Of a DNA stretch of 43,205 bases, positions 1-43,205 are shown one piece after another. The translations under genes were made by a program, and so were the position numbers. Within the stretch, counting starts at the first letter, position 1. Each line of letters begins with the position of its first letter. The stretch lies in IMG/VR virus record IMGVR_UViG_3300009506_000069, positions 1 to 43,205 of that record, one strand, 5' to 3'. The notes beneath the pieces are model-generated. The model saw only the letters and a list, made by a program, of their open reading frames with translations, did no database searches and was not told the origin of the DNA. Origin of the DNA: a virus (Duplodnaviria; Caudoviricetes).

Positions 1-144
1 CCAAGCCTTGAGGAGCGATCAGACTTCCTCACGGTTTTCAATGACCGTTTGGATATCGTCCACTTCGGTCACCACACGTCAAGATCTCTAACGCCATACA
101 AGAGACCGGTGTCATCCGGTCAGGATCTGGAGTTCAGAGAGCTT
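1..144. repeat. Terminal direct repeat, copy 1 (circular overlap)
   Basis: 1-144 is identical to 43062-43205. Confidence 0.95.
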
Positions 145-1278
145 CTAAATGGGACCTACCGGTTCCAATTATCCGACCACCTTATCAGGTACGACACAGA
201 CGACGTCATCCGCGATCGTGCGATACGTGGCGAGATCGGCTCGTTCGATCTCCTTGACGCAAACATAGAGTCAAGCGAGTCGACGTTCAAAGAAATGAGC
301 CATCTGCCGTACTATACTTTGGCGAGGCGTGTCGGTTGCTCCGTTTGTGTGTCAGAGGTAGGCCCAAGCGGTTTGACGGCTCTGGCTGCAGATCTGACGC
401 AGCTGACGATCAATACGTCGAGCAATGTTTCGTTCGCTCTCTTCCAAGATGCTACAAGCGCCGGCCTGCTCTTCTGGGCTGACGGAGCGTACTCGTTCTA
501 CGACTTCATCACAATGACGCACACATCACTCTTCAGCTCCGTGGGTCTGCAAAAGGTCTACCTGTATGACAAGACCGCTGTCGGTGTGGACAACGCCGGC
601 AACATCTACATCGTAGAGAAGACCGGCCTGACGTCACTGGGCCGGACCGGAGAGTTCGCAGTATTCAACAACCGGTGGATCGTGATCCAGACCACTGACT
701 TTGGCGACGGATCAGTGAGCAGAACCGAGCTCTACGATATCTCCTCCGGACTGATCGAGGTGGTCGGGGACTTCTTCCCTATGTTGACCCCGAAGATGTA
801 CGGGATGAACTACTTCGGAAACAAGCAGACTCAGGATCTGCAGACAGGGCAGTGGGCTACATCTCCGACCGATGTCGCGACGATCACGATTGATCCGGAC
901 ACGTCAGCAGTCACGGTCCCAGTCACTACTGGGGACGGGCTCTATGTACACGCGGGTGGCATGAGTTACCTCTGGAGAGACTATGCGAAGAGACGCAGCG
1001 TATGCGGGTGGGAGAAGCTCTGGACAGCCTATACGGTCCGCTTCCCGTGTCAAGACATATTCGTCGAGGCCGGAAGCAAGACGGTCTACTACACGCGCAA
1101 CTTCATGAGCTACGTCAACTCCGGTGTGAAGCTTGACGCCCCGATCCACAGGCTGCACCGCCTGCGATCGATCAGGGCTGTCGGCTTCAGTGAAGTGGAT
1201 ATCTCGTATAATGGCGATAATTATAACCCGACAACTCAGGCTACGATTAATTTGAATATTCAGCTACTGTTGTACTAA
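1..1278 (+). CDS. Virion structural protein (probable tail component); true start ATG 43059 across the circular junction, ~426 aa
   Basis: ATG 43059 reads MPSLEERSDF... in frame with the 49..1278 ORF; beta-rich; late-gene context. Confidence 0.7.
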   Translation, partial: PSLEERSDFLTVFNDRLDIVHFGHHTSRSLTPYKRPVSSGQDLEFRELLNGTYRFQLSDHLIRYDTDDVIRDRAIRGEIGSFDLLDANIESSESTFKEMSHLPYYTLARRVGCSVCVSEVGPSGLTALAADLTQLTINTSSNVSFALFQDATSAGLLFWADGAYSFYDFITMTHTSLFSSVGLQKVYLYDKTAVGVDNAGNIYIVEKTGLTSLGRTGEFAVFNNRWIVIQTTDFGDGSVSRTELYDISSGLIEVVGDFFPMLTPKMYGMNYFGNKQTQDLQTGQWATSPTDVATITIDPDTSAVTVPVTTGDGLYVHAGGMSYLWRDYAKRRSVCGWEKLWTAYTVRFPCQDIFVEAGSKTVYYTRNFMSYVNSGVKLDAPIHRLHRLRSIRAVGFSEVDISYNGDNYNPTTQATINLNIQLLLY

Positions 1279-1297
1279 TAAAACCAAAGGATCCGTT

Positions 1298-2113
1298 ATG
1301 GCAAGCAGATACGAAGAAGAGAAAAACGGCAAGAACATCATCATGAAGTTCACGCCACGTAAGACTCCGACAAGGACAACGCCTAATCGTGTCACACAGA
1401 AAACATCGCAGGACGTCAACCAAAGCGTCAGAAACAGAGTAATGGCGAAGGCCCCGCAGTTCGATCTAAGCAACGCGCCAACGTCTCGACCTACAGCCAA
1501 CAACTACACAAGAGCCGGCCACGTAGAGTGGGCTCTGGCCAAAGTAAGAGAGGCGCAGAACAAGAGATACGAGGCAGACCGAAACCGCCAGATGCGAAAC
1601 ATGTTCATCGCCGACCAGAACAACCAGACCGCGATGAACATCAACAACGCGAGAATGCAGAACAACATCTCAGTCCAGAAGCTGCAGAACCAAGGGTACA
1701 TGGACCGAGCTCAGCAGCGCGACATGACAGAGAAAGAGGTCGCCAACATGCAGATCGGTGCCAACATCTCGAGCAACATGATGAACAACGAGGCTGCTGC
1801 AACGATCGCACGTCAAAAAGAGATCGCGGATCTGTCAAAGACTACCGAGGGGATCAAGTCGATCATCGCACGTGTCTACTCAATGGGGGACATCGACGAG
1901 ATGACCACTCAGCAGCAGTACAGAGCGTATAGTGAGATCATGCAGTCATACGTCAGAAACGGGACATACCCGAAACCGTCGATGCAGTTCGAGACCGGCT
2001 TCTGGAACGACAAGTGGGTAGACAACCAACCACCGCAGCAGCAGACGAAGACGACAGACCAGAACGCAACAACTAAGACGCTCGAAGAAGAGTACAACAG
2101 GTTCTACAAGTAG
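1298..2113 (+). CDS. Putative internal virion/ejection protein
   Basis: AAAGGA RBS; Q/N/M-rich helical 271 aa directly upstream of the giant ejection protein. Confidence 0.55.
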   Translation: MASRYEEEKNGKNIIMKFTPRKTPTRTTPNRVTQKTSQDVNQSVRNRVMAKAPQFDLSNAPTSRPTANNYTRAGHVEWALAKVREAQNKRYEADRNRQMRNMFIADQNNQTAMNINNARMQNNISVQKLQNQGYMDRAQQRDMTEKEVANMQIGANISSNMMNNEAAATIARQKEIADLSKTTEGIKSIIARVYSMGDIDEMTTQQQYRAYSEIMQSYVRNGTYPKPSMQFETGFWNDKWVDNQPPQQQTKTTDQNATTKTLEEEYNRFYK

Positions 2114-2125
2114 AAAAGGCGCGAC

Positions 2126-5100
2126 ATGAGCGAGATCAACGACAACTTCTACCGGAAGGGCAAGCGCCCAGATCCGGAAGACGCGATCGGGTACAAAGGT
2201 ACCATCCCAGACAAGAACGATCCTGTCATGCTGAAAGAGAAGGCCAGACGCGAGTTTATCGCCAAGGTGTTCGAAGAGCATGCCAAAGGTAACGACCAGA
2301 CACCTCTGATCCGCAAGATCAACAAGGCCGAAGGCGCAGACGACAACGCTGTCATGCGTGGCCTGCTTGGGATCAGGGAGCAGACGGTAAAGGGCGCGAG
2401 CTCACTCTCTGCTATGTTCGGCAACAAAGAGTCTCAGCGTTACTACGAGGGGCTCCGTACCGCGATCGATTCGCGTGGCGAAGGTTGGAACGCAGCGCAC
2501 CCAGACGAGTGGAACGTGGCGCGTGGCGTAGGTAATATGGCACCGTGGATGGTCGGAGGATATCTGGCCGGCGCGACAACCGCAGGATCTGTGGGTATGC
2601 GTATTGCGGGAACTGTTGGTCGCAACATGATAGCGGATGCGGGGACATCGCTCGGGCTCAACCTGTGGAGACCTTCTGATCAGATGGCCGAGAACGTGGC
2701 TTTCGACGTCGCGACCGGTATCGTTCCGACCGCTGTCGGTCAGTGGGGTGCTGAGGCACTCGCCAAGTCTGCTCTACGTGCCAACGCGAGACAGGTCGTC
2801 GCTATGTACAAGCAAAAGGGATACATCCCAGACATGACCAAGGACATGGAGTCCAAGCTCGTCGACAGCATGATCGCCACCAATTACGTCAAGAAGCCTA
2901 CAGAGTCTCTGGCCGGCAAAGCAGAGGTCGAGGCGATCGAACGTGCTCGGACCAAGATATTGGAAGACATCTCGCTGCAGCATGCAAAGAAGCAGATCCA
3001 GACTGCTGAAGGTTGGATGACTCAGCCTGACATGGACAAGAAGATCGCGGAGAACATGTGGGTCAGCGAGAACAAGAAGCTGATCCTGAACGCGAAAGAG
3101 TGGGTTCCAGAGACGAACATCGGAAGAGACGAGAATGGCGTCTGGCGCTTTGATACGGACGCTATCTACAAGAAGATCGATGACGATATCGATGGGTACA
3201 TCGTCAATGAGGCTAAGCGGAGCATGTACGATCCGAAGGATCCAAGATCAAACGAGAACTTCCGCAACTGGTTCGGGAACTCTCAGGTGGTCGATGAAAC
3301 AGGCGCACCTCAGAAAATGTACCACGGTACCAAAAGAGATTTCACAGTGTTCAAGGGGGACAGGTTCGGAGCATCGTACTTCACGCCTGATCCAAAGTTC
3401 ACAGAGATGTTCGCAAGCAGATCTCAGGGCTCAAACGTAATGGAAACATACCTGAAAGCGGAGAACATCTTCGACCCAGACAACCCCGCTCACTACAAGG
3501 TATTGGACGAGTACCTGACCAAGACTCTCAAACAAGAGAACCCAAACATGGCCTCGATCATCCTAGACAACAAGAAGGCAGGCTTCCTAGACAAAATCAA
3601 CGATCAAAACAACTGGATGTCGATGGAGGACGGAGCGATCCAGAAGTTCATAAAAGAGCACGGTTATGACGGGTTCTATGTGAAAGAGGAGGGCGTCAAA
3701 AACGTAGCAGTATATGACCCTGCACAGATCAAGTCCGTAAACAACTCCGGAGCGTTCGATCCAAAGGACCCGAACATCCTCAATATGAAAGGCGCGGACA
3801 ACATCGCTGCAGGTCTAGTGGCCGGCGTCGAGCAGGATGATCAGGGGAACATCACCATCAACCCAGAGAAATTCCTCGTCGGCCTCGGCGGGTACACAGC
3901 AGTCAAGGCTATGCTGAAGAGCAACACGGTCAGGACAGGAGCAAAGATCGCCGGCAAAGCGATCAAGGACGAGATGATCGGGTACGCTGCACGAGCCGTT
4001 GATGATCTCGAGGCCAAGGCGATGATGGGGGATCCAAAGGCCAGAGCCATCACTGGTATCCAACCGATCATCTCTGACCCGAACACACTGGCAAAAGTAC
4101 GCAAAGTAGAAGAAGAGATTATGTCTGGGAAAACTGAGACGCTCGTCTTCATGGACAAAAAAGGGAATGAGATCTTCAGGAAGGGTGGCAACGAGACAGA
4201 GGTTGTCGTCACCGCAAGAGAGGCTGAAAAGGTGATCGGGAAGTCTGGTCGAGGTCTTATCTACACACACAACCACCCGAACACAACAAGCTTCAGCGGT
4301 ATGGACCTGAGTACTGCCAAAGAGCTCGGCATCGACGAGGTGCGAGCAGTAGGTCTGGATGAAAGCGGTTCGTTCCTGTATGAGGTCAGCGGTCTCGAGA
4401 AGATCCCGTACTACATCGACATCAACAGAGAGTGGGAGAAGATGCTCCTGAAGTACCACCCAAAATACAAGGGCAAGTTCCTAAATATGATCGAGGGTAA
4501 CTACGACAAGACATTCAGGGAGGAGAGCGAAAGGTTCATCCTAAAAGCACACTCCCACAACGCTATGAAAAAGCTCGCCGAACAGTTCGGGTTCGAGTAT
4601 AGACGTACTCGGATCCGCCAGTACTTTAACACTCCGAACCAGATCCGCTTTGTAGACGACGCTCAGCCTGTTGTGGCGAAGATGCCGATGGAGGCAGTTC
4701 CATCAAGCAAGATGAAGTACGACCGCAACCTGTTCTACCATCAACTACACAACAACACTAACACCAGAAAGGTCGAGTTCACGAACGAAGTGATCAAGGC
4801 CCTGTCAGATGGTGATGGCAACAGCAGGATCTTGGGGCTGTTCGGTCTGAAGGTTAAGTACTCTGACGACCTGATCGGGTCTTGGGAGGGCGTTCACAAC
4901 CCTATGCGTACGCTCGACGTGCCTGTAAGGATGAACGGTGACGGAAGCGTCAACAAGATGGACGCTGCTATGCTCAACCTCGTCGACGCTCTCACTGGTA
5001 AGGCATCCGTTCAGGACGGAGTCGGTCACTTCATCGCCGGTCAGGCAAAGACAATGGACGAGGTCAGCATCGTCGACTTCCACATGGGTAAAAAGGTAAC

Positions 5101-8100
5101 AAAAGAGCTCTTCGACGAGGTCAAGAAGATCACCGGCATAGATCCGGTTGACTCGGTTGACGGCCGGAGCTTTCAGGTGATCAACTTCGAAGGCATGCCG
5201 ACCAAAGATTTTTTGGATAGAATAGCTGTACTTGAGAAGTCACTTGATCCGAAGGACGTCGTCGGCCACAAGATGGTTGACGGGAACTTCTTCTCACTCG
5301 AGAAGAACGAGGGGTGGGAGACCACCTATGATGAAGCACTTGAAAGGATTTACAATGAGATTAGGGAGCTTGGAGGAGACGAAGAAAAGATTCGCAGGGG
5401 TGCGCAGAGTATCGAAGCCGATGTCCAAGAGGTCTTCAGAAGAGAAGCAGCCAAGTATGGACTCGACTGGGACGTCAACCCCGCCAGAGCAACAGACGGA
5501 TTCGACAAAGCAGACATCTCCACAGTAGCACTGCGCAAAGGTGAGGAGAAACTCACAGGGGCCACAAAGAAGAACGCGGATCTAGCTTGGGAGCACGACT
5601 TCAGACGCCACAACCTTGACGTCCCAGTGTTCTCGCCTTACGACCATTCGCCGAAGACAAAGATGACGCTCGCCGAGGCTCTGAAGAACGAGGTGGTGTA
5701 CGAGTACAAAGAGTCGGTCAAGGCCGGCAGAGAGAGCGGGAAAGGGTGGTATGTTGAGAACTTCAACAAGGCGCTCGACTCTGTGTCACGCGAGTTTCCG
5801 CAGGTAGTATCCAACCAGAGAGAGAACACTATCTTCACCGCACTGGTCGCGATCACATCTGACTCTAACCCAGTTAAAACCAACATGCGCGTCGCCATCA
5901 AGGCGTATGAAGAGTACACCAAGACCGGCGTGATCCCTCACGTGAAGGGTGCCGGCAAAGCTATGCCGAAGATCAACGAGAACATCGACATCCTCAACGA
6001 GCTGATGAAGATGCACCCAGATGATCTGAGATCATGGCTCGGTGGCGACAACGATATCAGATCAATCACCGACATGCTCGCGCAGAAGTTCGGGAAAAAC
6101 AAGCCTGACCTTGGATATCCGCTCGACTACAAAGACGGGGTGAACTCGTTCGTGTTCGGTGCAAAGATCGGGGCCTTCTACCAGAACCTCGTAGGCAACA
6201 CGCACTACCTGACTATGGACCGTTGGTTCGAGAGATCATTCAACCGCCTGCGCGGGAACCTGCGCGGGGTTGCCACGCAGAAGTCTGTTGTGCGCTTCAC
6301 GAACGAGCTCAAGAAAGCCGGCGTAATCCCTGCCGATACCGAGTACCTAAAGGTCCCTGAGCTCAGGAAGTACGCGAAGCAGTACCACGACATCTACGCG
6401 AAGAGCGGGTGGAAGGACAAGAGCGAGATCAACAAGGCAGCGAAGGGCGTTTACGAGGGCCTTACAGCAACTGCGGACGAGCCACGCGGTGGCGCTGACC
6501 GCGTATTCCAGATCGAAACTGCCAAAGAGGCGCTTGACCTGATCAGAAGAGAGAAGGGTATGGAGGACTTCACCCTCGCAGATCTTCAGGCCGTTGAGTG
6601 GTACTATGAGAAGCGGTTCTTCAAAGAGATGGGAACCACCGCTCAGCTCAGCGACATCGGATACGGTGATATCATCGACGACGTTCTTCGAGATCTCGGC
6701 AAGAAAGCCGGCGACGCTCCGATCAGCACCAAGGACATGCTCGACAGCCGTATAGAGTTCAACGTGAGACAGCCTAACTCGTTCGGTTACGACACAGAGC
6801 TAAACTACATCGAGTCAACCGTGGTCAAGGAGGACCGAACCTTCTCGAGCATAGAGAAGGCGGAGGACGCGTTCAACGCTGCGATCCATAAGGCAGGCAA
6901 CGGTATCTACGACGTGGTCGACTTTGTATCTGGTCACAGACTAAGCAAGGCGATCCAGAAGATCAAAGACTCTGACACAACCGACGCTCTGATCGGCCAC
7001 AAGATCTACGGCAAAACAGAGTACATGAACTCGAGAAAGAGCATGATCTCAACGATCAACTCCTCGAACGTGGACTCGGAGATGCTGCACGAGCAGCTCA
7101 AGTACCTGTCACCGGAGGCGCGTATTGACATCAACCGGTACATGTCAGGCGACAGATCTGTGCCACTTGACCCAAGCCTAAGAAAGTTCGCGGATACATA
7201 CATCGGCGTCATCGATGCGAAGGGCAAACAGATGGTTGATCTGGGTCTGCTGAGCGAGGAGACATTCGAGAAGTTCAAGGGCCAGTACCTGCACAGACGA
7301 TACACCAAGGATCTAAAGGACCGTTGGGCGTCATACTCAAAGGGCAAAGGGATCCAGAAGATCTATCAGCGCGGTAAGACGTGGAAGGGAGATCTCGAGG
7401 AGCTGCTGAGTTACGAAGGCAAGACCGGCAAGTTCACAGATGGCATGATCGAAGTAAAGGAGCTCGGCGACGGCAAGTACCAGTTCCACCGAGACTGGAC
7501 CAGAGAAGAGCGAGCTGCCATGGGTGAGATCGAAGACATTGCGTTCACACTTCCGGACACACTCAACCGCCTCGACGACATGATCGCGAGCGGTAAGTTT
7601 CTCAACGAGGTTGCCGACAACGGCAAGTACGCAACACTCGACGCTGAGCTCGGTGAGGCAAGAGGGTGGGAGATGCTGCGAGGCAAAAAGTACGGCATGC
7701 TCGACGGACACTACGTTCCGAAAGATGTCTACAACGATATCACCGAGTTCAGCAAGACGTTCGGCGGGGTAGAGGGGTTCTGGACCAACCTCGGTCGCGA
7801 CTACCTGACAATGTGGAAAATGAGTCACACGGTGTACAACCCGACTGCTCACATCAACAACCTGTTCTCAAACGTCACGCTGCAGTTCGGCGCGGGGATC
7901 AACCCTGTAACAACAGTCAAGAACACATTCGTTGGGCTCAAGGTGCAGCAGGATGTCAAGATCGCTAAGCGCCTCATGGCCAAGAAGATCGTCGGGATCT
8001 CTCGCAACGAGCAGATAGAGCTGAACAAGATCTTAGCAGACAATAACGTGCAGCTTTACCTGAAGGCGGAGAAGAGCGGACTGTTCGGGAGATCAAGACT

Positions 8101-8959
8101 CAACGACACGCTAATGAAGTTCGTCGATGCCGGAGGTCTAAAGGCCAACGGGGCGACCACGTTCAGCAAGGTCAACCACAAGCTGTCATCGATCTACGGC
8201 GGGGAGGACGATATTATGCGTTACTCGATGCTCAAGACACTGACTGACAGGGGCGAGCAGTTCGACAGCGCTATGACGAAGATCAACCACACGATCCCAG
8301 ACTACACGAACCCTATGAGTTACGTCGCAACGCAGCTCAAGAACAAGGGTTTTGTGCCGTTCATGTCGTGGACGTATCACGCGATGCCGATCATGCTAAA
8401 TCAGCTCAAGAACAAGCCGAGCCGAGCGATCGCAATGGCAGCATTCCTCAGCGCGTACTACTACGCGTGGGGGATCAACCCATTCGACAACGCGGACATC
8501 CCTACAGAGGGCTTCGCGTTCGACCGAATCCCGATCGCAAAGAATGGAAGCGAGGTCATGACGCTGAAGGTCGACAAGTGGATCCCGCATGCCGAGCTTC
8601 TCAACCCGATCGAGTACTCTCGCGGTCTGGCCATGAGCGGTGTGTGGCAGGGTGCCGTGTCAACTCTGAACAACTACAACCCGTACTTCAATGCCCCGAT
8701 CACGAGGCAGGAAGGGCTCACCGGAGCGAGACAGATGACAGAGCACTTCGTCCAGAACACGCTGCCGAGTCCGGATATCGCAGACCAGATCTACAACCTT
8801 GGCCGGTCCCAGATCGTCAACAAGGACAAGAGACGCAGGAACAAGGTCATCGTCCCGAGATCTACAGAGCAGGAGCTGATCCGTCTGCTCGGGTTCAACA
8901 CGCTCGCGTATGACAAGAACGCCCAGAAGGATCGCGACAACAAGGACAAGATGAAATAA
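2126..8959 (+). CDS. Large polyvalent (ejection) protein, 2277 aa: LPD23-like, ART-PolyVal, JAB/MPN, HhH-glycosylase-like domains and helical C-terminus
   Basis: Motifs GRDENGVWRFD; NFRNWFGNSQVVD...MYHGT...YFT...GYDG; THNHPNTTSFSGMD; GWY...AITS...N...GAKIGAFYQNL...LTMDRW...LQAVEW; NPTAHINN. Confidence 0.8.
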   Translation: MSEINDNFYRKGKRPDPEDAIGYKGTIPDKNDPVMLKEKARREFIAKVFEEHAKGNDQTPLIRKINKAEGADDNAVMRGLLGIREQTVKGASSLSAMFGNKESQRYYEGLRTAIDSRGEGWNAAHPDEWNVARGVGNMAPWMVGGYLAGATTAGSVGMRIAGTVGRNMIADAGTSLGLNLWRPSDQMAENVAFDVATGIVPTAVGQWGAEALAKSALRANARQVVAMYKQKGYIPDMTKDMESKLVDSMIATNYVKKPTESLAGKAEVEAIERARTKILEDISLQHAKKQIQTAEGWMTQPDMDKKIAENMWVSENKKLILNAKEWVPETNIGRDENGVWRFDTDAIYKKIDDDIDGYIVNEAKRSMYDPKDPRSNENFRNWFGNSQVVDETGAPQKMYHGTKRDFTVFKGDRFGASYFTPDPKFTEMFASRSQGSNVMETYLKAENIFDPDNPAHYKVLDEYLTKTLKQENPNMASIILDNKKAGFLDKINDQNNWMSMEDGAIQKFIKEHGYDGFYVKEEGVKNVAVYDPAQIKSVNNSGAFDPKDPNILNMKGADNIAAGLVAGVEQDDQGNITINPEKFLVGLGGYTAVKAMLKSNTVRTGAKIAGKAIKDEMIGYAARAVDDLEAKAMMGDPKARAITGIQPIISDPNTLAKVRKVEEEIMSGKTETLVFMDKKGNEIFRKGGNETEVVVTAREAEKVIGKSGRGLIYTHNHPNTTSFSGMDLSTAKELGIDEVRAVGLDESGSFLYEVSGLEKIPYYIDINREWEKMLLKYHPKYKGKFLNMIEGNYDKTFREESERFILKAHSHNAMKKLAEQFGFEYRRTRIRQYFNTPNQIRFVDDAQPVVAKMPMEAVPSSKMKYDRNLFYHQLHNNTNTRKVEFTNEVIKALSDGDGNSRILGLFGLKVKYSDDLIGSWEGVHNPMRTLDVPVRMNGDGSVNKMDAAMLNLVDALTGKASVQDGVGHFIAGQAKTMDEVSIVDFHMGKKVTKELFDEVKKITGIDPVDSVDGRSFQVINFEGMPTKDFLDRIAVLEKSLDPKDVVGHKMVDGNFFSLEKNEGWETTYDEALERIYNEIRELGGDEEKIRRGAQSIEADVQEVFRREAAKYGLDWDVNPARATDGFDKADISTVALRKGEEKLTGATKKNADLAWEHDFRRHNLDVPVFSPYDHSPKTKMTLAEALKNEVVYEYKESVKAGRESGKGWYVENFNKALDSVSREFPQVVSNQRENTIFTALVAITSDSNPVKTNMRVAIKAYEEYTKTGVIPHVKGAGKAMPKINENIDILNELMKMHPDDLRSWLGGDNDIRSITDMLAQKFGKNKPDLGYPLDYKDGVNSFVFGAKIGAFYQNLVGNTHYLTMDRWFERSFNRLRGNLRGVATQKSVVRFTNELKKAGVIPADTEYLKVPELRKYAKQYHDIYAKSGWKDKSEINKAAKGVYEGLTATADEPRGGADRVFQIETAKEALDLIRREKGMEDFTLADLQAVEWYYEKRFFKEMGTTAQLSDIGYGDIIDDVLRDLGKKAGDAPISTKDMLDSRIEFNVRQPNSFGYDTELNYIESTVVKEDRTFSSIEKAEDAFNAAIHKAGNGIYDVVDFVSGHRLSKAIQKIKDSDTTDALIGHKIYGKTEYMNSRKSMISTINSSNVDSEMLHEQLKYLSPEARIDINRYMSGDRSVPLDPSLRKFADTYIGVIDAKGKQMVDLGLLSEETFEKFKGQYLHRRYTKDLKDRWASYSKGKGIQKIYQRGKTWKGDLEELLSYEGKTGKFTDGMIEVKELGDGKYQFHRDWTREERAAMGEIEDIAFTLPDTLNRLDDMIASGKFLNEVADNGKYATLDAELGEARGWEMLRGKKYGMLDGHYVPKDVYNDITEFSKTFGGVEGFWTNLGRDYLTMWKMSHTVYNPTAHINNLFSNVTLQFGAGINPVTTVKNTFVGLKVQQDVKIAKRLMAKKIVGISRNEQIELNKILADNNVQLYLKAEKSGLFGRSRLNDTLMKFVDAGGLKANGATTFSKVNHKLSSIYGGEDDIMRYSMLKTLTDRGEQFDSAMTKINHTIPDYTNPMSYVATQLKNKGFVPFMSWTYHAMPIMLNQLKNKPSRAIAMAAFLSAYYYAWGINPFDNADIPTEGFAFDRIPIAKNGSEVMTLKVDKWIPHAELLNPIEYSRGLAMSGVWQGAVSTLNNYNPYFNAPITRQEGLTGARQMTEHFVQNTLPSPDIADQIYNLGRSQIVNKDKRRRNKVIVPRSTEQELIRLLGFNTLAYDKNAQKDRDNKDKMK
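5328..5528 (+). CDS. Putative overprinted +1-frame ORF (66 aa) inside the polyvalent gene
   Basis: GGGAG-7nt-ATGATG; host frame locally uses TAT/GAT/ATT/AAT; TAGAAT at 5217-5222. Confidence 0.45.
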   Translation: MMKHLKGFTMRLGSLEETKKRFAGVRRVSKPMSKRSSEEKQPSMDSTGTSTPPEQQTDSTKQTSPQ

Positions 8960-8987
8960 TCAAGCCTCCGATTACCTCGGGGGATGT

Positions 8988-8996
8988 TGGTATCAT
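8988..8996 (+). promoter_or_regulatory. Extended -10 promoter (TGGTATCAT) after hairpin CCTCCGA/TCGGGGG
   Basis: Intergenic, just upstream of AAAAGGA RBS and ATG 9015. Confidence 0.5.
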
Positions 8997-9014
8997 TCAG
9001 AAAAAGGAAAACCC

Positions 9015-9278
9015 ATGGGCCAATCTACATTAGCACAAGATGCGAACAAGAATAAGCTCGATTACTTCTACCCGCAGGGAGGTAAGGTTATCGCTGCAGC
9101 GACACCATACGCGACAGCGACAGACTTCGGCGGTGCGACAATAATCAAGCTCGGTGCAGACTCAACCATTGCCATGAGCGACACGATTGCCGTGCCGTAT
9201 TCGAAGGGTGATGTGATCGTGCTGCGAGAAGGCGAAACGTACACGTTCGGTACCGCTCAAAACATCGGGTTGATGTAA
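9015..9278 (+). CDS. Small beta-rich structural protein
   Basis: 87 aa, strong RBS, structural module. Confidence 0.6.
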   Translation: MGQSTLAQDANKNKLDYFYPQGGKVIAAATPYATATDFGGATIIKLGADSTIAMSDTIAVPYSKGDVIVLREGETYTFGTAQNIGLM

Positions 9279-9302
9279 CCCAAATTTACTTAGGAGAGAA
9301 CT

Positions 9303-9713
9303 ATGGCAGATAACATGACAGACTACCTCGAGAATGAGGTTCTCGATCACACACTTGGAGTTGGTGTAGCTTACTCGCAACCGACAACTTACTTGGCTCT
9401 ATTCACGGCTGATCCTACGGACACAGGTGCGCTCGCGAACGAGGTTGCGAACGCCGGCGCGTATGCTCGTGTAGCACTTGCAGGCGCATTCGGTACTGCT
9501 GCATCAGGCGGTTCAATCGCTAACGACGCTGATATCACGTTCCCTACCGCCACTGCCTCATGGGGTACCGTAACACACATCGGTATTATGGACGGCAACA
9601 CATGGGGAGCAGGCAACATGCTATATCACGCTCCTCTGTCAGTCGCCAAGGCCATCGGAGTCGACGACACCTTCAAGATCACCATCGGCAACCTGACTGT
9701 CACGTTGGGTTAA
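9303..9713 (+). CDS. Fibre-associated protein, Gp80-like (copy A)
   Basis: YLENEVLDH...YLALFTADP...YARV...ITFPTATASWGTVTH motif. Confidence 0.7.
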   Translation: MADNMTDYLENEVLDHTLGVGVAYSQPTTYLALFTADPTDTGALANEVANAGAYARVALAGAFGTAASGGSIANDADITFPTATASWGTVTHIGIMDGNTWGAGNMLYHAPLSVAKAIGVDDTFKITIGNLTVTLG

Positions 9714-9715
9714 TA

Positions 9716-9735
9716 GATCCCCCTTCGGGGGTATC
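9716..9735 (+). promoter_or_regulatory. cUUCGg tetraloop hairpin without U-tail
   Basis: CCCC-TTCG-GGGG directly after the stop of 9303..9713. Confidence 0.55.
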
Positions 9736-9765
9736 ACCTTAGCTTAATTCCACAGAGGCCCAGTT

Positions 9766-12700
9766 ATGGCAAACGAGTACCTAAGACCGTCGACAAGCTC
9801 AGGGGTATGGACAAACTCCGCTTCGGCATACGATGGTACCGATACTGGGGACAACACCACCTACGCATCAGCAACAACCGGAAACGCTGTAGACACTTGG
9901 TCTGGGTTCCCTTCGGCCGGCCAGACCTACACAGCACTCACCCTGCATGTCGTCCATGAGTTCAGCGGGAGCTTTCTTGATGACACCTATGTGCTCGAGT
10001 ACTCGCTTGACGGCGGTAGCACGTGGGAAACACCGATCCAGTCCGGCGTTCCATCAGGCACCACAAAAACAGACTTCAGTGTAGCTCTAAGTGCGTCTCA
10101 GGATCTGACACTCATTCAGGTCCGAGGATCCGTTCTGAAGACTGGAGGCCCAGACGCAGGCGGAGAGGCTCGCGTATGGGAGATCTATACTGACGGGGTC
10201 TACACAGCAGGCAGCATCGTAACAGGGGCAGCTACAGCTTCTGCCTCAGCTACTGCAGCGTCAACAGGATCCAAGACCCTGACCGGAGTCATATCGGCAG
10301 CAGCGAACGCAACAAAGACAGCAGCAGCTGCGGTGATCTTGGCAGGAGCTGTATCACTTGCTGCAGCGAGCACGGCAGCAGCCACCTCATATCAGCCCAT
10401 TCAATACTTAGTTGAGTATGACTGGAGCCAGATCGACTACCTGCTCGACGCCTCTGATCAGAACTACGTCGACAACCAAGGCACATCCGGAGCAACCAAC
10501 GATCTGGACCTGTATGCAGGACGCGGTCTGGCCCTTACCGGCAGCGCAACTGTCGACATCCCTGTCATCTATACGCTGAGTGCTGACAAACTATCATCGA
10601 TCACGTCTCCTGCTGCGCCAGTTGTTGTCAGTGGATCCAACATCTCATGTGACGGTACAGGGACGGATAGTTGGGACAGTGCTCAGCTTGATCTGAACAC
10701 CACGGCAACTACGTGGTCACACAGGTTCATGGCGTACATCGAGCTGAACATCACTATCAACTCGGGTACATTCACGATCACCGGATACGATGCAGGCTTC
10801 TCACTCACACAGCTTGACACGCCGATCACTCTCACAGCAGGAGACAACACGGTCAAGATCTACGGTGTGGCTGCGGACACACTGGTTGGTCTATTGGTCA
10901 ACGGCGCTGTCGCTTTCGACATCGATATCAACTCGATCACGGTCAAGGAGTTCTCGACGCAGAACTCGTATGTCACAGTGTTCGACCCTAGCACCGGCCT
11001 TCTGACTCAGGAGAACATGCACCTCGGCGATCAGATCCTGTCAAACAACGACTTCACCGGAGGGCTTACAGACTGGGCGGTCCAGACACCTGCAACGTAT
11101 GAAGTTGGCACGTTCTACGGCCGTACCGACGTACTGAAGGTCACTACTACAGACGTCGTATCAGGCAACCGCGTTACTCACAATGTGTCGTGGCTCAAAG
11201 GCCCTTATGAGGTAGACACAGAGGCATACATAGAGAGCGGGTCACTCAAGATCGACGGATCCGACGGGTACTGGGTAGGCGAAGGGGCGTTGGCATACGA
11301 CCCTATCAGCGTCACGTCACCTACCGGACAATGGACACGATTCACAGAGGTTGGTGTTGCACTTGTTGATGTGGCTCACCAGATCTGGGTGCGGAGCCAG
11401 ACCGGCACAAGTGCTGTCTCCTATCTTGACTGGATCGCGCTAAGACAGATCAAGCAGCCTGTATTCACAAAGCAGTTCTCTCTGGCCACGATCGGGATGG
11501 TCCTCGTCCACACGAACCCGCTGAGCGATGCGGATATCGCTGCGATCGAGGCAGCCCCGTACAAACTCGCAATGCTTGCGAAGGGTGTTGCCGGCCACGG
11601 GCTCAGCCTTACACTGGAGACGAACGACAAGTTCTTCGCGTTCATGGAGCCGAGCGGGGCAACCGTATACAACTCAAGGAACGCATCCGAGACTGCCACG
11701 ATCGCGAACTATGCAGCGACAATCCGTACCGACGCGGACAACCTTCGAAAGGGGCTCCAGTCACGATACCTGACACTCGATGCTTCAGGCGTGATCACGG
11801 CTGTCACGTTCGACAAGTCTATTTTCCACGGGATCAGCGGGGACAATACGAAGTGGAACCCGTCGCTCGAGTCAGCATTCATCATCGAGGAGGTGGTGGA
11901 TACAACACACTACTCGCACGTGTACAACGGCACAACGCTCACTACATGGACGAACGGTGTCGAGGGAACCCCCGCATCGCATAGCCCAGAGAACGCAGCG
12001 TACGAGCTCGGGAAGGGTGCATATCCGAAGATCTCCACAGACTCCTACTCAGCATACTCGCAGGAGTTCTTCAGGGTCGTCACCGGTACAAATATAGCCC
12101 AGTATGATCCGGCCACAGCCTACAACACTTGGGTGGGCGTCACGATCGTGTACGGGGCGTCGTCTCCCGCAGCGTCATCAACTGTAACTGCTGCAGCTGC
12201 TGCAGTATTTGACGGAACGGCTGCTCCTTCAGGATCAGCGACTTCATCAACAACCGGTTCACTGGTCAAGATCGGCGCAGCTTCGCCTGTAGCTAGTGCG
12301 TCAGCATCCGTCACCGGTGAGGTCATCTTATCTGGGTCGGCGTCTCCGTCATCGAGCTCGAGCGCGACAGCGTCCGGAAGCATGCAGATCCAGAGCACCG
12401 CGTCGCCGGCAGCGAGTTCGACAGCGTCATCGACGGCGTCGGCTGACAGATCTTCGGCTGCAGCTCCATCGTCAGACGCTGCAGCAGCTGCTTCAGGATC
12501 AGTCGTAACAGACTCCGTATCTGCACCGAGCGCACAGTCTACCGCAACCGCGTCCGGATTAGTTGACAGGGGAGGATCTGCTTCGCCGGCATCGAGCTCT
12601 ACGGCTTCGGCATCAGCGGTCCGCACCCTCGGTGGATCTGCGAGCCCTCTGTCTGATGCATCTGTAACAGCTATTCCTTCCACAATAGGGCAGGTTGACG

Positions 12701-13584
12701 GAATAGCATCCGCAGCAGCTGACTCTTCAGTAACCGCAACGGCTGACTCGATCAAGGCCGGATCCGCATCGATGTTATCAGACGCAGCAGCTTCATCCGT
12801 TGGATCTGCTGAGAGATCTTCAACAGCAACGGCAGCTGCTGCATCAAGCGTGACCGCTACCGGAGTTCTGGATCTTGGTGGTGTTGCAACACCGGCGTCC
12901 GATGCGGGGGCTGCAGCATCCGCGCAGGTGTTCGGTATAGTCACCGGATCAGCATCTGTTTTGGCAGATGCATCTGTGAGCGCCTCTGGGACATTATTAG
13001 GCTCAGTCGATGGATCGGCTGCCCTGAACTCGATCGCAACGATTAATGCCGTTTCCGGCGTCGAGAGAGCATGTTCTGCAGCGATATCGTCTGACGCTTC
13101 ATCTTCACCGGTTGGATCGTTAGATCTGCTTGGGTCCGCAGCAGCTTCATCAGACGCTGCAGCATCAGCGTCCGGAGATATCATCACGGTTGTCCAAGGA
13201 TCCGCGAACGCGTCATCCAGTGCCGGCATGACAGCTTCCGGATCAGTCGAGATCTCGTCATCCGCATCGCCGGCATCTGACAGCTCCGTTGACGGATCTG
13301 CGAATGCTGACTACTCAGGATCATCAACGGTCGAAGGTTTGTCGACCGTTGGAGTATCGGGAGATGTGGCCGGCCCATTGACCGTAGAAGTGTCCGCCAG
13401 TGCAGGCGTCAGCGCGTACGGAAGCACTGGTGAGCCCGAGCAGGATATCCGCGTCGTTGACTTCTACACACGGGTAACAGATCTTCCTGACACAGTGGTG
13501 GTTCTTTTCGACACTCCGATTGTGGTTGACTTTGAGGTTATAATCCAGATCACGGATGGGACCAGAGTCTCAGATCGTGGATAG
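9766..13584 (+). CDS. Long fibre/adhesin with beta-sandwich domains and Ser/Ala-rich repeats
   Basis: 1272 aa; SLDGGSTW Asp-box; CBM-like NNDFTGGLTDW; ~21-22-aa GxASPAASSTATA repeats. Confidence 0.7.
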   Translation: MANEYLRPSTSSGVWTNSASAYDGTDTGDNTTYASATTGNAVDTWSGFPSAGQTYTALTLHVVHEFSGSFLDDTYVLEYSLDGGSTWETPIQSGVPSGTTKTDFSVALSASQDLTLIQVRGSVLKTGGPDAGGEARVWEIYTDGVYTAGSIVTGAATASASATAASTGSKTLTGVISAAANATKTAAAAVILAGAVSLAAASTAAATSYQPIQYLVEYDWSQIDYLLDASDQNYVDNQGTSGATNDLDLYAGRGLALTGSATVDIPVIYTLSADKLSSITSPAAPVVVSGSNISCDGTGTDSWDSAQLDLNTTATTWSHRFMAYIELNITINSGTFTITGYDAGFSLTQLDTPITLTAGDNTVKIYGVAADTLVGLLVNGAVAFDIDINSITVKEFSTQNSYVTVFDPSTGLLTQENMHLGDQILSNNDFTGGLTDWAVQTPATYEVGTFYGRTDVLKVTTTDVVSGNRVTHNVSWLKGPYEVDTEAYIESGSLKIDGSDGYWVGEGALAYDPISVTSPTGQWTRFTEVGVALVDVAHQIWVRSQTGTSAVSYLDWIALRQIKQPVFTKQFSLATIGMVLVHTNPLSDADIAAIEAAPYKLAMLAKGVAGHGLSLTLETNDKFFAFMEPSGATVYNSRNASETATIANYAATIRTDADNLRKGLQSRYLTLDASGVITAVTFDKSIFHGISGDNTKWNPSLESAFIIEEVVDTTHYSHVYNGTTLTTWTNGVEGTPASHSPENAAYELGKGAYPKISTDSYSAYSQEFFRVVTGTNIAQYDPATAYNTWVGVTIVYGASSPAASSTVTAAAAAVFDGTAAPSGSATSSTTGSLVKIGAASPVASASASVTGEVILSGSASPSSSSSATASGSMQIQSTASPAASSTASSTASADRSSAAAPSSDAAAAASGSVVTDSVSAPSAQSTATASGLVDRGGSASPASSSTASASAVRTLGGSASPLSDASVTAIPSTIGQVDGIASAAADSSVTATADSIKAGSASMLSDAAASSVGSAERSSTATAAAASSVTATGVLDLGGVATPASDAGAAASAQVFGIVTGSASVLADASVSASGTLLGSVDGSAALNSIATINAVSGVERACSAAISSDASSSPVGSLDLLGSAAASSDAAASASGDIITVVQGSANASSSAGMTASGSVEISSSASPASDSSVDGSANADYSGSSTVEGLSTVGVSGDVAGPLTVEVSASAGVSAYGSTGEPEQDIRVVDFYTRVTDLPDTVVVLFDTPIVVDFEVIIQITDGTRVSDRG
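12140..13430 (+). repeat. About 20 degenerate ~21-22-codon Ser/Ala-rich repeats
   Basis: Recurring G-x-A-S-P-x-A/S-S-S/A-T-A-T-A pattern in the translation. Confidence 0.75.
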
Positions 13585-13593
13585 GAGACGGAT

Positions 13594-13920
13594 ATGTCTT
13601 ACAGAAAATTAGTTGACGACCTGAACGAATGGCAGGGTGAAAGCCTTGAGAAAACTCTACGCAGGGGCGACGGTGTCGTGTGGGGTGATAATGAGTCAGG
13701 GGTATGGGAACTGTACAACGGATCTGGTACACAGGTTGCCAATGGTGTATGCACCAAGACACAGGACAAGATGGGGATAGTGGCACTCGTTCCGGAGTCG
13801 GACACTGCTGCCCTCGTAGGCAACCACGTCCTGTTGGTATACCGCTTGGACAGTAATGATGTGGGGGTAAAGGGCGTCATAGCCGAGTACCATATCGTGT
13901 ACAAGAAAAAGAGTGCGTAA
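13594..13920 (+). CDS. Hypothetical Ig/BppU-like structural protein
   Basis: 108 aa beta-rich; AGGAG RBS. Confidence 0.5.
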   Translation: MSYRKLVDDLNEWQGESLEKTLRRGDGVVWGDNESGVWELYNGSGTQVANGVCTKTQDKMGIVALVPESDTAALVGNHVLLVYRLDSNDVGVKGVIAEYHIVYKKKSA

Positions 13921-14240
13921 TGTCTCAAAAAGTCGTTGGAGACTTTGTAAAGGTCGGAACGAGGTGGATGTTGGCGACAACCCTGATCTCCTTCACCCTA
14001 TCAGGTATCCTGACGATGCTCGGGAAAGACTGGTATGGGTATATCACTTCGGTCCCAGTTACAGCGCAGCAGGTTGAAGCAAACAGGGTCAAGCTCGACA
14101 CGATCGGGAAGGACGTCAAAGAGCTTCTAATTTTGAATCACAAAAATGACGTGACACTTCATGAGCACTCGGTGGTGCTGAGATACCATGCCGATGATCT
14201 AAAGAAGTGCAGGGAAAAATTGTTTGTAAGAGGAGACTGA
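13920..14240 (+). CDS. Single-TM coiled-coil membrane protein (lysis cassette)
   Basis: Hydrophobic WMLATTLISFTLSGILTML then heptads; TAATG coupling. Confidence 0.55.
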   Translation: MSQKVVGDFVKVGTRWMLATTLISFTLSGILTMLGKDWYGYITSVPVTAQQVEANRVKLDTIGKDVKELLILNHKNDVTLHEHSVVLRYHADDLKKCREKLFVRGD

Positions 14241-14241
14241 G

Positions 14242-14613
14242 ATGGTATCTTGGTGGAGCACAATATTTGGTGGAAGTAACGTAGTCAACGACTCGATGGA
14301 GTTGATAGACAACGCGTTCTACACAGATCAGGAGAAGGCAGGGCAGAAGATCGCGCTGCTTGAGTCGTATCACCCATTCAAACTGATCCAACGCTTTCTG
14401 GCGATGTGGATCACGTCGGTGTTCATGGGTTTGCTGACACTGGAGGTGGTATTGGTGATCATCGGGCAATGGTTCCCGAGGGCGATCGAGGCCATCGCAA
14501 TGATCAACACGCTGTCCATGGTAGAGATGCTCGGGTGGGCGTTTGTTGCTGTGGTATCTCTGTACTTTACGGGCGGGGTTATCAATACTTTTGCAGGGAG
14601 GAAGAAGACATGA
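14242..14613 (+). CDS. Holin (3TM-holin-like)
   Basis: IDNAFYTDQEKA motif plus two clear TM segments, next to the endolysin. Confidence 0.7.
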   Translation: MVSWWSTIFGGSNVVNDSMELIDNAFYTDQEKAGQKIALLESYHPFKLIQRFLAMWITSVFMGLLTLEVVLVIIGQWFPRAIEAIAMINTLSMVEMLGWAFVAVVSLYFTGGVINTFAGRKKT

Positions 14614-14936
14614 TGTTCTTAAAAGATGGGGTTAGCATCGACGGCATGCAGCCTGAGATCATGATCGCGCTGATGGTCGCAAAGGACGTGTTCGCTGAGC
14701 ACGGTATAGATCTGTGCATCACTTCAGGCGTCGAGGGCGAACACGGCCCAAGATCAAAGCATTACGAGGGGAAGGCCGTAGATCTAAGACGTCGGGACAT
14801 CAAGACGCAGGTCATTGCCGAGCTGATCTTGGAGAAGCTTCAGGAGAGACTTAACGGATCCAAGGGCAACTTCAAAGGTCAGTTTGACATCGTTCTCGAA
14901 AAGACGCACTACCACCTCGAGTTCGATCCGAGCTGA
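14610..14936 (+). CDS. Endolysin, peptidase M15 family
   Basis: ITSG...SKHYEGKAVDLR...HYHLE zinc motifs; ATGA overlap with holin stop. Confidence 0.8.
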   Translation: MMFLKDGVSIDGMQPEIMIALMVAKDVFAEHGIDLCITSGVEGEHGPRSKHYEGKAVDLRRRDIKTQVIAELILEKLQERLNGSKGNFKGQFDIVLEKTHYHLEFDPS

Positions 14937-14963
14937 TCGGCCATCGGTTTAAAACTTTAGCAA

Positions 14964-14972
14964 TGCTATAAT
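14964..14972 (+). promoter_or_regulatory. Extended -10 promoter TGCTATAAT
   Basis: AT-rich intergenic region, followed by AAAAGGA RBS. Confidence 0.7.
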
Positions 14973-14998
14973 GCAGTAAATTTTAAAAGGATAACACT

Positions 14999-15439
14999 AT
15001 GGCTAACGTGATTTACAATTCATTCAAGGGCAAGGTGATGGAGGGCGCTATCAACTGGTCTGACAACGCCACAACGACCATCCGTGTCATGCTCGTTGAT
15101 GATACATACACGCCAAACATTGACGGTGAAGTCTGGAAGTCGGATATCGACCTGACCGGCGCAGAAGTCTCAGGAACCGGCTACACTGCCGGCGGGGCTC
15201 TTCTGGTAAACCGTGCCGTCAATGTCGATACGACAGCAGATTGGGCCGAAGCAGACGCCGATGATGTAACGTGGGCTACATCCACGATCACGGCCCGTGG
15301 CGCCATTGTCTATAAAGACACCGGAGTCGCTGCTTCATCGCCACTGATCGCATATATCGACTTCGGTACGAACAAGGTCTCCAGTGCGGGTGACTTCACG
15401 ATCGTATGGAATGTGGACGGCGTATTTAGAGCAAGTTAA
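14999..15439 (+). CDS. Fibre-associated protein (copy B)
   Basis: YNSFK...IRVMLV...GTGYTAGG...DADDVTW...LIAYIDFG motif; distant resemblance to 9303..9713. Confidence 0.65.
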   Translation: MANVIYNSFKGKVMEGAINWSDNATTTIRVMLVDDTYTPNIDGEVWKSDIDLTGAEVSGTGYTAGGALLVNRAVNVDTTADWAEADADDVTWATSTITARGAIVYKDTGVAASSPLIAYIDFGTNKVSSAGDFTIVWNVDGVFRAS

Positions 15440-15441
15440 TC

Positions 15442-16686
15442 GTGGCGATTTACTACCTCAACACTGACCCGTTCAATGACGGGTCTCTTCTTCACTCTTG
15501 GCACTTTGAGAACACATACAGTGATATCCAAGCCACTGCCCCTCTCTTAGCAAGAACCGGATCCTACACACTATATGCTGCAGGTGAAACAGGGCTTGCG
15601 CTTGACCACGCCGGCGGGGCAGACTCTGTCCTTGAAAACTGGTCAACTGACGCACTTCTGCCGTTCGCAGACTATCAGTCAATTACGCTGTCTCTTCAGC
15701 ACATCTTTTTGGGTGGATCTACAAACTGGCAGGGCGGTGTAATTGCGATAGGCAATGTTGATACGAGATACAATGTGCAGATCGCCTTCCAATACGGAGG
15801 GGCTGGCCTAACGAGGATAGATGTGGCTACGCATAATGGAGGCCTTTCGGCCGGCCCATACTACGTGTCTTCATCTGCCTTCCATAAATTCGACTATGAG
15901 TACGACGGGGGAACCGGCAACCACTACCTATACATCGACGAGACAGCACACCTGATCGGCAACCTGCCAATGAAGTGGGATACAAGACAGCCACTTCTCT
16001 GGATCGGTAGGAACAGCATCGGGAACCTGTCCAACCTTATTGCGAGATGGGATAATATCTTCCTGTTTGACAGAGTCCTATCCGCATCAGAGAGGCTTGC
16101 TCTTGCGGACATAACACTGCAGGATCCTAGTGTAACTGTAAACGCAACACCGGCTGATCTAACATTCACGGCCCCGATATCGATCCCGAAACAGGACGCA
16201 TCTGTTGTCGTAACCGCAACCGATCTGTCGATCACTCCTCTTGACCCTGCTGTAGGATCCTACCAAACGATCGACGCCGGCCCGACAGATCTTCTGTTCA
16301 CTGTACATCAGGCACTCGACAACATAGCAAGGCCAGACACTGCCGTGTTCAGCCTGTCGTCTCCAATGTTGGGGGTTATGGAGCCTACAGTGTGGCCTGA
16401 TACCGTGGTGCTGCAGATAGACCAGATGCCGGTCAGCGTTCCTGACATAACACTGGCCATAAATGACTACATAGGGTGGCCACTTATGTTTGAGGTTCCG
16501 GCACATAAGGTAGTTGCTGATCCTGACGTGATCTCGTTCGCAGTGCTTCCGATATCTATGGTGTCTGCAATCCATTCGAATTACACACATCTTAGATTCT
16601 ATATGCCTCCGCCGGAAGTCATCATTGACTTCACGACGGACAACACCAGAACTGATCTGAATATTACTGCGCTTGGTACTGCCTGA
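15442..16686 (+). CDS. Second fibre/receptor-binding protein with N-terminal LamG/ConA-like domain
   Basis: LLHSWHFE...LYID...LWIGR...DNIFLFDRVLSASE; Pro/Val-rich stalk; GTG start. Confidence 0.7.
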   Translation: MAIYYLNTDPFNDGSLLHSWHFENTYSDIQATAPLLARTGSYTLYAAGETGLALDHAGGADSVLENWSTDALLPFADYQSITLSLQHIFLGGSTNWQGGVIAIGNVDTRYNVQIAFQYGGAGLTRIDVATHNGGLSAGPYYVSSSAFHKFDYEYDGGTGNHYLYIDETAHLIGNLPMKWDTRQPLLWIGRNSIGNLSNLIARWDNIFLFDRVLSASERLALADITLQDPSVTVNATPADLTFTAPISIPKQDASVVVTATDLSITPLDPAVGSYQTIDAGPTDLLFTVHQALDNIARPDTAVFSLSSPMLGVMEPTVWPDTVVLQIDQMPVSVPDITLAINDYIGWPLMFEVPAHKVVADPDVISFAVLPISMVSAIHSNYTHLRFYMPPPEVIIDFTTDNTRTDLNITALGTA

Positions 16687-17110
16687 TCATCTCTTCGATC
16701 TGCTTGGTAGCGTTAGGCGTATCGGCACCCTTTTTAACCTTCCCCTTCTCGTCGAGCTTGTATGGCTTAAGTGCGTTGGCATCGCATACGATCTTCGTCG
16801 CTCTTCGGATGATCTCTGGGAATACATCATAGCTCGCGTTCAGCTCCTGCTTCACGATCTCGTACATCATCTGGATTGCAGATTCAACACCGTTTCTGAA
16901 TGTCTCTGACAGGACCTCGCTGTTAAACAGGGCCTTCATCTTGGTACCCTCCCAAACATACATCGTGTCAATAAGGGCGTCTAGGCGCTCGGCAACCGTA
17001 GTCGCATCAGCGAACTCCTTGATCTCTTCTTGGAGCATCTTCTGCTCGTTCGCTGCATCCCATTTGAATCCGTTCCTCGGTTTGTTGAAGTTGTAAACCG
17101 CTAATTGCAT
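16664..17110 (-). CDS. MazG-like all-alpha NTP pyrophosphatase
   Basis: EEIKEF...LDALIDTMYV and N..K...GKVKKG motifs; AAGGA RBS before ATG 17110. Confidence 0.75.
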   Translation of the reverse strand: MQLAVYNFNKPRNGFKWDAANEQKMLQEEIKEFADATTVAERLDALIDTMYVWEGTKMKALFNSEVLSETFRNGVESAIQMMYEIVKQELNASYDVFPEIIRRATKIVCDANALKPYKLDEKGKVKKGADTPNATKQIEEMIRQYQAQ

Positions 17111-17222
17111 TGCTGTCCTTTTCGTAGTTGTATTGTATGTAGGCCATCCCGAAGACGTAGATGGCAAAGCCGGTGATAGCGAGCAGCCACACGAGCGCAT
17201 TAGAATGGGATCTCGTCTTCAT
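17007..17222 (-). CDS. Possible small membrane protein overlapping ssb and the MazG-like gene
   Basis: TM segment LVWLLAITGFAIYVFGMAYI with genome-typical codons fills the gap; weak RBS. Confidence 0.35.
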   Translation of the reverse strand: MKTRSHSNALVWLLAITGFAIYVFGMAYIQYNYEKDSNAISGLQLQQTEERIQMGCSERAEDAPRRDQGVR

Positions 17223-17805
17223 CTATGTCGATCGGAGGTTGCTGTTGCGGGTCCATCAGGCTGCCCTGATTCGGATTACCGTATTGTGGTTGCTGCGGTT
17301 GCTGCTGCGGTTGTTGGTACGCGGTGTGAGGCTGCTGCTGTGGCTGCTGTGGCTGCTGTGGCTGCTGTGGCTGTGGCTGCTGCTGCGGTTGGTTGTACCC
17401 TCCGTGCTGCTGCTGCGGAGCATTGTACCCTCCATGCTGCTGTGGCTGCTGATAACCGCCTCCCTGACCCTGACCATTGTCCTGCTTCTGATCGAGCATC
17501 TGCATGCTCTCTACGGCCACAGAGTGCTTAGATTTTTTAGCACCACTCTGGTCAACCCACTGGTCGAACTGAAGCCGGCCCTCTACTAAGATCTTGGACC
17601 CTTTTCGCAGGTACTGGTTAGCAACCTCTGCGGAGCGACCAAAGAAGGTGATGTCGATGAACATGACCTCTTCTTTCTTTTCGCCGTTCTGCGTGAACTT
17701 TCGGCTCGTTGCGATGGCCGTCTTGGCTATCGCCAGTCCGGCTTGAGAATATCTCAGCTCGATATCGCGTGTCAGGTTACCGACAAGGACTACTTTGTTA
17801 AACAT
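17200..17805 (-). CDS. ssb: Single-stranded DNA-binding protein
   Basis: MFNKVVLVGNLTRDIELRY OB-fold; acidic tip DIDEDEIPF. Confidence 0.97.
   Translation of the reverse strand: MFNKVVLVGNLTRDIELRYSQAGLAIAKTAIATSRKFTQNGEKKEEVMFIDITFFGRSAEVANQYLRKGSKILVEGRLQFDQWVDQSGAKKSKHSVAVESMQMLDQKQDNGQGQGGGYQQPQQHGGYNAPQQQHGGYNQPQQQPQPQQPQQPQQPQQQPHTAYQQPQQQPQQPQYGNPNQGSLMDPQQQPPIDIDEDEIPF
17281..17480 (-). repeat. QQP/QQHGGYN low-complexity repeats in the SSB linker
   Basis: Tandem 9-nt ggctgctgt units. Confidence 0.8.
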
Positions 17806-18025
17806 GATCTCCCCTTTGCGCTTTTAAGATGTCGTCTTCCGACGTTTTATGGATATCTGGTATGCTCAGAAACTGATCTTCAGTCAGAGTGTACCCGTTG
17901 TGCTTGTTGTGACAGTAGATCTCACCGCTGCTCATTAGATCAAAGTCGTAGTTTGACGTCTTCACTGTGTAACCTTCCTTGATCTTCTTGAGAGCAAACT
18001 CTGTTGTAACTGGACCATCCACCAT
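17798..18025 (-). CDS. Hypothetical protein
   Basis: Coupled ORF in the early operon. Confidence 0.6.
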   Translation of the reverse strand: MVDGPVTTEFALKKIKEGYTVKTSNYDFDLMSSGEIYCHNKHNGYTLTEDQFLSIPDIHKTSEDDILKAQRGDHV

Positions 18026-18201
18026 CACTTCACCTTTTTAAGCGGTTGACAGTATGTTATCACTGTGTCTTTAGAGCTGTTCGATGCGACCGCGTCGACA
18101 GCGTTCCTGCACTCTTCGTACGACGGCATAGGAGTTTTGCTCACTAACCCGTCACGGAAGAAGCTTGGCTCGATTATGATTACGAATACCCACTCGATCA
18201 T
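18025..18201 (-). CDS. Hypothetical protein, 58 aa (not in ORF track)
   Basis: MIEWVFVIIIEP...C...C; start and stop both overlap neighbours; GGAG RBS. Confidence 0.6.
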   Translation of the reverse strand: MIEWVFVIIIEPSFFRDGLVSKTPMPSYEECRNAVDAVASNSSKDTVITYCQPLKKVK

Positions 18202-18434
18202 AGCTCTCCCTCCTCAATCAATCTGTAGATCTTCTTCATTGTGATCCACTCGTACGGCTCGTTGGCCGGCTTTGTGCGATCAAACTTGGCGATACCGTTC
18301 TTGATACCCTCACAGCGCATACCCTTGGCTATGCCGGTGTCGGCAACATTTTTTTCCTTCATCTGATCACCGAGTATGATCACCCAGTAGAATATCGTCT
18401 TCAGTGCGTACCAAATTGCTTTAATGTGCTTCAC
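18198..18434 (-). CDS. Hypothetical protein
   Basis: GTG start after GGAGGAG; coupled. Confidence 0.55.
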   Translation of the reverse strand: MKHIKAIWYALKTIFYWVIILGDQMKEKNVADTGIAKGMRCEGIKNGIAKFDRTKPANEPYEWITMKKIYRLIEEGEL

Positions 18435-18765
18435 TCTTCTCCTCCTCCTCTTTTTCGATCTGTCTGACCACTACCTTCAGGTACCGAACGACTTCGTCGA
18501 TCAGATCCTTAGAGTTCCTTGTCTTCTGGTTGTTTGACCAGATAGCGTTGTACAGTCTGGCCTGACATACCCGAAGAGCCTCGTGAAGATCAATGTCAAG
18601 AACCTCCTTCTCTTGGATCTTCGGGATCCTGTCCTCGGATCCTGCGACGTGAATTTTAGCCATAACCTTCTTTGCACTCAGTCGCTTCGCGTTGATCTGG
18701 CTGTTGAGGTATCTGATCACGCGCTCGTTACCGCCGTACTCGTCCCTCAGTTTTATTAATGTCAT
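18421..18765 (-). CDS. Hypothetical protein
   Basis: ATGA coupling at 18762-18765; GGAG RBS. Confidence 0.6.
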   Translation of the reverse strand: MTLIKLRDEYGGNERVIRYLNSQINAKRLSAKKVMAKIHVAGSEDRIPKIQEKEVLDIDLHEALRVCQARLYNAIWSNNQKTRNSKDLIDEVVRYLKVVVRQIEKEEEEKSEAH

Positions 18766-19082
18766 GAAACACTCTCCATTATTCTGCTCCACTCCTCCTC
18801 ATTCACCCTAAATGTGAAGCCTTTGCTGCCTCCAAGCATGAAGATGAACTCGAGGTGATGACAAGCCTCACGGTTTGATATCTTCGTGAAGCTCAACTTG
18901 TTCCCGTTCTCGTCGACTGGGAAGTCTGGATCCCACTTGCTGAGCAGGACCTTCATGTCCTCCTGAGTTATGCGCTCGGCCATATCTCTGGCCTCACCCA
19001 TTGGAGCCGACGCGACCAACTGATCTCTGTACTCCCTGATCACGCCACGCAACAAGCGATTTAATCGGTTACTTATCAGCAT
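18762..19082 (-). CDS. NinB-like recombination protein
   Basis: NRLL...EDMKVLL...SFTKISNRE...LEFIFMLG pattern; next to the exonuclease. Confidence 0.5.
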   Translation of the reverse strand: MLISNRLNRLLRGVIREYRDQLVASAPMGEARDMAERITQEDMKVLLSKWDPDFPVDENGNKLSFTKISNREACHHLEFIFMLGGSKGFTFRVNEEEWSRIMESVS

Positions 19083-19932
19083 CTTTGATCATTATGGACG
19101 CAACGATCGATCCGGCTTTCCTGTAGTCCGAATCTTTGAATTTGATGTTGTTGTCCTTGACGATCTTTTCATAGTCGATGGTGCCTTTTCGTGTTGCGTA
19201 GTTGACCCTGATCAGGTCGCCCTCGATGTTCTTGCCATCGGCATACAGTTTGATCTCTGAGTCGATCTCTTTTAGCTCGTCCTCGTACTTCTTCTTGAGG
19301 TTGTAGATCTTGATGCGCTTCTTCTCGAGCGACAGGAACTTCTTGTCGACGATGCGCTCGTACTCAACCTCTGGGACCGGCATCTTGTCGAACTCGTCCC
19401 AAGCCTTGTCTACATTCACCCATAGATCCTGATCAAATTTGATCGGTTCCGACACAGCGTAAGCGCCAACATCTGGGGAGTATGCGACAAGGTACCCGAC
19501 CTCGGCCGGCGAGCAGTACATCTGGTGGTAGATCTGCAGCAGGTACTTGTGCGGGATCTCCCCAGTCATCAGCATCATGTAGGTAACATGTGAAACCTTC
19601 AGCTCGGTTAGAATCTTGTTGTCGAACGAGATCCCGTCGAGCGATGCCCTGTACTTTCCGTGCTCCCAGACCGTAGGTGACAGCATCGTGCCGAAGTGCT
19701 CCTCGGCCCACTCTCTAACCTTGTTCTCAAGCGTGACGCCTCTCTTCATTGCTGCGTTGACGAACACTTCGTCAAGGCCGGCCTTAATCCGCTTCAGCTT
19801 GTTCGGCGTGTTGAACCCAACGCCCATCACATCGGCTGTCTCTGATGCGTTACGAAATTTCTTGCGTGTCTCTAACCATGCAGCTGACCCTTGGACAGCT
19901 GACTCGTCTGTTATCAGTTTTTTCTCTGCCAT
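19069..19932 (-). CDS. YqaJ/lambda-exonuclease family recombinase
   Basis: QGSAAWLETR, AAMKRG...LE, ASLDG, ELK, Y..QIYHQM. Confidence 0.92.
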   Translation of the reverse strand: MAEKKLITDESAVQGSAAWLETRKKFRNASETADVMGVGFNTPNKLKRIKAGLDEVFVNAAMKRGVTLENKVREWAEEHFGTMLSPTVWEHGKYRASLDGISFDNKILTELKVSHVTYMMLMTGEIPHKYLLQIYHQMYCSPAEVGYLVAYSPDVGAYAVSEPIKFDQDLWVNVDKAWDEFDKMPVPEVEYERIVDKKFLSLEKKRIKIYNLKKKYEDELKEIDSEIKLYADGKNIEGDLIRVNYATRKGTIDYEKIVKDNNIKFKDSDYRKAGSIVASIMIKDADK

Positions 19933-20474
19933 CACTTCCCTTTCTTGAGCTGTTTGATCGCTTTGTCAAGCTGAGCCTTTGAGGCCTTGTCGAATGACGG
20001 TACACCGAGGAAGTTCAGCCAGTCCTGACGGAATTTCTGATCGCCCTTCATGAGCTCTTCCATCTCAAGGACCTGCTCTTCGTCCGCCTCTTTGTTTTCT
20101 GCGATCGGGTTGGATCCCGCAAGACCATCATCGTCTACAGTCTGTAGTCCAAGCATTGCTACAAGCTGATAACGTCTGAAGTATGTCAACGAGCTACCGC
20201 TCTGCTGCGCGTTCAGGCCGTCCTGCATAATAAGCTCTGACGACACAGATGACCCGTCTTCCAAGTCGTGCAGCTCAAGAATTACGAAGTTCCTGTTGTC
20301 GCGACTTGTCGTTTTTGACAGGTACAGGATCTTGTGTTCATCAAAGACCGGCTTCAATTCATCCAAGATGCTGTTGAGATCCGTGTAAGTGTTCTTGAAG
20401 TGGTCGTTCTTACTGTCCTTCTTGATGCGGTTGATCTCCGCTTGCATCTTGAACATTTTCTCTAAAATTGCCAT
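19932..20474 (-). CDS. ERF family ssDNA-annealing protein
   Basis: KDSKNDHFKNTYTDL; QQSGSSLTYFRRYQL; DDDG. Confidence 0.92.
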   Translation of the reverse strand: MAILEKMFKMQAEINRIKKDSKNDHFKNTYTDLNSILDELKPVFDEHKILYLSKTTSRDNRNFVILELHDLEDGSSVSSELIMQDGLNAQQSGSSLTYFRRYQLVAMLGLQTVDDDGLAGSNPIAENKEADEEQVLEMEELMKGDQKFRQDWLNFLGVPSFDKASKAQLDKAIKQLKKGK

Positions 20475-20585
20475 TTTCTACTCCTCACAAGTGTTGCTTT
20501 GCCTCCGGCCAAAAGGATCTTCAGCCAGAGCTTTTTCATTGACTTCCAGTCACCTACAGTTATGACCGTCCCACCGAGGAACGAC

Positions 20586-20927
20586 TCATTCACCCTCCAC
20601 ATCTTTCTCCTTTCTTTTTCTTGCTTCAGAGGCAAAGTGTCTGATCACCTTGTCAAGCTGACCTCTTAGCAGGTATGCATTGATCTCCTTGAAGATATCC
20701 TCCGGATTCTCGTCAAACTCTTCCACGAGTCTCTCTACAAGTGCCGAGATCATAGCGACCACTTTGCGGTTGCTGATCTCACCTTGGAAACCGATTCCAA
20801 GGCCGAACCCGCTTTCACCCTCTTTGAATAGAGCGATAACCGAAGAGTAATCTTCAGGGACTTGGTCCTTGATTGTCTCCAGATCGAAGTCTAATAGCTC
20901 TGCTGTTTTTGTTTTTTCATCCATCAT
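20586..20927 (-). CDS. Hypothetical protein
   Basis: AAAGGA RBS, 113 aa. Confidence 0.65.
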   Translation of the reverse strand: MMDEKTKTAELLDFDLETIKDQVPEDYSSVIALFKEGESGFGLGIGFQGEISNRKVVAMISALVERLVEEFDENPEDIFKEINAYLLRGQLDKVIRHFASEARKRKEKDVEGE

Positions 20928-21099
20928 GTATCCTTTGCCCAGTGGGTCTTTTTGAATTTAGAGGCTTTCAGCTCTCTGTAGAACACGTCTGTACGTGCTC
21001 CGCAGATGGCTGAGGGTGTTAAAAACCCTCCACTCTTCTGCAGATCTCCATGTGGTATTTCAGTAGCGTCTCTTGCGGTGTTGTTCCATGTTTTTTCAT
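20924..21099 (-). CDS. Small gene needing a -1 frameshift (26-aa ORF plus extension)
   Basis: TAATG-coupled start; G-GGT-TTT-TAA; the -1 frame ends in ATGA overlap with the next gene. Confidence 0.4.
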
Positions 21100-21377
21100 T
21101 AAGCCTTCCTCATTGCGTTAATGCACAGCACGTAGGCCGTATCTTTGAGTGGAGTGTGTATCACCCCGTTCTTGTCCATTCTTCGAAGCGAGAACAATCT
21201 GGCCGAATGTGGTGGCTGCTCAGAGCTGACGAAGTAGATATCCTCTCCAACCTCTCTCGCGTTGTGGATCTTGCTGTTGAAGAACTTCATTGTCGCAGTG
21301 TCAAACCAATGCCCATTTGGGTTGCGTTTGCGGTACTCTCTTTCAAGCTTCAACTGTGTGTCCGTTTTTCGTGACAT
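21099..21377 (-). CDS. Conserved phage early protein (DUF7447-like)
   Basis: HWFDTATMKFFNS...YFVSSE motif; GGAGG RBS. Confidence 0.6.
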   Translation of the reverse strand: MSRKTDTQLKLEREYRKRNPNGHWFDTATMKFFNSKIHNAREVGEDIYFVSSEQPPHSARLFSLRRMDKNGVIHTPLKDTAYVLCINAMRKA

Positions 21378-21579
21378 CCTGCACCTCCCTCAGTAAAGAT
21401 TTTTCGTGTGGGCCTAAATAGATCAGATCGTTCGGCCATCTCATGTCAATATCTCCGTAGTCGATCACCTTGTACTCCCACCGCGTGAAGCTCGCTTTCG
21501 GACATGTTTCGTCCTTCTTGCCTGTCTTCTCCACGATGATCTCGCGCCCTTTAATTACTTCGTAAATTTTCTTTGGCAT
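21343..21579 (-). CDS. Hypothetical protein
   Basis: TAATG-coupled ORF. Confidence 0.6.
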   Translation of the reverse strand: MPKKIYEVIKGREIIVEKTGKKDETCPKASFTRWEYKVIDYGDIDMRWPNDLIYLGPHEKSLLREVQDVTKNGHTVEA

Positions 21580-21809
21580 TATTGACCTTTCACTTTTACC
21601 TTTCTGGTTAGCGACTCCCTGCTGATCAGGATCGCGCCCTCATTGTTCAGGTACCCTGCTTCGATCAGCTCTTCAGCCTTCTCGAGATACCAACCGCCGT
21701 GCTGATTCGCGTACCCAGACGCAACGATATTGGAGAAGACCTCCAACAGCTCGTAGCATGTGAGCGAGCTTCCGTCGAATATCTCCTCAAGAGGTTTAAT
21801 ATTTTGCAT
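21579..21809 (-). CDS. Conserved phage early protein (DUF7417-like)
   Basis: F..IVASG....GWY...A..LIEAG pattern; AAGGAG RBS. Confidence 0.55.
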   Translation of the reverse strand: MQNIKPLEEIFDGSSLTCYELLEVFSNIVASGYANQHGGWYLEKAEELIEAGYLNNEGAILISRESLTRKVKVKGQ

Positions 21810-22128
21810 CTCTGATCTCCTTAAAATCATATAGCGACGACAGCTTTATGTAGTCGACGCCTTCAAACGGAAGACCGCCTGTGCCGTGGTTGTAGTTGAG
21901 CATGTACCGAAGCGACTTGTTCTCGCCAGAGTGAGTGAAGTTTGCGAACTTTCTGAACCCACCGATGTATCTGGACAGGATCTCTTCGAGTTCCTTGATC
22001 AGGGCCATCGTATCATCATCAGCTATGCCACGAACACCTCCGTAAAGGTACCCATGGTCACATCCTTGCTTGTTCAGAATATCGATCTCAGATAGTTCTT
22101 TGATGCGTTTTACGTCTTCAGGTTTCAT
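21796..22128 (-). CDS. Hypothetical protein
   Basis: GGAGGAG RBS before ATG 22128. Confidence 0.65.
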   Translation of the reverse strand: MKPEDVKRIKELSEIDILNKQGCDHGYLYGGVRGIADDDTMALIKELEEILSRYIGGFRKFANFTHSGENKSLRYMLNYNHGTGGLPFEGVDYIKLSSLYDFKEIRDAKY

Positions 22129-22145
22129 ATTTACTCCTCCAAAAT

Positions 22146-22182
22146 TTGGTGGCGCAATTTTGCGCTGCCAATTATTGTTATT
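22146..22182 (+). terminator. Possible + strand (antisense) intrinsic terminator
   Basis: TTGGTGGCGCA-ATTT-TGCGCTGCCAA then TTATTGTTATT; wobbles work only on + strand. Confidence 0.4.
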
Positions 22183-22558
22183 CGGTCTTCCCGAACCACT
22201 CAGGATCTTCTTCGATCCCAAGCACGTCGAACAGCTTGTCCATTGCCTCGTCGCTAAGGTTGACGACTGCTCTGATCTGCTCCGACTTTATGCGCCGGCG
22301 CTCTTTGTACATGATCGCGGGGATGTCTTTGATTGACACCCCTGTGGTTAGCTTAAACATTCCGGTGAACGAATCTGGCTTTATCTTCAGATCATACTTC
22401 CGAACGATGTCCTCGCTGCTCATGCGCTTTGATATGTCCGTACAGATCCCGACGATATTCGCCATGATCAGCACACGTGGGACCGGCTTGAGCCCAATCT
22501 CGGTCAGAAGCCTTGCGACCTCTTTGTATTGCTCTTCTGTTTTGTTTCCGATATCCAT
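22178..22558 (-). CDS. Hypothetical protein
   Basis: AAAGGA RBS, 126 aa. Confidence 0.65.
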   Translation of the reverse strand: MDIGNKTEEQYKEVARLLTEIGLKPVPRVLIMANIVGICTDISKRMSSEDIVRKYDLKIKPDSFTGMFKLTTGVSIKDIPAIMYKERRRIKSEQIRAVVNLSDEAMDKLFDVLGIEEDPEWFGKTE

Positions 22559-22576
22559 TGCGTATCCTTTTTTTGG

Positions 22577-22912
22577 TTATGCGAGCAGCTGCTCGTAAAT
22601 GCTCTCTAGGTCATCGACAGCTTCATCGATACCGCGGTCCCAAGCTGACGCGTCGAGTGCGTTTAGGCAGTAGACGAACTTCTCTTCGTCGTCCTCCCAC
22701 TCTCTGGCGTCTTCGATCGTAGGCGTGTAGTTCTTTCCAATGTGCAGCTTTGAGTAGAAGTGTCCGAGCGTTGCTGATCTCAGCATTCTGTCCGAACCCT
22801 TTCCGGTGAATGGGCGAAGGATCGTGTCCTTACTGTCGGCGTGAACAACCTTGAACACCTGTCCGCTCTTGTTGCTTCTTACAAAGCTGTCTTCGCTAAA
22901 TACGTCTCTCAT
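22577..22912 (-). CDS. Hypothetical protein
   Basis: AGGAG RBS, 111 aa. Confidence 0.65.
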   Translation of the reverse strand: MRDVFSEDSFVRSNKSGQVFKVVHADSKDTILRPFTGKGSDRMLRSATLGHFYSKLHIGKNYTPTIEDAREWEDDEEKFVYCLNALDASAWDRGIDEAVDDLESIYEQLLA

Positions 22913-23088
22913 AATTTTTCTCCTGTTTTGATCTCCCTGACAGAGATTCCTGCGATTGCCGGCAACCCTCTGCTGCCGAACACCCTGTGAATGTAGTTCG
23001 CGTGTTGAGATCCTGACTTTGAGATCATCGGTTCGTTCTTGAACTCAAGATCTCCCCAGTAACCCCATGTGTATTCATATTGAACCAT
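22909..23088 (-). CDS. Hypothetical protein, 59 aa (not in ORF track)
   Basis: GGAGGTG RBS; MVQYEYTWGYWG...; ATGA overlap with the next gene. Confidence 0.65.
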   Translation of the reverse strand: MVQYEYTWGYWGDLEFKNEPMISKSGSQHANYIHRVFGSRGLPAIAGISVREIKTGEKL

Positions 23089-23099
23089 ATCAACACCTC

Positions 23100-23372
23100 C
23101 TACTTGATCATGCCGTGGTAGACTTCACAGATGAAGTCGCCTACAGCCTGAAGATCATCGGTCCCATTTGGCCACTTCTTGTCGAGGCGGGTCTGGATGT
23201 ATTCCTTCTCGCTGCGCTCAAGCTTGTCGACTCTGGTTGTCTCGTTGACATCCCCGTAGCTCTTGTCGCTGTTGAATGTGACAAGGATGTGATCTGTAGC
23301 TACATGTTTGCCGGTAAAAGAAACGGCAAAGCCGTCGCTTTCGTAGTAGAATGCTTTTCTATCTTTCATCAT
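23100..23372 (-). CDS. Hypothetical protein
   Basis: AAAGGA RBS before ATG 23372. Confidence 0.6.
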   Translation of the reverse strand: MMKDRKAFYYESDGFAVSFTGKHVATDHILVTFNSDKSYGDVNETTRVDKLERSEKEYIQTRLDKKWPNGTDDLQAVGDFICEVYHGMIK

Positions 23373-23379
23373 GTATCCT

Positions 23380-23637
23380 TTATGAGAGCATCTCATAGGC
23401 CGGCAGTTCGTCGACCTTGCAGATGATGTGTGTTCCGAAGTCGCCCTCGGTTACAACGTAGCGACCCTCCACAGCCAGACTCAATCCAAACAATGAGTAA
23501 GAGTGGTAGATGCTGTCTTTCTCGTCGTATTCATGCTCTCGCAGGAACATTTCGACGAGTACCTCGAGGTGCTTCACTTCGGCACCGGTTTTTGTTGCTT
23601 TCTTGATCGCCTTGGCGATATCGTTACGGTTTAGCAT
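23380..23637 (-). CDS. Hypothetical protein, first gene of the early operon
   Basis: AGGAGGA RBS. Confidence 0.65.
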   Translation of the reverse strand: MLNRNDIAKAIKKATKTGAEVKHLEVLVEMFLREHEYDEKDSIYHSYSLFGLSLAVEGRYVVTEGDFGTHIICKVDELPAYEMLS

Positions 23638-23649
23638 GTGATCCTCCTG

Positions 23650-23936
23650 TGTGTCTTTAGTATCCGAGTGGTCAACACTCTATAGGATGCAGGGAACGGT
23701 TACCGGAGCAACCGGTTAATGGGTTAGCGTGACCTCAAATTCCGTCCTCGCCTGCACCCTATAAAGGGTTGACGTGTGTATAGATGATTTATACTGACTC
23801 CGCAAAGCCATCAACGCGATGACTCTAAATCAGTGGCTCTCCGTAGGTGGGGCGACCCAAGACCTTAGATAAGGACTTTCGATTTTCAACATTGGTCCGA
23901 AGACCGTCTTCGGAGAGGAGATCCTCTCTTCCAACA
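23650..23936 (-). ncRNA. Structured early-transcript leader RNA
   Basis: Stems 23671-23693/23751-23773, 23793-23834 and 23890-23936, with G-U pairs on the - strand. Confidence 0.55.
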
Positions 23937-23941
23937 CCACA

Positions 23942-23950
23942 ATGATAACA
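23942..23950 (-). promoter_or_regulatory. Leftward early promoter, extended -10 TGTTATCAT
   Basis: Directly upstream of the structured leader. Confidence 0.55.
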
Positions 23951-24011
23951 TCTTTCTGTATGACGTACATTAACTTTCTAAGGTAATTCCAAGATTTAAG
24001 TTTCGAGAAAG

Positions 24012-24040
24012 CTAATGGGTTTGTGATATAATTCCATTAG
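24012..24040 (+). promoter_or_regulatory. Rightward promoter TGATATAAT (24024-24032) inside inverted repeat CTAATGG-N15-CCATTAG (putative operator)
   Basis: Perfect 7-bp arms straddling the -10. Confidence 0.6.
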
Positions 24041-24061
24041 ATTCATAAGAAAGGAGATCCC

Positions 24062-24214
24062 ATGAAGGAACTGCAGACAATTACACTGTCAGCCATGATC
24101 ACTCCGTCCAAAGAGAAGGAGATCGAGAAGGCTCTCGAAGTGTACAATGGTAACAAGTCAGATCTAATTCGTGAAGGTGTCGACATGATCCTTGCCAAGA
24201 TCATGAAAAAATAG
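24062..24214 (+). CDS. Ribbon-helix-helix (Arc/CopG-like) regulator, 50 aa (not in ORF track)
   Basis: AAAGGAG RBS; TITLSAMI strand plus NKSDLIREGVDMIL helix. Confidence 0.75.
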   Translation: MKELQTITLSAMITPSKEKEIEKALEVYNGNKSDLIREGVDMILAKIMKK

Positions 24215-24471
24215 TATAATTATCAGGTGATGGTGCTTGTATCCCACCATCCGTACCAGATCTAACGGTCTAGCATTTACAATCATCCAAACAAACTTTG
24301 GCCCTCTAGCTTTCTTGGGCCAGAGCAATTTCTTGGTGTCCAAGCAACCACCCAGAGAGCTTCTGCTCTCCGAGTTTGAACAGCAAGAAGTTGCTTCTAT
24401 GAAGAAGTCTGAGGTTGCTTGGACACATCCTCTTCAAACTTCCCAATTTTACCAGTCTGAAAGACCAATAT
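24213..24471 (+). ncRNA. Promoter (TATAAT 24215-24220) and structured leader of the replication gene
   Basis: Perfect 14-bp inverted repeat 24336-24349/24413-24426 plus several hairpins. Confidence 0.5.
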
Positions 24472-25173
24472 ATGGCGAGTAAGTTCATTACCGTCAGCAT
24501 AGAAATTATGCATGACACCAACTTGAGCCCGAATCAAAAGTTCATTCTTGCGGAGATCGAGCAACTATGCTCACTCGAGAGAGGCTGCTTCGCGAGCAAC
24601 AAACATTTTTCTGAGCTGATCGGGATCACAAAACAGGGCGCGTCAAAGGCGATCCAGAAGCTGCAAACTGATGGATATATTCACGTAGAGATCATACAGG
24701 GGTCAAGAAATACAGAGCGCATAATCACTCTGATCGACAGGTCATCCAATGTGGTCCAAGAAGTATCAACTGAGGTTGATGGGGTATCAACTGGAGTTGA
24801 TAGGGTATCAACTCAGGTTGATGGGGGTATCAACTCAGGTTTACAGTCTAAAGAGAATAGACAGTTTAATAAACAAGAGAATATACAAATAATCCCCGCG
24901 TGGGTAGACACGGGGGCGTGGGCGAGATGGGTCAGGTACCGGCAAGAGATCAAGAAGCCGTTGTCCCCTACCATGGTCGAGAGGCAGCTAAGTTTCCTCT
25001 CTCAGCAGCAGCATCTACATGTTGCTATAATTGACCAGTCGATCCGCAACGGTTGGACTGGGTTATTTGAGGTCAAGGGCGGTCATGTTAGCAGGACCGA
25101 TCAGAACATGCATGTCGCTCAGCAATGGGCCAACAAAGAAGAAGTCGAAGAGGTGGAGGTGATTGATGCTTGA
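24472..25173 (+). CDS. Replication initiator (wHTH plus lambda-O-like C-terminus)
   Basis: LSPNQK...CFASNKHFSELIG...LQTDGYI; W..WVRYR..IKKPL...DQSIRNGWTGLF; internal iterons. Confidence 0.85.
   Translation: MASKFITVSIEIMHDTNLSPNQKFILAEIEQLCSLERGCFASNKHFSELIGITKQGASKAIQKLQTDGYIHVEIIQGSRNTERIITLIDRSSNVVQEVSTEVDGVSTGVDRVSTQVDGGINSGLQSKENRQFNKQENIQIIPAWVDTGAWARWVRYRQEIKKPLSPTMVERQLSFLSQQQHLHVAIIDQSIRNGWTGLFEVKGGHVSRTDQNMHVAQQWANKEEVEEVEVIDA
24763..24891 (+). repeat. Replication origin: four iterons GTATCAACTnnnGTT(GAT) plus AT-rich tract
   Basis: Units at 24763, 24784, 24805, 24827 (spacing 21, 21, 22), each palindromic; followed by AAGAGAATA x2. Confidence 0.85.
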
Positions 25174-25771
25174 TCGACAGCTATTTGCACAGATGTTCGC
25201 AATGCTTTGCGAGGTATACAACAGACAACAGACGGGACCGCTGATGGACGGGTACTACTTGGTCCTGAAGCAGATGGGGGACGAGGAGTTCAAGAGCGCG
25301 GTAGCATCTATCCTCGAGAACAGGACGATGCAGGCTCTTCCGAAGCCGGCCGAGATCCTTGAGTATGCGAAACCTCAGCTCGAGGCTCTGGCTGCACTGG
25401 CCCTACAGGATCTGGAGAGTGCGTTCTGCAGCGCAGGCCGTTACAGATCCGTCAGGTTTGAGGATCCGGTGCTTCACAGCGTGATCACTGCTATGGGAGG
25501 TTGGACGCATATCTGCGAGATGGAAAAGAGAGAATGGGAGTTCAAGCGGAAGGAGTTCCCGAGGCTGTACGCTCTTCACGCTAGGAGGGGGTCACATCCT
25601 GAGCACGTGGCCGGCCAACTGGAGAAGACAATGCACTTGGGTATCTGCCAGAGCCCTGACTTCGCTGACGTGAAGGCATCGTACACCCTTCCGAAGGTCA
25701 AGACGGTAGAGGCGCTAAGCGCACCGGTTCCGGCCGGCGTTGCAAAGATAGCAGCGATGGTGAAAGTATGA
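25166..25771 (+). CDS. Replication accessory/helicase-loader-like protein (DUF6475-like)
   Basis: LPKPAEI; SVRFEDPVLHSVITAMGGW motif; follows the initiator. Confidence 0.7.
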   Translation: MLDRQLFAQMFAMLCEVYNRQQTGPLMDGYYLVLKQMGDEEFKSAVASILENRTMQALPKPAEILEYAKPQLEALAALALQDLESAFCSAGRYRSVRFEDPVLHSVITAMGGWTHICEMEKREWEFKRKEFPRLYALHARRGSHPEHVAGQLEKTMHLGICQSPDFADVKASYTLPKVKTVEALSAPVPAGVAKIAAMVKV

Positions 25772-25875
25772 GCATCGACTGCTCTACAAGTGTCGGGGAG
25801 ATCTCCTTCCTGACGATAGCATTGTTGTTCATCGGGGCGATGGTGATCGACTACTTCAACAAGGGGAAAAACTGA
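25768..25875 (+). CDS. Small membrane protein, 35 aa
   Basis: Coupled at both ends; one hydrophobic segment. Confidence 0.5.
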   Translation: MSIDCSTSVGEISFLTIALLFIGAMVIDYFNKGKN

Positions 25876-26087
25876 TGGTAAACGTAACAATAGGCGGTAA
25901 CAGAACCGTGATAAGCAAGCAGTCTGTGCTCGATGCGTTCATTGAGTCGAGACCGTACGAGTTTTTGAAGGCCGGCCTAAGCAATGACCACACCGGCGTT
26001 ATCAGAGACTGGCTCGTGGAAAACTACGCGATGTCAGAGGACACGTACGACAACATGACTCAGTTTGTGATCTGGAGGCTGTTTTGA
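25875..26087 (+). CDS. Hypothetical protein
   Basis: Coupled ORF. Confidence 0.6.
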   Translation: MVNVTIGGNRTVISKQSVLDAFIESRPYEFLKAGLSNDHTGVIRDWLVENYAMSEDTYDNMTQFVIWRLF

Positions 26088-26404
26088 GACGAAACCTATT
26101 CCCAAATCACAAGCGTATCAAAGGCGAAAGAGGCGTGAAGAACAGGCCGTACCTCAAGTGGTTCGCGAAACAGAACTTCCCGTGCTATATCTGCGGTAGC
26201 ACCAAAGGCGTCGAGGGCCACCACATCAAGCGCGACTCAAACGATCCAAAGAATGACGAGCAGCTGATGCCACTATGCGAGGAGCACCACAAGGGGACAT
26301 CTCTTTCACCTCACGGGACGCCGGTCCTATTCCGCAACAAGTACCCGATGGATGTGCAGCAGGAGATCGGAGAGAGATACTTCCACAAGTGGATCGAGTC
26401 ATGA
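26084..26404 (+). CDS. Zn-binding HNH-like nuclease (DUF968/Ref-like)
   Basis: YLKW...PCYICG...EGHH...MPLCEEHH. Confidence 0.75.
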   Translation: MRRNLFPNHKRIKGERGVKNRPYLKWFAKQNFPCYICGSTKGVEGHHIKRDSNDPKNDEQLMPLCEEHHKGTSLSPHGTPVLFRNKYPMDVQQEIGERYFHKWIES

Positions 26405-26811
26405 TCATACGGCATCGGAGAAGGTACAAAGAGTCGTCTCTGGCACAGAGTGTCTCAGACTATCTGCAGATGGGGTACCCAGAGGTTGTCTATCGGTTTG
26501 ACTATGCAGCGGATCTGAAGCTAACAAAGAAGCAGGCTACCAAGATGCAGCGACTGCAGGGCAAGTGGTCATCAGGCCATCCGGATCTGTTCATCTCTGA
26601 GCCTGTAGGGGAGTACCACGGTCTCTACATAGAGCTCAAAGCTGAGCGGATCATGAAGCTCGACGGTTCCGGCCTATTGAAGGACGATCATCTCGAGGAG
26701 CAGGCAGAGAGATTAAGGCTGCTGAACAAGAAGGGATATTTCGCATGCTTCTGCGTAGGGTTTGAAGACACGAAGAGAACAATAGATAATTACATGAGAA
26801 ATAAGCTATAA
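26401..26811 (+). CDS. VRR-NUC nuclease (Holliday resolvase-like)
   Basis: GHPDLFI...GLYIELK...Q...L...GY. Confidence 0.85.
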   Translation: MIIRHRRRYKESSLAQSVSDYLQMGYPEVVYRFDYAADLKLTKKQATKMQRLQGKWSSGHPDLFISEPVGEYHGLYIELKAERIMKLDGSGLLKDDHLEEQAERLRLLNKKGYFACFCVGFEDTKRTIDNYMRNKL

Positions 26812-26846
26812 TGCTCACCGAATCCAACAAAAAAAAGGAGCCACCC

Positions 26847-27236
26847 ATGGCAACAAACAAAGAACTGGCGGAAGATCTCAAGAAGGTCAGAGCGGAGAAT
26901 GAAGCTCTCAAAACAAACAACGAGATCCTTGGCGCGGAGAACACTCGTCTGGCCGAAGAGCTGCAGTCAACACTTGAGCACCACGACGAAGTGAACAAGG
27001 CATACGACGAAGAGATCGCACGTCTGCGTCAGGAGCTGCAGGAGAACACCGTTATCGAAGGAGAACCTGATGTAGGCTTCAACGATCAAGACTACGGTGT
27101 ATCCAAGCCACTCACAGACATCGTCAAGGTTGCTGAGTTCACTCACAACGTCGGCGGTCGTGGGGCGGTCGTCCGTGTTAAACCTGTAGTCAAAGGCAAG
27201 AGCTACGAAGTCTTCCTCAAAGAGATCGAGAAGTAG
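26847..27236 (+). CDS. Coiled-coil hypothetical protein
   Basis: TATAAT at 26807-26812; AAGGAG RBS. Confidence 0.65.
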   Translation: MATNKELAEDLKKVRAENEALKTNNEILGAENTRLAEELQSTLEHHDEVNKAYDEEIARLRQELQENTVIEGEPDVGFNDQDYGVSKPLTDIVKVAEFTHNVGGRGAVVRVKPVVKGKSYEVFLKEIEK

Positions 27237-27237
27237 C

Positions 27238-27462
27238 ATGGAAAATCAGCATAGAAAGATCAAGGGCTACAGAGAGCTTTCTGCAGAAGAGATCCAGATG
27301 ATGAACGATGCCAAGACTAAGGCTCAGGAGGTCGGTGATCTGATCTCCACCCTCGAAACGATCGAGAGCATCGACAAGCGTTGGTTGGCCATTGCCAAGA
27401 CGGACCTGCAGAAGGGCTTCATGTCTTTGGTCCGCAGTATCGCTCAGCCAGAGACGTTCTAA
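27238..27462 (+). CDS. acb2: Acb2-like cyclic-nucleotide sponge (anti-CBASS)
   Basis: MENQHRKIKGYRELS.EEI.MMN...RWLAIAKTDLQKGFM.LVRSIAQP.TF closely follows Acb2 as I recall it. Confidence 0.88.
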   Translation: MENQHRKIKGYRELSAEEIQMMNDAKTKAQEVGDLISTLETIESIDKRWLAIAKTDLQKGFMSLVRSIAQPETF

Positions 27463-27471
27463 GAGGCCATC

Positions 27472-27960
27472 ATGTCAAGCATTTCGTTATCGCACCAGAG
27501 AGAGAAGTTCGTCCTACAGATCTTCAGTGGTTTGAGTCAGCGGAAGGCTTACAGGGTCGCCTACCCTTCATCAGAGCACTGGAAAGACAGCGTTGTCGAC
27601 GTGAAAGCGTCGCAGCTTATGGCCGATGATAAGGTAAAGCTAAGGCTTCAAGAGCTCAGAGATGAAGAGGTCAAAGAGACCAAGTACACAAAGCAATGGA
27701 TCATGGAGCGGTTTGAGGGTGTCTTCGATAAGAGCTCTCAAGCGGTCCCAGTCATGGTGTACGACAGGGAGCTCGGCGAGTATGTAGAGACCGGTGAATA
27801 CAAGTTCGACTCTTCCGGAGCCAACAAGGCGCTGACGGAGATCGGGAAGCTTCAGGGCCACTACATCGAGAAGGTGCAACTAAGCGGTGAGCTTGACCTC
27901 AAGGCGATCGCACTGCGGAGACATGAGGAGAGACAGATGGAGAAGAAAGATGATGAATAA
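27472..27960 (+). CDS. terS: Terminase small subunit
   Basis: QREKF...SQRKAYRVAY...ASQL; FDSSGANKAL..IGK..G. Confidence 0.85.
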   Translation: MSSISLSHQREKFVLQIFSGLSQRKAYRVAYPSSEHWKDSVVDVKASQLMADDKVKLRLQELRDEEVKETKYTKQWIMERFEGVFDKSSQAVPVMVYDRELGEYVETGEYKFDSSGANKALTEIGKLQGHYIEKVQLSGELDLKAIALRRHEERQMEKKDDE

Positions 27961-28210
27961 ACTTGTAGGCGCGATCGCGTCAGTATTCGTGGGAAGCCCG
28001 ACGGAGAAGAGAGAGAACTACCACTTCGACGAGACACACTCAGCGAAGTCAAATCAACGCAACGCATCGAGAAGCAAGCGCAAGATGCTCTTGGAGCGCG
28101 GTGCGGTTCCTGACGACATCGGTGCGAGACGTTTCATCCGCAGATCTGAGAAGGCCAAGAAGGCCAAAGAGAAGAGGCTCGAGAGAGCAGCACGAAGGGA
28201 GGGTCTGTAG
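27950..28210 (+). CDS. Basic hypothetical protein
   Basis: K/R-rich 86 aa; GGAG RBS. Confidence 0.55.
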   Translation: MMNKLVGAIASVFVGSPTEKRENYHFDETHSAKSNQRNASRSKRKMLLERGAVPDDIGARRFIRRSEKAKKAKEKRLERAARREGL

Positions 28211-28211
28211 C

Positions 28212-28721
28212 ATGATGCACGATGAAGATCAATTTCAACTTGGCGACGAGACAGCCGAGTTCATGGAACTGGGGGAGAAGGTCCTCAAAGAGTCAAGGGA
28301 GAAACAGAGTTGTGAGCGCCTCGAGAGAGCTGTTCGTGACGAGATGATCGAAGAGGCTGACCGATCGTTCGATGAAGATCTCGGGCTCTCAACTGGTGGC
28401 ATGAAGCGCAGCAATACTGAAGAGGAGTTCCTCGAAAAGATGGCCAAGCGAAAACATGACATGGAGAGAACCATGATCAGGGCAGCGATCGCACATGACA
28501 TCGGGATAGACATCGAGTCAGACATCATGGACGGCCGTGACTCAGAGCTGCTCAATGTGATCACAGACGTGGCTATGGGCAACCGTGAGTCATACAACTG
28601 GCTCAAGAGAGAGCTGTACCGGCCACACGAGCAGCCTCAGGACCCGATCATGGTCCACGAGGCACCGCATGTCGTCATCAACGTATCGGGGGACTACTAT
28701 GGCTCGCTACATAGGGACTAA
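28212..28721 (+). CDS. Acidic hypothetical protein
   Basis: GGAGG RBS before ATG 28212. Confidence 0.6.
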   Translation: MMHDEDQFQLGDETAEFMELGEKVLKESREKQSCERLERAVRDEMIEEADRSFDEDLGLSTGGMKRSNTEEEFLEKMAKRKHDMERTMIRAAIAHDIGIDIESDIMDGRDSELLNVITDVAMGNRESYNWLKRELYRPHEQPQDPIMVHEAPHVVINVSGDYYGSLHRD

Positions 28722-29076
28722 AGTCGTAGAGGCGCAGCCACAGGTCCAGAACGGCGAGGAGGGCTACGAAGTCATCTATTCCGACGGATATGCCTCGTGG
28801 TCTCCTAAAGACGTTTTTGAGGCATCCTACAACCTTGTGAGCCACATGAACTTCGGTGACTGTCTGTACTACATGAAGGCCGGCGCTGCAGTGCGTCTGC
28901 CGATGTGGGGCGAAGGGGTCATGATCAGAGCCCAGTTCCCAGACGAACATTCGAAGATGACTCACCCATATCTATACGTCGAGAGTCCTAACGGCAGGGT
29001 ACCTTGGACGCCAACATTCATCGAGCTGCTCAGAGAAGACTGGGAACTCGTTGTAGAAGGAGGCGAAGATGTCTAA
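28699..29076 (+). CDS. Tad2/DUF2829-like sponge fused to an N-terminal YIGTK...SWSPKDVFE domain
   Basis: MNFGD.L..MKAG..V...W...PYLY...VPWTP...LL.EDW. Confidence 0.78.
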   Translation: MARYIGTKVVEAQPQVQNGEEGYEVIYSDGYASWSPKDVFEASYNLVSHMNFGDCLYYMKAGAAVRLPMWGEGVMIRAQFPDEHSKMTHPYLYVESPNGRVPWTPTFIELLREDWELVVEGGEDV

Positions 29077-29224
29077 GAAGTATGTCGTTACGACCGGCGA
29101 CGGTCACAGGATAGGTGAGCACTACTACACTGACTGGCTCGTGCTCGCAGTGTGGAGACTATGGCGGATCAAGCTTGACGGCCAGAACCGGCTCGTATGG
29201 AAGCAGCTGAGAGTGAATGTATGA
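29069..29224 (+). CDS. Hypothetical protein, 51 aa (not in ORF track)
   Basis: AGGAGG RBS; ATGA overlap with the TerL start. Confidence 0.6.
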   Translation: MSKKYVVTTGDGHRIGEHYYTDWLVLAVWRLWRIKLDGQNRLVWKQLRVNV

Positions 29225-30678
29225 CGATGACACCCGAGCAGATCGCAGCAGAAAAAGAGCAGATGATCATCGACTGGGGGAACAGCATCGAGCTGTTCGT
29301 TCACGAGGCGCTCGGGGTTAACCTGTACTTCAAAGAGGATCCTGACTACGACGAGCAGCAGCTCTGGGTCCTTCAAGATATCGACCGTGGTGAACAGAAC
29401 ATCGCGATCGCATCCGGACACGGTACCGGCAAGACCGCGCTCCTCGCGTGGGTAATCCTATGGATTGGGTTTTTTAAGTACGACGCCAAGATCCCAGTGA
29501 CTGCTCCGACTGCACCTCAACTCATACGACTACTCATACCAGAGGTCCGCAAGTGGGCGGAGAAGCTGCCTGCGGAGCTCAAGAAGGCCGTCAGCGTCAA
29601 GCAGGACCACGTCACATTCACCACGGAGAACGTATGCGTGGCCAGAACGGCACGTAAAGAGGCCCCAGAGGGTCTTCAGGGGTTTCACGCTACATTTCTC
29701 GGGTGGATCATCGACGAAGCGTCAGGTGTTGCGAACAACATCTTCGAGGTCATCGACGGATCCCTGACCGGCGAAGACTATCTACGGATCATGCCGGCCA
29801 ACCCTACAAGAACAGAAGGATATTTCTATGATGCATTCCATAAAAACCGCTCGCTGTGGAAGTGCCACACGTTCAACGCAGAACGAAGCCGAAACGTCAC
29901 AAAAGAGTCAATCGAACGAAAGCGGGTCCAGTACGGCCGTGATTCGGATGCTTATCGCGTTCGTGTGCTTGGTCAGTTTCCCCGTTCGTCTTCTGACTCT
30001 GTTATTCCGCTCTACGTCATCGAAGAGGCGATCATCCGTGACCCGTCGGAGACGAATCGCGCAGGCGCTGAAGTTTGGGGCCTTGATTATGCTGACATGG
30101 GTGACGATACTACTCGCCTTGCAAAGCGTGTTGGTCATGACTTTTATGCTGTCGAACAGTGTCCTGCTGAAGGAGCACATCGGCAAGTCGCAACAGCAGA
30201 CTGGCTCGCCTTCCAGTACAACAGAGCCGATCGAAAACCAAAGGCCATCTTCGTCGATGCCATTGGAGAGGGATCCGGTCTTATATCCGTCCTACGGATG
30301 GATCATTACTCACACATCCCCGTAGTTCCAATAAAAGGCAGTTCGGCTGCAATAGAGAGTGAGATATACTTGAACAAGCGATCCGAGCTCTTCTTCAGGC
30401 TGAAGGGCATGTTGGAAGACGAAGGACGCATGCTTGACGATGACTCGATCATCGGTGAGCTATCTGCTCAGAAGTTCAAGATCTCTACCGGAGGGAAGCT
30501 TCAGCTGATCCCGAAGGAAGAGATCAAGGAAGAGCTCGGGAGATCTCCAGATCAGGCCGATGCGATGGCTTTATGCTGCGCAGAGATCATCGTAACGGAA
30601 GAGGACGTCGAAGAGGCCAACAAGCGTTACCACACCGAGTTTGTAGAAGAAGACGACGGGGGGTACGGTTCATGGTAG
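29221..30678 (+). CDS. terL: Terminase large subunit
   Basis: SGHGTGKT Walker A, IIDEASG Walker B, NPTR, GLDYA, RSPDQADA. Confidence 0.95.
   Translation: MTMTPEQIAAEKEQMIIDWGNSIELFVHEALGVNLYFKEDPDYDEQQLWVLQDIDRGEQNIAIASGHGTGKTALLAWVILWIGFFKYDAKIPVTAPTAPQLIRLLIPEVRKWAEKLPAELKKAVSVKQDHVTFTTENVCVARTARKEAPEGLQGFHATFLGWIIDEASGVANNIFEVIDGSLTGEDYLRIMPANPTRTEGYFYDAFHKNRSLWKCHTFNAERSRNVTKESIERKRVQYGRDSDAYRVRVLGQFPRSSSDSVIPLYVIEEAIIRDPSETNRAGAEVWGLDYADMGDDTTRLAKRVGHDFYAVEQCPAEGAHRQVATADWLAFQYNRADRKPKAIFVDAIGEGSGLISVLRMDHYSHIPVVPIKGSSAAIESEIYLNKRSELFFRLKGMLEDEGRMLDDDSIIGELSAQKFKISTGGKLQLIPKEEIKEELGRSPDQADAMALCCAEIIVTEEDVEEANKRYHTEFVEEDDGGYGSW
29828..30325 (+). CDS. Putative overprinted two-TM membrane protein inside terL (+1 frame, 165 aa)
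   Basis: AAGGA-7nt-ATG; two ~24-29-aa hydrophobic runs separated by an Arg-rich loop; T-ending TerL codons at those runs. Confidence 0.65.
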   Translation: MMHSIKTARCGSATRSTQNEAETSQKSQSNESGSSTAVIRMLIAFVCLVSFPVRLLTLLFRSTSSKRRSSVTRRRRIAQALKFGALIMLTWVTILLALQSVLVMTFMLSNSVLLKEHIGKSQQQTGSPSSTTEPIENQRPSSSMPLERDPVLYPSYGWIITHTSP

Positions 30679-30980
30679 AAGACAAAGAGAAGACGATCGT
30701 GTGTCACGAGCCTAATGCAGGGCGACTGCTGAATCTTGAGGCGATGATCTTTTTGAATGGTGGCGATCCGTTCAAGGCACTGGCCTTCGCAAGAAGGTAT
30801 GATCAAGTGCGGGTGACGGTGAGTCTTGAGTCAATCGAAAGGGCTCTCATGGCGTGGTGGATAAACACCGGTTGGGAGGATTCCCAGATCGTTGAGGCGT
30901 TGAGCACAGAGGACCGCAAGGTCACACTGGCCAGAGTCGAGAGAATGAGGAGAAAACTAAATGTCAAAGAAGAAGACTAG
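30672..30980 (+). CDS. Hypothetical protein, possibly Mor-like HTH activator
   Basis: ALAFARRY...V.V...C-terminal HTH-like segment; weak resemblance only. Confidence 0.4.
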   Translation: MVEDKEKTIVCHEPNAGRLLNLEAMIFLNGGDPFKALAFARRYDQVRVTVSLESIERALMAWWINTGWEDSQIVEALSTEDRKVTLARVERMRRKLNVKEED

Positions 30981-32664
30981 GGCGGATATCATCGAGGCCA
31001 GTAAGGCACAGATGATCCTGCTCAAAGACACTGCGATGCGCGGGTATGATCAGCACGAGGCTGACTTCCTGACGCTTGAGCAGGCGTACATCGGTACCGT
31101 GGACGAACGGCAGCGGACATCACTCAAGAAGAGACGAAAGTCTTCACTGGAGATCCAGATCATCAAGCCGAAGGTCATGAAGGTCACACGTGAGATCATG
31201 AAGTCGTTCTTTGGGGGCAACGAGCTCGCGAAGATCACACCGGAGAACAGCGAAGACAAGGATCTTGTCAAGGCGTTATCAGAGGAGCTAAAAGACTATG
31301 CAAGAACCGAGAAGTTTTACACGCGATGCAAGCCATCTATTCGAAATCAACTTGTTTATGGAACTTCTGTCTCCAAGGTTTACTGGGCGAACAATAATGT
31401 CCGCATTGAAAACTGCTCTCTCGCCGATGTGTGGATTGACCCATACGCTCAGGATGCGGATTCGGTCAAATATGTCGTTCACAGAATCACCTCCCTAACG
31501 ATAGGGGACATCAAGCGATGGGTTCAGGCTCGATGGGACGACAGATCAGACAGAACCAACGGTCTGGTTGAGGTCAACCCGAGCAGCGTTGACTGGACCA
31601 AGTTCGCGAACAACAGCGCAGCGATGAACGGATCCGTTGAGGATGTTGGGGAATACGCTCGTCCGGAGATGTACGAGATCTACCGCATCACACCGAACGG
31701 GTGGACTGTTTCGACGATGATGGACAACGAGGAGTTCATGCGACTCGAGGAGCCACTCAATGACGGCAACCCGTTCATCATCTCTCAGCAGGATCCGCAG
31801 TTCGTCGGTATCAAAGAGACGCCGGTCAGAGGTTACGGCGCTCCGTTCATCGACGCTATGATCCCGCTGCAGAAAGAGTACGCGATCCGTCGCAACCAAC
31901 AGATCGACGCCATTGACATGCAGCTCAATATGCGTCTACTGACTACGAAGAACAACGGTCTGAGAGAGGAGGACCTGAACTCGCAGCGCAAGAAGCTCGA
32001 AGTGTCAGATCCGAACATGGTGGTACCGCTGCCAACCCCTCGCATCGATCAGTCGTTCTTCGATACAGACAAGCTCGAGAGCGAGATGCAGGAGATCTCC
32101 GGAGTCACCAAGTACTCTCAGGGGATCAACGACAAGGCCAACCTCAACCAGACGGCCACAGGCATGTCTATTCTCGCGCAGGAAGGGTCAGGTACCATCG
32201 ATGACGTGAACAGGTCAGTGAACGAGTCTTTCTTCACGCCTATCGTCCATCGCATCGTCCACCTGATCTACAAGTACAAGGAATCAGAGCGGTTCGCAAA
32301 CGTGACACGTCTTGGAACACTGAAGGCGAAGATCCTTATTGACGTCGGCACCGGATCGACCAACAAAGAGATGCAGCTGAACAACATCGACAACGCGATC
32401 ATCGCCGTCGGTGACTCTATAGAGAAGTTCAGGAACATAGAAAAGTTGGAAGAAGTTGACAAATATGCTAAACTTCTTGACTCACTTAACCGAGAGAAAC
32501 TTAAGATACTTGGGTTTGGAACCCTTATGGAGGAGATAGACGATGATTACGAGCAACAACAACAAGCAGCAGCCGAACTCGGAGCAATCGGAGCAAGTAC
32601 AGGAGCAGTCGGAGAAAATGGAGCAGGAGGGCCAATTATTGAGCCTTCAGCGCCTCCTGCTTGA
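30961..32664 (+). CDS. Portal protein (SU10/P22-like)
   Basis: 567 aa after TerL; LVYGTSVSKVYW, VWIDP, MQEISGV...QG...NQTATG. Confidence 0.9.
   Translation: MSKKKTRADIIEASKAQMILLKDTAMRGYDQHEADFLTLEQAYIGTVDERQRTSLKKRRKSSLEIQIIKPKVMKVTREIMKSFFGGNELAKITPENSEDKDLVKALSEELKDYARTEKFYTRCKPSIRNQLVYGTSVSKVYWANNNVRIENCSLADVWIDPYAQDADSVKYVVHRITSLTIGDIKRWVQARWDDRSDRTNGLVEVNPSSVDWTKFANNSAAMNGSVEDVGEYARPEMYEIYRITPNGWTVSTMMDNEEFMRLEEPLNDGNPFIISQQDPQFVGIKETPVRGYGAPFIDAMIPLQKEYAIRRNQQIDAIDMQLNMRLLTTKNNGLREEDLNSQRKKLEVSDPNMVVPLPTPRIDQSFFDTDKLESEMQEISGVTKYSQGINDKANLNQTATGMSILAQEGSGTIDDVNRSVNESFFTPIVHRIVHLIYKYKESERFANVTRLGTLKAKILIDVGTGSTNKEMQLNNIDNAIIAVGDSIEKFRNIEKLEEVDKYAKLLDSLNREKLKILGFGTLMEEIDDDYEQQQQAAAELGAIGASTGAVGENGAGGPIIEPSAPPA
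31298..31498 (+). CDS. Putative overprinted +1-frame ORF inside the portal gene (66 aa)
   Basis: GAGGAG-10nt-ATG; local switch to ATT/AAT/TAT/GAT/TTT codons. Confidence 0.45.
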   Translation: MQEPRSFTRDASHLFEINLFMELLSPRFTGRTIMSALKTALSPMCGLTHTLRMRIRSNMSFTESPP

Positions 32665-32908
32665 GATTGACCAGTTCGGGGCCTCGACGTTCAAGACCAT
32701 TCTTGTCGACGAGATCAACGCTGAGTACATGTCGGTAGTGCAGCAGAGTCAGGCGAAGGGGTGCGATCCTTACGACATGAAGTGGCTCGTGGGGAGGGCA
32801 AGCGGTCTTGTTTACGCGCTGTCGCTTATTAACAGCATGAAGAACAGAACAAAAGAGAGCATCAACATGCTCGAGGCGGAATTAGCGCCAACATCTGAGG
32901 AGGTGTAG
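32543..32908 (+). CDS. Hypothetical head-assembly protein overlapping the portal 3' end
   Basis: GGAGG RBS; alternative start 32618. Confidence 0.6.
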   Translation: MITSNNNKQQPNSEQSEQVQEQSEKMEQEGQLLSLQRLLLEIDQFGASTFKTILVDEINAEYMSVVQQSQAKGCDPYDMKWLVGRASGLVYALSLINSMKNRTKESINMLEAELAPTSEEV

Positions 32909-32909
32909 T

Positions 32910-33482
32910 ATGTACGGGGATTTAACACCAGAGCAGCTTGCAGAAATGCAGGGCGCTCAGCAGCAGGACGCAACAAGCGGAGAGGGTATGGGTGGCCAAG
33001 GTCAAGGTCAGGGTCAAGGCTACGGGGCAGGCTACGGGCAGCCACAGTACCAACAACAGCAGCAGCCAGAGCTGTCACTGGAGGAGCAGAAGGCTGAGGC
33101 CCGTAAGCTACTCGGCGTCGACGAGATGGAGAAGCAGCTTAACCTGATCAAAGAGAACGCTCGTATCCAGTCGCAGCAGACTCGCAAGGATCTGGTTATG
33201 AAGAGGTACGATATCTCTTCAGATGATCTTGAGAAAGAGCTCACAAAAGTCAAAGAGGCTGATCCGGTATGGTACGAGCAGCTGATCGACTCTGATATCG
33301 GTATGGATCAGGTCGCCAAGGGCATGCGAGCCAACCAGAAGCCAACAAACAAGCCTGACGATGTTATCGACTCAGGTGGAGGCGGTGGAGAGCCTCAGAG
33401 CGATGTTATCGCCAAGGTACGCAAAGGTGGGCTTAGCGGTGACAATATGTTCATGACTCTTGGAGAGATGCAGCTTTCATAA
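32910..33482 (+). CDS. Capsid scaffolding protein
   Basis: Helical and low-complexity; between portal and capsid; GAGGAGG RBS. Confidence 0.65.
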   Translation: MYGDLTPEQLAEMQGAQQQDATSGEGMGGQGQGQGQGYGAGYGQPQYQQQQQPELSLEEQKAEARKLLGVDEMEKQLNLIKENARIQSQQTRKDLVMKRYDISSDDLEKELTKVKEADPVWYEQLIDSDIGMDQVAKGMRANQKPTNKPDDVIDSGGGGGEPQSDVIAKVRKGGLSGDNMFMTLGEMQLS

Positions 33483-33490
33483 GGCAAAGC

Positions 33491-33499
33491 TGCTATACT
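33491..33499 (+). promoter_or_regulatory. Extended -10 promoter TGCTATACT
   Basis: Start of the intergenic region upstream of the capsid gene. Confidence 0.6.
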
Positions 33500-33504
33500 T
33501 TCAT

Positions 33505-33795
33505 CACGGTGGCCGGCACCGCAACTCTCCGGTCACCTACCCGCTACTCTTACGGGTTCCATCAATCCTTAAGTCAGATCCCCTCGTTTTTTTCTCCATG
33601 TTTTGAGCGAGGGGGTTGGACCACTTTCAATATGGCCTCGGCCACCAAATTTCGGACGACGGCTATCCATAAACCGTTGCGCATAAAATTATTATTTAAT
33701 CGGGCGCTCCTGCGCCTGTCATCCCGCATTTTTTAATTGACACTACGATTAATCCGGCCGATATGTAACAATTCCTGAAATCTAGTTAGGAAAAG
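33505..33795 (+). ncRNA. Structured capsid leader RNA
   Basis: At least six stems, with + strand G-U pairs. Confidence 0.5.
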
Positions 33796-33803
33796 GACAA
33801 CCG

Positions 33804-34739
33804 ATGATTACTTCGATTAATAATACGGTCTCCCAGAAACCGTCCATTATCGATGCTGTTATCATGCAAGGGTATGATAAAGCGCCAATTCTGTCTATGA
33901 TCGGAACGGGTACCATTACTGCCCCGAGCCACTCATGGATCAACGACCGCCACGAGGATCCGGACGACAACGCAAACCTTGAGGTCTCTGACTTCACAGG
34001 TACGATGGCTCCGACCAAAGTCAAGTCATCAAACAACGCCCAGATCATCATTACTGAGGTTGCATTGTCTGATCGTGAGATCGAGATGTCCCAGTACGGT
34101 GAGAAAGAGTGGACTTTCCAAGTCGGTAAAAAAGGTGTTCGCCATACGCGTGACATCGAGTTTGCTCTTCTTGGTCTTGGCAACACGACAATCTTCGACG
34201 CTCCTGTCGATGGTACAGACGTTGTTGAGCCTCGCATGGCAGGATTCTTCCACTATGTATCAGCAGGTCAGCACCAATACTTCGACGCCACTGGTGACGG
34301 TACGGGTGCAGATCAGTCGTTCACTTACGCGATGCTTCACACATTGCTTGAGCCACTGTACAACAACGGCGCGATGGAAGACGACTCTTTCACGATGCTC
34401 GTTGGAACGAAGATCAAACAGACTATCAACGGATGGGCTGACTCTTATCTTCAGAAAGACAACGCTGACGGCAAGTTCGATCCGACTCTATGGACGATCT
34501 CTACTGACTTCGGTGATGTCAAGCTTCGCCTGCACCGTCTGTTCAACACTCCTGCCCTTGTGGACAAGGTTCTTGTTGGCCAGTTCAACCGTGCTCGCGC
34601 TCTTTACGTGCCGAACCGCAAGGCGTCTTTCAAAGAGGTCCCGACTTCTAAGACTGCCAAGTACGCTCGCTACGTTTCTGACCTTACACTTGAGGTCCGC
34701 AACGGTGACTACTTCGCTTCTGCGGAAGGTCTGAAGTAA
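33804..34739 (+). CDS. Major capsid protein (DUF5309/SU10-type)
   Basis: HSWINDR...NNAQI...Q..KK..H.RDIEFALL...RMAG...TDFGDV...LTLEV; high-expression codons. Confidence 0.88.
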   Translation: MITSINNTVSQKPSIIDAVIMQGYDKAPILSMIGTGTITAPSHSWINDRHEDPDDNANLEVSDFTGTMAPTKVKSSNNAQIIITEVALSDREIEMSQYGEKEWTFQVGKKGVRHTRDIEFALLGLGNTTIFDAPVDGTDVVEPRMAGFFHYVSAGQHQYFDATGDGTGADQSFTYAMLHTLLEPLYNNGAMEDDSFTMLVGTKIKQTINGWADSYLQKDNADGKFDPTLWTISTDFGDVKLRLHRLFNTPALVDKVLVGQFNRARALYVPNRKASFKEVPTSKTAKYARYVSDLTLEVRNGDYFASAEGLK

Positions 34740-35143
34740 TGTTGCTGACCGAAGCGCAAGAGACTATCAACAGTCTCCTCCGTGGGGACAATTCGAACCC
34801 ATCGGTGAGCGTTTCGGCGGTCAATCTGGCATTACAGGACGTGCTCCGGTACTGCCAACCCGCATCTCTGATCGCTCTTTGGGCTGATACTGTTACCGAT
34901 ATGTATCGTATGATCCCAACGATCGCCTATGACGACGAAGATCTTCCGATCCGTCGATATCTGAAAGAGATGGTGGTCACTGGAGATCCGGCCGAGGACA
35001 TCTCTCCGGATCCGCAACTCGATCTGGCTGTGATATACTTCATCTGCTCGCTCTATTCGAACAAGAACAAGCAGCTTTACCGCCAGATGGCCATCGACAT
35101 CTGCTTTACTTACGACTCGTCATCTCTGGCCGATCCTGAGTAA
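34739..35143 (+). CDS. Head-tail adaptor-like protein (paralog 1)
   Basis: Helical, follows capsid; similar to 42599..43057. Confidence 0.55.
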   Translation: MLLTEAQETINSLLRGDNSNPSVSVSAVNLALQDVLRYCQPASLIALWADTVTDMYRMIPTIAYDDEDLPIRRYLKEMVVTGDPAEDISPDPQLDLAVIYFICSLYSNKNKQLYRQMAIDICFTYDSSSLADPE

Positions 35144-35174
35144 TCTGATACGGTGGTAACACCAAAGGATTAAC

Positions 35175-36032
35175 ATGGCAGACGCAATAGTCACTCTCAC
35201 GGAGACCCCGCAGGTCACCCTCCTTTCTCCTCTTCTCGACAACTACTACTGGAACATGGCAGGGGCCACCAAGGTAACACCATACAAGGCCGTCAGAGAC
35301 ACAGTCGCAGTAGGGTCAACCTATGTCGTCTACTATATCGACGTTCCGGCCAGTCGCAGCATAACCATCAGCCACAATCTAAGCTCTCAGGATATCAGCA
35401 TCTACGATCAGGACAGATCGCCTGTCTACAACGAGTACGGCATCCATAATGTTGACGTCAGCGGGGCCAGATCACAGTTCCGGTATTTCAGAACACTGAC
35501 AAATCCGGATCCGGAGAATGCGCTGCGCATCTACATCCAGTTCAATGCTGCTGCCGGCACAGCAATCAAGTTCTATTACGAAGAGGATCACTGGCTGAAC
35601 TACGCACCGGAGCTGCTGAGCCGTCTCAACAAGGGCCTTCCGCTCACGAACAACGACATAGACCACATCACCGGCCACATCAACCGCACCCAGTTCGAAA
35701 ACATAGAGGCACCGCTGAAGCCGTTCAGGAGATGGTGCAACGGAGACATAGCAACACGCCTTGTTGGCCGAGACGATTTCGGTTTATGGAAGGTTGAGCT
35801 TGTTAACTCGGACGGATCAGAGTACAATGCCTTCATTGTCAACTTCTCAGCGCACACATACATAAGGATCGCAGGGTCTACAGGTTCGATAGGGTTCTAC
35901 AATGACACGATCGACCCGCTCAGCGATGTCTGGATGGCAGCTGTGTCGTGGACTGGGTGGGCCACGGTGACCCCTATGGGCAACATCACACTCGCTGATC
36001 ACCCTGACCTTCGACTTATGGACAGAAACTAA
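35175..36032 (+). CDS. Virion structural protein
   Basis: AAAGGA RBS; RLNKGLPLTNNDID fibre-attachment-like motif. Confidence 0.55.
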   Translation: MADAIVTLTETPQVTLLSPLLDNYYWNMAGATKVTPYKAVRDTVAVGSTYVVYYIDVPASRSITISHNLSSQDISIYDQDRSPVYNEYGIHNVDVSGARSQFRYFRTLTNPDPENALRIYIQFNAAAGTAIKFYYEEDHWLNYAPELLSRLNKGLPLTNNDIDHITGHINRTQFENIEAPLKPFRRWCNGDIATRLVGRDDFGLWKVELVNSDGSEYNAFIVNFSAHTYIRIAGSTGSIGFYNDTIDPLSDVWMAAVSWTGWATVTPMGNITLADHPDLRLMDRN

Positions 36033-36043
36033 GGCGGTGTGCT

Positions 36044-36628
36044 ATGTTGGAAGAGTACGAGTATTTTGAAGAGGACTATGCCCTCGAAGACTATGGAGAT
36101 ATCATGCAAGCAGGTGATGTAGCAGTAGATGTCAGCTCACGGGCTGAGATCGTTAACCTTTTAGCAAACGACCCGACGTTCTTTCAAGAGATCGTGAGCA
36201 ACGAGATCTTTCTCAACAAAATAGTCAAGAATTCAGCTTTCTGCGTCGCACTCGCAAAGAGCTCAAGGGCTATGACAGAGATCGTTAAGAATCCGACCGT
36301 TATGGACTCTATCGGTCGCAGCGAAGCTTTCGTAATGAAGGTGGCCGAGAGGATCAACGGGTACGACAACGGGTTTGACAACTACCTGTACCAACACCCG
36401 CAGGTCAATCAACTCATGATAGATATGCTCAACAACTTCGCAGCACAGAAAGCATTCAGGCAGTACGCAACATATAACATCGAACTGGTCGGCGATGACG
36501 GCAATGTGGTTGCACTGGCTGACAGCCGAACCAACCCAGACGGAAGCTATGAGTATTTCTTTGACCCTGTCGTGGCAAGGAATAACCCGAACGCCAAGGT
36601 CAGGATAGCTTTCGCAAAGGCTCCTTGA
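36044..36628 (+). CDS. Hypothetical virion protein
   Basis: Acidic EDY N-terminus and short helical repeats. Confidence 0.55.
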   Translation: MLEEYEYFEEDYALEDYGDIMQAGDVAVDVSSRAEIVNLLANDPTFFQEIVSNEIFLNKIVKNSAFCVALAKSSRAMTEIVKNPTVMDSIGRSEAFVMKVAERINGYDNGFDNYLYQHPQVNQLMIDMLNNFAAQKAFRQYATYNIELVGDDGNVVALADSRTNPDGSYEYFFDPVVARNNPNAKVRIAFAKAP

Positions 36629-37320
36629 TGGCTGATTCCGCTCTGATCGAGAAATTTGTTGCCAAGGGCCTGATCGGGAATAGCACATTTATGGCCCAAT
36701 TCATTGATGACGCAAACATGGATGCGTACATCCCTAATGTGGCAGCAGTAGCTAGTCCAAGCTACGGTATAGCAGAGACGCTCGGGTGGCTTCTTAGCAG
36801 GTCTGACTACCCAGAAAAGATGGTTACAAACCCGTGGTTTGAGCAGATGATGCAGGAGGCCATGTTCAGGGATCAGCTGCAGGCGACAACTCAATACTGG
36901 ACATACATCAATGATCTCGACACAACAACTTTCGGCTACTACCCTGACGGGGTAGCAGAGGGGCTGTGCAAGATAGGGTACTACAACTCTACAGATCCTT
37001 CGATACTTGAGCCATTCCTTCGTGGAGAGAATTTCAGCATAGACCCAACTCAAGGCCTTGACCTGTCCGGCTTCATGTTTAATTCTTCAGTCACAAGAGA
37101 CGAGGACATCTCCTATGTCAACACGCTCGGGTACACTGTTGCGGTCAATGACTCATACGGGATCCCGATATACGAGGATCGGGCAAGGACATACCCTCTA
37201 TTTTCAGAGATAGGGCTGCCTGCTGCCGATATTGTTCCAAAGTTCGAAATAGATGGCGCATACATTGGAGACATGAGCAAGTACATTATCCGGATGAAGT
37301 TCATAAGGAACCCAGTATGA
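36628..37320 (+). CDS. Hypothetical virion protein
   Basis: TGATG coupling; late operon. Confidence 0.55.
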   Translation: MADSALIEKFVAKGLIGNSTFMAQFIDDANMDAYIPNVAAVASPSYGIAETLGWLLSRSDYPEKMVTNPWFEQMMQEAMFRDQLQATTQYWTYINDLDTTTFGYYPDGVAEGLCKIGYYNSTDPSILEPFLRGENFSIDPTQGLDLSGFMFNSSVTRDEDISYVNTLGYTVAVNDSYGIPIYEDRARTYPLFSEIGLPAADIVPKFEIDGAYIGDMSKYIIRMKFIRNPV

Positions 37321-39572
37321 CAGAGAACTATTTTGAGATAGACAAGGACGGGAACGTCACAGTATCCGCATTCCTTCAGGCGCTCTTCCCAGACCTTACA
37401 TACGAGCTATCCGACGACATGAGAAGCATCAAGGTGAACTATGGAGCGCTCAAATGCACCGGTGGCCAGACAGCGTTCGTGAGATCTACCAGTGACGGCC
37501 TCATAAGGTACAACCGGCACGACCTTACATCTGCGTCGCCTCTTCCGTACATCGTATTTGACATCGAGACAAGAACGCTCACGATGGACACATCTGGTCA
37601 TGGGATCTACGGGTACGCTGCGAATAGGGCCTACGTTGACCAGTTCATCACAGAGTGTTCAACGATCGCCCCGTTTGTTGACAGGCTGATTCTAAAGGTT
37701 GACTACTACTACCTATTCGCACCGGTCGGGCTTGAGCTATGGCTTGATGGGGCCGGAGATCTTCTTCTCCCAAATCTAAGGCACTTCACATACGACTGCA
37801 TAGCGTACTCAACGCTATACAATGTGGCCTACACGTATGATCGCAATTCCAACAACTCCTACTTTCACCCTACGGAGTCTGGCGTGATCCTGTACAACAG
37901 CTACCCGAACAGCTTCGTTGCCCCTATCCCGCACAAGTTCTGGAACCTTGCAAACGAGCTGAGAGGGTACAGTGAAGGCCTTGGCAGCTATGCAGATCCA
38001 CTGATTAATACAACACCAAAAGAGGGGTATGAATACGAGTTTAATTATTTCTACAACACCTACAAGGTTTATGCCGACTTTGTAAGCAAAATAGGCGTGT
38101 TCGGTGGTCACAATATTGCAACTACAATTGATAGGCTTGTTACGCTGATACAGACATGGACTGCGAACTCTACAGTCCTCGGGGTAGTCATTACACGCAT
38201 TGATGAGCTTCCATTTGCTCCTACGAAGATATCCACGATCCACCCAGAAATGAGTGACGTTGTTGAGTACAACTCTCAGAACTTCCTGCAGTTCAATATC
38301 ATATCCCCGTTCCCCGCACTTGAGATTTTCACTCACCCGAGCGCAACATTTGACCTACAGAACGGGATACTGACGTTGGCATCATCAAACTACAACAGCA
38401 CAGCTCGCAACTTCGGAACACTTCCATTCGATGCGGTGAGCGACCTGAAACTGAAGTCAATCGTCCACCACGGTCAGGCCTATGATTCGAACGGAAACAT
38501 GGACTCTGAGTCAATCTACGTTGGGGTTGTCGGCGCTGCGATGTGTGACCTGAACGCAATGGCATACCTCGGGGAGATGAAGCTTACATACCTTACCACA
38601 GGGAACATCGTGTTCTACTGGAACAGAAACCACCAGTCGATCGGGGCTATTGACGCAACACATATCAACTTCCTGTTTGGCACTTGGGCCGTGAACGGTT
38701 CGTACTGTTGGATCAACCTCACATCGGTGACGATCTTCGAAGGTGGCAGCTATTCTGGCCTCAACGTTAACCCGAACATCACCGAGCTGTGGTGTGTGCC
38801 TACGACAATGACGATCCCCCAAGAGGTGCTGACAGCATTCCCGAACCTTGACACGATCAACGGGATCCCGATGAACTCAAACTGGTTTGCCGATGCGATA
38901 GAGGCCGGCACGATAGTCTGGTACCCTACACGATGGAATCAGGCGTGGATCTGGCACGAGAGCTATCACAACATCGTGACACGTGCTTCAGGCCTTGTCG
39001 ACGACGGCGTGCAGGTCATGGAGATGCCGAGGACGATCGCTGATCTCAATGTGACCATAGACGTCGGCGTGGCGGATCCGGTTCCGTACCAGAACCTGCA
39101 TAGTGTGGCGAAGCGTTTCGCTCAGCTCGACACGCAACTCCCGCACGAGTACCTAAAAGTCAACCTCGGCATGAATATCGAGACAGAGTGCTGCAAGCAC
39201 GGTGTGACTGTATACTTCTGGTGGAACGACACGGACAGCGACTTCCAAGACTATGCGCACGGCAGGATCTCCAACTTCGCACGTGAGACTCCGCCGGCTG
39301 ATCTGACAAACGTCAAGAAGCTGCTGATGGTATCTCTAAACTGGGAGACGGTTGAGTTCTTAAAGAATGACGCGTTTGTGGCCAAGGACCTTACACTCAA
39401 CCAGATCTACCCAGTGAAGGTGTCCTACAGCATCTCAACCGGCAGCGGTCTCACTGGTCCTCAGCCACTCAGGATCCAGTCGGCCGTGACTTATCAGGAC
39501 GGTTCCGCAGCCGGCACCGATCTCTCAGTCTGCACCGCGCACGGTGTGAAAGCGAGTAAGCTCTATGTATAG
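37317..39572 (+). CDS. Large hypothetical virion protein (LRR-like segments)
   Basis: 751 aa; LPNLRHF, NITELW, FPNLDTI. Confidence 0.55.
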   Translation: MTENYFEIDKDGNVTVSAFLQALFPDLTYELSDDMRSIKVNYGALKCTGGQTAFVRSTSDGLIRYNRHDLTSASPLPYIVFDIETRTLTMDTSGHGIYGYAANRAYVDQFITECSTIAPFVDRLILKVDYYYLFAPVGLELWLDGAGDLLLPNLRHFTYDCIAYSTLYNVAYTYDRNSNNSYFHPTESGVILYNSYPNSFVAPIPHKFWNLANELRGYSEGLGSYADPLINTTPKEGYEYEFNYFYNTYKVYADFVSKIGVFGGHNIATTIDRLVTLIQTWTANSTVLGVVITRIDELPFAPTKISTIHPEMSDVVEYNSQNFLQFNIISPFPALEIFTHPSATFDLQNGILTLASSNYNSTARNFGTLPFDAVSDLKLKSIVHHGQAYDSNGNMDSESIYVGVVGAAMCDLNAMAYLGEMKLTYLTTGNIVFYWNRNHQSIGAIDATHINFLFGTWAVNGSYCWINLTSVTIFEGGSYSGLNVNPNITELWCVPTTMTIPQEVLTAFPNLDTINGIPMNSNWFADAIEAGTIVWYPTRWNQAWIWHESYHNIVTRASGLVDDGVQVMEMPRTIADLNVTIDVGVADPVPYQNLHSVAKRFAQLDTQLPHEYLKVNLGMNIETECCKHGVTVYFWWNDTDSDFQDYAHGRISNFARETPPADLTNVKKLLMVSLNWETVEFLKNDAFVAKDLTLNQIYPVKVSYSISTGSGLTGPQPLRIQSAVTYQDGSAAGTDLSVCTAHGVKASKLYV

Positions 39573-41142
39573 TTTTGACGCCTCAGATGTAACAGATATC
39601 ACCCTCGACCCGAACTTGGGCTCAGGTGTAATGACGATCGGACTAGGATCCGCGATGGTTGACGTGGACAGCGACTCGTTCTACTCAGGAGGAGATCCGA
39701 ACGGGCAGGTGATCGACGTTGAGATGTGGATCATCGGGGACTCTGAGGGCAATCCGCTGCCACCACTGTACCAACCGCAGGCCGGCGTCCGCCAGTCTGT
39801 AGGAGACGTGACCGAGGACGTGACGCTCTACTATGGGACCAAGACCGACATCAAGACAACTACCGTGAAGAGCACCGGCTCGTACTCGGCTGTGGCCACA
39901 AAGGACAAGGACTTCGCGTTCGTTCCTTCGGCTCCATTCAGGCAGGGTGAGACGAGGTCGATCCAGTACGACGTGTCGTCATACTACGTCGTGTCATGGA
40001 CCACGTACCAACCTCTCTTCCAGATCGGCCGGATCTACGGGAAAAGGATCGCGCATGCCGTGTTCTACAACACATACCTTGAGTCGTTTTTCGCGATCAT
40101 GACGCGCAAGGGGACACTCGAGTTCTACGACAACTCCCTGATGGGCATGAAGAAGAACCCGACGCTGCAGGGAGAGTGGGACACCTACCTGTCCAACCTA
40201 TGGCTTCTCGACGAGGACAAAACCGCTCTGGATCTTGTCACGTTCGGGGACGACCAGTTCGTCGTTCATCTTCGCAATAGGGACGCGGTGAAGATCGGGT
40301 TCACATGGGACGGCCACCTCCAGTTCACCGAGTACCACGACGTGGCCAAGGTGGTATCAGGAACGATCCTGTACACGTCTGCTGAGATGATCTGGGACGG
40401 CGAGAACAACCTCTTCATCCCTCTTATGAGTGACGGTGTGAGGCATGATATCGTAGATGCGTGGGCGATCCCTTCACTGGCCAACGACTACAGGGTGATC
40501 AAGCACTATGCAGACGGCACGTTCGAGCTTAACGGATCCCCGATCTCGGTCACCGGCACTCCGTTCGACTTCTTTGGATCTGATGACGTTGTGTACGCGG
40601 TGTACAAGGACGCTCCGTACCGGCTCGAGAAGATCACCGGAACCGGAGCCCTTGTGCTGCACGTGAACAACTACTCGTACTACGACTCGAAGATCAGCGA
40701 TCAGACAGGGTTCAACCTGTGCTCCACCTCAACTGCCAACGCGACATACATCAACTGGGTTGAGGCGAACTACACGGCCGTGGAGGAGTTCTATGACAAG
40801 CCACCGTGTCCGTACCGGTACTCCCGCCTCGGGTACCCTACCAGATCCGGATCAAACAACGGGATCGAGCTGCTGATCTTCCAAGGATCCACGATCAAGT
40901 CAATGGTCGACGGCACAACCAAGGTGGTCAAGAGCTACATCTCTGACGACGCGTACTTCACCGACGTCACGAACTGGTCCGCTACAGACGACCAGAACAA
41001 CATGTTCGACGTTGCGGAAACGTGCTCGCCACCGATGGCCACGTTCGGTGGAACGTACGAGGAGTTCAGGCTCAAGATCGGGACTCAAGAGGACACGAAG
41101 GAGTGGTTCACGTGGGCTGACGTACGGAACCTGCAGAAATAA
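39565..41142 (+). CDS. Hypothetical beta-rich virion protein
   Basis: 525 aa, coupled. Confidence 0.55.
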   Translation: MYSFDASDVTDITLDPNLGSGVMTIGLGSAMVDVDSDSFYSGGDPNGQVIDVEMWIIGDSEGNPLPPLYQPQAGVRQSVGDVTEDVTLYYGTKTDIKTTTVKSTGSYSAVATKDKDFAFVPSAPFRQGETRSIQYDVSSYYVVSWTTYQPLFQIGRIYGKRIAHAVFYNTYLESFFAIMTRKGTLEFYDNSLMGMKKNPTLQGEWDTYLSNLWLLDEDKTALDLVTFGDDQFVVHLRNRDAVKIGFTWDGHLQFTEYHDVAKVVSGTILYTSAEMIWDGENNLFIPLMSDGVRHDIVDAWAIPSLANDYRVIKHYADGTFELNGSPISVTGTPFDFFGSDDVVYAVYKDAPYRLEKITGTGALVLHVNNYSYYDSKISDQTGFNLCSTSTANATYINWVEANYTAVEEFYDKPPCPYRYSRLGYPTRSGSNNGIELLIFQGSTIKSMVDGTTKVVKSYISDDAYFTDVTNWSATDDQNNMFDVAETCSPPMATFGGTYEEFRLKIGTQEDTKEWFTWADVRNLQK

Positions 41143-41196
41143 TCGGCGATGCGGTTGCGCAGATCGCTGAAGTATAATTCCTAGAAAAGGTGAATT

Positions 41197-42597
41197 ATGG
41201 ACTTGACCCTATACAATCAGGTGGTCACGGACACGCTCAACAACGTGGCCACCGATACCGAATCCATCTTTGCAAAAACGGAGCAGATGCTCAAGGAGTT
41301 CCTTGAGAACAGCACCTCCCTGACAGACGACGACAAGGCGGGGCGTTATTCCGACTTTCTGGTCAATATCGTCAATAATGCGGTCACTCAGGCGATCGCA
41401 GCCGGCGCGGAGATCCAGACCAAGGGACCGCTCGCTGATGCTCAGGCGCTGCACGAGGCAAAGAAGTCACTACTGACAGAGCAGCTCACCCTCGAGTCCG
41501 TTGCCAAAACCGCGAACATCGAGGCGGACACACTGCTCACTCAGGCCAAGATCGACATCGAAATCGCACGTCTCGACGTTGTGGCTGAGGAGCTGCTGAT
41601 CAGAAAAGCTGAGGCTGCAAACGAGGCTGCCAAGCTTCCGTTGATCCAAGCGCAGATCTCCGTCGAAGAGCAGCGTGTGTTGCTGATGATCCAACAGACA
41701 GCGGTAGAGTCAGAGCGAATCAACCTGATGTACGAAGATATCGCGCTCAAGGCTCAGCAGGTACTGGTAGAGCAGCAGCGCGTTGATCTACTCACAGAGC
41801 AGGTCCTGATCGAGCAGGCAAAACTACCTCTTGTTCAGGCTCAGGCGTTGACGGAGCAGGCTCGTCCTGCTCTTATCGCTGCAGAGACAGCACTTACAAC
41901 CGCTCAGTCATCGTTCCAAGACGCCCAGACGCTAACAGAGGGCGAGAGAAAGCTGCTTGTAACAGGGCAGACAGCAGTGGAAACCAAGCGCGTCGAGGTC
42001 ATGGATCAGGAGATCCTGAGAGAGGCAGCAAGAACACTTCTGATCGGAGCTCAGGAGGCAGTGGAGACAGCGCGTCTGCCTCTTGTGCAGGCAGAGGTGC
42101 AGGTAGAGACAGAGAAAGTTCTGATGATGGCAGCACAGGTCTCCGTGGAAGAGCAGAGGATCGACCTTATGGCAGCGGATGTTTCGCTCAAGGCACAGCA
42201 GATCATTACGGAGCAGTCACGTGTGCTTCTGATGACGGAGCAGATCAACCTCGAGCGCGAGAAGCTGCCACTGATGCAGGCACAGGTGTCAGTAGAAGAG
42301 CAGCGCGTCCTCCTCATGGTAGAGCAGACAGCGACAGAGCTCAAGAAGGTCGACCTCATTACAGAACAGATCAATCTCGAGCAGGAAAAAGTGCTCCAGA
42401 CCGTGGCTATGACCGCTGTCGAACAGCAACGCGTATTCCTGACTCAGGAGCAGATCGAACTTGCATCCGCAGAGGTCTTCTACAAGGCAAAACAAGCCGA
42501 CGCTATCGCAGAGGCCAACACAGTCAACGAGCGCATCGAAGACAAGAAAAACCAGACCGCGATCGATATCGCAGTAATCAACAACCAAGGAGTGTAA
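41197..42597 (+). CDS. Alpha-helical fibrous virion protein with 14-residue repeats
   Basis: Repeated AQ..VEEQRVLLM/KLPL.QAQ; TATAAT at 41173-41178. Confidence 0.65.
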   Translation: MDLTLYNQVVTDTLNNVATDTESIFAKTEQMLKEFLENSTSLTDDDKAGRYSDFLVNIVNNAVTQAIAAGAEIQTKGPLADAQALHEAKKSLLTEQLTLESVAKTANIEADTLLTQAKIDIEIARLDVVAEELLIRKAEAANEAAKLPLIQAQISVEEQRVLLMIQQTAVESERINLMYEDIALKAQQVLVEQQRVDLLTEQVLIEQAKLPLVQAQALTEQARPALIAAETALTTAQSSFQDAQTLTEGERKLLVTGQTAVETKRVEVMDQEILREAARTLLIGAQEAVETARLPLVQAEVQVETEKVLMMAAQVSVEEQRIDLMAADVSLKAQQIITEQSRVLLMTEQINLEREKLPLMQAQVSVEEQRVLLMVEQTATELKKVDLITEQINLEQEKVLQTVAMTAVEQQRVFLTQEQIELASAEVFYKAKQADAIAEANTVNERIEDKKNQTAIDIAVINNQGV

Positions 42598-42598
42598 T

Positions 42599-43057
42599 AT
42601 GACAACAGCAGCAGCAATGGCAAAGATTGACGAAGAGATCACGCAGATCCTGAAGGAGTACGACAACTCCTCTGCGTCGAAGGACTCAACAGGTACGCGG
42701 ATCCCGCACGTTCTTGACACAGTATCCGAGGCGGAAAAGCTTGTCGGTATCAACAAGGGTCTTCTCGCTGCAGCTATGCAGTGCAAACCGAAGGACCTGT
42801 GGAGAATAACCGGAACAGATGTTGATCCAAAGCTATACGACGTCAACTCGACAAAGTACGTCAAGGTCCCAGACACCGCAACAAATACCGGCGAAGATCT
42901 CGACATAGACGAGGCGCTTGCGTACGGCGTGATCTACTACGCTGTCCTGATGCTGTACAGCGGGAACGACCGTTACTCTCAGAAGGCTGAGACCGTGTTC
43001 AAGACATACAACTCGGTACAGAAACAGTACGATCTGGCAGTAGCTCAAGGTAACTAA
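42599..43057 (+). CDS. Head-tail adaptor-like protein (paralog 2)
   Basis: DNS...N..L...C.P..L...ED...D..L...VIY...TY.S shared with 34739..35143. Confidence 0.55.
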   Translation: MTTAAAMAKIDEEITQILKEYDNSSASKDSTGTRIPHVLDTVSEAEKLVGINKGLLAAAMQCKPKDLWRITGTDVDPKLYDVNSTKYVKVPDTATNTGEDLDIDEALAYGVIYYAVLMLYSGNDRYSQKAETVFKTYNSVQKQYDLAVAQGN

Positions 43058-43061
43058 TATG

Positions 43062-43205
43062 CCAAGCCTTGAGGAGCGATCAGACTTCCTCACGGTTTTC
43101 AATGACCGTTTGGATATCGTCCACTTCGGTCACCACACGTCAAGATCTCTAACGCCATACAAGAGACCGGTGTCATCCGGTCAGGATCTGGAGTTCAGAG
43201 AGCTT
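43062..43205. repeat. Terminal direct repeat, copy 2
   Basis: Identical to 1-144; unit genome 43061 bp. Confidence 0.95.

Follow-up and report, generated by a model that had tools for sequence, protein, structure and literature searches.

The window, that is the whole stretch of 43,205 nucleotides analysed here, represents a 43-kb podophage of marine, uncultured origin whose relatives are Campylobacterota phages. Between positions 26000 and 36000, contigs from two of three runs spanned the whole region without any difference; both runs may be the source of the window. The genome generally prefers C/G-ending codons. The genes and frames considered were the following.

2126..8959, plus strand: polyvalent protein of 2277 aa with an ART-PolyVal domain (domain match)
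5355..5528, plus strand: nested +1 ORF of 57 aa in the polyvalent protein, AAGGA 6 nt upstream; weakly to moderately supported
29221..30678, plus strand: terminase large subunit (TerL), host gene (PHROG 2, E 4e-40; 97 homologues at E<=1e-100)
29816..29820, plus strand: AAGGA Shine-Dalgarno (SD)-like site, 7 nt upstream of the nested ATG, formed by host codons GAA GGA
29828..30325, plus strand: nested +1 ORF of 165 aa, likely a membrane protein with two helices, overprinted on TerL codons 211-376 (numbering from 29197)
29951..30007, plus strand: hydrophobic segment 1 (aa 42-60, mean KD 2.37)
30008..30067, plus strand: basic loop, predicted cytoplasmic (aa 61-80; 8 K/R, zero D/E)
30083..30139, plus strand: hydrophobic segment 2 (aa 86-104, mean KD 2.28), overlying the invariant TerL columns D297-Y298-x-D300
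30961..32664, plus strand: portal protein, host gene (PF23899, E 5e-22), its final 40 codons overlapping the next gene
31298..31498, plus strand: nested +1 ORF of 66 aa in the portal gene, with an open start region preceded by AGGAG at a distance of 10 nt; moderately supported
32465..32539, plus strand: 24-codon +1 frame, no SD
32543..32908, plus strand: conserved ordinary post-portal gene of 121 aa with homologues in relatives; the C-terminal end of portal runs across its start

The TerL ORF is open from 29197 and the public gene call (P0099) begins at 29221. The name 'ejection protein' for the polyvalent protein was presumed from its size and position.

A first-pass annotation had proposed a hidden layer of +1-frame genes of shared design inside the TerL, portal and polyvalent protein genes. 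Its five ATGs exist and each is +1 to its host (5328, 66 aa; 29828, 165 aa; 31298, 66 aa; 32465, 24 aa; 32543, 121 aa), yet the layer held only in part: 29828, 31298 and 5355 displayed start-like features, whereas 32543 and 32465 were discarded as hidden genes. The former overlaps portal by its first 40 codons only and has homologues in relatives; a profile built from eight of these retrieved it as the only match among 861 six-frame segments (E 2.9e-9). The latter, devoid of an SD, is likely noise, a side effect of the AT-rich sequence that precedes the start of 32543.

The elements of the supposed design fared unequally. The TAT-G or GAT-G junction is a tautology since a +1 ATG can arise only from NAT followed by G, and GAT and TAT together supply 155 of the 231 nested +1 ATGs. 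Local GATC depletion was not borne out (P 0.07-0.20 per ORF; gaps ranking 5th, 10th and 18th among 554 sites). A 5-nt SD match was present at 29828, 31298 and 32543, as well as at 5355, but absent from 5328 and 32465. Likewise, the shift to T-ending host codons was strong at 29828 (z=6.7) and present at 31298 (two-fold T 13/23, versus 6/27 and 12/99 in the flanks; bias-loss segment 31273-31473), but weak at 5328 (segment score 6.8, null 95% 10.3). Position 5328, G-rich upstream but folded (TIR -13.0), was rejected as a start in favour of 5355 in the same frame.

Nested +1 ATG ORFs occurred at chance numbers in this genome, with 19 versus 20.6 for those of at least 40 aa and 9 versus 8.3 for those of at least 60 aa. 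The whole genome was scanned blind for frames combining an SD of at least 5 nt, an open start region (TIR threshold -7.5, chosen after the values were seen; lenient alternative run, -10.5) and at least 50 codons. Exactly 5355, 29828 and 31298 emerged, three frames where 0.13-0.55 were expected (P between 0/500 and 7/500). In 35k codons of related phages (87 genes), nested SD ORFs of at least 50 codons were absent. The TIR test overlooks some annotated nested genes, since T7 19.3 passes the SD test and fails this one.

The frame at 29828 distinguished itself first by its codon signature. Its third-position T (T3) enrichment, with z=6.7 over 80 codons, is the strongest of the genome and exceeds all null genome maxima (95th percentile 4.3, maximum 5.65 in 150 simulations). 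The T-ending host codons are gathered in two blocks, each reading in the +1 frame as a helix of transmembrane grade, one on either side of the basic loop; in these blocks T was observed 34 times for 13.7 expected and A twice for 8.6, a T ratio of 2.5 compared with at most 1.4 in 23 relatives. These T-rich, A-poor blocks alternate with A-rich, T-poor flanks and an NCG-rich loop. A second hydrophobic segment of at least 2.28 arose in none of 5000 local shuffles preserving the codons of the patch and in none of 250 genome-wide synonymous shuffles under each of three schemes (0/750 in total), and the frame ranked first among 159 nested ORFs of 359 host genes, the next one scoring 1.69. For segment 1, the conserved YRVRVLG motif already imposes part of the shape, and similar shadows occur in L111 and L134. 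Eight K/R in the loop had a P of 0.001-0.003 for limits picked after viewing. The two-helix assignment combines hydropathy with the helices modelled by AlphaFold for the 165-aa product (residues 32-64 and 70-123; mean pLDDT 65).

Other causes of the TerL patch were considered and set aside, namely RNA structure (z -0.05) and sigma-70 promoters (2 found versus 3.7 expected). An imported tract is not indicated, since divergence from P0001 (91% identity) is alike inside (17/166 differences) and outside (22/288) the overlap. The segment of bias loss extends about 60 nt beyond the nested stop. An in-register antisense ORF of 92 aa at the same patch was rejected, its start signal not being evident.

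The start signals of the 29828 frame are those of an ordinary gene. Its SD duplex (-4.8) is stronger than that of the TerL start (-3.1), the AAGGA motif is also found upstream of annotated starts, e.g. that of the MCP gene, and folding of the start region (-6.1) compares with medians of -7.1 for annotated starts and -12.8 for the 231 nested ATGs. As these signals outscore those of TerL itself, we infer that the 165-aa product would be translated from its own SD on the late terminase mRNA. The frame is also open for 20 codons upstream of the ATG, from host codon 191, which could suggest entry by frameshifting in TerL and a membrane-anchored terminase ATPase fusion; yet a normally spaced SD and an open start region favour initiation, no slippery site came to notice, and we regard this explanation as extremely improbable.

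Length by itself is a weak argument, the probability of the 29828 frame being open given local codons amounting to 0.064. All nested frames might be shadows of T/A-rich codon patches generated by mutation, old recombination or needs of the host genes, with no purposeful translation: such patches remove +1 stops, create ATGs at NAT-G junctions and purine-rich motifs, and confer hydrophobicity through the geometry of the code. The chance-level ORF count agrees with this, as does a T-rich patch devoid of any +1 ORF at 37971-38264. So does the MCP gene, with its T3-driven, unconserved 277-codon +1 frame; this one was rejected as a gene (no SD of at least 5 nt, folded start at -13.4, T3 mostly at four-fold sites) and was broken in all 13 relatives listed. 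Under 35-codon block shuffles, moreover, the joint P for the gene-like starts of 31298 and 5355, which spans 0.001-0.14 depending on the null, rose to 0.036-0.138. Against the shadow explanation, the TerL patch is not uniform, its block alternation is unmatched in AT-rich relatives or in shuffles, and non-preferred two-fold T amounts to 22/50, unlike the 21/94 of the MCP gene. We consider it rather unlikely overall, and the 29828 frame is probably a real overprinted gene.

Absence of conservation and of homologues also fits shadows. The first-pass annotation had called for conservation of RBS, ATG and open frame in relatives, and this failed throughout: the +1 frame was broken in 26/26 TerL relatives (42-68% identity), in 10/10 further matches (four new, six repeats) and, for 31298, in 18/18 portal relatives. 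With identities of only 30-68% among the tested relatives, an old layer is ruled out by this result but a young one is not; the 29828 gene, if real, is therefore young. Close DNA relatives were absent from blastn against phages and from IMG/VR pattern searches with the portal and polyvalent proteins. A distant TerL (L002) displays a 180-codon +1 frame. Homologues of the 165-aa product were absent by word search; phmmer on 1.84 billion sequences gave a sole match, P0098, a tandem-repeat artefact; an Atlas search gave nothing and Foldseek no fold match at E<=0.001. No holin family was matched in Pfam, PHROGs or NCBIfam, and weak Pfam/NCBIfam matches to models of transmembrane proteins, well below the cut-off (E 0.004-0.03), were dismissed as mere hydrophobicity. 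TerL conservation was not raised within the overlap, and TerL substitutions showed no +1-silent bias in an uninformative protein-level test on P0001-P0003, of which P0002 is 84% identical (P 0.29-0.81).

The frames at 31298 and 5355 may be further young nested genes. The first is quite possibly real, although we lean slightly against it; the second is more doubtful. No homologue covers the stretch around 5355, and five prophage-bearing genomes contained nothing matching this region.

The nested ORFs had been proposed to form a co-expressed counter-defence set against Avs-type sensors of terminase and portal: at least three new +1 genes in TerL, portal and polyvalent protein would shield these triggers from pattern-recognition defences, trigger and antidote being inseparable. 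Three start-like nested ORFs do exist, two of them within TerL and portal, and according to PMC13601566 Avs2 senses terminase and Avs4 portal; in 201 genomes of a family that carries related prophages and is thus the likely host group, Avs2 exceeded the cut-off in 3 and Avs4 in 2. The free-standing Acb2/Tad1 and Tad2-like genes of the phage are placed near terS, which could also be seen as favourable. Yet TerL and portal are among the longest late genes, so that nested ORFs are expected there regardless, and related phages possess the same triggers without the frames. Besides, 32543 is an ordinary gene, and the nested products resemble no family of the Pfam, PHROG and NCBIfam libraries. The strongest of the nested frames would encode a membrane hairpin, and the phage is already equipped with Acb2/Tad1 and Tad2-like genes. 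The anti-Avs proteins described in the literature consulted comprise a DNA ligase and a protein with a Rossmann fold, not membrane hairpins. With no family, homologue or fold match behind it, the proposal is unsupported and in our opinion very unlikely.

We moderately favour the reading that 29828 is a recently overprinted gene for an inner-membrane hairpin, made late and acting on the host membrane, plausibly as a lysis accessory. Both ends of the protein would face outwards (N-out/C-out) and the basic loop would lie inside; its action on the host membrane would most plausibly be accessory to lysis or lysis timing. Were the gene real, a lysis-related role would be quite possible, though at somewhat less than even odds. 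A candidate lysis cassette with hydrophobic segments is located apart, at 13920-14936 (genes 13920, 14242 and 14610), which counts against it; the endolysin match there is weak (E 0.09), and the candidate endolysin, 14610, presumably carries an M15-like motif. The separate cassette rather suits another membrane role for a real TerL-nested gene, such as superinfection exclusion or loop-mediated membrane tethering of packaging and assembly, which would share the TerL codon evidence. Such a role has neither homologue nor partner, however, and expression of exclusion genes usually takes place early or in the lysogen, whereas the 29828 frame sits in a late operon; we hold it to be improbable.

Comparison with known systems would place this putative accessory hairpin among overprinted phage genes; the TerL-nested frame represents no new type of system, and its function is a proposal. 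Like 29828, T7 19.2 and 19.3 (NC_001604.1) lie wholly inside terL in the +1 frame with their own SD-like sites, 19.2 starting at TerL codon 216 and the 29828 frame at 211. Both are annotated as hypothetical; we found no paper on them, nor, judging by title and abstract start, any on nested terminase genes. The 29828 product showed no homology to gp19.2 or gp19.3 (PHROG 8982/8173 unmatched; pairwise E 0.25), and the T7 products are shorter (85 and 57 aa), with a maximal KD of 1.1 and no T3 shift, in contrast to 165 aa, two hydrophobic segments and strong T3. Class II holins also possess two transmembrane helices. Their topology is N-in/C-in, and the basic loop of the 29828 product may point to N-out/C-out; 29828 lies 15 kb from the candidate endolysin instead of adjacent to it. 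Nested o-spanins, among them lambda Rz1 and T7 18.7 (in 18.5), are likewise out-of-frame envelope proteins nested in late genes; 29828 differs in its host gene, which is TerL and not an i-spanin gene, in its two helices and in lacking a lipobox, none being found by a regular-expression scan of six frames.

The nearest model for the origin of the frame is gene E within D of phiX174, where, according to PMC8227390, T3 of the ancestral frame became second-position T of the new frame and hence a transmembrane segment. Both cases combine a +1 frame, an SD and hydrophobic segments drawn from T-ending host codons. In phiX174, according to the same text, T3 richness is genome-wide and E is the lysis gene with a single transmembrane domain, whereas T3 at 29828 is confined to two blocks and a candidate lysis cassette exists separately. 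The Sgl genes of ssRNA phages are described in PMC7693330 as young, lineage-specific and homologue-less, with SD and TMD; 21 of 33 active ones are in the +1 frame of rep, and only about 22 of 158 SD+TMD candidates (a figure obtained by subtraction) were active in E. coli. They are short, belong to tiny RNA genomes and avoid catalytic motifs (same source), while 29828 is found in a 43-kb dsDNA phage and overlaps invariant TerL columns. The gene would have been born by overprinting once its lineage had split from the 66% clade, along the same T3-to-hydrophobic route as E.

The combination of SD, open start and synonymous-shuffle hydropathy tests is applicable to any single phage genome. If 29828 is real, it would represent a datable, clean birth of a membrane protein atop a conserved part of a tailed-phage terminase, its nuclease core, and one that can be seen in the codon choice of a single genome. 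It would extend the route of phiX174 E and the Sgls to large dsDNA phages and provide an analogue, open to experiment, of T7 19.2 and 19.3, which are still hypothetical. It would also suggest that terL and other late genes with weak translation conceal unannotated membrane genes.

Among the +1 frames singled out by the first-pass annotation, the one nested in the large terminase gene (TerL) is probably a real gene. It is located as follows.

2126-8959, + strand: 2277-aa protein with an ART-PolyVal domain
29197/29221-30678, + strand: TerL
29828-30325, + strand: nested +1 ORF in TerL, with AAGGA 7 nt upstream, an open start and blocks of T at host third codon positions (T3)
30961-32664, + strand: portal, SU10-type
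32543-32664, + strand: portal C-terminal tail, overlapping the start of the following gene by about 40 codons, in the window and related loci L042, L043 and L071
33804-34739: capsid protein, SU10-type

The 43,205-base window displays direct terminal repeats. Positions 26000-36000 were covered by contigs from two of three runs with no differences, both of which may be the record's source. A host in the Campylobacterota can only be inferred, since it rests on the named TerL relatives (Helicobacteraceae and Campylobacterales MAGs, Hydrogenimonas, Nitratifractor).

The AAGGA motif also precedes several annotated starts. The 29828 start region folds at -6.1 kcal/mol (median of annotated starts, -7.1), more weakly than about 97% of nested ATGs. 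The T-ending codons at this ORF (z=6.7) exceeded all 150 simulated genome maxima and were concentrated in two blocks (T 34 vs 13.7 expected; A 2 vs 8.6) between T-poor flanks. Read in +1, these blocks form two segments, with mean hydropathies of 2.37 and 2.28, separated by a loop with eight K/R and no acidic residues (P 0.001-0.003, loop boundaries being chosen post hoc). An equally hydrophobic second segment appeared in none of 5000 shuffles of the patch's own synonymous codons, and genome-wide synonymous shuffles gave 0/250 under each of three schemes. The ORF ranked first of 159 nested ORFs from 359 genes (window and fetched loci), the runner-up scoring 1.69. AlphaFold without alignment predicted two long helices (mean pLDDT 65), the tails being of low confidence. 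RNA structure, promoters and an imported tract were each examined as causes of the patch and none explained it.

Conservation spoke against the ORF, as the +1 frame was broken in all 26 TerL relatives compared (42-68% identity, several near-duplicates) and in 10/10 further matches, four of them new. None of 23 relatives exceeded a 1.4-fold T-block excess. Openness by itself was weak evidence (P=0.064 given local codons), one distant TerL displaying 180 open +1 codons and the major capsid gene an unconserved 277. Segment 1 is pre-shaped in other terminases too, by the conserved motif YRVRVLG. Neither sequence searches nor fold comparison gave a homologue or a related fold for the product. Two close relatives, P0001 (91%) and P0002 (84%), known as proteins only, were compatible with the frame (RTEGYFYDA retained, overlap without forced stop); at the protein level, no added constraint was seen in their overlap. 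TerL M301 (30097-30099), beside the invariant D300 and beneath segment 2, is Met in the window, P0001 and P0002 and Ala, Gly or Ser in the other 27 aligned homologues. A distant TerL group (L006:1808-3200, L008:5967-7359) carries a 65-codon +1 ORF at host codon 322, with a Shine-Dalgarno-like (SD) match and an open start. Four related TerL genes (L051, L052, L053, L060) are interrupted at residue 75-76, near Walker A, where about 1.1 kb is inserted in frame, and long homologues (P0015, P0017) carry PF05203/PF14528 domains; both features are consistent with inteins.

The five ATGs initially proposed (5328, 29828, 31298, 32465, 32543) did open +1 frames, of 66, 165, 66, 24 and 121 codons, respectively, nested +1 ATG ORFs being at chance number (19 vs 20.6 expected). 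Their supposed common design fared less well. A TAT-G or GAT-G origin was uninformative since a +1 ATG can arise only where G follows AAT, CAT, GAT or TAT; these four are minority codons in the window, and GAT and TAT supplied 155/231 nested +1 ATGs. GATC depletion was not significant (P 0.07-0.20 per ORF). An upstream ribosome-binding site stood for 29828, but 32465 lacked an SD match, and AAGGA with an open start belonged to 5355, in the same frame, instead of 5328. The codon shift was a real anomaly; in loss of codon bias, segment 5321-5428 came eighth (score 6.8). Seven codon-bias-loss segments scored at least 8 in a genome scan (0.30 expected): the TerL ORF, the portal tail, the portal ORF, the replication-initiator gene, a 37971-38264 patch, one gene end and the major capsid gene start. 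The strongest (24664-25170, +), inside the O-like initiator gene, is possibly an embedded origin. The 37971-38264 (+) patch, AT-rich and made of non-preferred codons, lies in a 751-aa gene, has no +1 ORF and is spanned by a 173-codon antisense frame (38336-37815). The major capsid +1 frame is open for 277 codons (33901-34734, +; P 4e-4 with the codon usage of the genome, 0.11 with that of the gene itself) and was rejected, having no good start and being broken in all 13 relatives listed.

A blind scan (SD of at least 5 nt, open start, at least 50 codons) returned just 5355, 29828 and 31298, against 0.13-0.55 expected; with terL removed, two remained against 0.09-0.67, P rising from 1/1000 up to 138/1000 with nulls that preserved more of the local composition. 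The 87 genes of close relatives held no nested SD ORF of at least 50 codons (2.2 expected). The 31298 ORF coincides closely with bias-loss segment 31273-31473, its frame is broken in 18/18 portal relatives, and its chance of being a gene falls somewhat short of even; 5355, in a stretch without homologue coverage, is a rather doubtful gene. Neither product showed a hydrophobic segment by hydropathy or a family match.

The 32543 ORF (121 aa), by homology with relatives, is the family's post-portal gene and not a hidden one: a profile from eight relatives' post-portal genes matched only its segment among 861 (E 2.9e-9). This gene starts at the portal stop in most close relatives, whereas in L042, L043, L071 and the window its start overlaps the portal tail in +1. 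From this distribution, the portal's last 40 residues are likely the newer frame, a tail gained by overprinting. The 32465 frame, 24 codons without SD in an AT-rich stretch ahead of 32543, was discarded as likely noise.

That the nested ORFs form a counter-defence set against trigger-sensing defences appears very improbable. Terminase and portal are indeed triggers of Avs defences (Avs2 senses terminase and Avs4 portal, according to PMC13601566), and Avs2 and Avs4 occurred in 3/201 and 2/201 genomes, respectively, of a family carrying related prophages, but no finding connects any nested product with defence, and the nested frames are missing from relatives that have the same triggers. Two free-standing anti-defence candidates flank terS.

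27238-27462, + strand: Acb2/Tad1-hairpin candidate (E 3e-17)
28702-29076, + strand: Tad2-like candidate (E 8e-13)

Genes 19.2 and 19.3 of T7 are likewise annotated inside terL in the +1 frame, yet are unrelated in sequence to the TerL ORF, and their products are not hydrophobic. The literature searched, covering few subscription journals, held no report of a terminase gene that encloses a two-helix one. Basic loops stay inside according to the positive-inside rule, so the product of the TerL ORF would enter the membrane as a hairpin, its basic loop inside, and late in infection it may act on the inner membrane. With a weak start for TerL itself (SD duplex -3.1, against -4.8 for the nested one), the late mRNA would be open to internal initiation at the nested ATG. 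A candidate lysis cassette already present argues against a role in lysis.

13920-14936, + strand: candidate lysis cassette of three proteins, one with a single helix, one with two helices (phrog_9646) and one of 108 aa

The 108-aa protein has a weak PHROG endolysin match (E 0.09) and what we take to be an M15-peptidase-like motif; a regex search for a lipoprotein spanin found none. Also counting against lysis, only about 22 of 158 SD+TMD candidates (by subtraction) were active in a screen of Sgls, the single-gene lysis genes of ssRNA phages (PMC7693330). The Sgls of that study are a precedent for the T3-to-transmembrane route, as is phiX174 E in D (PMC8227390). Since the tested overprinted, T3-derived phage membrane proteins are lysis proteins, a lysis-accessory or timing role is tentatively favoured for the TerL ORF, if it is a gene, and by this analogy its product might assist or time the lysis of the host.

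Follow-up and report, generated by a model that had tools for sequence, protein, structure and literature searches.

Whether terL, the terminase large subunit gene, can hide a second gene in another frame is the question raised by an uncultured phage from marine sediment. terL is a common phylogenetic marker and also a trigger of bacterial immune sensors. Within the window, meaning the whole stretch of 43,205 nucleotides analysed here (IMG/VR record IMGVR_UViG_3300009506_000069), an open reading frame of 165 codons, hereafter ORF165, lies entirely inside terL in the +1 frame, and an earlier note, made from the letters of the DNA, had read it as an overprinted membrane protein with two transmembrane helices. 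The explanation that best fits the observations, to which we give slightly less than an even chance, is that ORF165 is a real, lineage-specific overprinted gene for a helical hairpin of the inner membrane.

The host gene and the start of the nested frame

The terL ORF is 493 aa in length, and 477 homologues of its protein were found, part of them named terminase large subunit. The true start of terL may be the ATG at 29221 or 29227 instead of 29197: the ATG at 29221 overlaps the stop of an upstream 51-aa ORF as ATGA, and the TerL of relatives is 10 residues shorter than the 493-aa ORF. Two DNA sequencing runs of one study, possibly the source of the stretch, match it at 100% with no variant letters, a third run of that study has no matching reads, no RNA run containing it is listed, and the identical sequence is present in two independent assemblies, which makes an assembly chimera unlikely. 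Between 29000 and 31000, no sigma-70-like promoter site was detected (1.1 expected), so that any translation of ORF165 would come off the terL mRNA.

The coordinates, frame, and start of the 165-aa ORF given in the earlier note were all reproduced (Table 1). Its ATG is the first start codon past the +1 stop at 29765, and the next +1 stop is met only at 30323; the frame is open from 29768, over 185 codons, that is, from 20 codons upstream of the ATG. The AAGGA motif was found where it had been reported, with a 7-nt spacer before ATGATG at 29828. The real genes of this phage carry AAAGGA, AAGGA, or AGGAG about 3–8 nt ahead of ATG, and the identical motif with the same spacing stands upstream of the genes at 1298, 14999, 33804 (major capsid), 35175, and 37317; ORF165 has start signals of its own that match those of the real genes. 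It should be noted that an SD-like motif followed by ATG is frequent in the window (+ strand, 39 cases; − strand, 30). The proposal that the start region is built from non-preferred terL codons is correct for GGA (21% in window usage), TAT (24%), and GAT (36%) but not for TTC (77%), which is the preferred codon; GAA, at 24%, is also a minority codon. The start region is weakly folded (−6.1 kcal/mol), compared with −7.7 ± 3.4 kcal/mol for real gene starts and −13.5 ± 4.1 kcal/mol for the whole of terL, a weakness owed mostly to the amino acid sequence (synonymous-shuffle P = 0.14).

Table 1. Position and character of terL, ORF165, and associated features in the window
Feature	Position	Strand	Basis or remark
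terL, terminase large subunit, host gene	29197..30678	+	PHROG phrog_2 4e-40, phrog_5902 1e-48
Shine–Dalgarno-like AAGGA	29816..29820	+	7 nt ahead of ORF165 ATG; from terL codons GAA-GGA, both minority
ORF165, terL +1 frame, 165 codons, TAG stop 30323–30325	29828..30325	+	ORF scan
Hydrophilic N-terminal tail, aa 1–36	29828..29935	+	AlphaFold2 pLDDT ~51–56, without secondary structure
Predicted helix 1, aa 37–60, AVIRMLIAFVCLVSFPVRLLTLLF	29936..30007	+	KD19 2.37; AlphaFold2 helix 32–64, pLDDT ~67–81
Basic loop, aa 61–84	30008..30079	+	9 K/R, no acidic residue
Predicted helix 2, aa 85–108, ALIMLTWVTILLALQSVLVMTFML	30080..30151	+	KD19 2.28; uncharged; AlphaFold2 helix 70–123, pLDDT ~72–89
Hydrophilic C-terminal tail, aa 109–165, S/T/Q/P-rich	30152..30322	+	pLDDT ~50
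Antisense ORF, 92 aa, coincides with T-rich patch	29908..30186	−	ORF scan

The predicted protein

Both hydrophobic segments claimed for the product were recovered as Kyte–Doolittle 19-residue means (KD19) of 2.37 and 2.28, and so was the loop of positive-inside type between them, 24 residues without D or E. Helix 1 holds two Arg and one Pro, and both Arg could be removed by terL-synonymous changes. AlphaFold2, run on the single sequence, predicts two long helices (pLDDT ~70–89) and disordered tails, whose charges are +5/−3 and +4/−5. According to the positive-inside rule, basic segments stay cytoplasmic; the basic loop and the tail charges would therefore put the loop on the cytoplasmic side of the membrane and the two ends on the other.

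From these features we infer translation, membrane insertion, and topology as follows. Translation of the late terL mRNA would begin at the internal AAGGA-N7-ATG (29816–29830) and proceed in the +1 frame. The 165-aa product would form a two-helix hairpin in the inner membrane, its basic loop in the cytoplasm and its two disordered tails outside. Searches by similarity returned little: there was no Pfam family above the cutoff and no PHROG match, and among 5.8 billion proteins only 62 word-sharing candidates were obtained, none with E ≤ 0.01. The lack of a protein homologue says little, because gene finders seldom call ORFs that lie inside other genes.

Codon choice in terL follows the second frame

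The most distinctive property of the locus is found in the synonymous sites of terL. As had been described, terL third positions are T-rich over both helices and turn to C or G in between. T at the third position (T3) is used in 16/24 codons of helix 1 (6.9 expected, z 4.2), in 4/24 of the loop (4.4 expected; C or G in 17/24, a normal composition), and in 16/24 of helix 2 (6.6 expected, z 4.4). A at the third position (A3) is absent from the helix 1 patch (4.2 expected) and occurs once in that of helix 2 (3.7 expected); over the tails it is in excess, with 11 vs 6.6 expected in the N-terminal tail, where T falls to 3 vs 7.2, and 18 vs 10.9 in the C-terminal tail. The synonymous sites of terL are thus biased as the second frame requires, and this codon pattern is what selection for hydrophobic +1 residues would produce; no other cause that was tested explains it.

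ORF165 is longer than the amino acids and codon usage of terL predict, which is weak evidence alone: with 5000 synonymous shuffles, P = 0.03 for an ORF of at least 165 codons and 0.024 for an open frame of at least 185, and with shuffles of codon order, 0.017 and 0.013, respectively. Hydrophobicity sets the locus apart far more strongly. A second +1 hydrophobic segment with KD19 of at least 2.28 arose in 0/100,000 synonymous shuffles of terL, and 21 of them reached 1.6; the finding was chosen by eye from a very large scan (about 250,000 windows), which inflates this apparent significance. Empirical comparisons are given by other genes. For the second segment, the terL +1 frame has z = 7.9, the runner-up among 175 gene-by-frame tests in the window has 3.2, and the maximum in related loci is 3.4 among 406 tests, which cover both alternative frames (+1 and +2) in 203 genes. 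A 24-codon stretch with at least 16 T occurs in this terL alone, and there twice, among the 156 genes of the window and related loci whose overall T3 is at most 0.25. Nested hydrophobic ORFs as such are common, the window having eight alternative-frame ORFs with at least two segments of KD19 ≥ 1.6. With the helix codons held fixed (20,000 shuffles), the rest of the ORF is stop-free with P = 0.045, an SD-like motif with a start stands upstream of helix 1 with P = 0.097, and the two occur jointly with P = 0.0065.

Many other causes of the pattern were considered and rejected. An RNA element is not indicated, given that the fold of 29812–30330 is unremarkable (z = −0.05, 100 shuffles). Clustering of optimal codons, as for translational accuracy at conserved residues, does not fit: the major capsid gene favours T-ending codons in four- and sixfold families and C-ending codons in twofold ones (T fraction 0.07–0.31), whereas the helices use T in twofold families as well (Y 3/3, F 2/2, H 1/1, C 1/1, D 4/8; also I 1/1). 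The two patches do coincide with the best-conserved pair of TerL blocks in the region, DAYRVRV..G.FP and WG.DYAD.G.D (invariant columns), but a conserved-block effect is countered by the other invariant blocks of TerL (Walker A, 150–178), which have only 4–6 T per 25 codons. A rare-codon cluster at the ATPase/nuclease domain boundary would enrich rare A-ending codons, which are depleted here; C-to-T hypermutation is contradicted by T gained from A, G, and C alike; and avoidance of CpG at codon junctions is at odds with a loop that is, by eye, rich in CpG. Neither a trend of the terL family nor a pyrimidine enrichment of the central region across terL (mean z −0.04) accounts for it. Among 89 distinct terL homologues, z over the positions of helix 1 averages 0.31 (maximum 3.3) and over those of helix 2 −0.10 (maximum 2.4), and in 0/89 do both patches exceed z = 2.

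Relatives and conservation

Close relatives with DNA sequence are scarce. No relative above 46% identity was found in IMG/VR, and nothing above 68% among the best 80 of 464 matches in JGI metagenomes (56/64 parts covered); GTDB genomes yielded four related loci, the best at 65% identity, and blastn against a phage collection gave no match. Contigs of Sulfurimonas and Sulfurovum carry some of the relatives. In all seven nearest relatives with DNA (64–68% TerL identity), the +1 stretch contains 7–14 stops, with a longest open run of 28–72 codons. Interruption of the +1 frame in close homologues was the outcome that the earlier note had said would count against it, and the stops are indeed there, but they are to be expected anyway at only 64–68% TerL identity and the far lower GC3 of these AT-rich genes (0.24–0.31). 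Conservation of the ORF under purifying selection is therefore not seen among these seven relatives, and ORF165, if it is a real gene, is not old; it is likely to be young. The claim that the second frame is under selection stands in part: the codon signature is real and lies outside every null that was built, whereas the frame is broken in the relatives at 64–68% identity. These relatives, despite their broken +1 frame, show a mild T3 excess across the same 82 codons (z 0.9–3.1), so that the bias may in part be due to something else. At the protein level, TerL amino acid change is not slowed within the span of ORF165, which covers 34% of its length: 17/44 differences from a relative at 91% identity (P0001) and 31/79 from one at 84% (P0002) fall inside it.

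Comparison with known embedded genes and holins

Genes embedded out of frame occur in phages, for example the lysis gene E inside D of phiX174, a lineage-specific gene of de novo origin that lacks homologues and is characterised by a transmembrane helix. In the RefSeq record of T7, gene 19 (37370–39130) contains gene 19.2 (38016–38273) and gene 19.3 (38553–38726), both at offsets of 1 mod 3. Like ORF165, they lie on the strand of terL and wholly within it, in its +1 frame. At 85 and 57 aa they are shorter than ORF165 and, by eye, lack a clear pair of membrane helices. BLASTP of ORF165 against 19.2, the one of the two that was compared, gives E = 0.25 over 25 residues, which does not indicate homology. 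No membrane protein nested in terL was found in the open-access papers searched for nested or overlapping genes in terminase, which dealt with overlapping genes in general.

In a survey of long +1 ORFs, 4/89 terL homologues (L002, L071, L095, and L011) have one beyond nearly all shuffles (P ≤ 0.002), with 0.2 expected, and the same test in the +2 frame gives 0/89. Nested +1 ORFs in terL may thus recur. It has been considered, as a quite unlikely generalization, that terL is a recurrent cradle of +1 overprinted genes and that a two-helix protein of the inner membrane, translated here from the late mRNA that also encodes the packaging motor, ties packaging to a membrane event, for which lysis timing, membrane depolarisation, and exclusion would be candidates; the difference between the +1 and +2 frames and the layout of T7 19.2 and 19.3 support it.

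Embedded o-spanins, including T7 18.7 nested inside 18.5, are likewise wholly nested out of frame in another late gene. Lambda Rz1 within Rz is another proven phage gene of this kind, with a small envelope-targeted product (see Kongari et al. 2018, PMC6139136). The product of an o-spanin gene is a lipoprotein of the outer membrane that carries a signal peptide and a lipobox Cys, and the gene lies within that of its functional partner, whereas ORF165 has two internal hydrophobic helices, no lipobox context, and a place in a packaging gene; its first 36 residues are hydrophilic, and no hydrophobic stretch comes before C10 (in TARCGS), the one Cys near the N-terminus. In the embedded sgl genes of ssRNA phages, which are de novo, out of frame, lineage-specific, and without homologues, a transmembrane helix is key (see Chamakura et al. 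2020, PMC7693330). Single-gene lysis phages have tiny genomes, strong coding pressure, and no holin–endolysin system; in contrast, the phage of ORF165 is a 43-kb tailed phage with its own conserved two-helix membrane protein gene (14242..14613, phrog_9646), which has no similarity to ORF165.

Class II holins resemble the predicted product of ORF165 as small late proteins in which hydrophilic termini flank a pair of hydrophobic helices, and the hydropathy and AlphaFold2 models agree on two predicted transmembrane domains. The likeness ends there. Class II holins are N-in/C-in with a short periplasmic loop, and the topology predicted for ORF165 is the opposite; it lies inside terL, with no endolysin neighbour, lysis cassette, or family match. 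The holin reading fails on predicted topology, genome position, and family matches alike, and none of the four functions that had been put forward (holin or lysis timing, superinfection exclusion, packaging anchor, and inhibitor of defence) is supported by any test. If a role is to be named, that of an accessory acting at the membrane in lysis timing, or in some other late membrane process, is a guess and an unlikely one, preferred since ORF165 would be co-expressed with late genes.

Weighing the explanations

The alternative that deserves most discussion, doubtful as it is, holds that no protein is made and that the T-rich, A-poor patches stem from a different local constraint on, or history of, terL synonymous sites. 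An open frame and hydrophobic residues are both direct consequences of third positions filled by T or C: the third position of a terL codon is the second of a +1 codon, and every +1 codon with T there encodes F, L, I, M, or V and cannot be a stop, so that an open hydrophobic frame is automatic. This reading accommodates the T3 excess in relatives whose +1 frame is broken, the coincidence of the patches with conserved blocks, the avoidable Arg codons kept in helix 1, and the lack of conservation of the ORF at 64–68% identity. Against it, every named alternative that was tested failed (RNA structure, optimal codons, conserved blocks, family trend, and pyrimidines), and the extra SD, ATG, and stop-free tails are left unexplained at the joint P given above. 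Another explanation, which we regard as very unlikely, is that short gene-conversion tracts from an unsampled T-rich, A-poor relative replaced both conserved blocks. Phage genomes are mosaics; the genes of the window span GC3 of 0.38 to 0.77 and T3 of 0.08 to 0.38, the patches occupy the most conserved and hence most recombination-prone blocks, and in some distant terL genes T3 is about 0.45 and A3 about 0.05. Nevertheless, in the patch the identity of third positions with the nearest relatives rises only slightly (0.33–0.46 vs 0.32–0.35), on which recent recombination from sampled relatives was rejected; A3 in the patch is about 0.3 in the nearest relatives compared with 0.07 in the window phage; none of the 359 genes sampled has an overall T3 above 0.48, well under the 0.65 of the helices; and the exchange would have to comprise two tracts with a stretch of normal composition between them.

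Two further explanations are highly improbable. A programmed +1/−2 frameshift from terL could fuse a fragment of the TerL ATPase domain to a two-helix anchor, given a frame open from 20 codons upstream of the ATG, and the codon-bias evidence would apply equally; the SD and ATG are nonetheless suitably placed for independent initiation, regional RNA structure is unremarkable, and we know of no slippery site or stimulator in terL. Pure chance draws on the selection by eye, the length of the ORF at P = 0.03, and the 69 SD-like motifs followed by ATG in the window, but it has to contend with the absence of any match in 100,000 shuffles, with a z of 7.9 against empirical maxima of 3.2–3.4 in 580 other tests, and with the start and open-frame features, which add their own P = 0.0065 independently.

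Implications

If ORF165 is real, it would show cleanly, in a natural tailed phage, how a gene is born by overprinting, here a membrane protein encoded within the gene that is the most conserved in the virion module, and a hidden gene visible from one genome through the codon choices of its host gene would have been missed by standard annotation. It would also strengthen the idea that the long-annotated nested ORFs of T7 gene 19 are no curiosities and that terL repeatedly hosts second genes. Hidden dual coding would constrain the evolution of terL and could confound selection analyses on it. Should ORF165 not be translated, the pair of T-rich patches with their sharp boundaries would still be a synonymous-site anomaly worth understanding. 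The antisense ORF in Table 1 is probably a by-product of the T-rich patch, because the codons TTA, CTA, and TCA, which are stops on the opposite strand, disappear from terL where its third positions are depleted in A.

Third-position codon signature in terL

The third codon position of terL, the gene for the terminase large subunit, is the second position of the +1 frame, where T yields F, L, I, M or V and never a stop. ORF165, an ORF of 165 aa, is nested in this frame. Compared with counts expected from terL's own per-amino-acid codon usage, T at third positions (T3) is in excess over helix 1 (16/24 vs 6.9 expected, z 4.2) and helix 2 (16/24 vs 6.6 expected, z 4.4) and not over the loop joining them (4/24 vs 4.4 expected), the pattern that the earlier note had described. 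A at third positions (A3) is near nil in both helices (0 vs 4.2 and 1 vs 3.7 expected, respectively) and above expectation over both hydrophilic tails (11 vs 6.6 and 18 vs 10.9). Among 156 genes with overall T3 <= 0.25, terL of the window is alone in having a 24-codon stretch with at least 16 T, and it has two; none of the 89 distinct terL homologues has both homologous segments at z > 2.

Features of the window and of related loci discussed in the text
Feature	Position	Strand	Remarks
terL	29197..30678	+	493 codons; phrog_2 'terminase large subunit', 4e-40
51-aa ORF	29069-29227	+	TGA stop 29222-29224, overlapping ninth codon of terL (ATG 29221) as ATGA
ORF165	29828..30325	+	terL +1 frame; starts ATGATG, 7 nt after AAGGA
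Helix 1	29936..30007	+	aa 37-60
Loop	30008..30079	+	aa 61-84
Helix 2	30080..30151	+	aa 85-108
One-helix 106-aa ORF	13920-14240	+	just after gene for 1272-aa tail protein
Two-helix 123-aa ORF	14242-14613	+	conserved; phrog_9646, 1.6e-21; follows the one-helix ORF
+1-frame ORF in terL homologue	L071:828-1289
+1-frame ORF in terL homologue	L095:591-1055
+1-frame ORF in terL homologue	L093:1792-2061
+1-frame ORF in terL homologue	L002:1796-2308
+1-frame ORF in terL homologue	L011:3326-3736

The signature is confirmed as real, and no other tested cause accounts for it. RNA structure (folding z = -0.05), a rare-codon cluster (the patches are poor in rare codons ending in A), deamination (the T gain is drawn from A, C and G together), and a family-wide trend or general central-region pyrimidine enrichment (absent in terL homologues) were each rejected. 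So was a cluster of optimal codons: the capsid gene favors T-ending codons only in 4- and 6-fold families, with Y, F, H, and N preferring C, whereas the helices use them for Y (3/3) and F (2/2), and also for H, C, and I; other invariant TerL blocks, which are not T-rich, oppose it as well.

Chance and rival explanations

Length by itself is weak evidence for a gene: when the synonymous codons of terL were shuffled 5000 times, 3% of the shuffles had an ORF of at least 165 codons. Schlub et al. 2018 (PMC6188560) describe a single-genome test of the same kind. Alternative-frame ORFs with at least two segments at a Kyte–Doolittle 19-residue mean (KD19) >= 1.6 are common, with eight in the window, of which ORF165 alone shares the strand of its host gene. 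The strength of the second hydrophobic segment, in turn, makes chance a very unlikely explanation: it was equaled in 0/100,000 terL shuffles, with just 21/100,000 reaching the usual threshold of 1.6, and its z of 7.9 compares with a runner-up of 3.2 in 175 gene-by-frame tests on 35 window genes and a maximum of 3.4 in related loci (406 tests, +1 and +2 frames, 203 genes). With the helix codons frozen, a stop-free remainder plus an SD-like start 5′ of helix 1 occurred in 0.65% of 20,000 shuffles. That the T-rich patches form a mosaic patch is improbable, given that synonymous identity to sampled relatives is scarcely raised there (0.33–0.46 vs 0.32–0.35) and that contigs from two runs are identical, which also makes an assembly artefact unlikely; an A3 of ~0.3 in the patch of those relatives and a T3 ceiling of 0.48 among sampled genes likewise count against recombination. 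A reading of the ORF165 region as a frameshift fusion is given as little credence as chance.

To a young overprinted membrane-protein gene we give a little under an even chance, and to an untranslated by-product of some local bias rather less. Counting against a gene are the RNA fold at the ORF165 start, whose weakness (-6.1 kcal/mol, similar to real starts at -7.7 +/- 3.4) follows mainly from the amino-acid sequence of TerL (P = 0.14), the two avoidable Arg and one Pro retained in helix 1, and the failure to find any ORF165 homologue, Pfam family or PHROG family.

Two further hydrophobic cases were seen in the window. The second strongest hydropathy outlier lies in antisense frame -2 of the portal gene (30961-32664), as a single segment (KD19 2.20, z 4.8, 0/500 shuffles). 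At 17161-17589 (+), on the strand opposite the SSB gene (17200-17805, -), an ORF of 142 aa contains three very hydrophobic segments; it overlies a GCTGCTGTGGCTGCT-type repeat in 4 copies and looks like a by-product of it, since it is not among the top-scoring shuffle tests.

Conservation among relatives

The closest relatives with DNA among the matches listed (L042-L047 and L049, including Sulfurimonas and Sulfurovum MAG contigs) have a TerL identity of 64–68% and a GC fraction at third codon positions (GC3) of 0.24–0.31. Their homologous +1 stretch carries 7–14 stops, so the frame is interrupted, one part of the outcome that the earlier note had set against a gene; because stops are expected at such GC3, this shows only that ORF165 is not of ancient origin. 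Over the 82-codon patch, T3 in these 7 loci is mildly in excess (z 0.9–3.1), inconsistently so at the two helices. In protein comparisons, the ORF165 span is not depleted of TerL differences (17/44 for P0001, 91% identity; 31/79 for P0002, 84%).

Beyond these, 4/89 terL homologues have a +1 ORF longer than almost every synonymous shuffle gave (P <= 0.002; 0.2 expected), and 0/89 have such an ORF in the +2 frame. The tabulated ORFs of 136–170 codons, in homologues at 39–44% identity, may be independent overprinted genes; the L071, L095, and L093 peptides are alike, and those of L071 and L095 have hydrophobic segments although GC3 is 0.39–0.49.

Expression and predicted product

The AAGGA motif and ATGATG start reported earlier are present, and real genes of the window have AAAGGA, AAGGA or AGGAG a few bases 5′ of ATG, such as those at 1298, 14999, 33804 (capsid), 35175, and 37317. 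That this site was built from non-preferred codons holds for GAA, GGA, TAT, and GAT (21–36%) but not for TTC, the preferred Phe codon (77%). No promoter-like site was found inside terL, so ORF165 would need internal initiation on the late terL mRNA.

Single-sequence AlphaFold2 predicts two long helices (32–64 and 70–123, pLDDT ~70–89) with disordered tails. The loop is positively charged, as proposed, with 9 K/R and no acidic residue; the positive-inside rule would place it in the cytoplasm and the two tails in the periplasm. On this model, the product of ORF165 would be a late-expressed inner-membrane hairpin protein. The predicted orientation is the reverse of that of a class II holin, which speaks against the holin-like role once suggested; a part in lysis timing or another late membrane function is a low-confidence guess. 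The one-helix and two-helix ORFs behind the tail gene are better holin or lysis-module candidates; no endolysin family was recognized in the scanned window ORFs (the ORF set against PHROGs, 13 of its members against Pfam).

The closest known layout is that of T7 genes 19.2 and 19.3, which lie within gene 19 (terL) in its +1 frame and are termed hypothetical with potential lysis function (PMC8365609), but a comparison of 19.2 with ORF165 showed no sequence relationship and the pair does not appear two-helix. Embedded o-spanins (PMC6139136) and embedded single-gene lysis proteins (PMC7693330) are the proven phage precedents for membrane-protein genes in an out-of-frame position.

Genome context

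The phage record of 43,205 bases has a 144-nt perfect direct terminal repeat (1-144 and 43062-43205) and is probably a circularly assembled, complete genome with 43,061 unique bases, although its completeness estimate is given as 52. The gene content covers tail, recombination, replication, terS, terL, portal, and capsid. The terL product has 477 homologues, several bearing terminase names. The start at 29197 is without SD, and the true start is probably 29221 or 29227, translationally coupled, because of the ATGA overlap and because TerL of the closest relatives is 10 residues shorter. Several TerL relatives of 600–800 aa (46–67% identity; P0015, P0017, P0047, P0058, P0075, P0078, P0082, P0086, and others) contain intein or homing-endonuclease domains (PF05203, PF05204, PF14528), none of which is found in the window terL. 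Two ORFs upstream of terL, the gene at 28585-29076 (+) encodes a domain like that of Tad2, Thoeris anti-defence 2 (PF11195, E = 8e-13, 49 bits, cutoff 25), and matches phrog_872.
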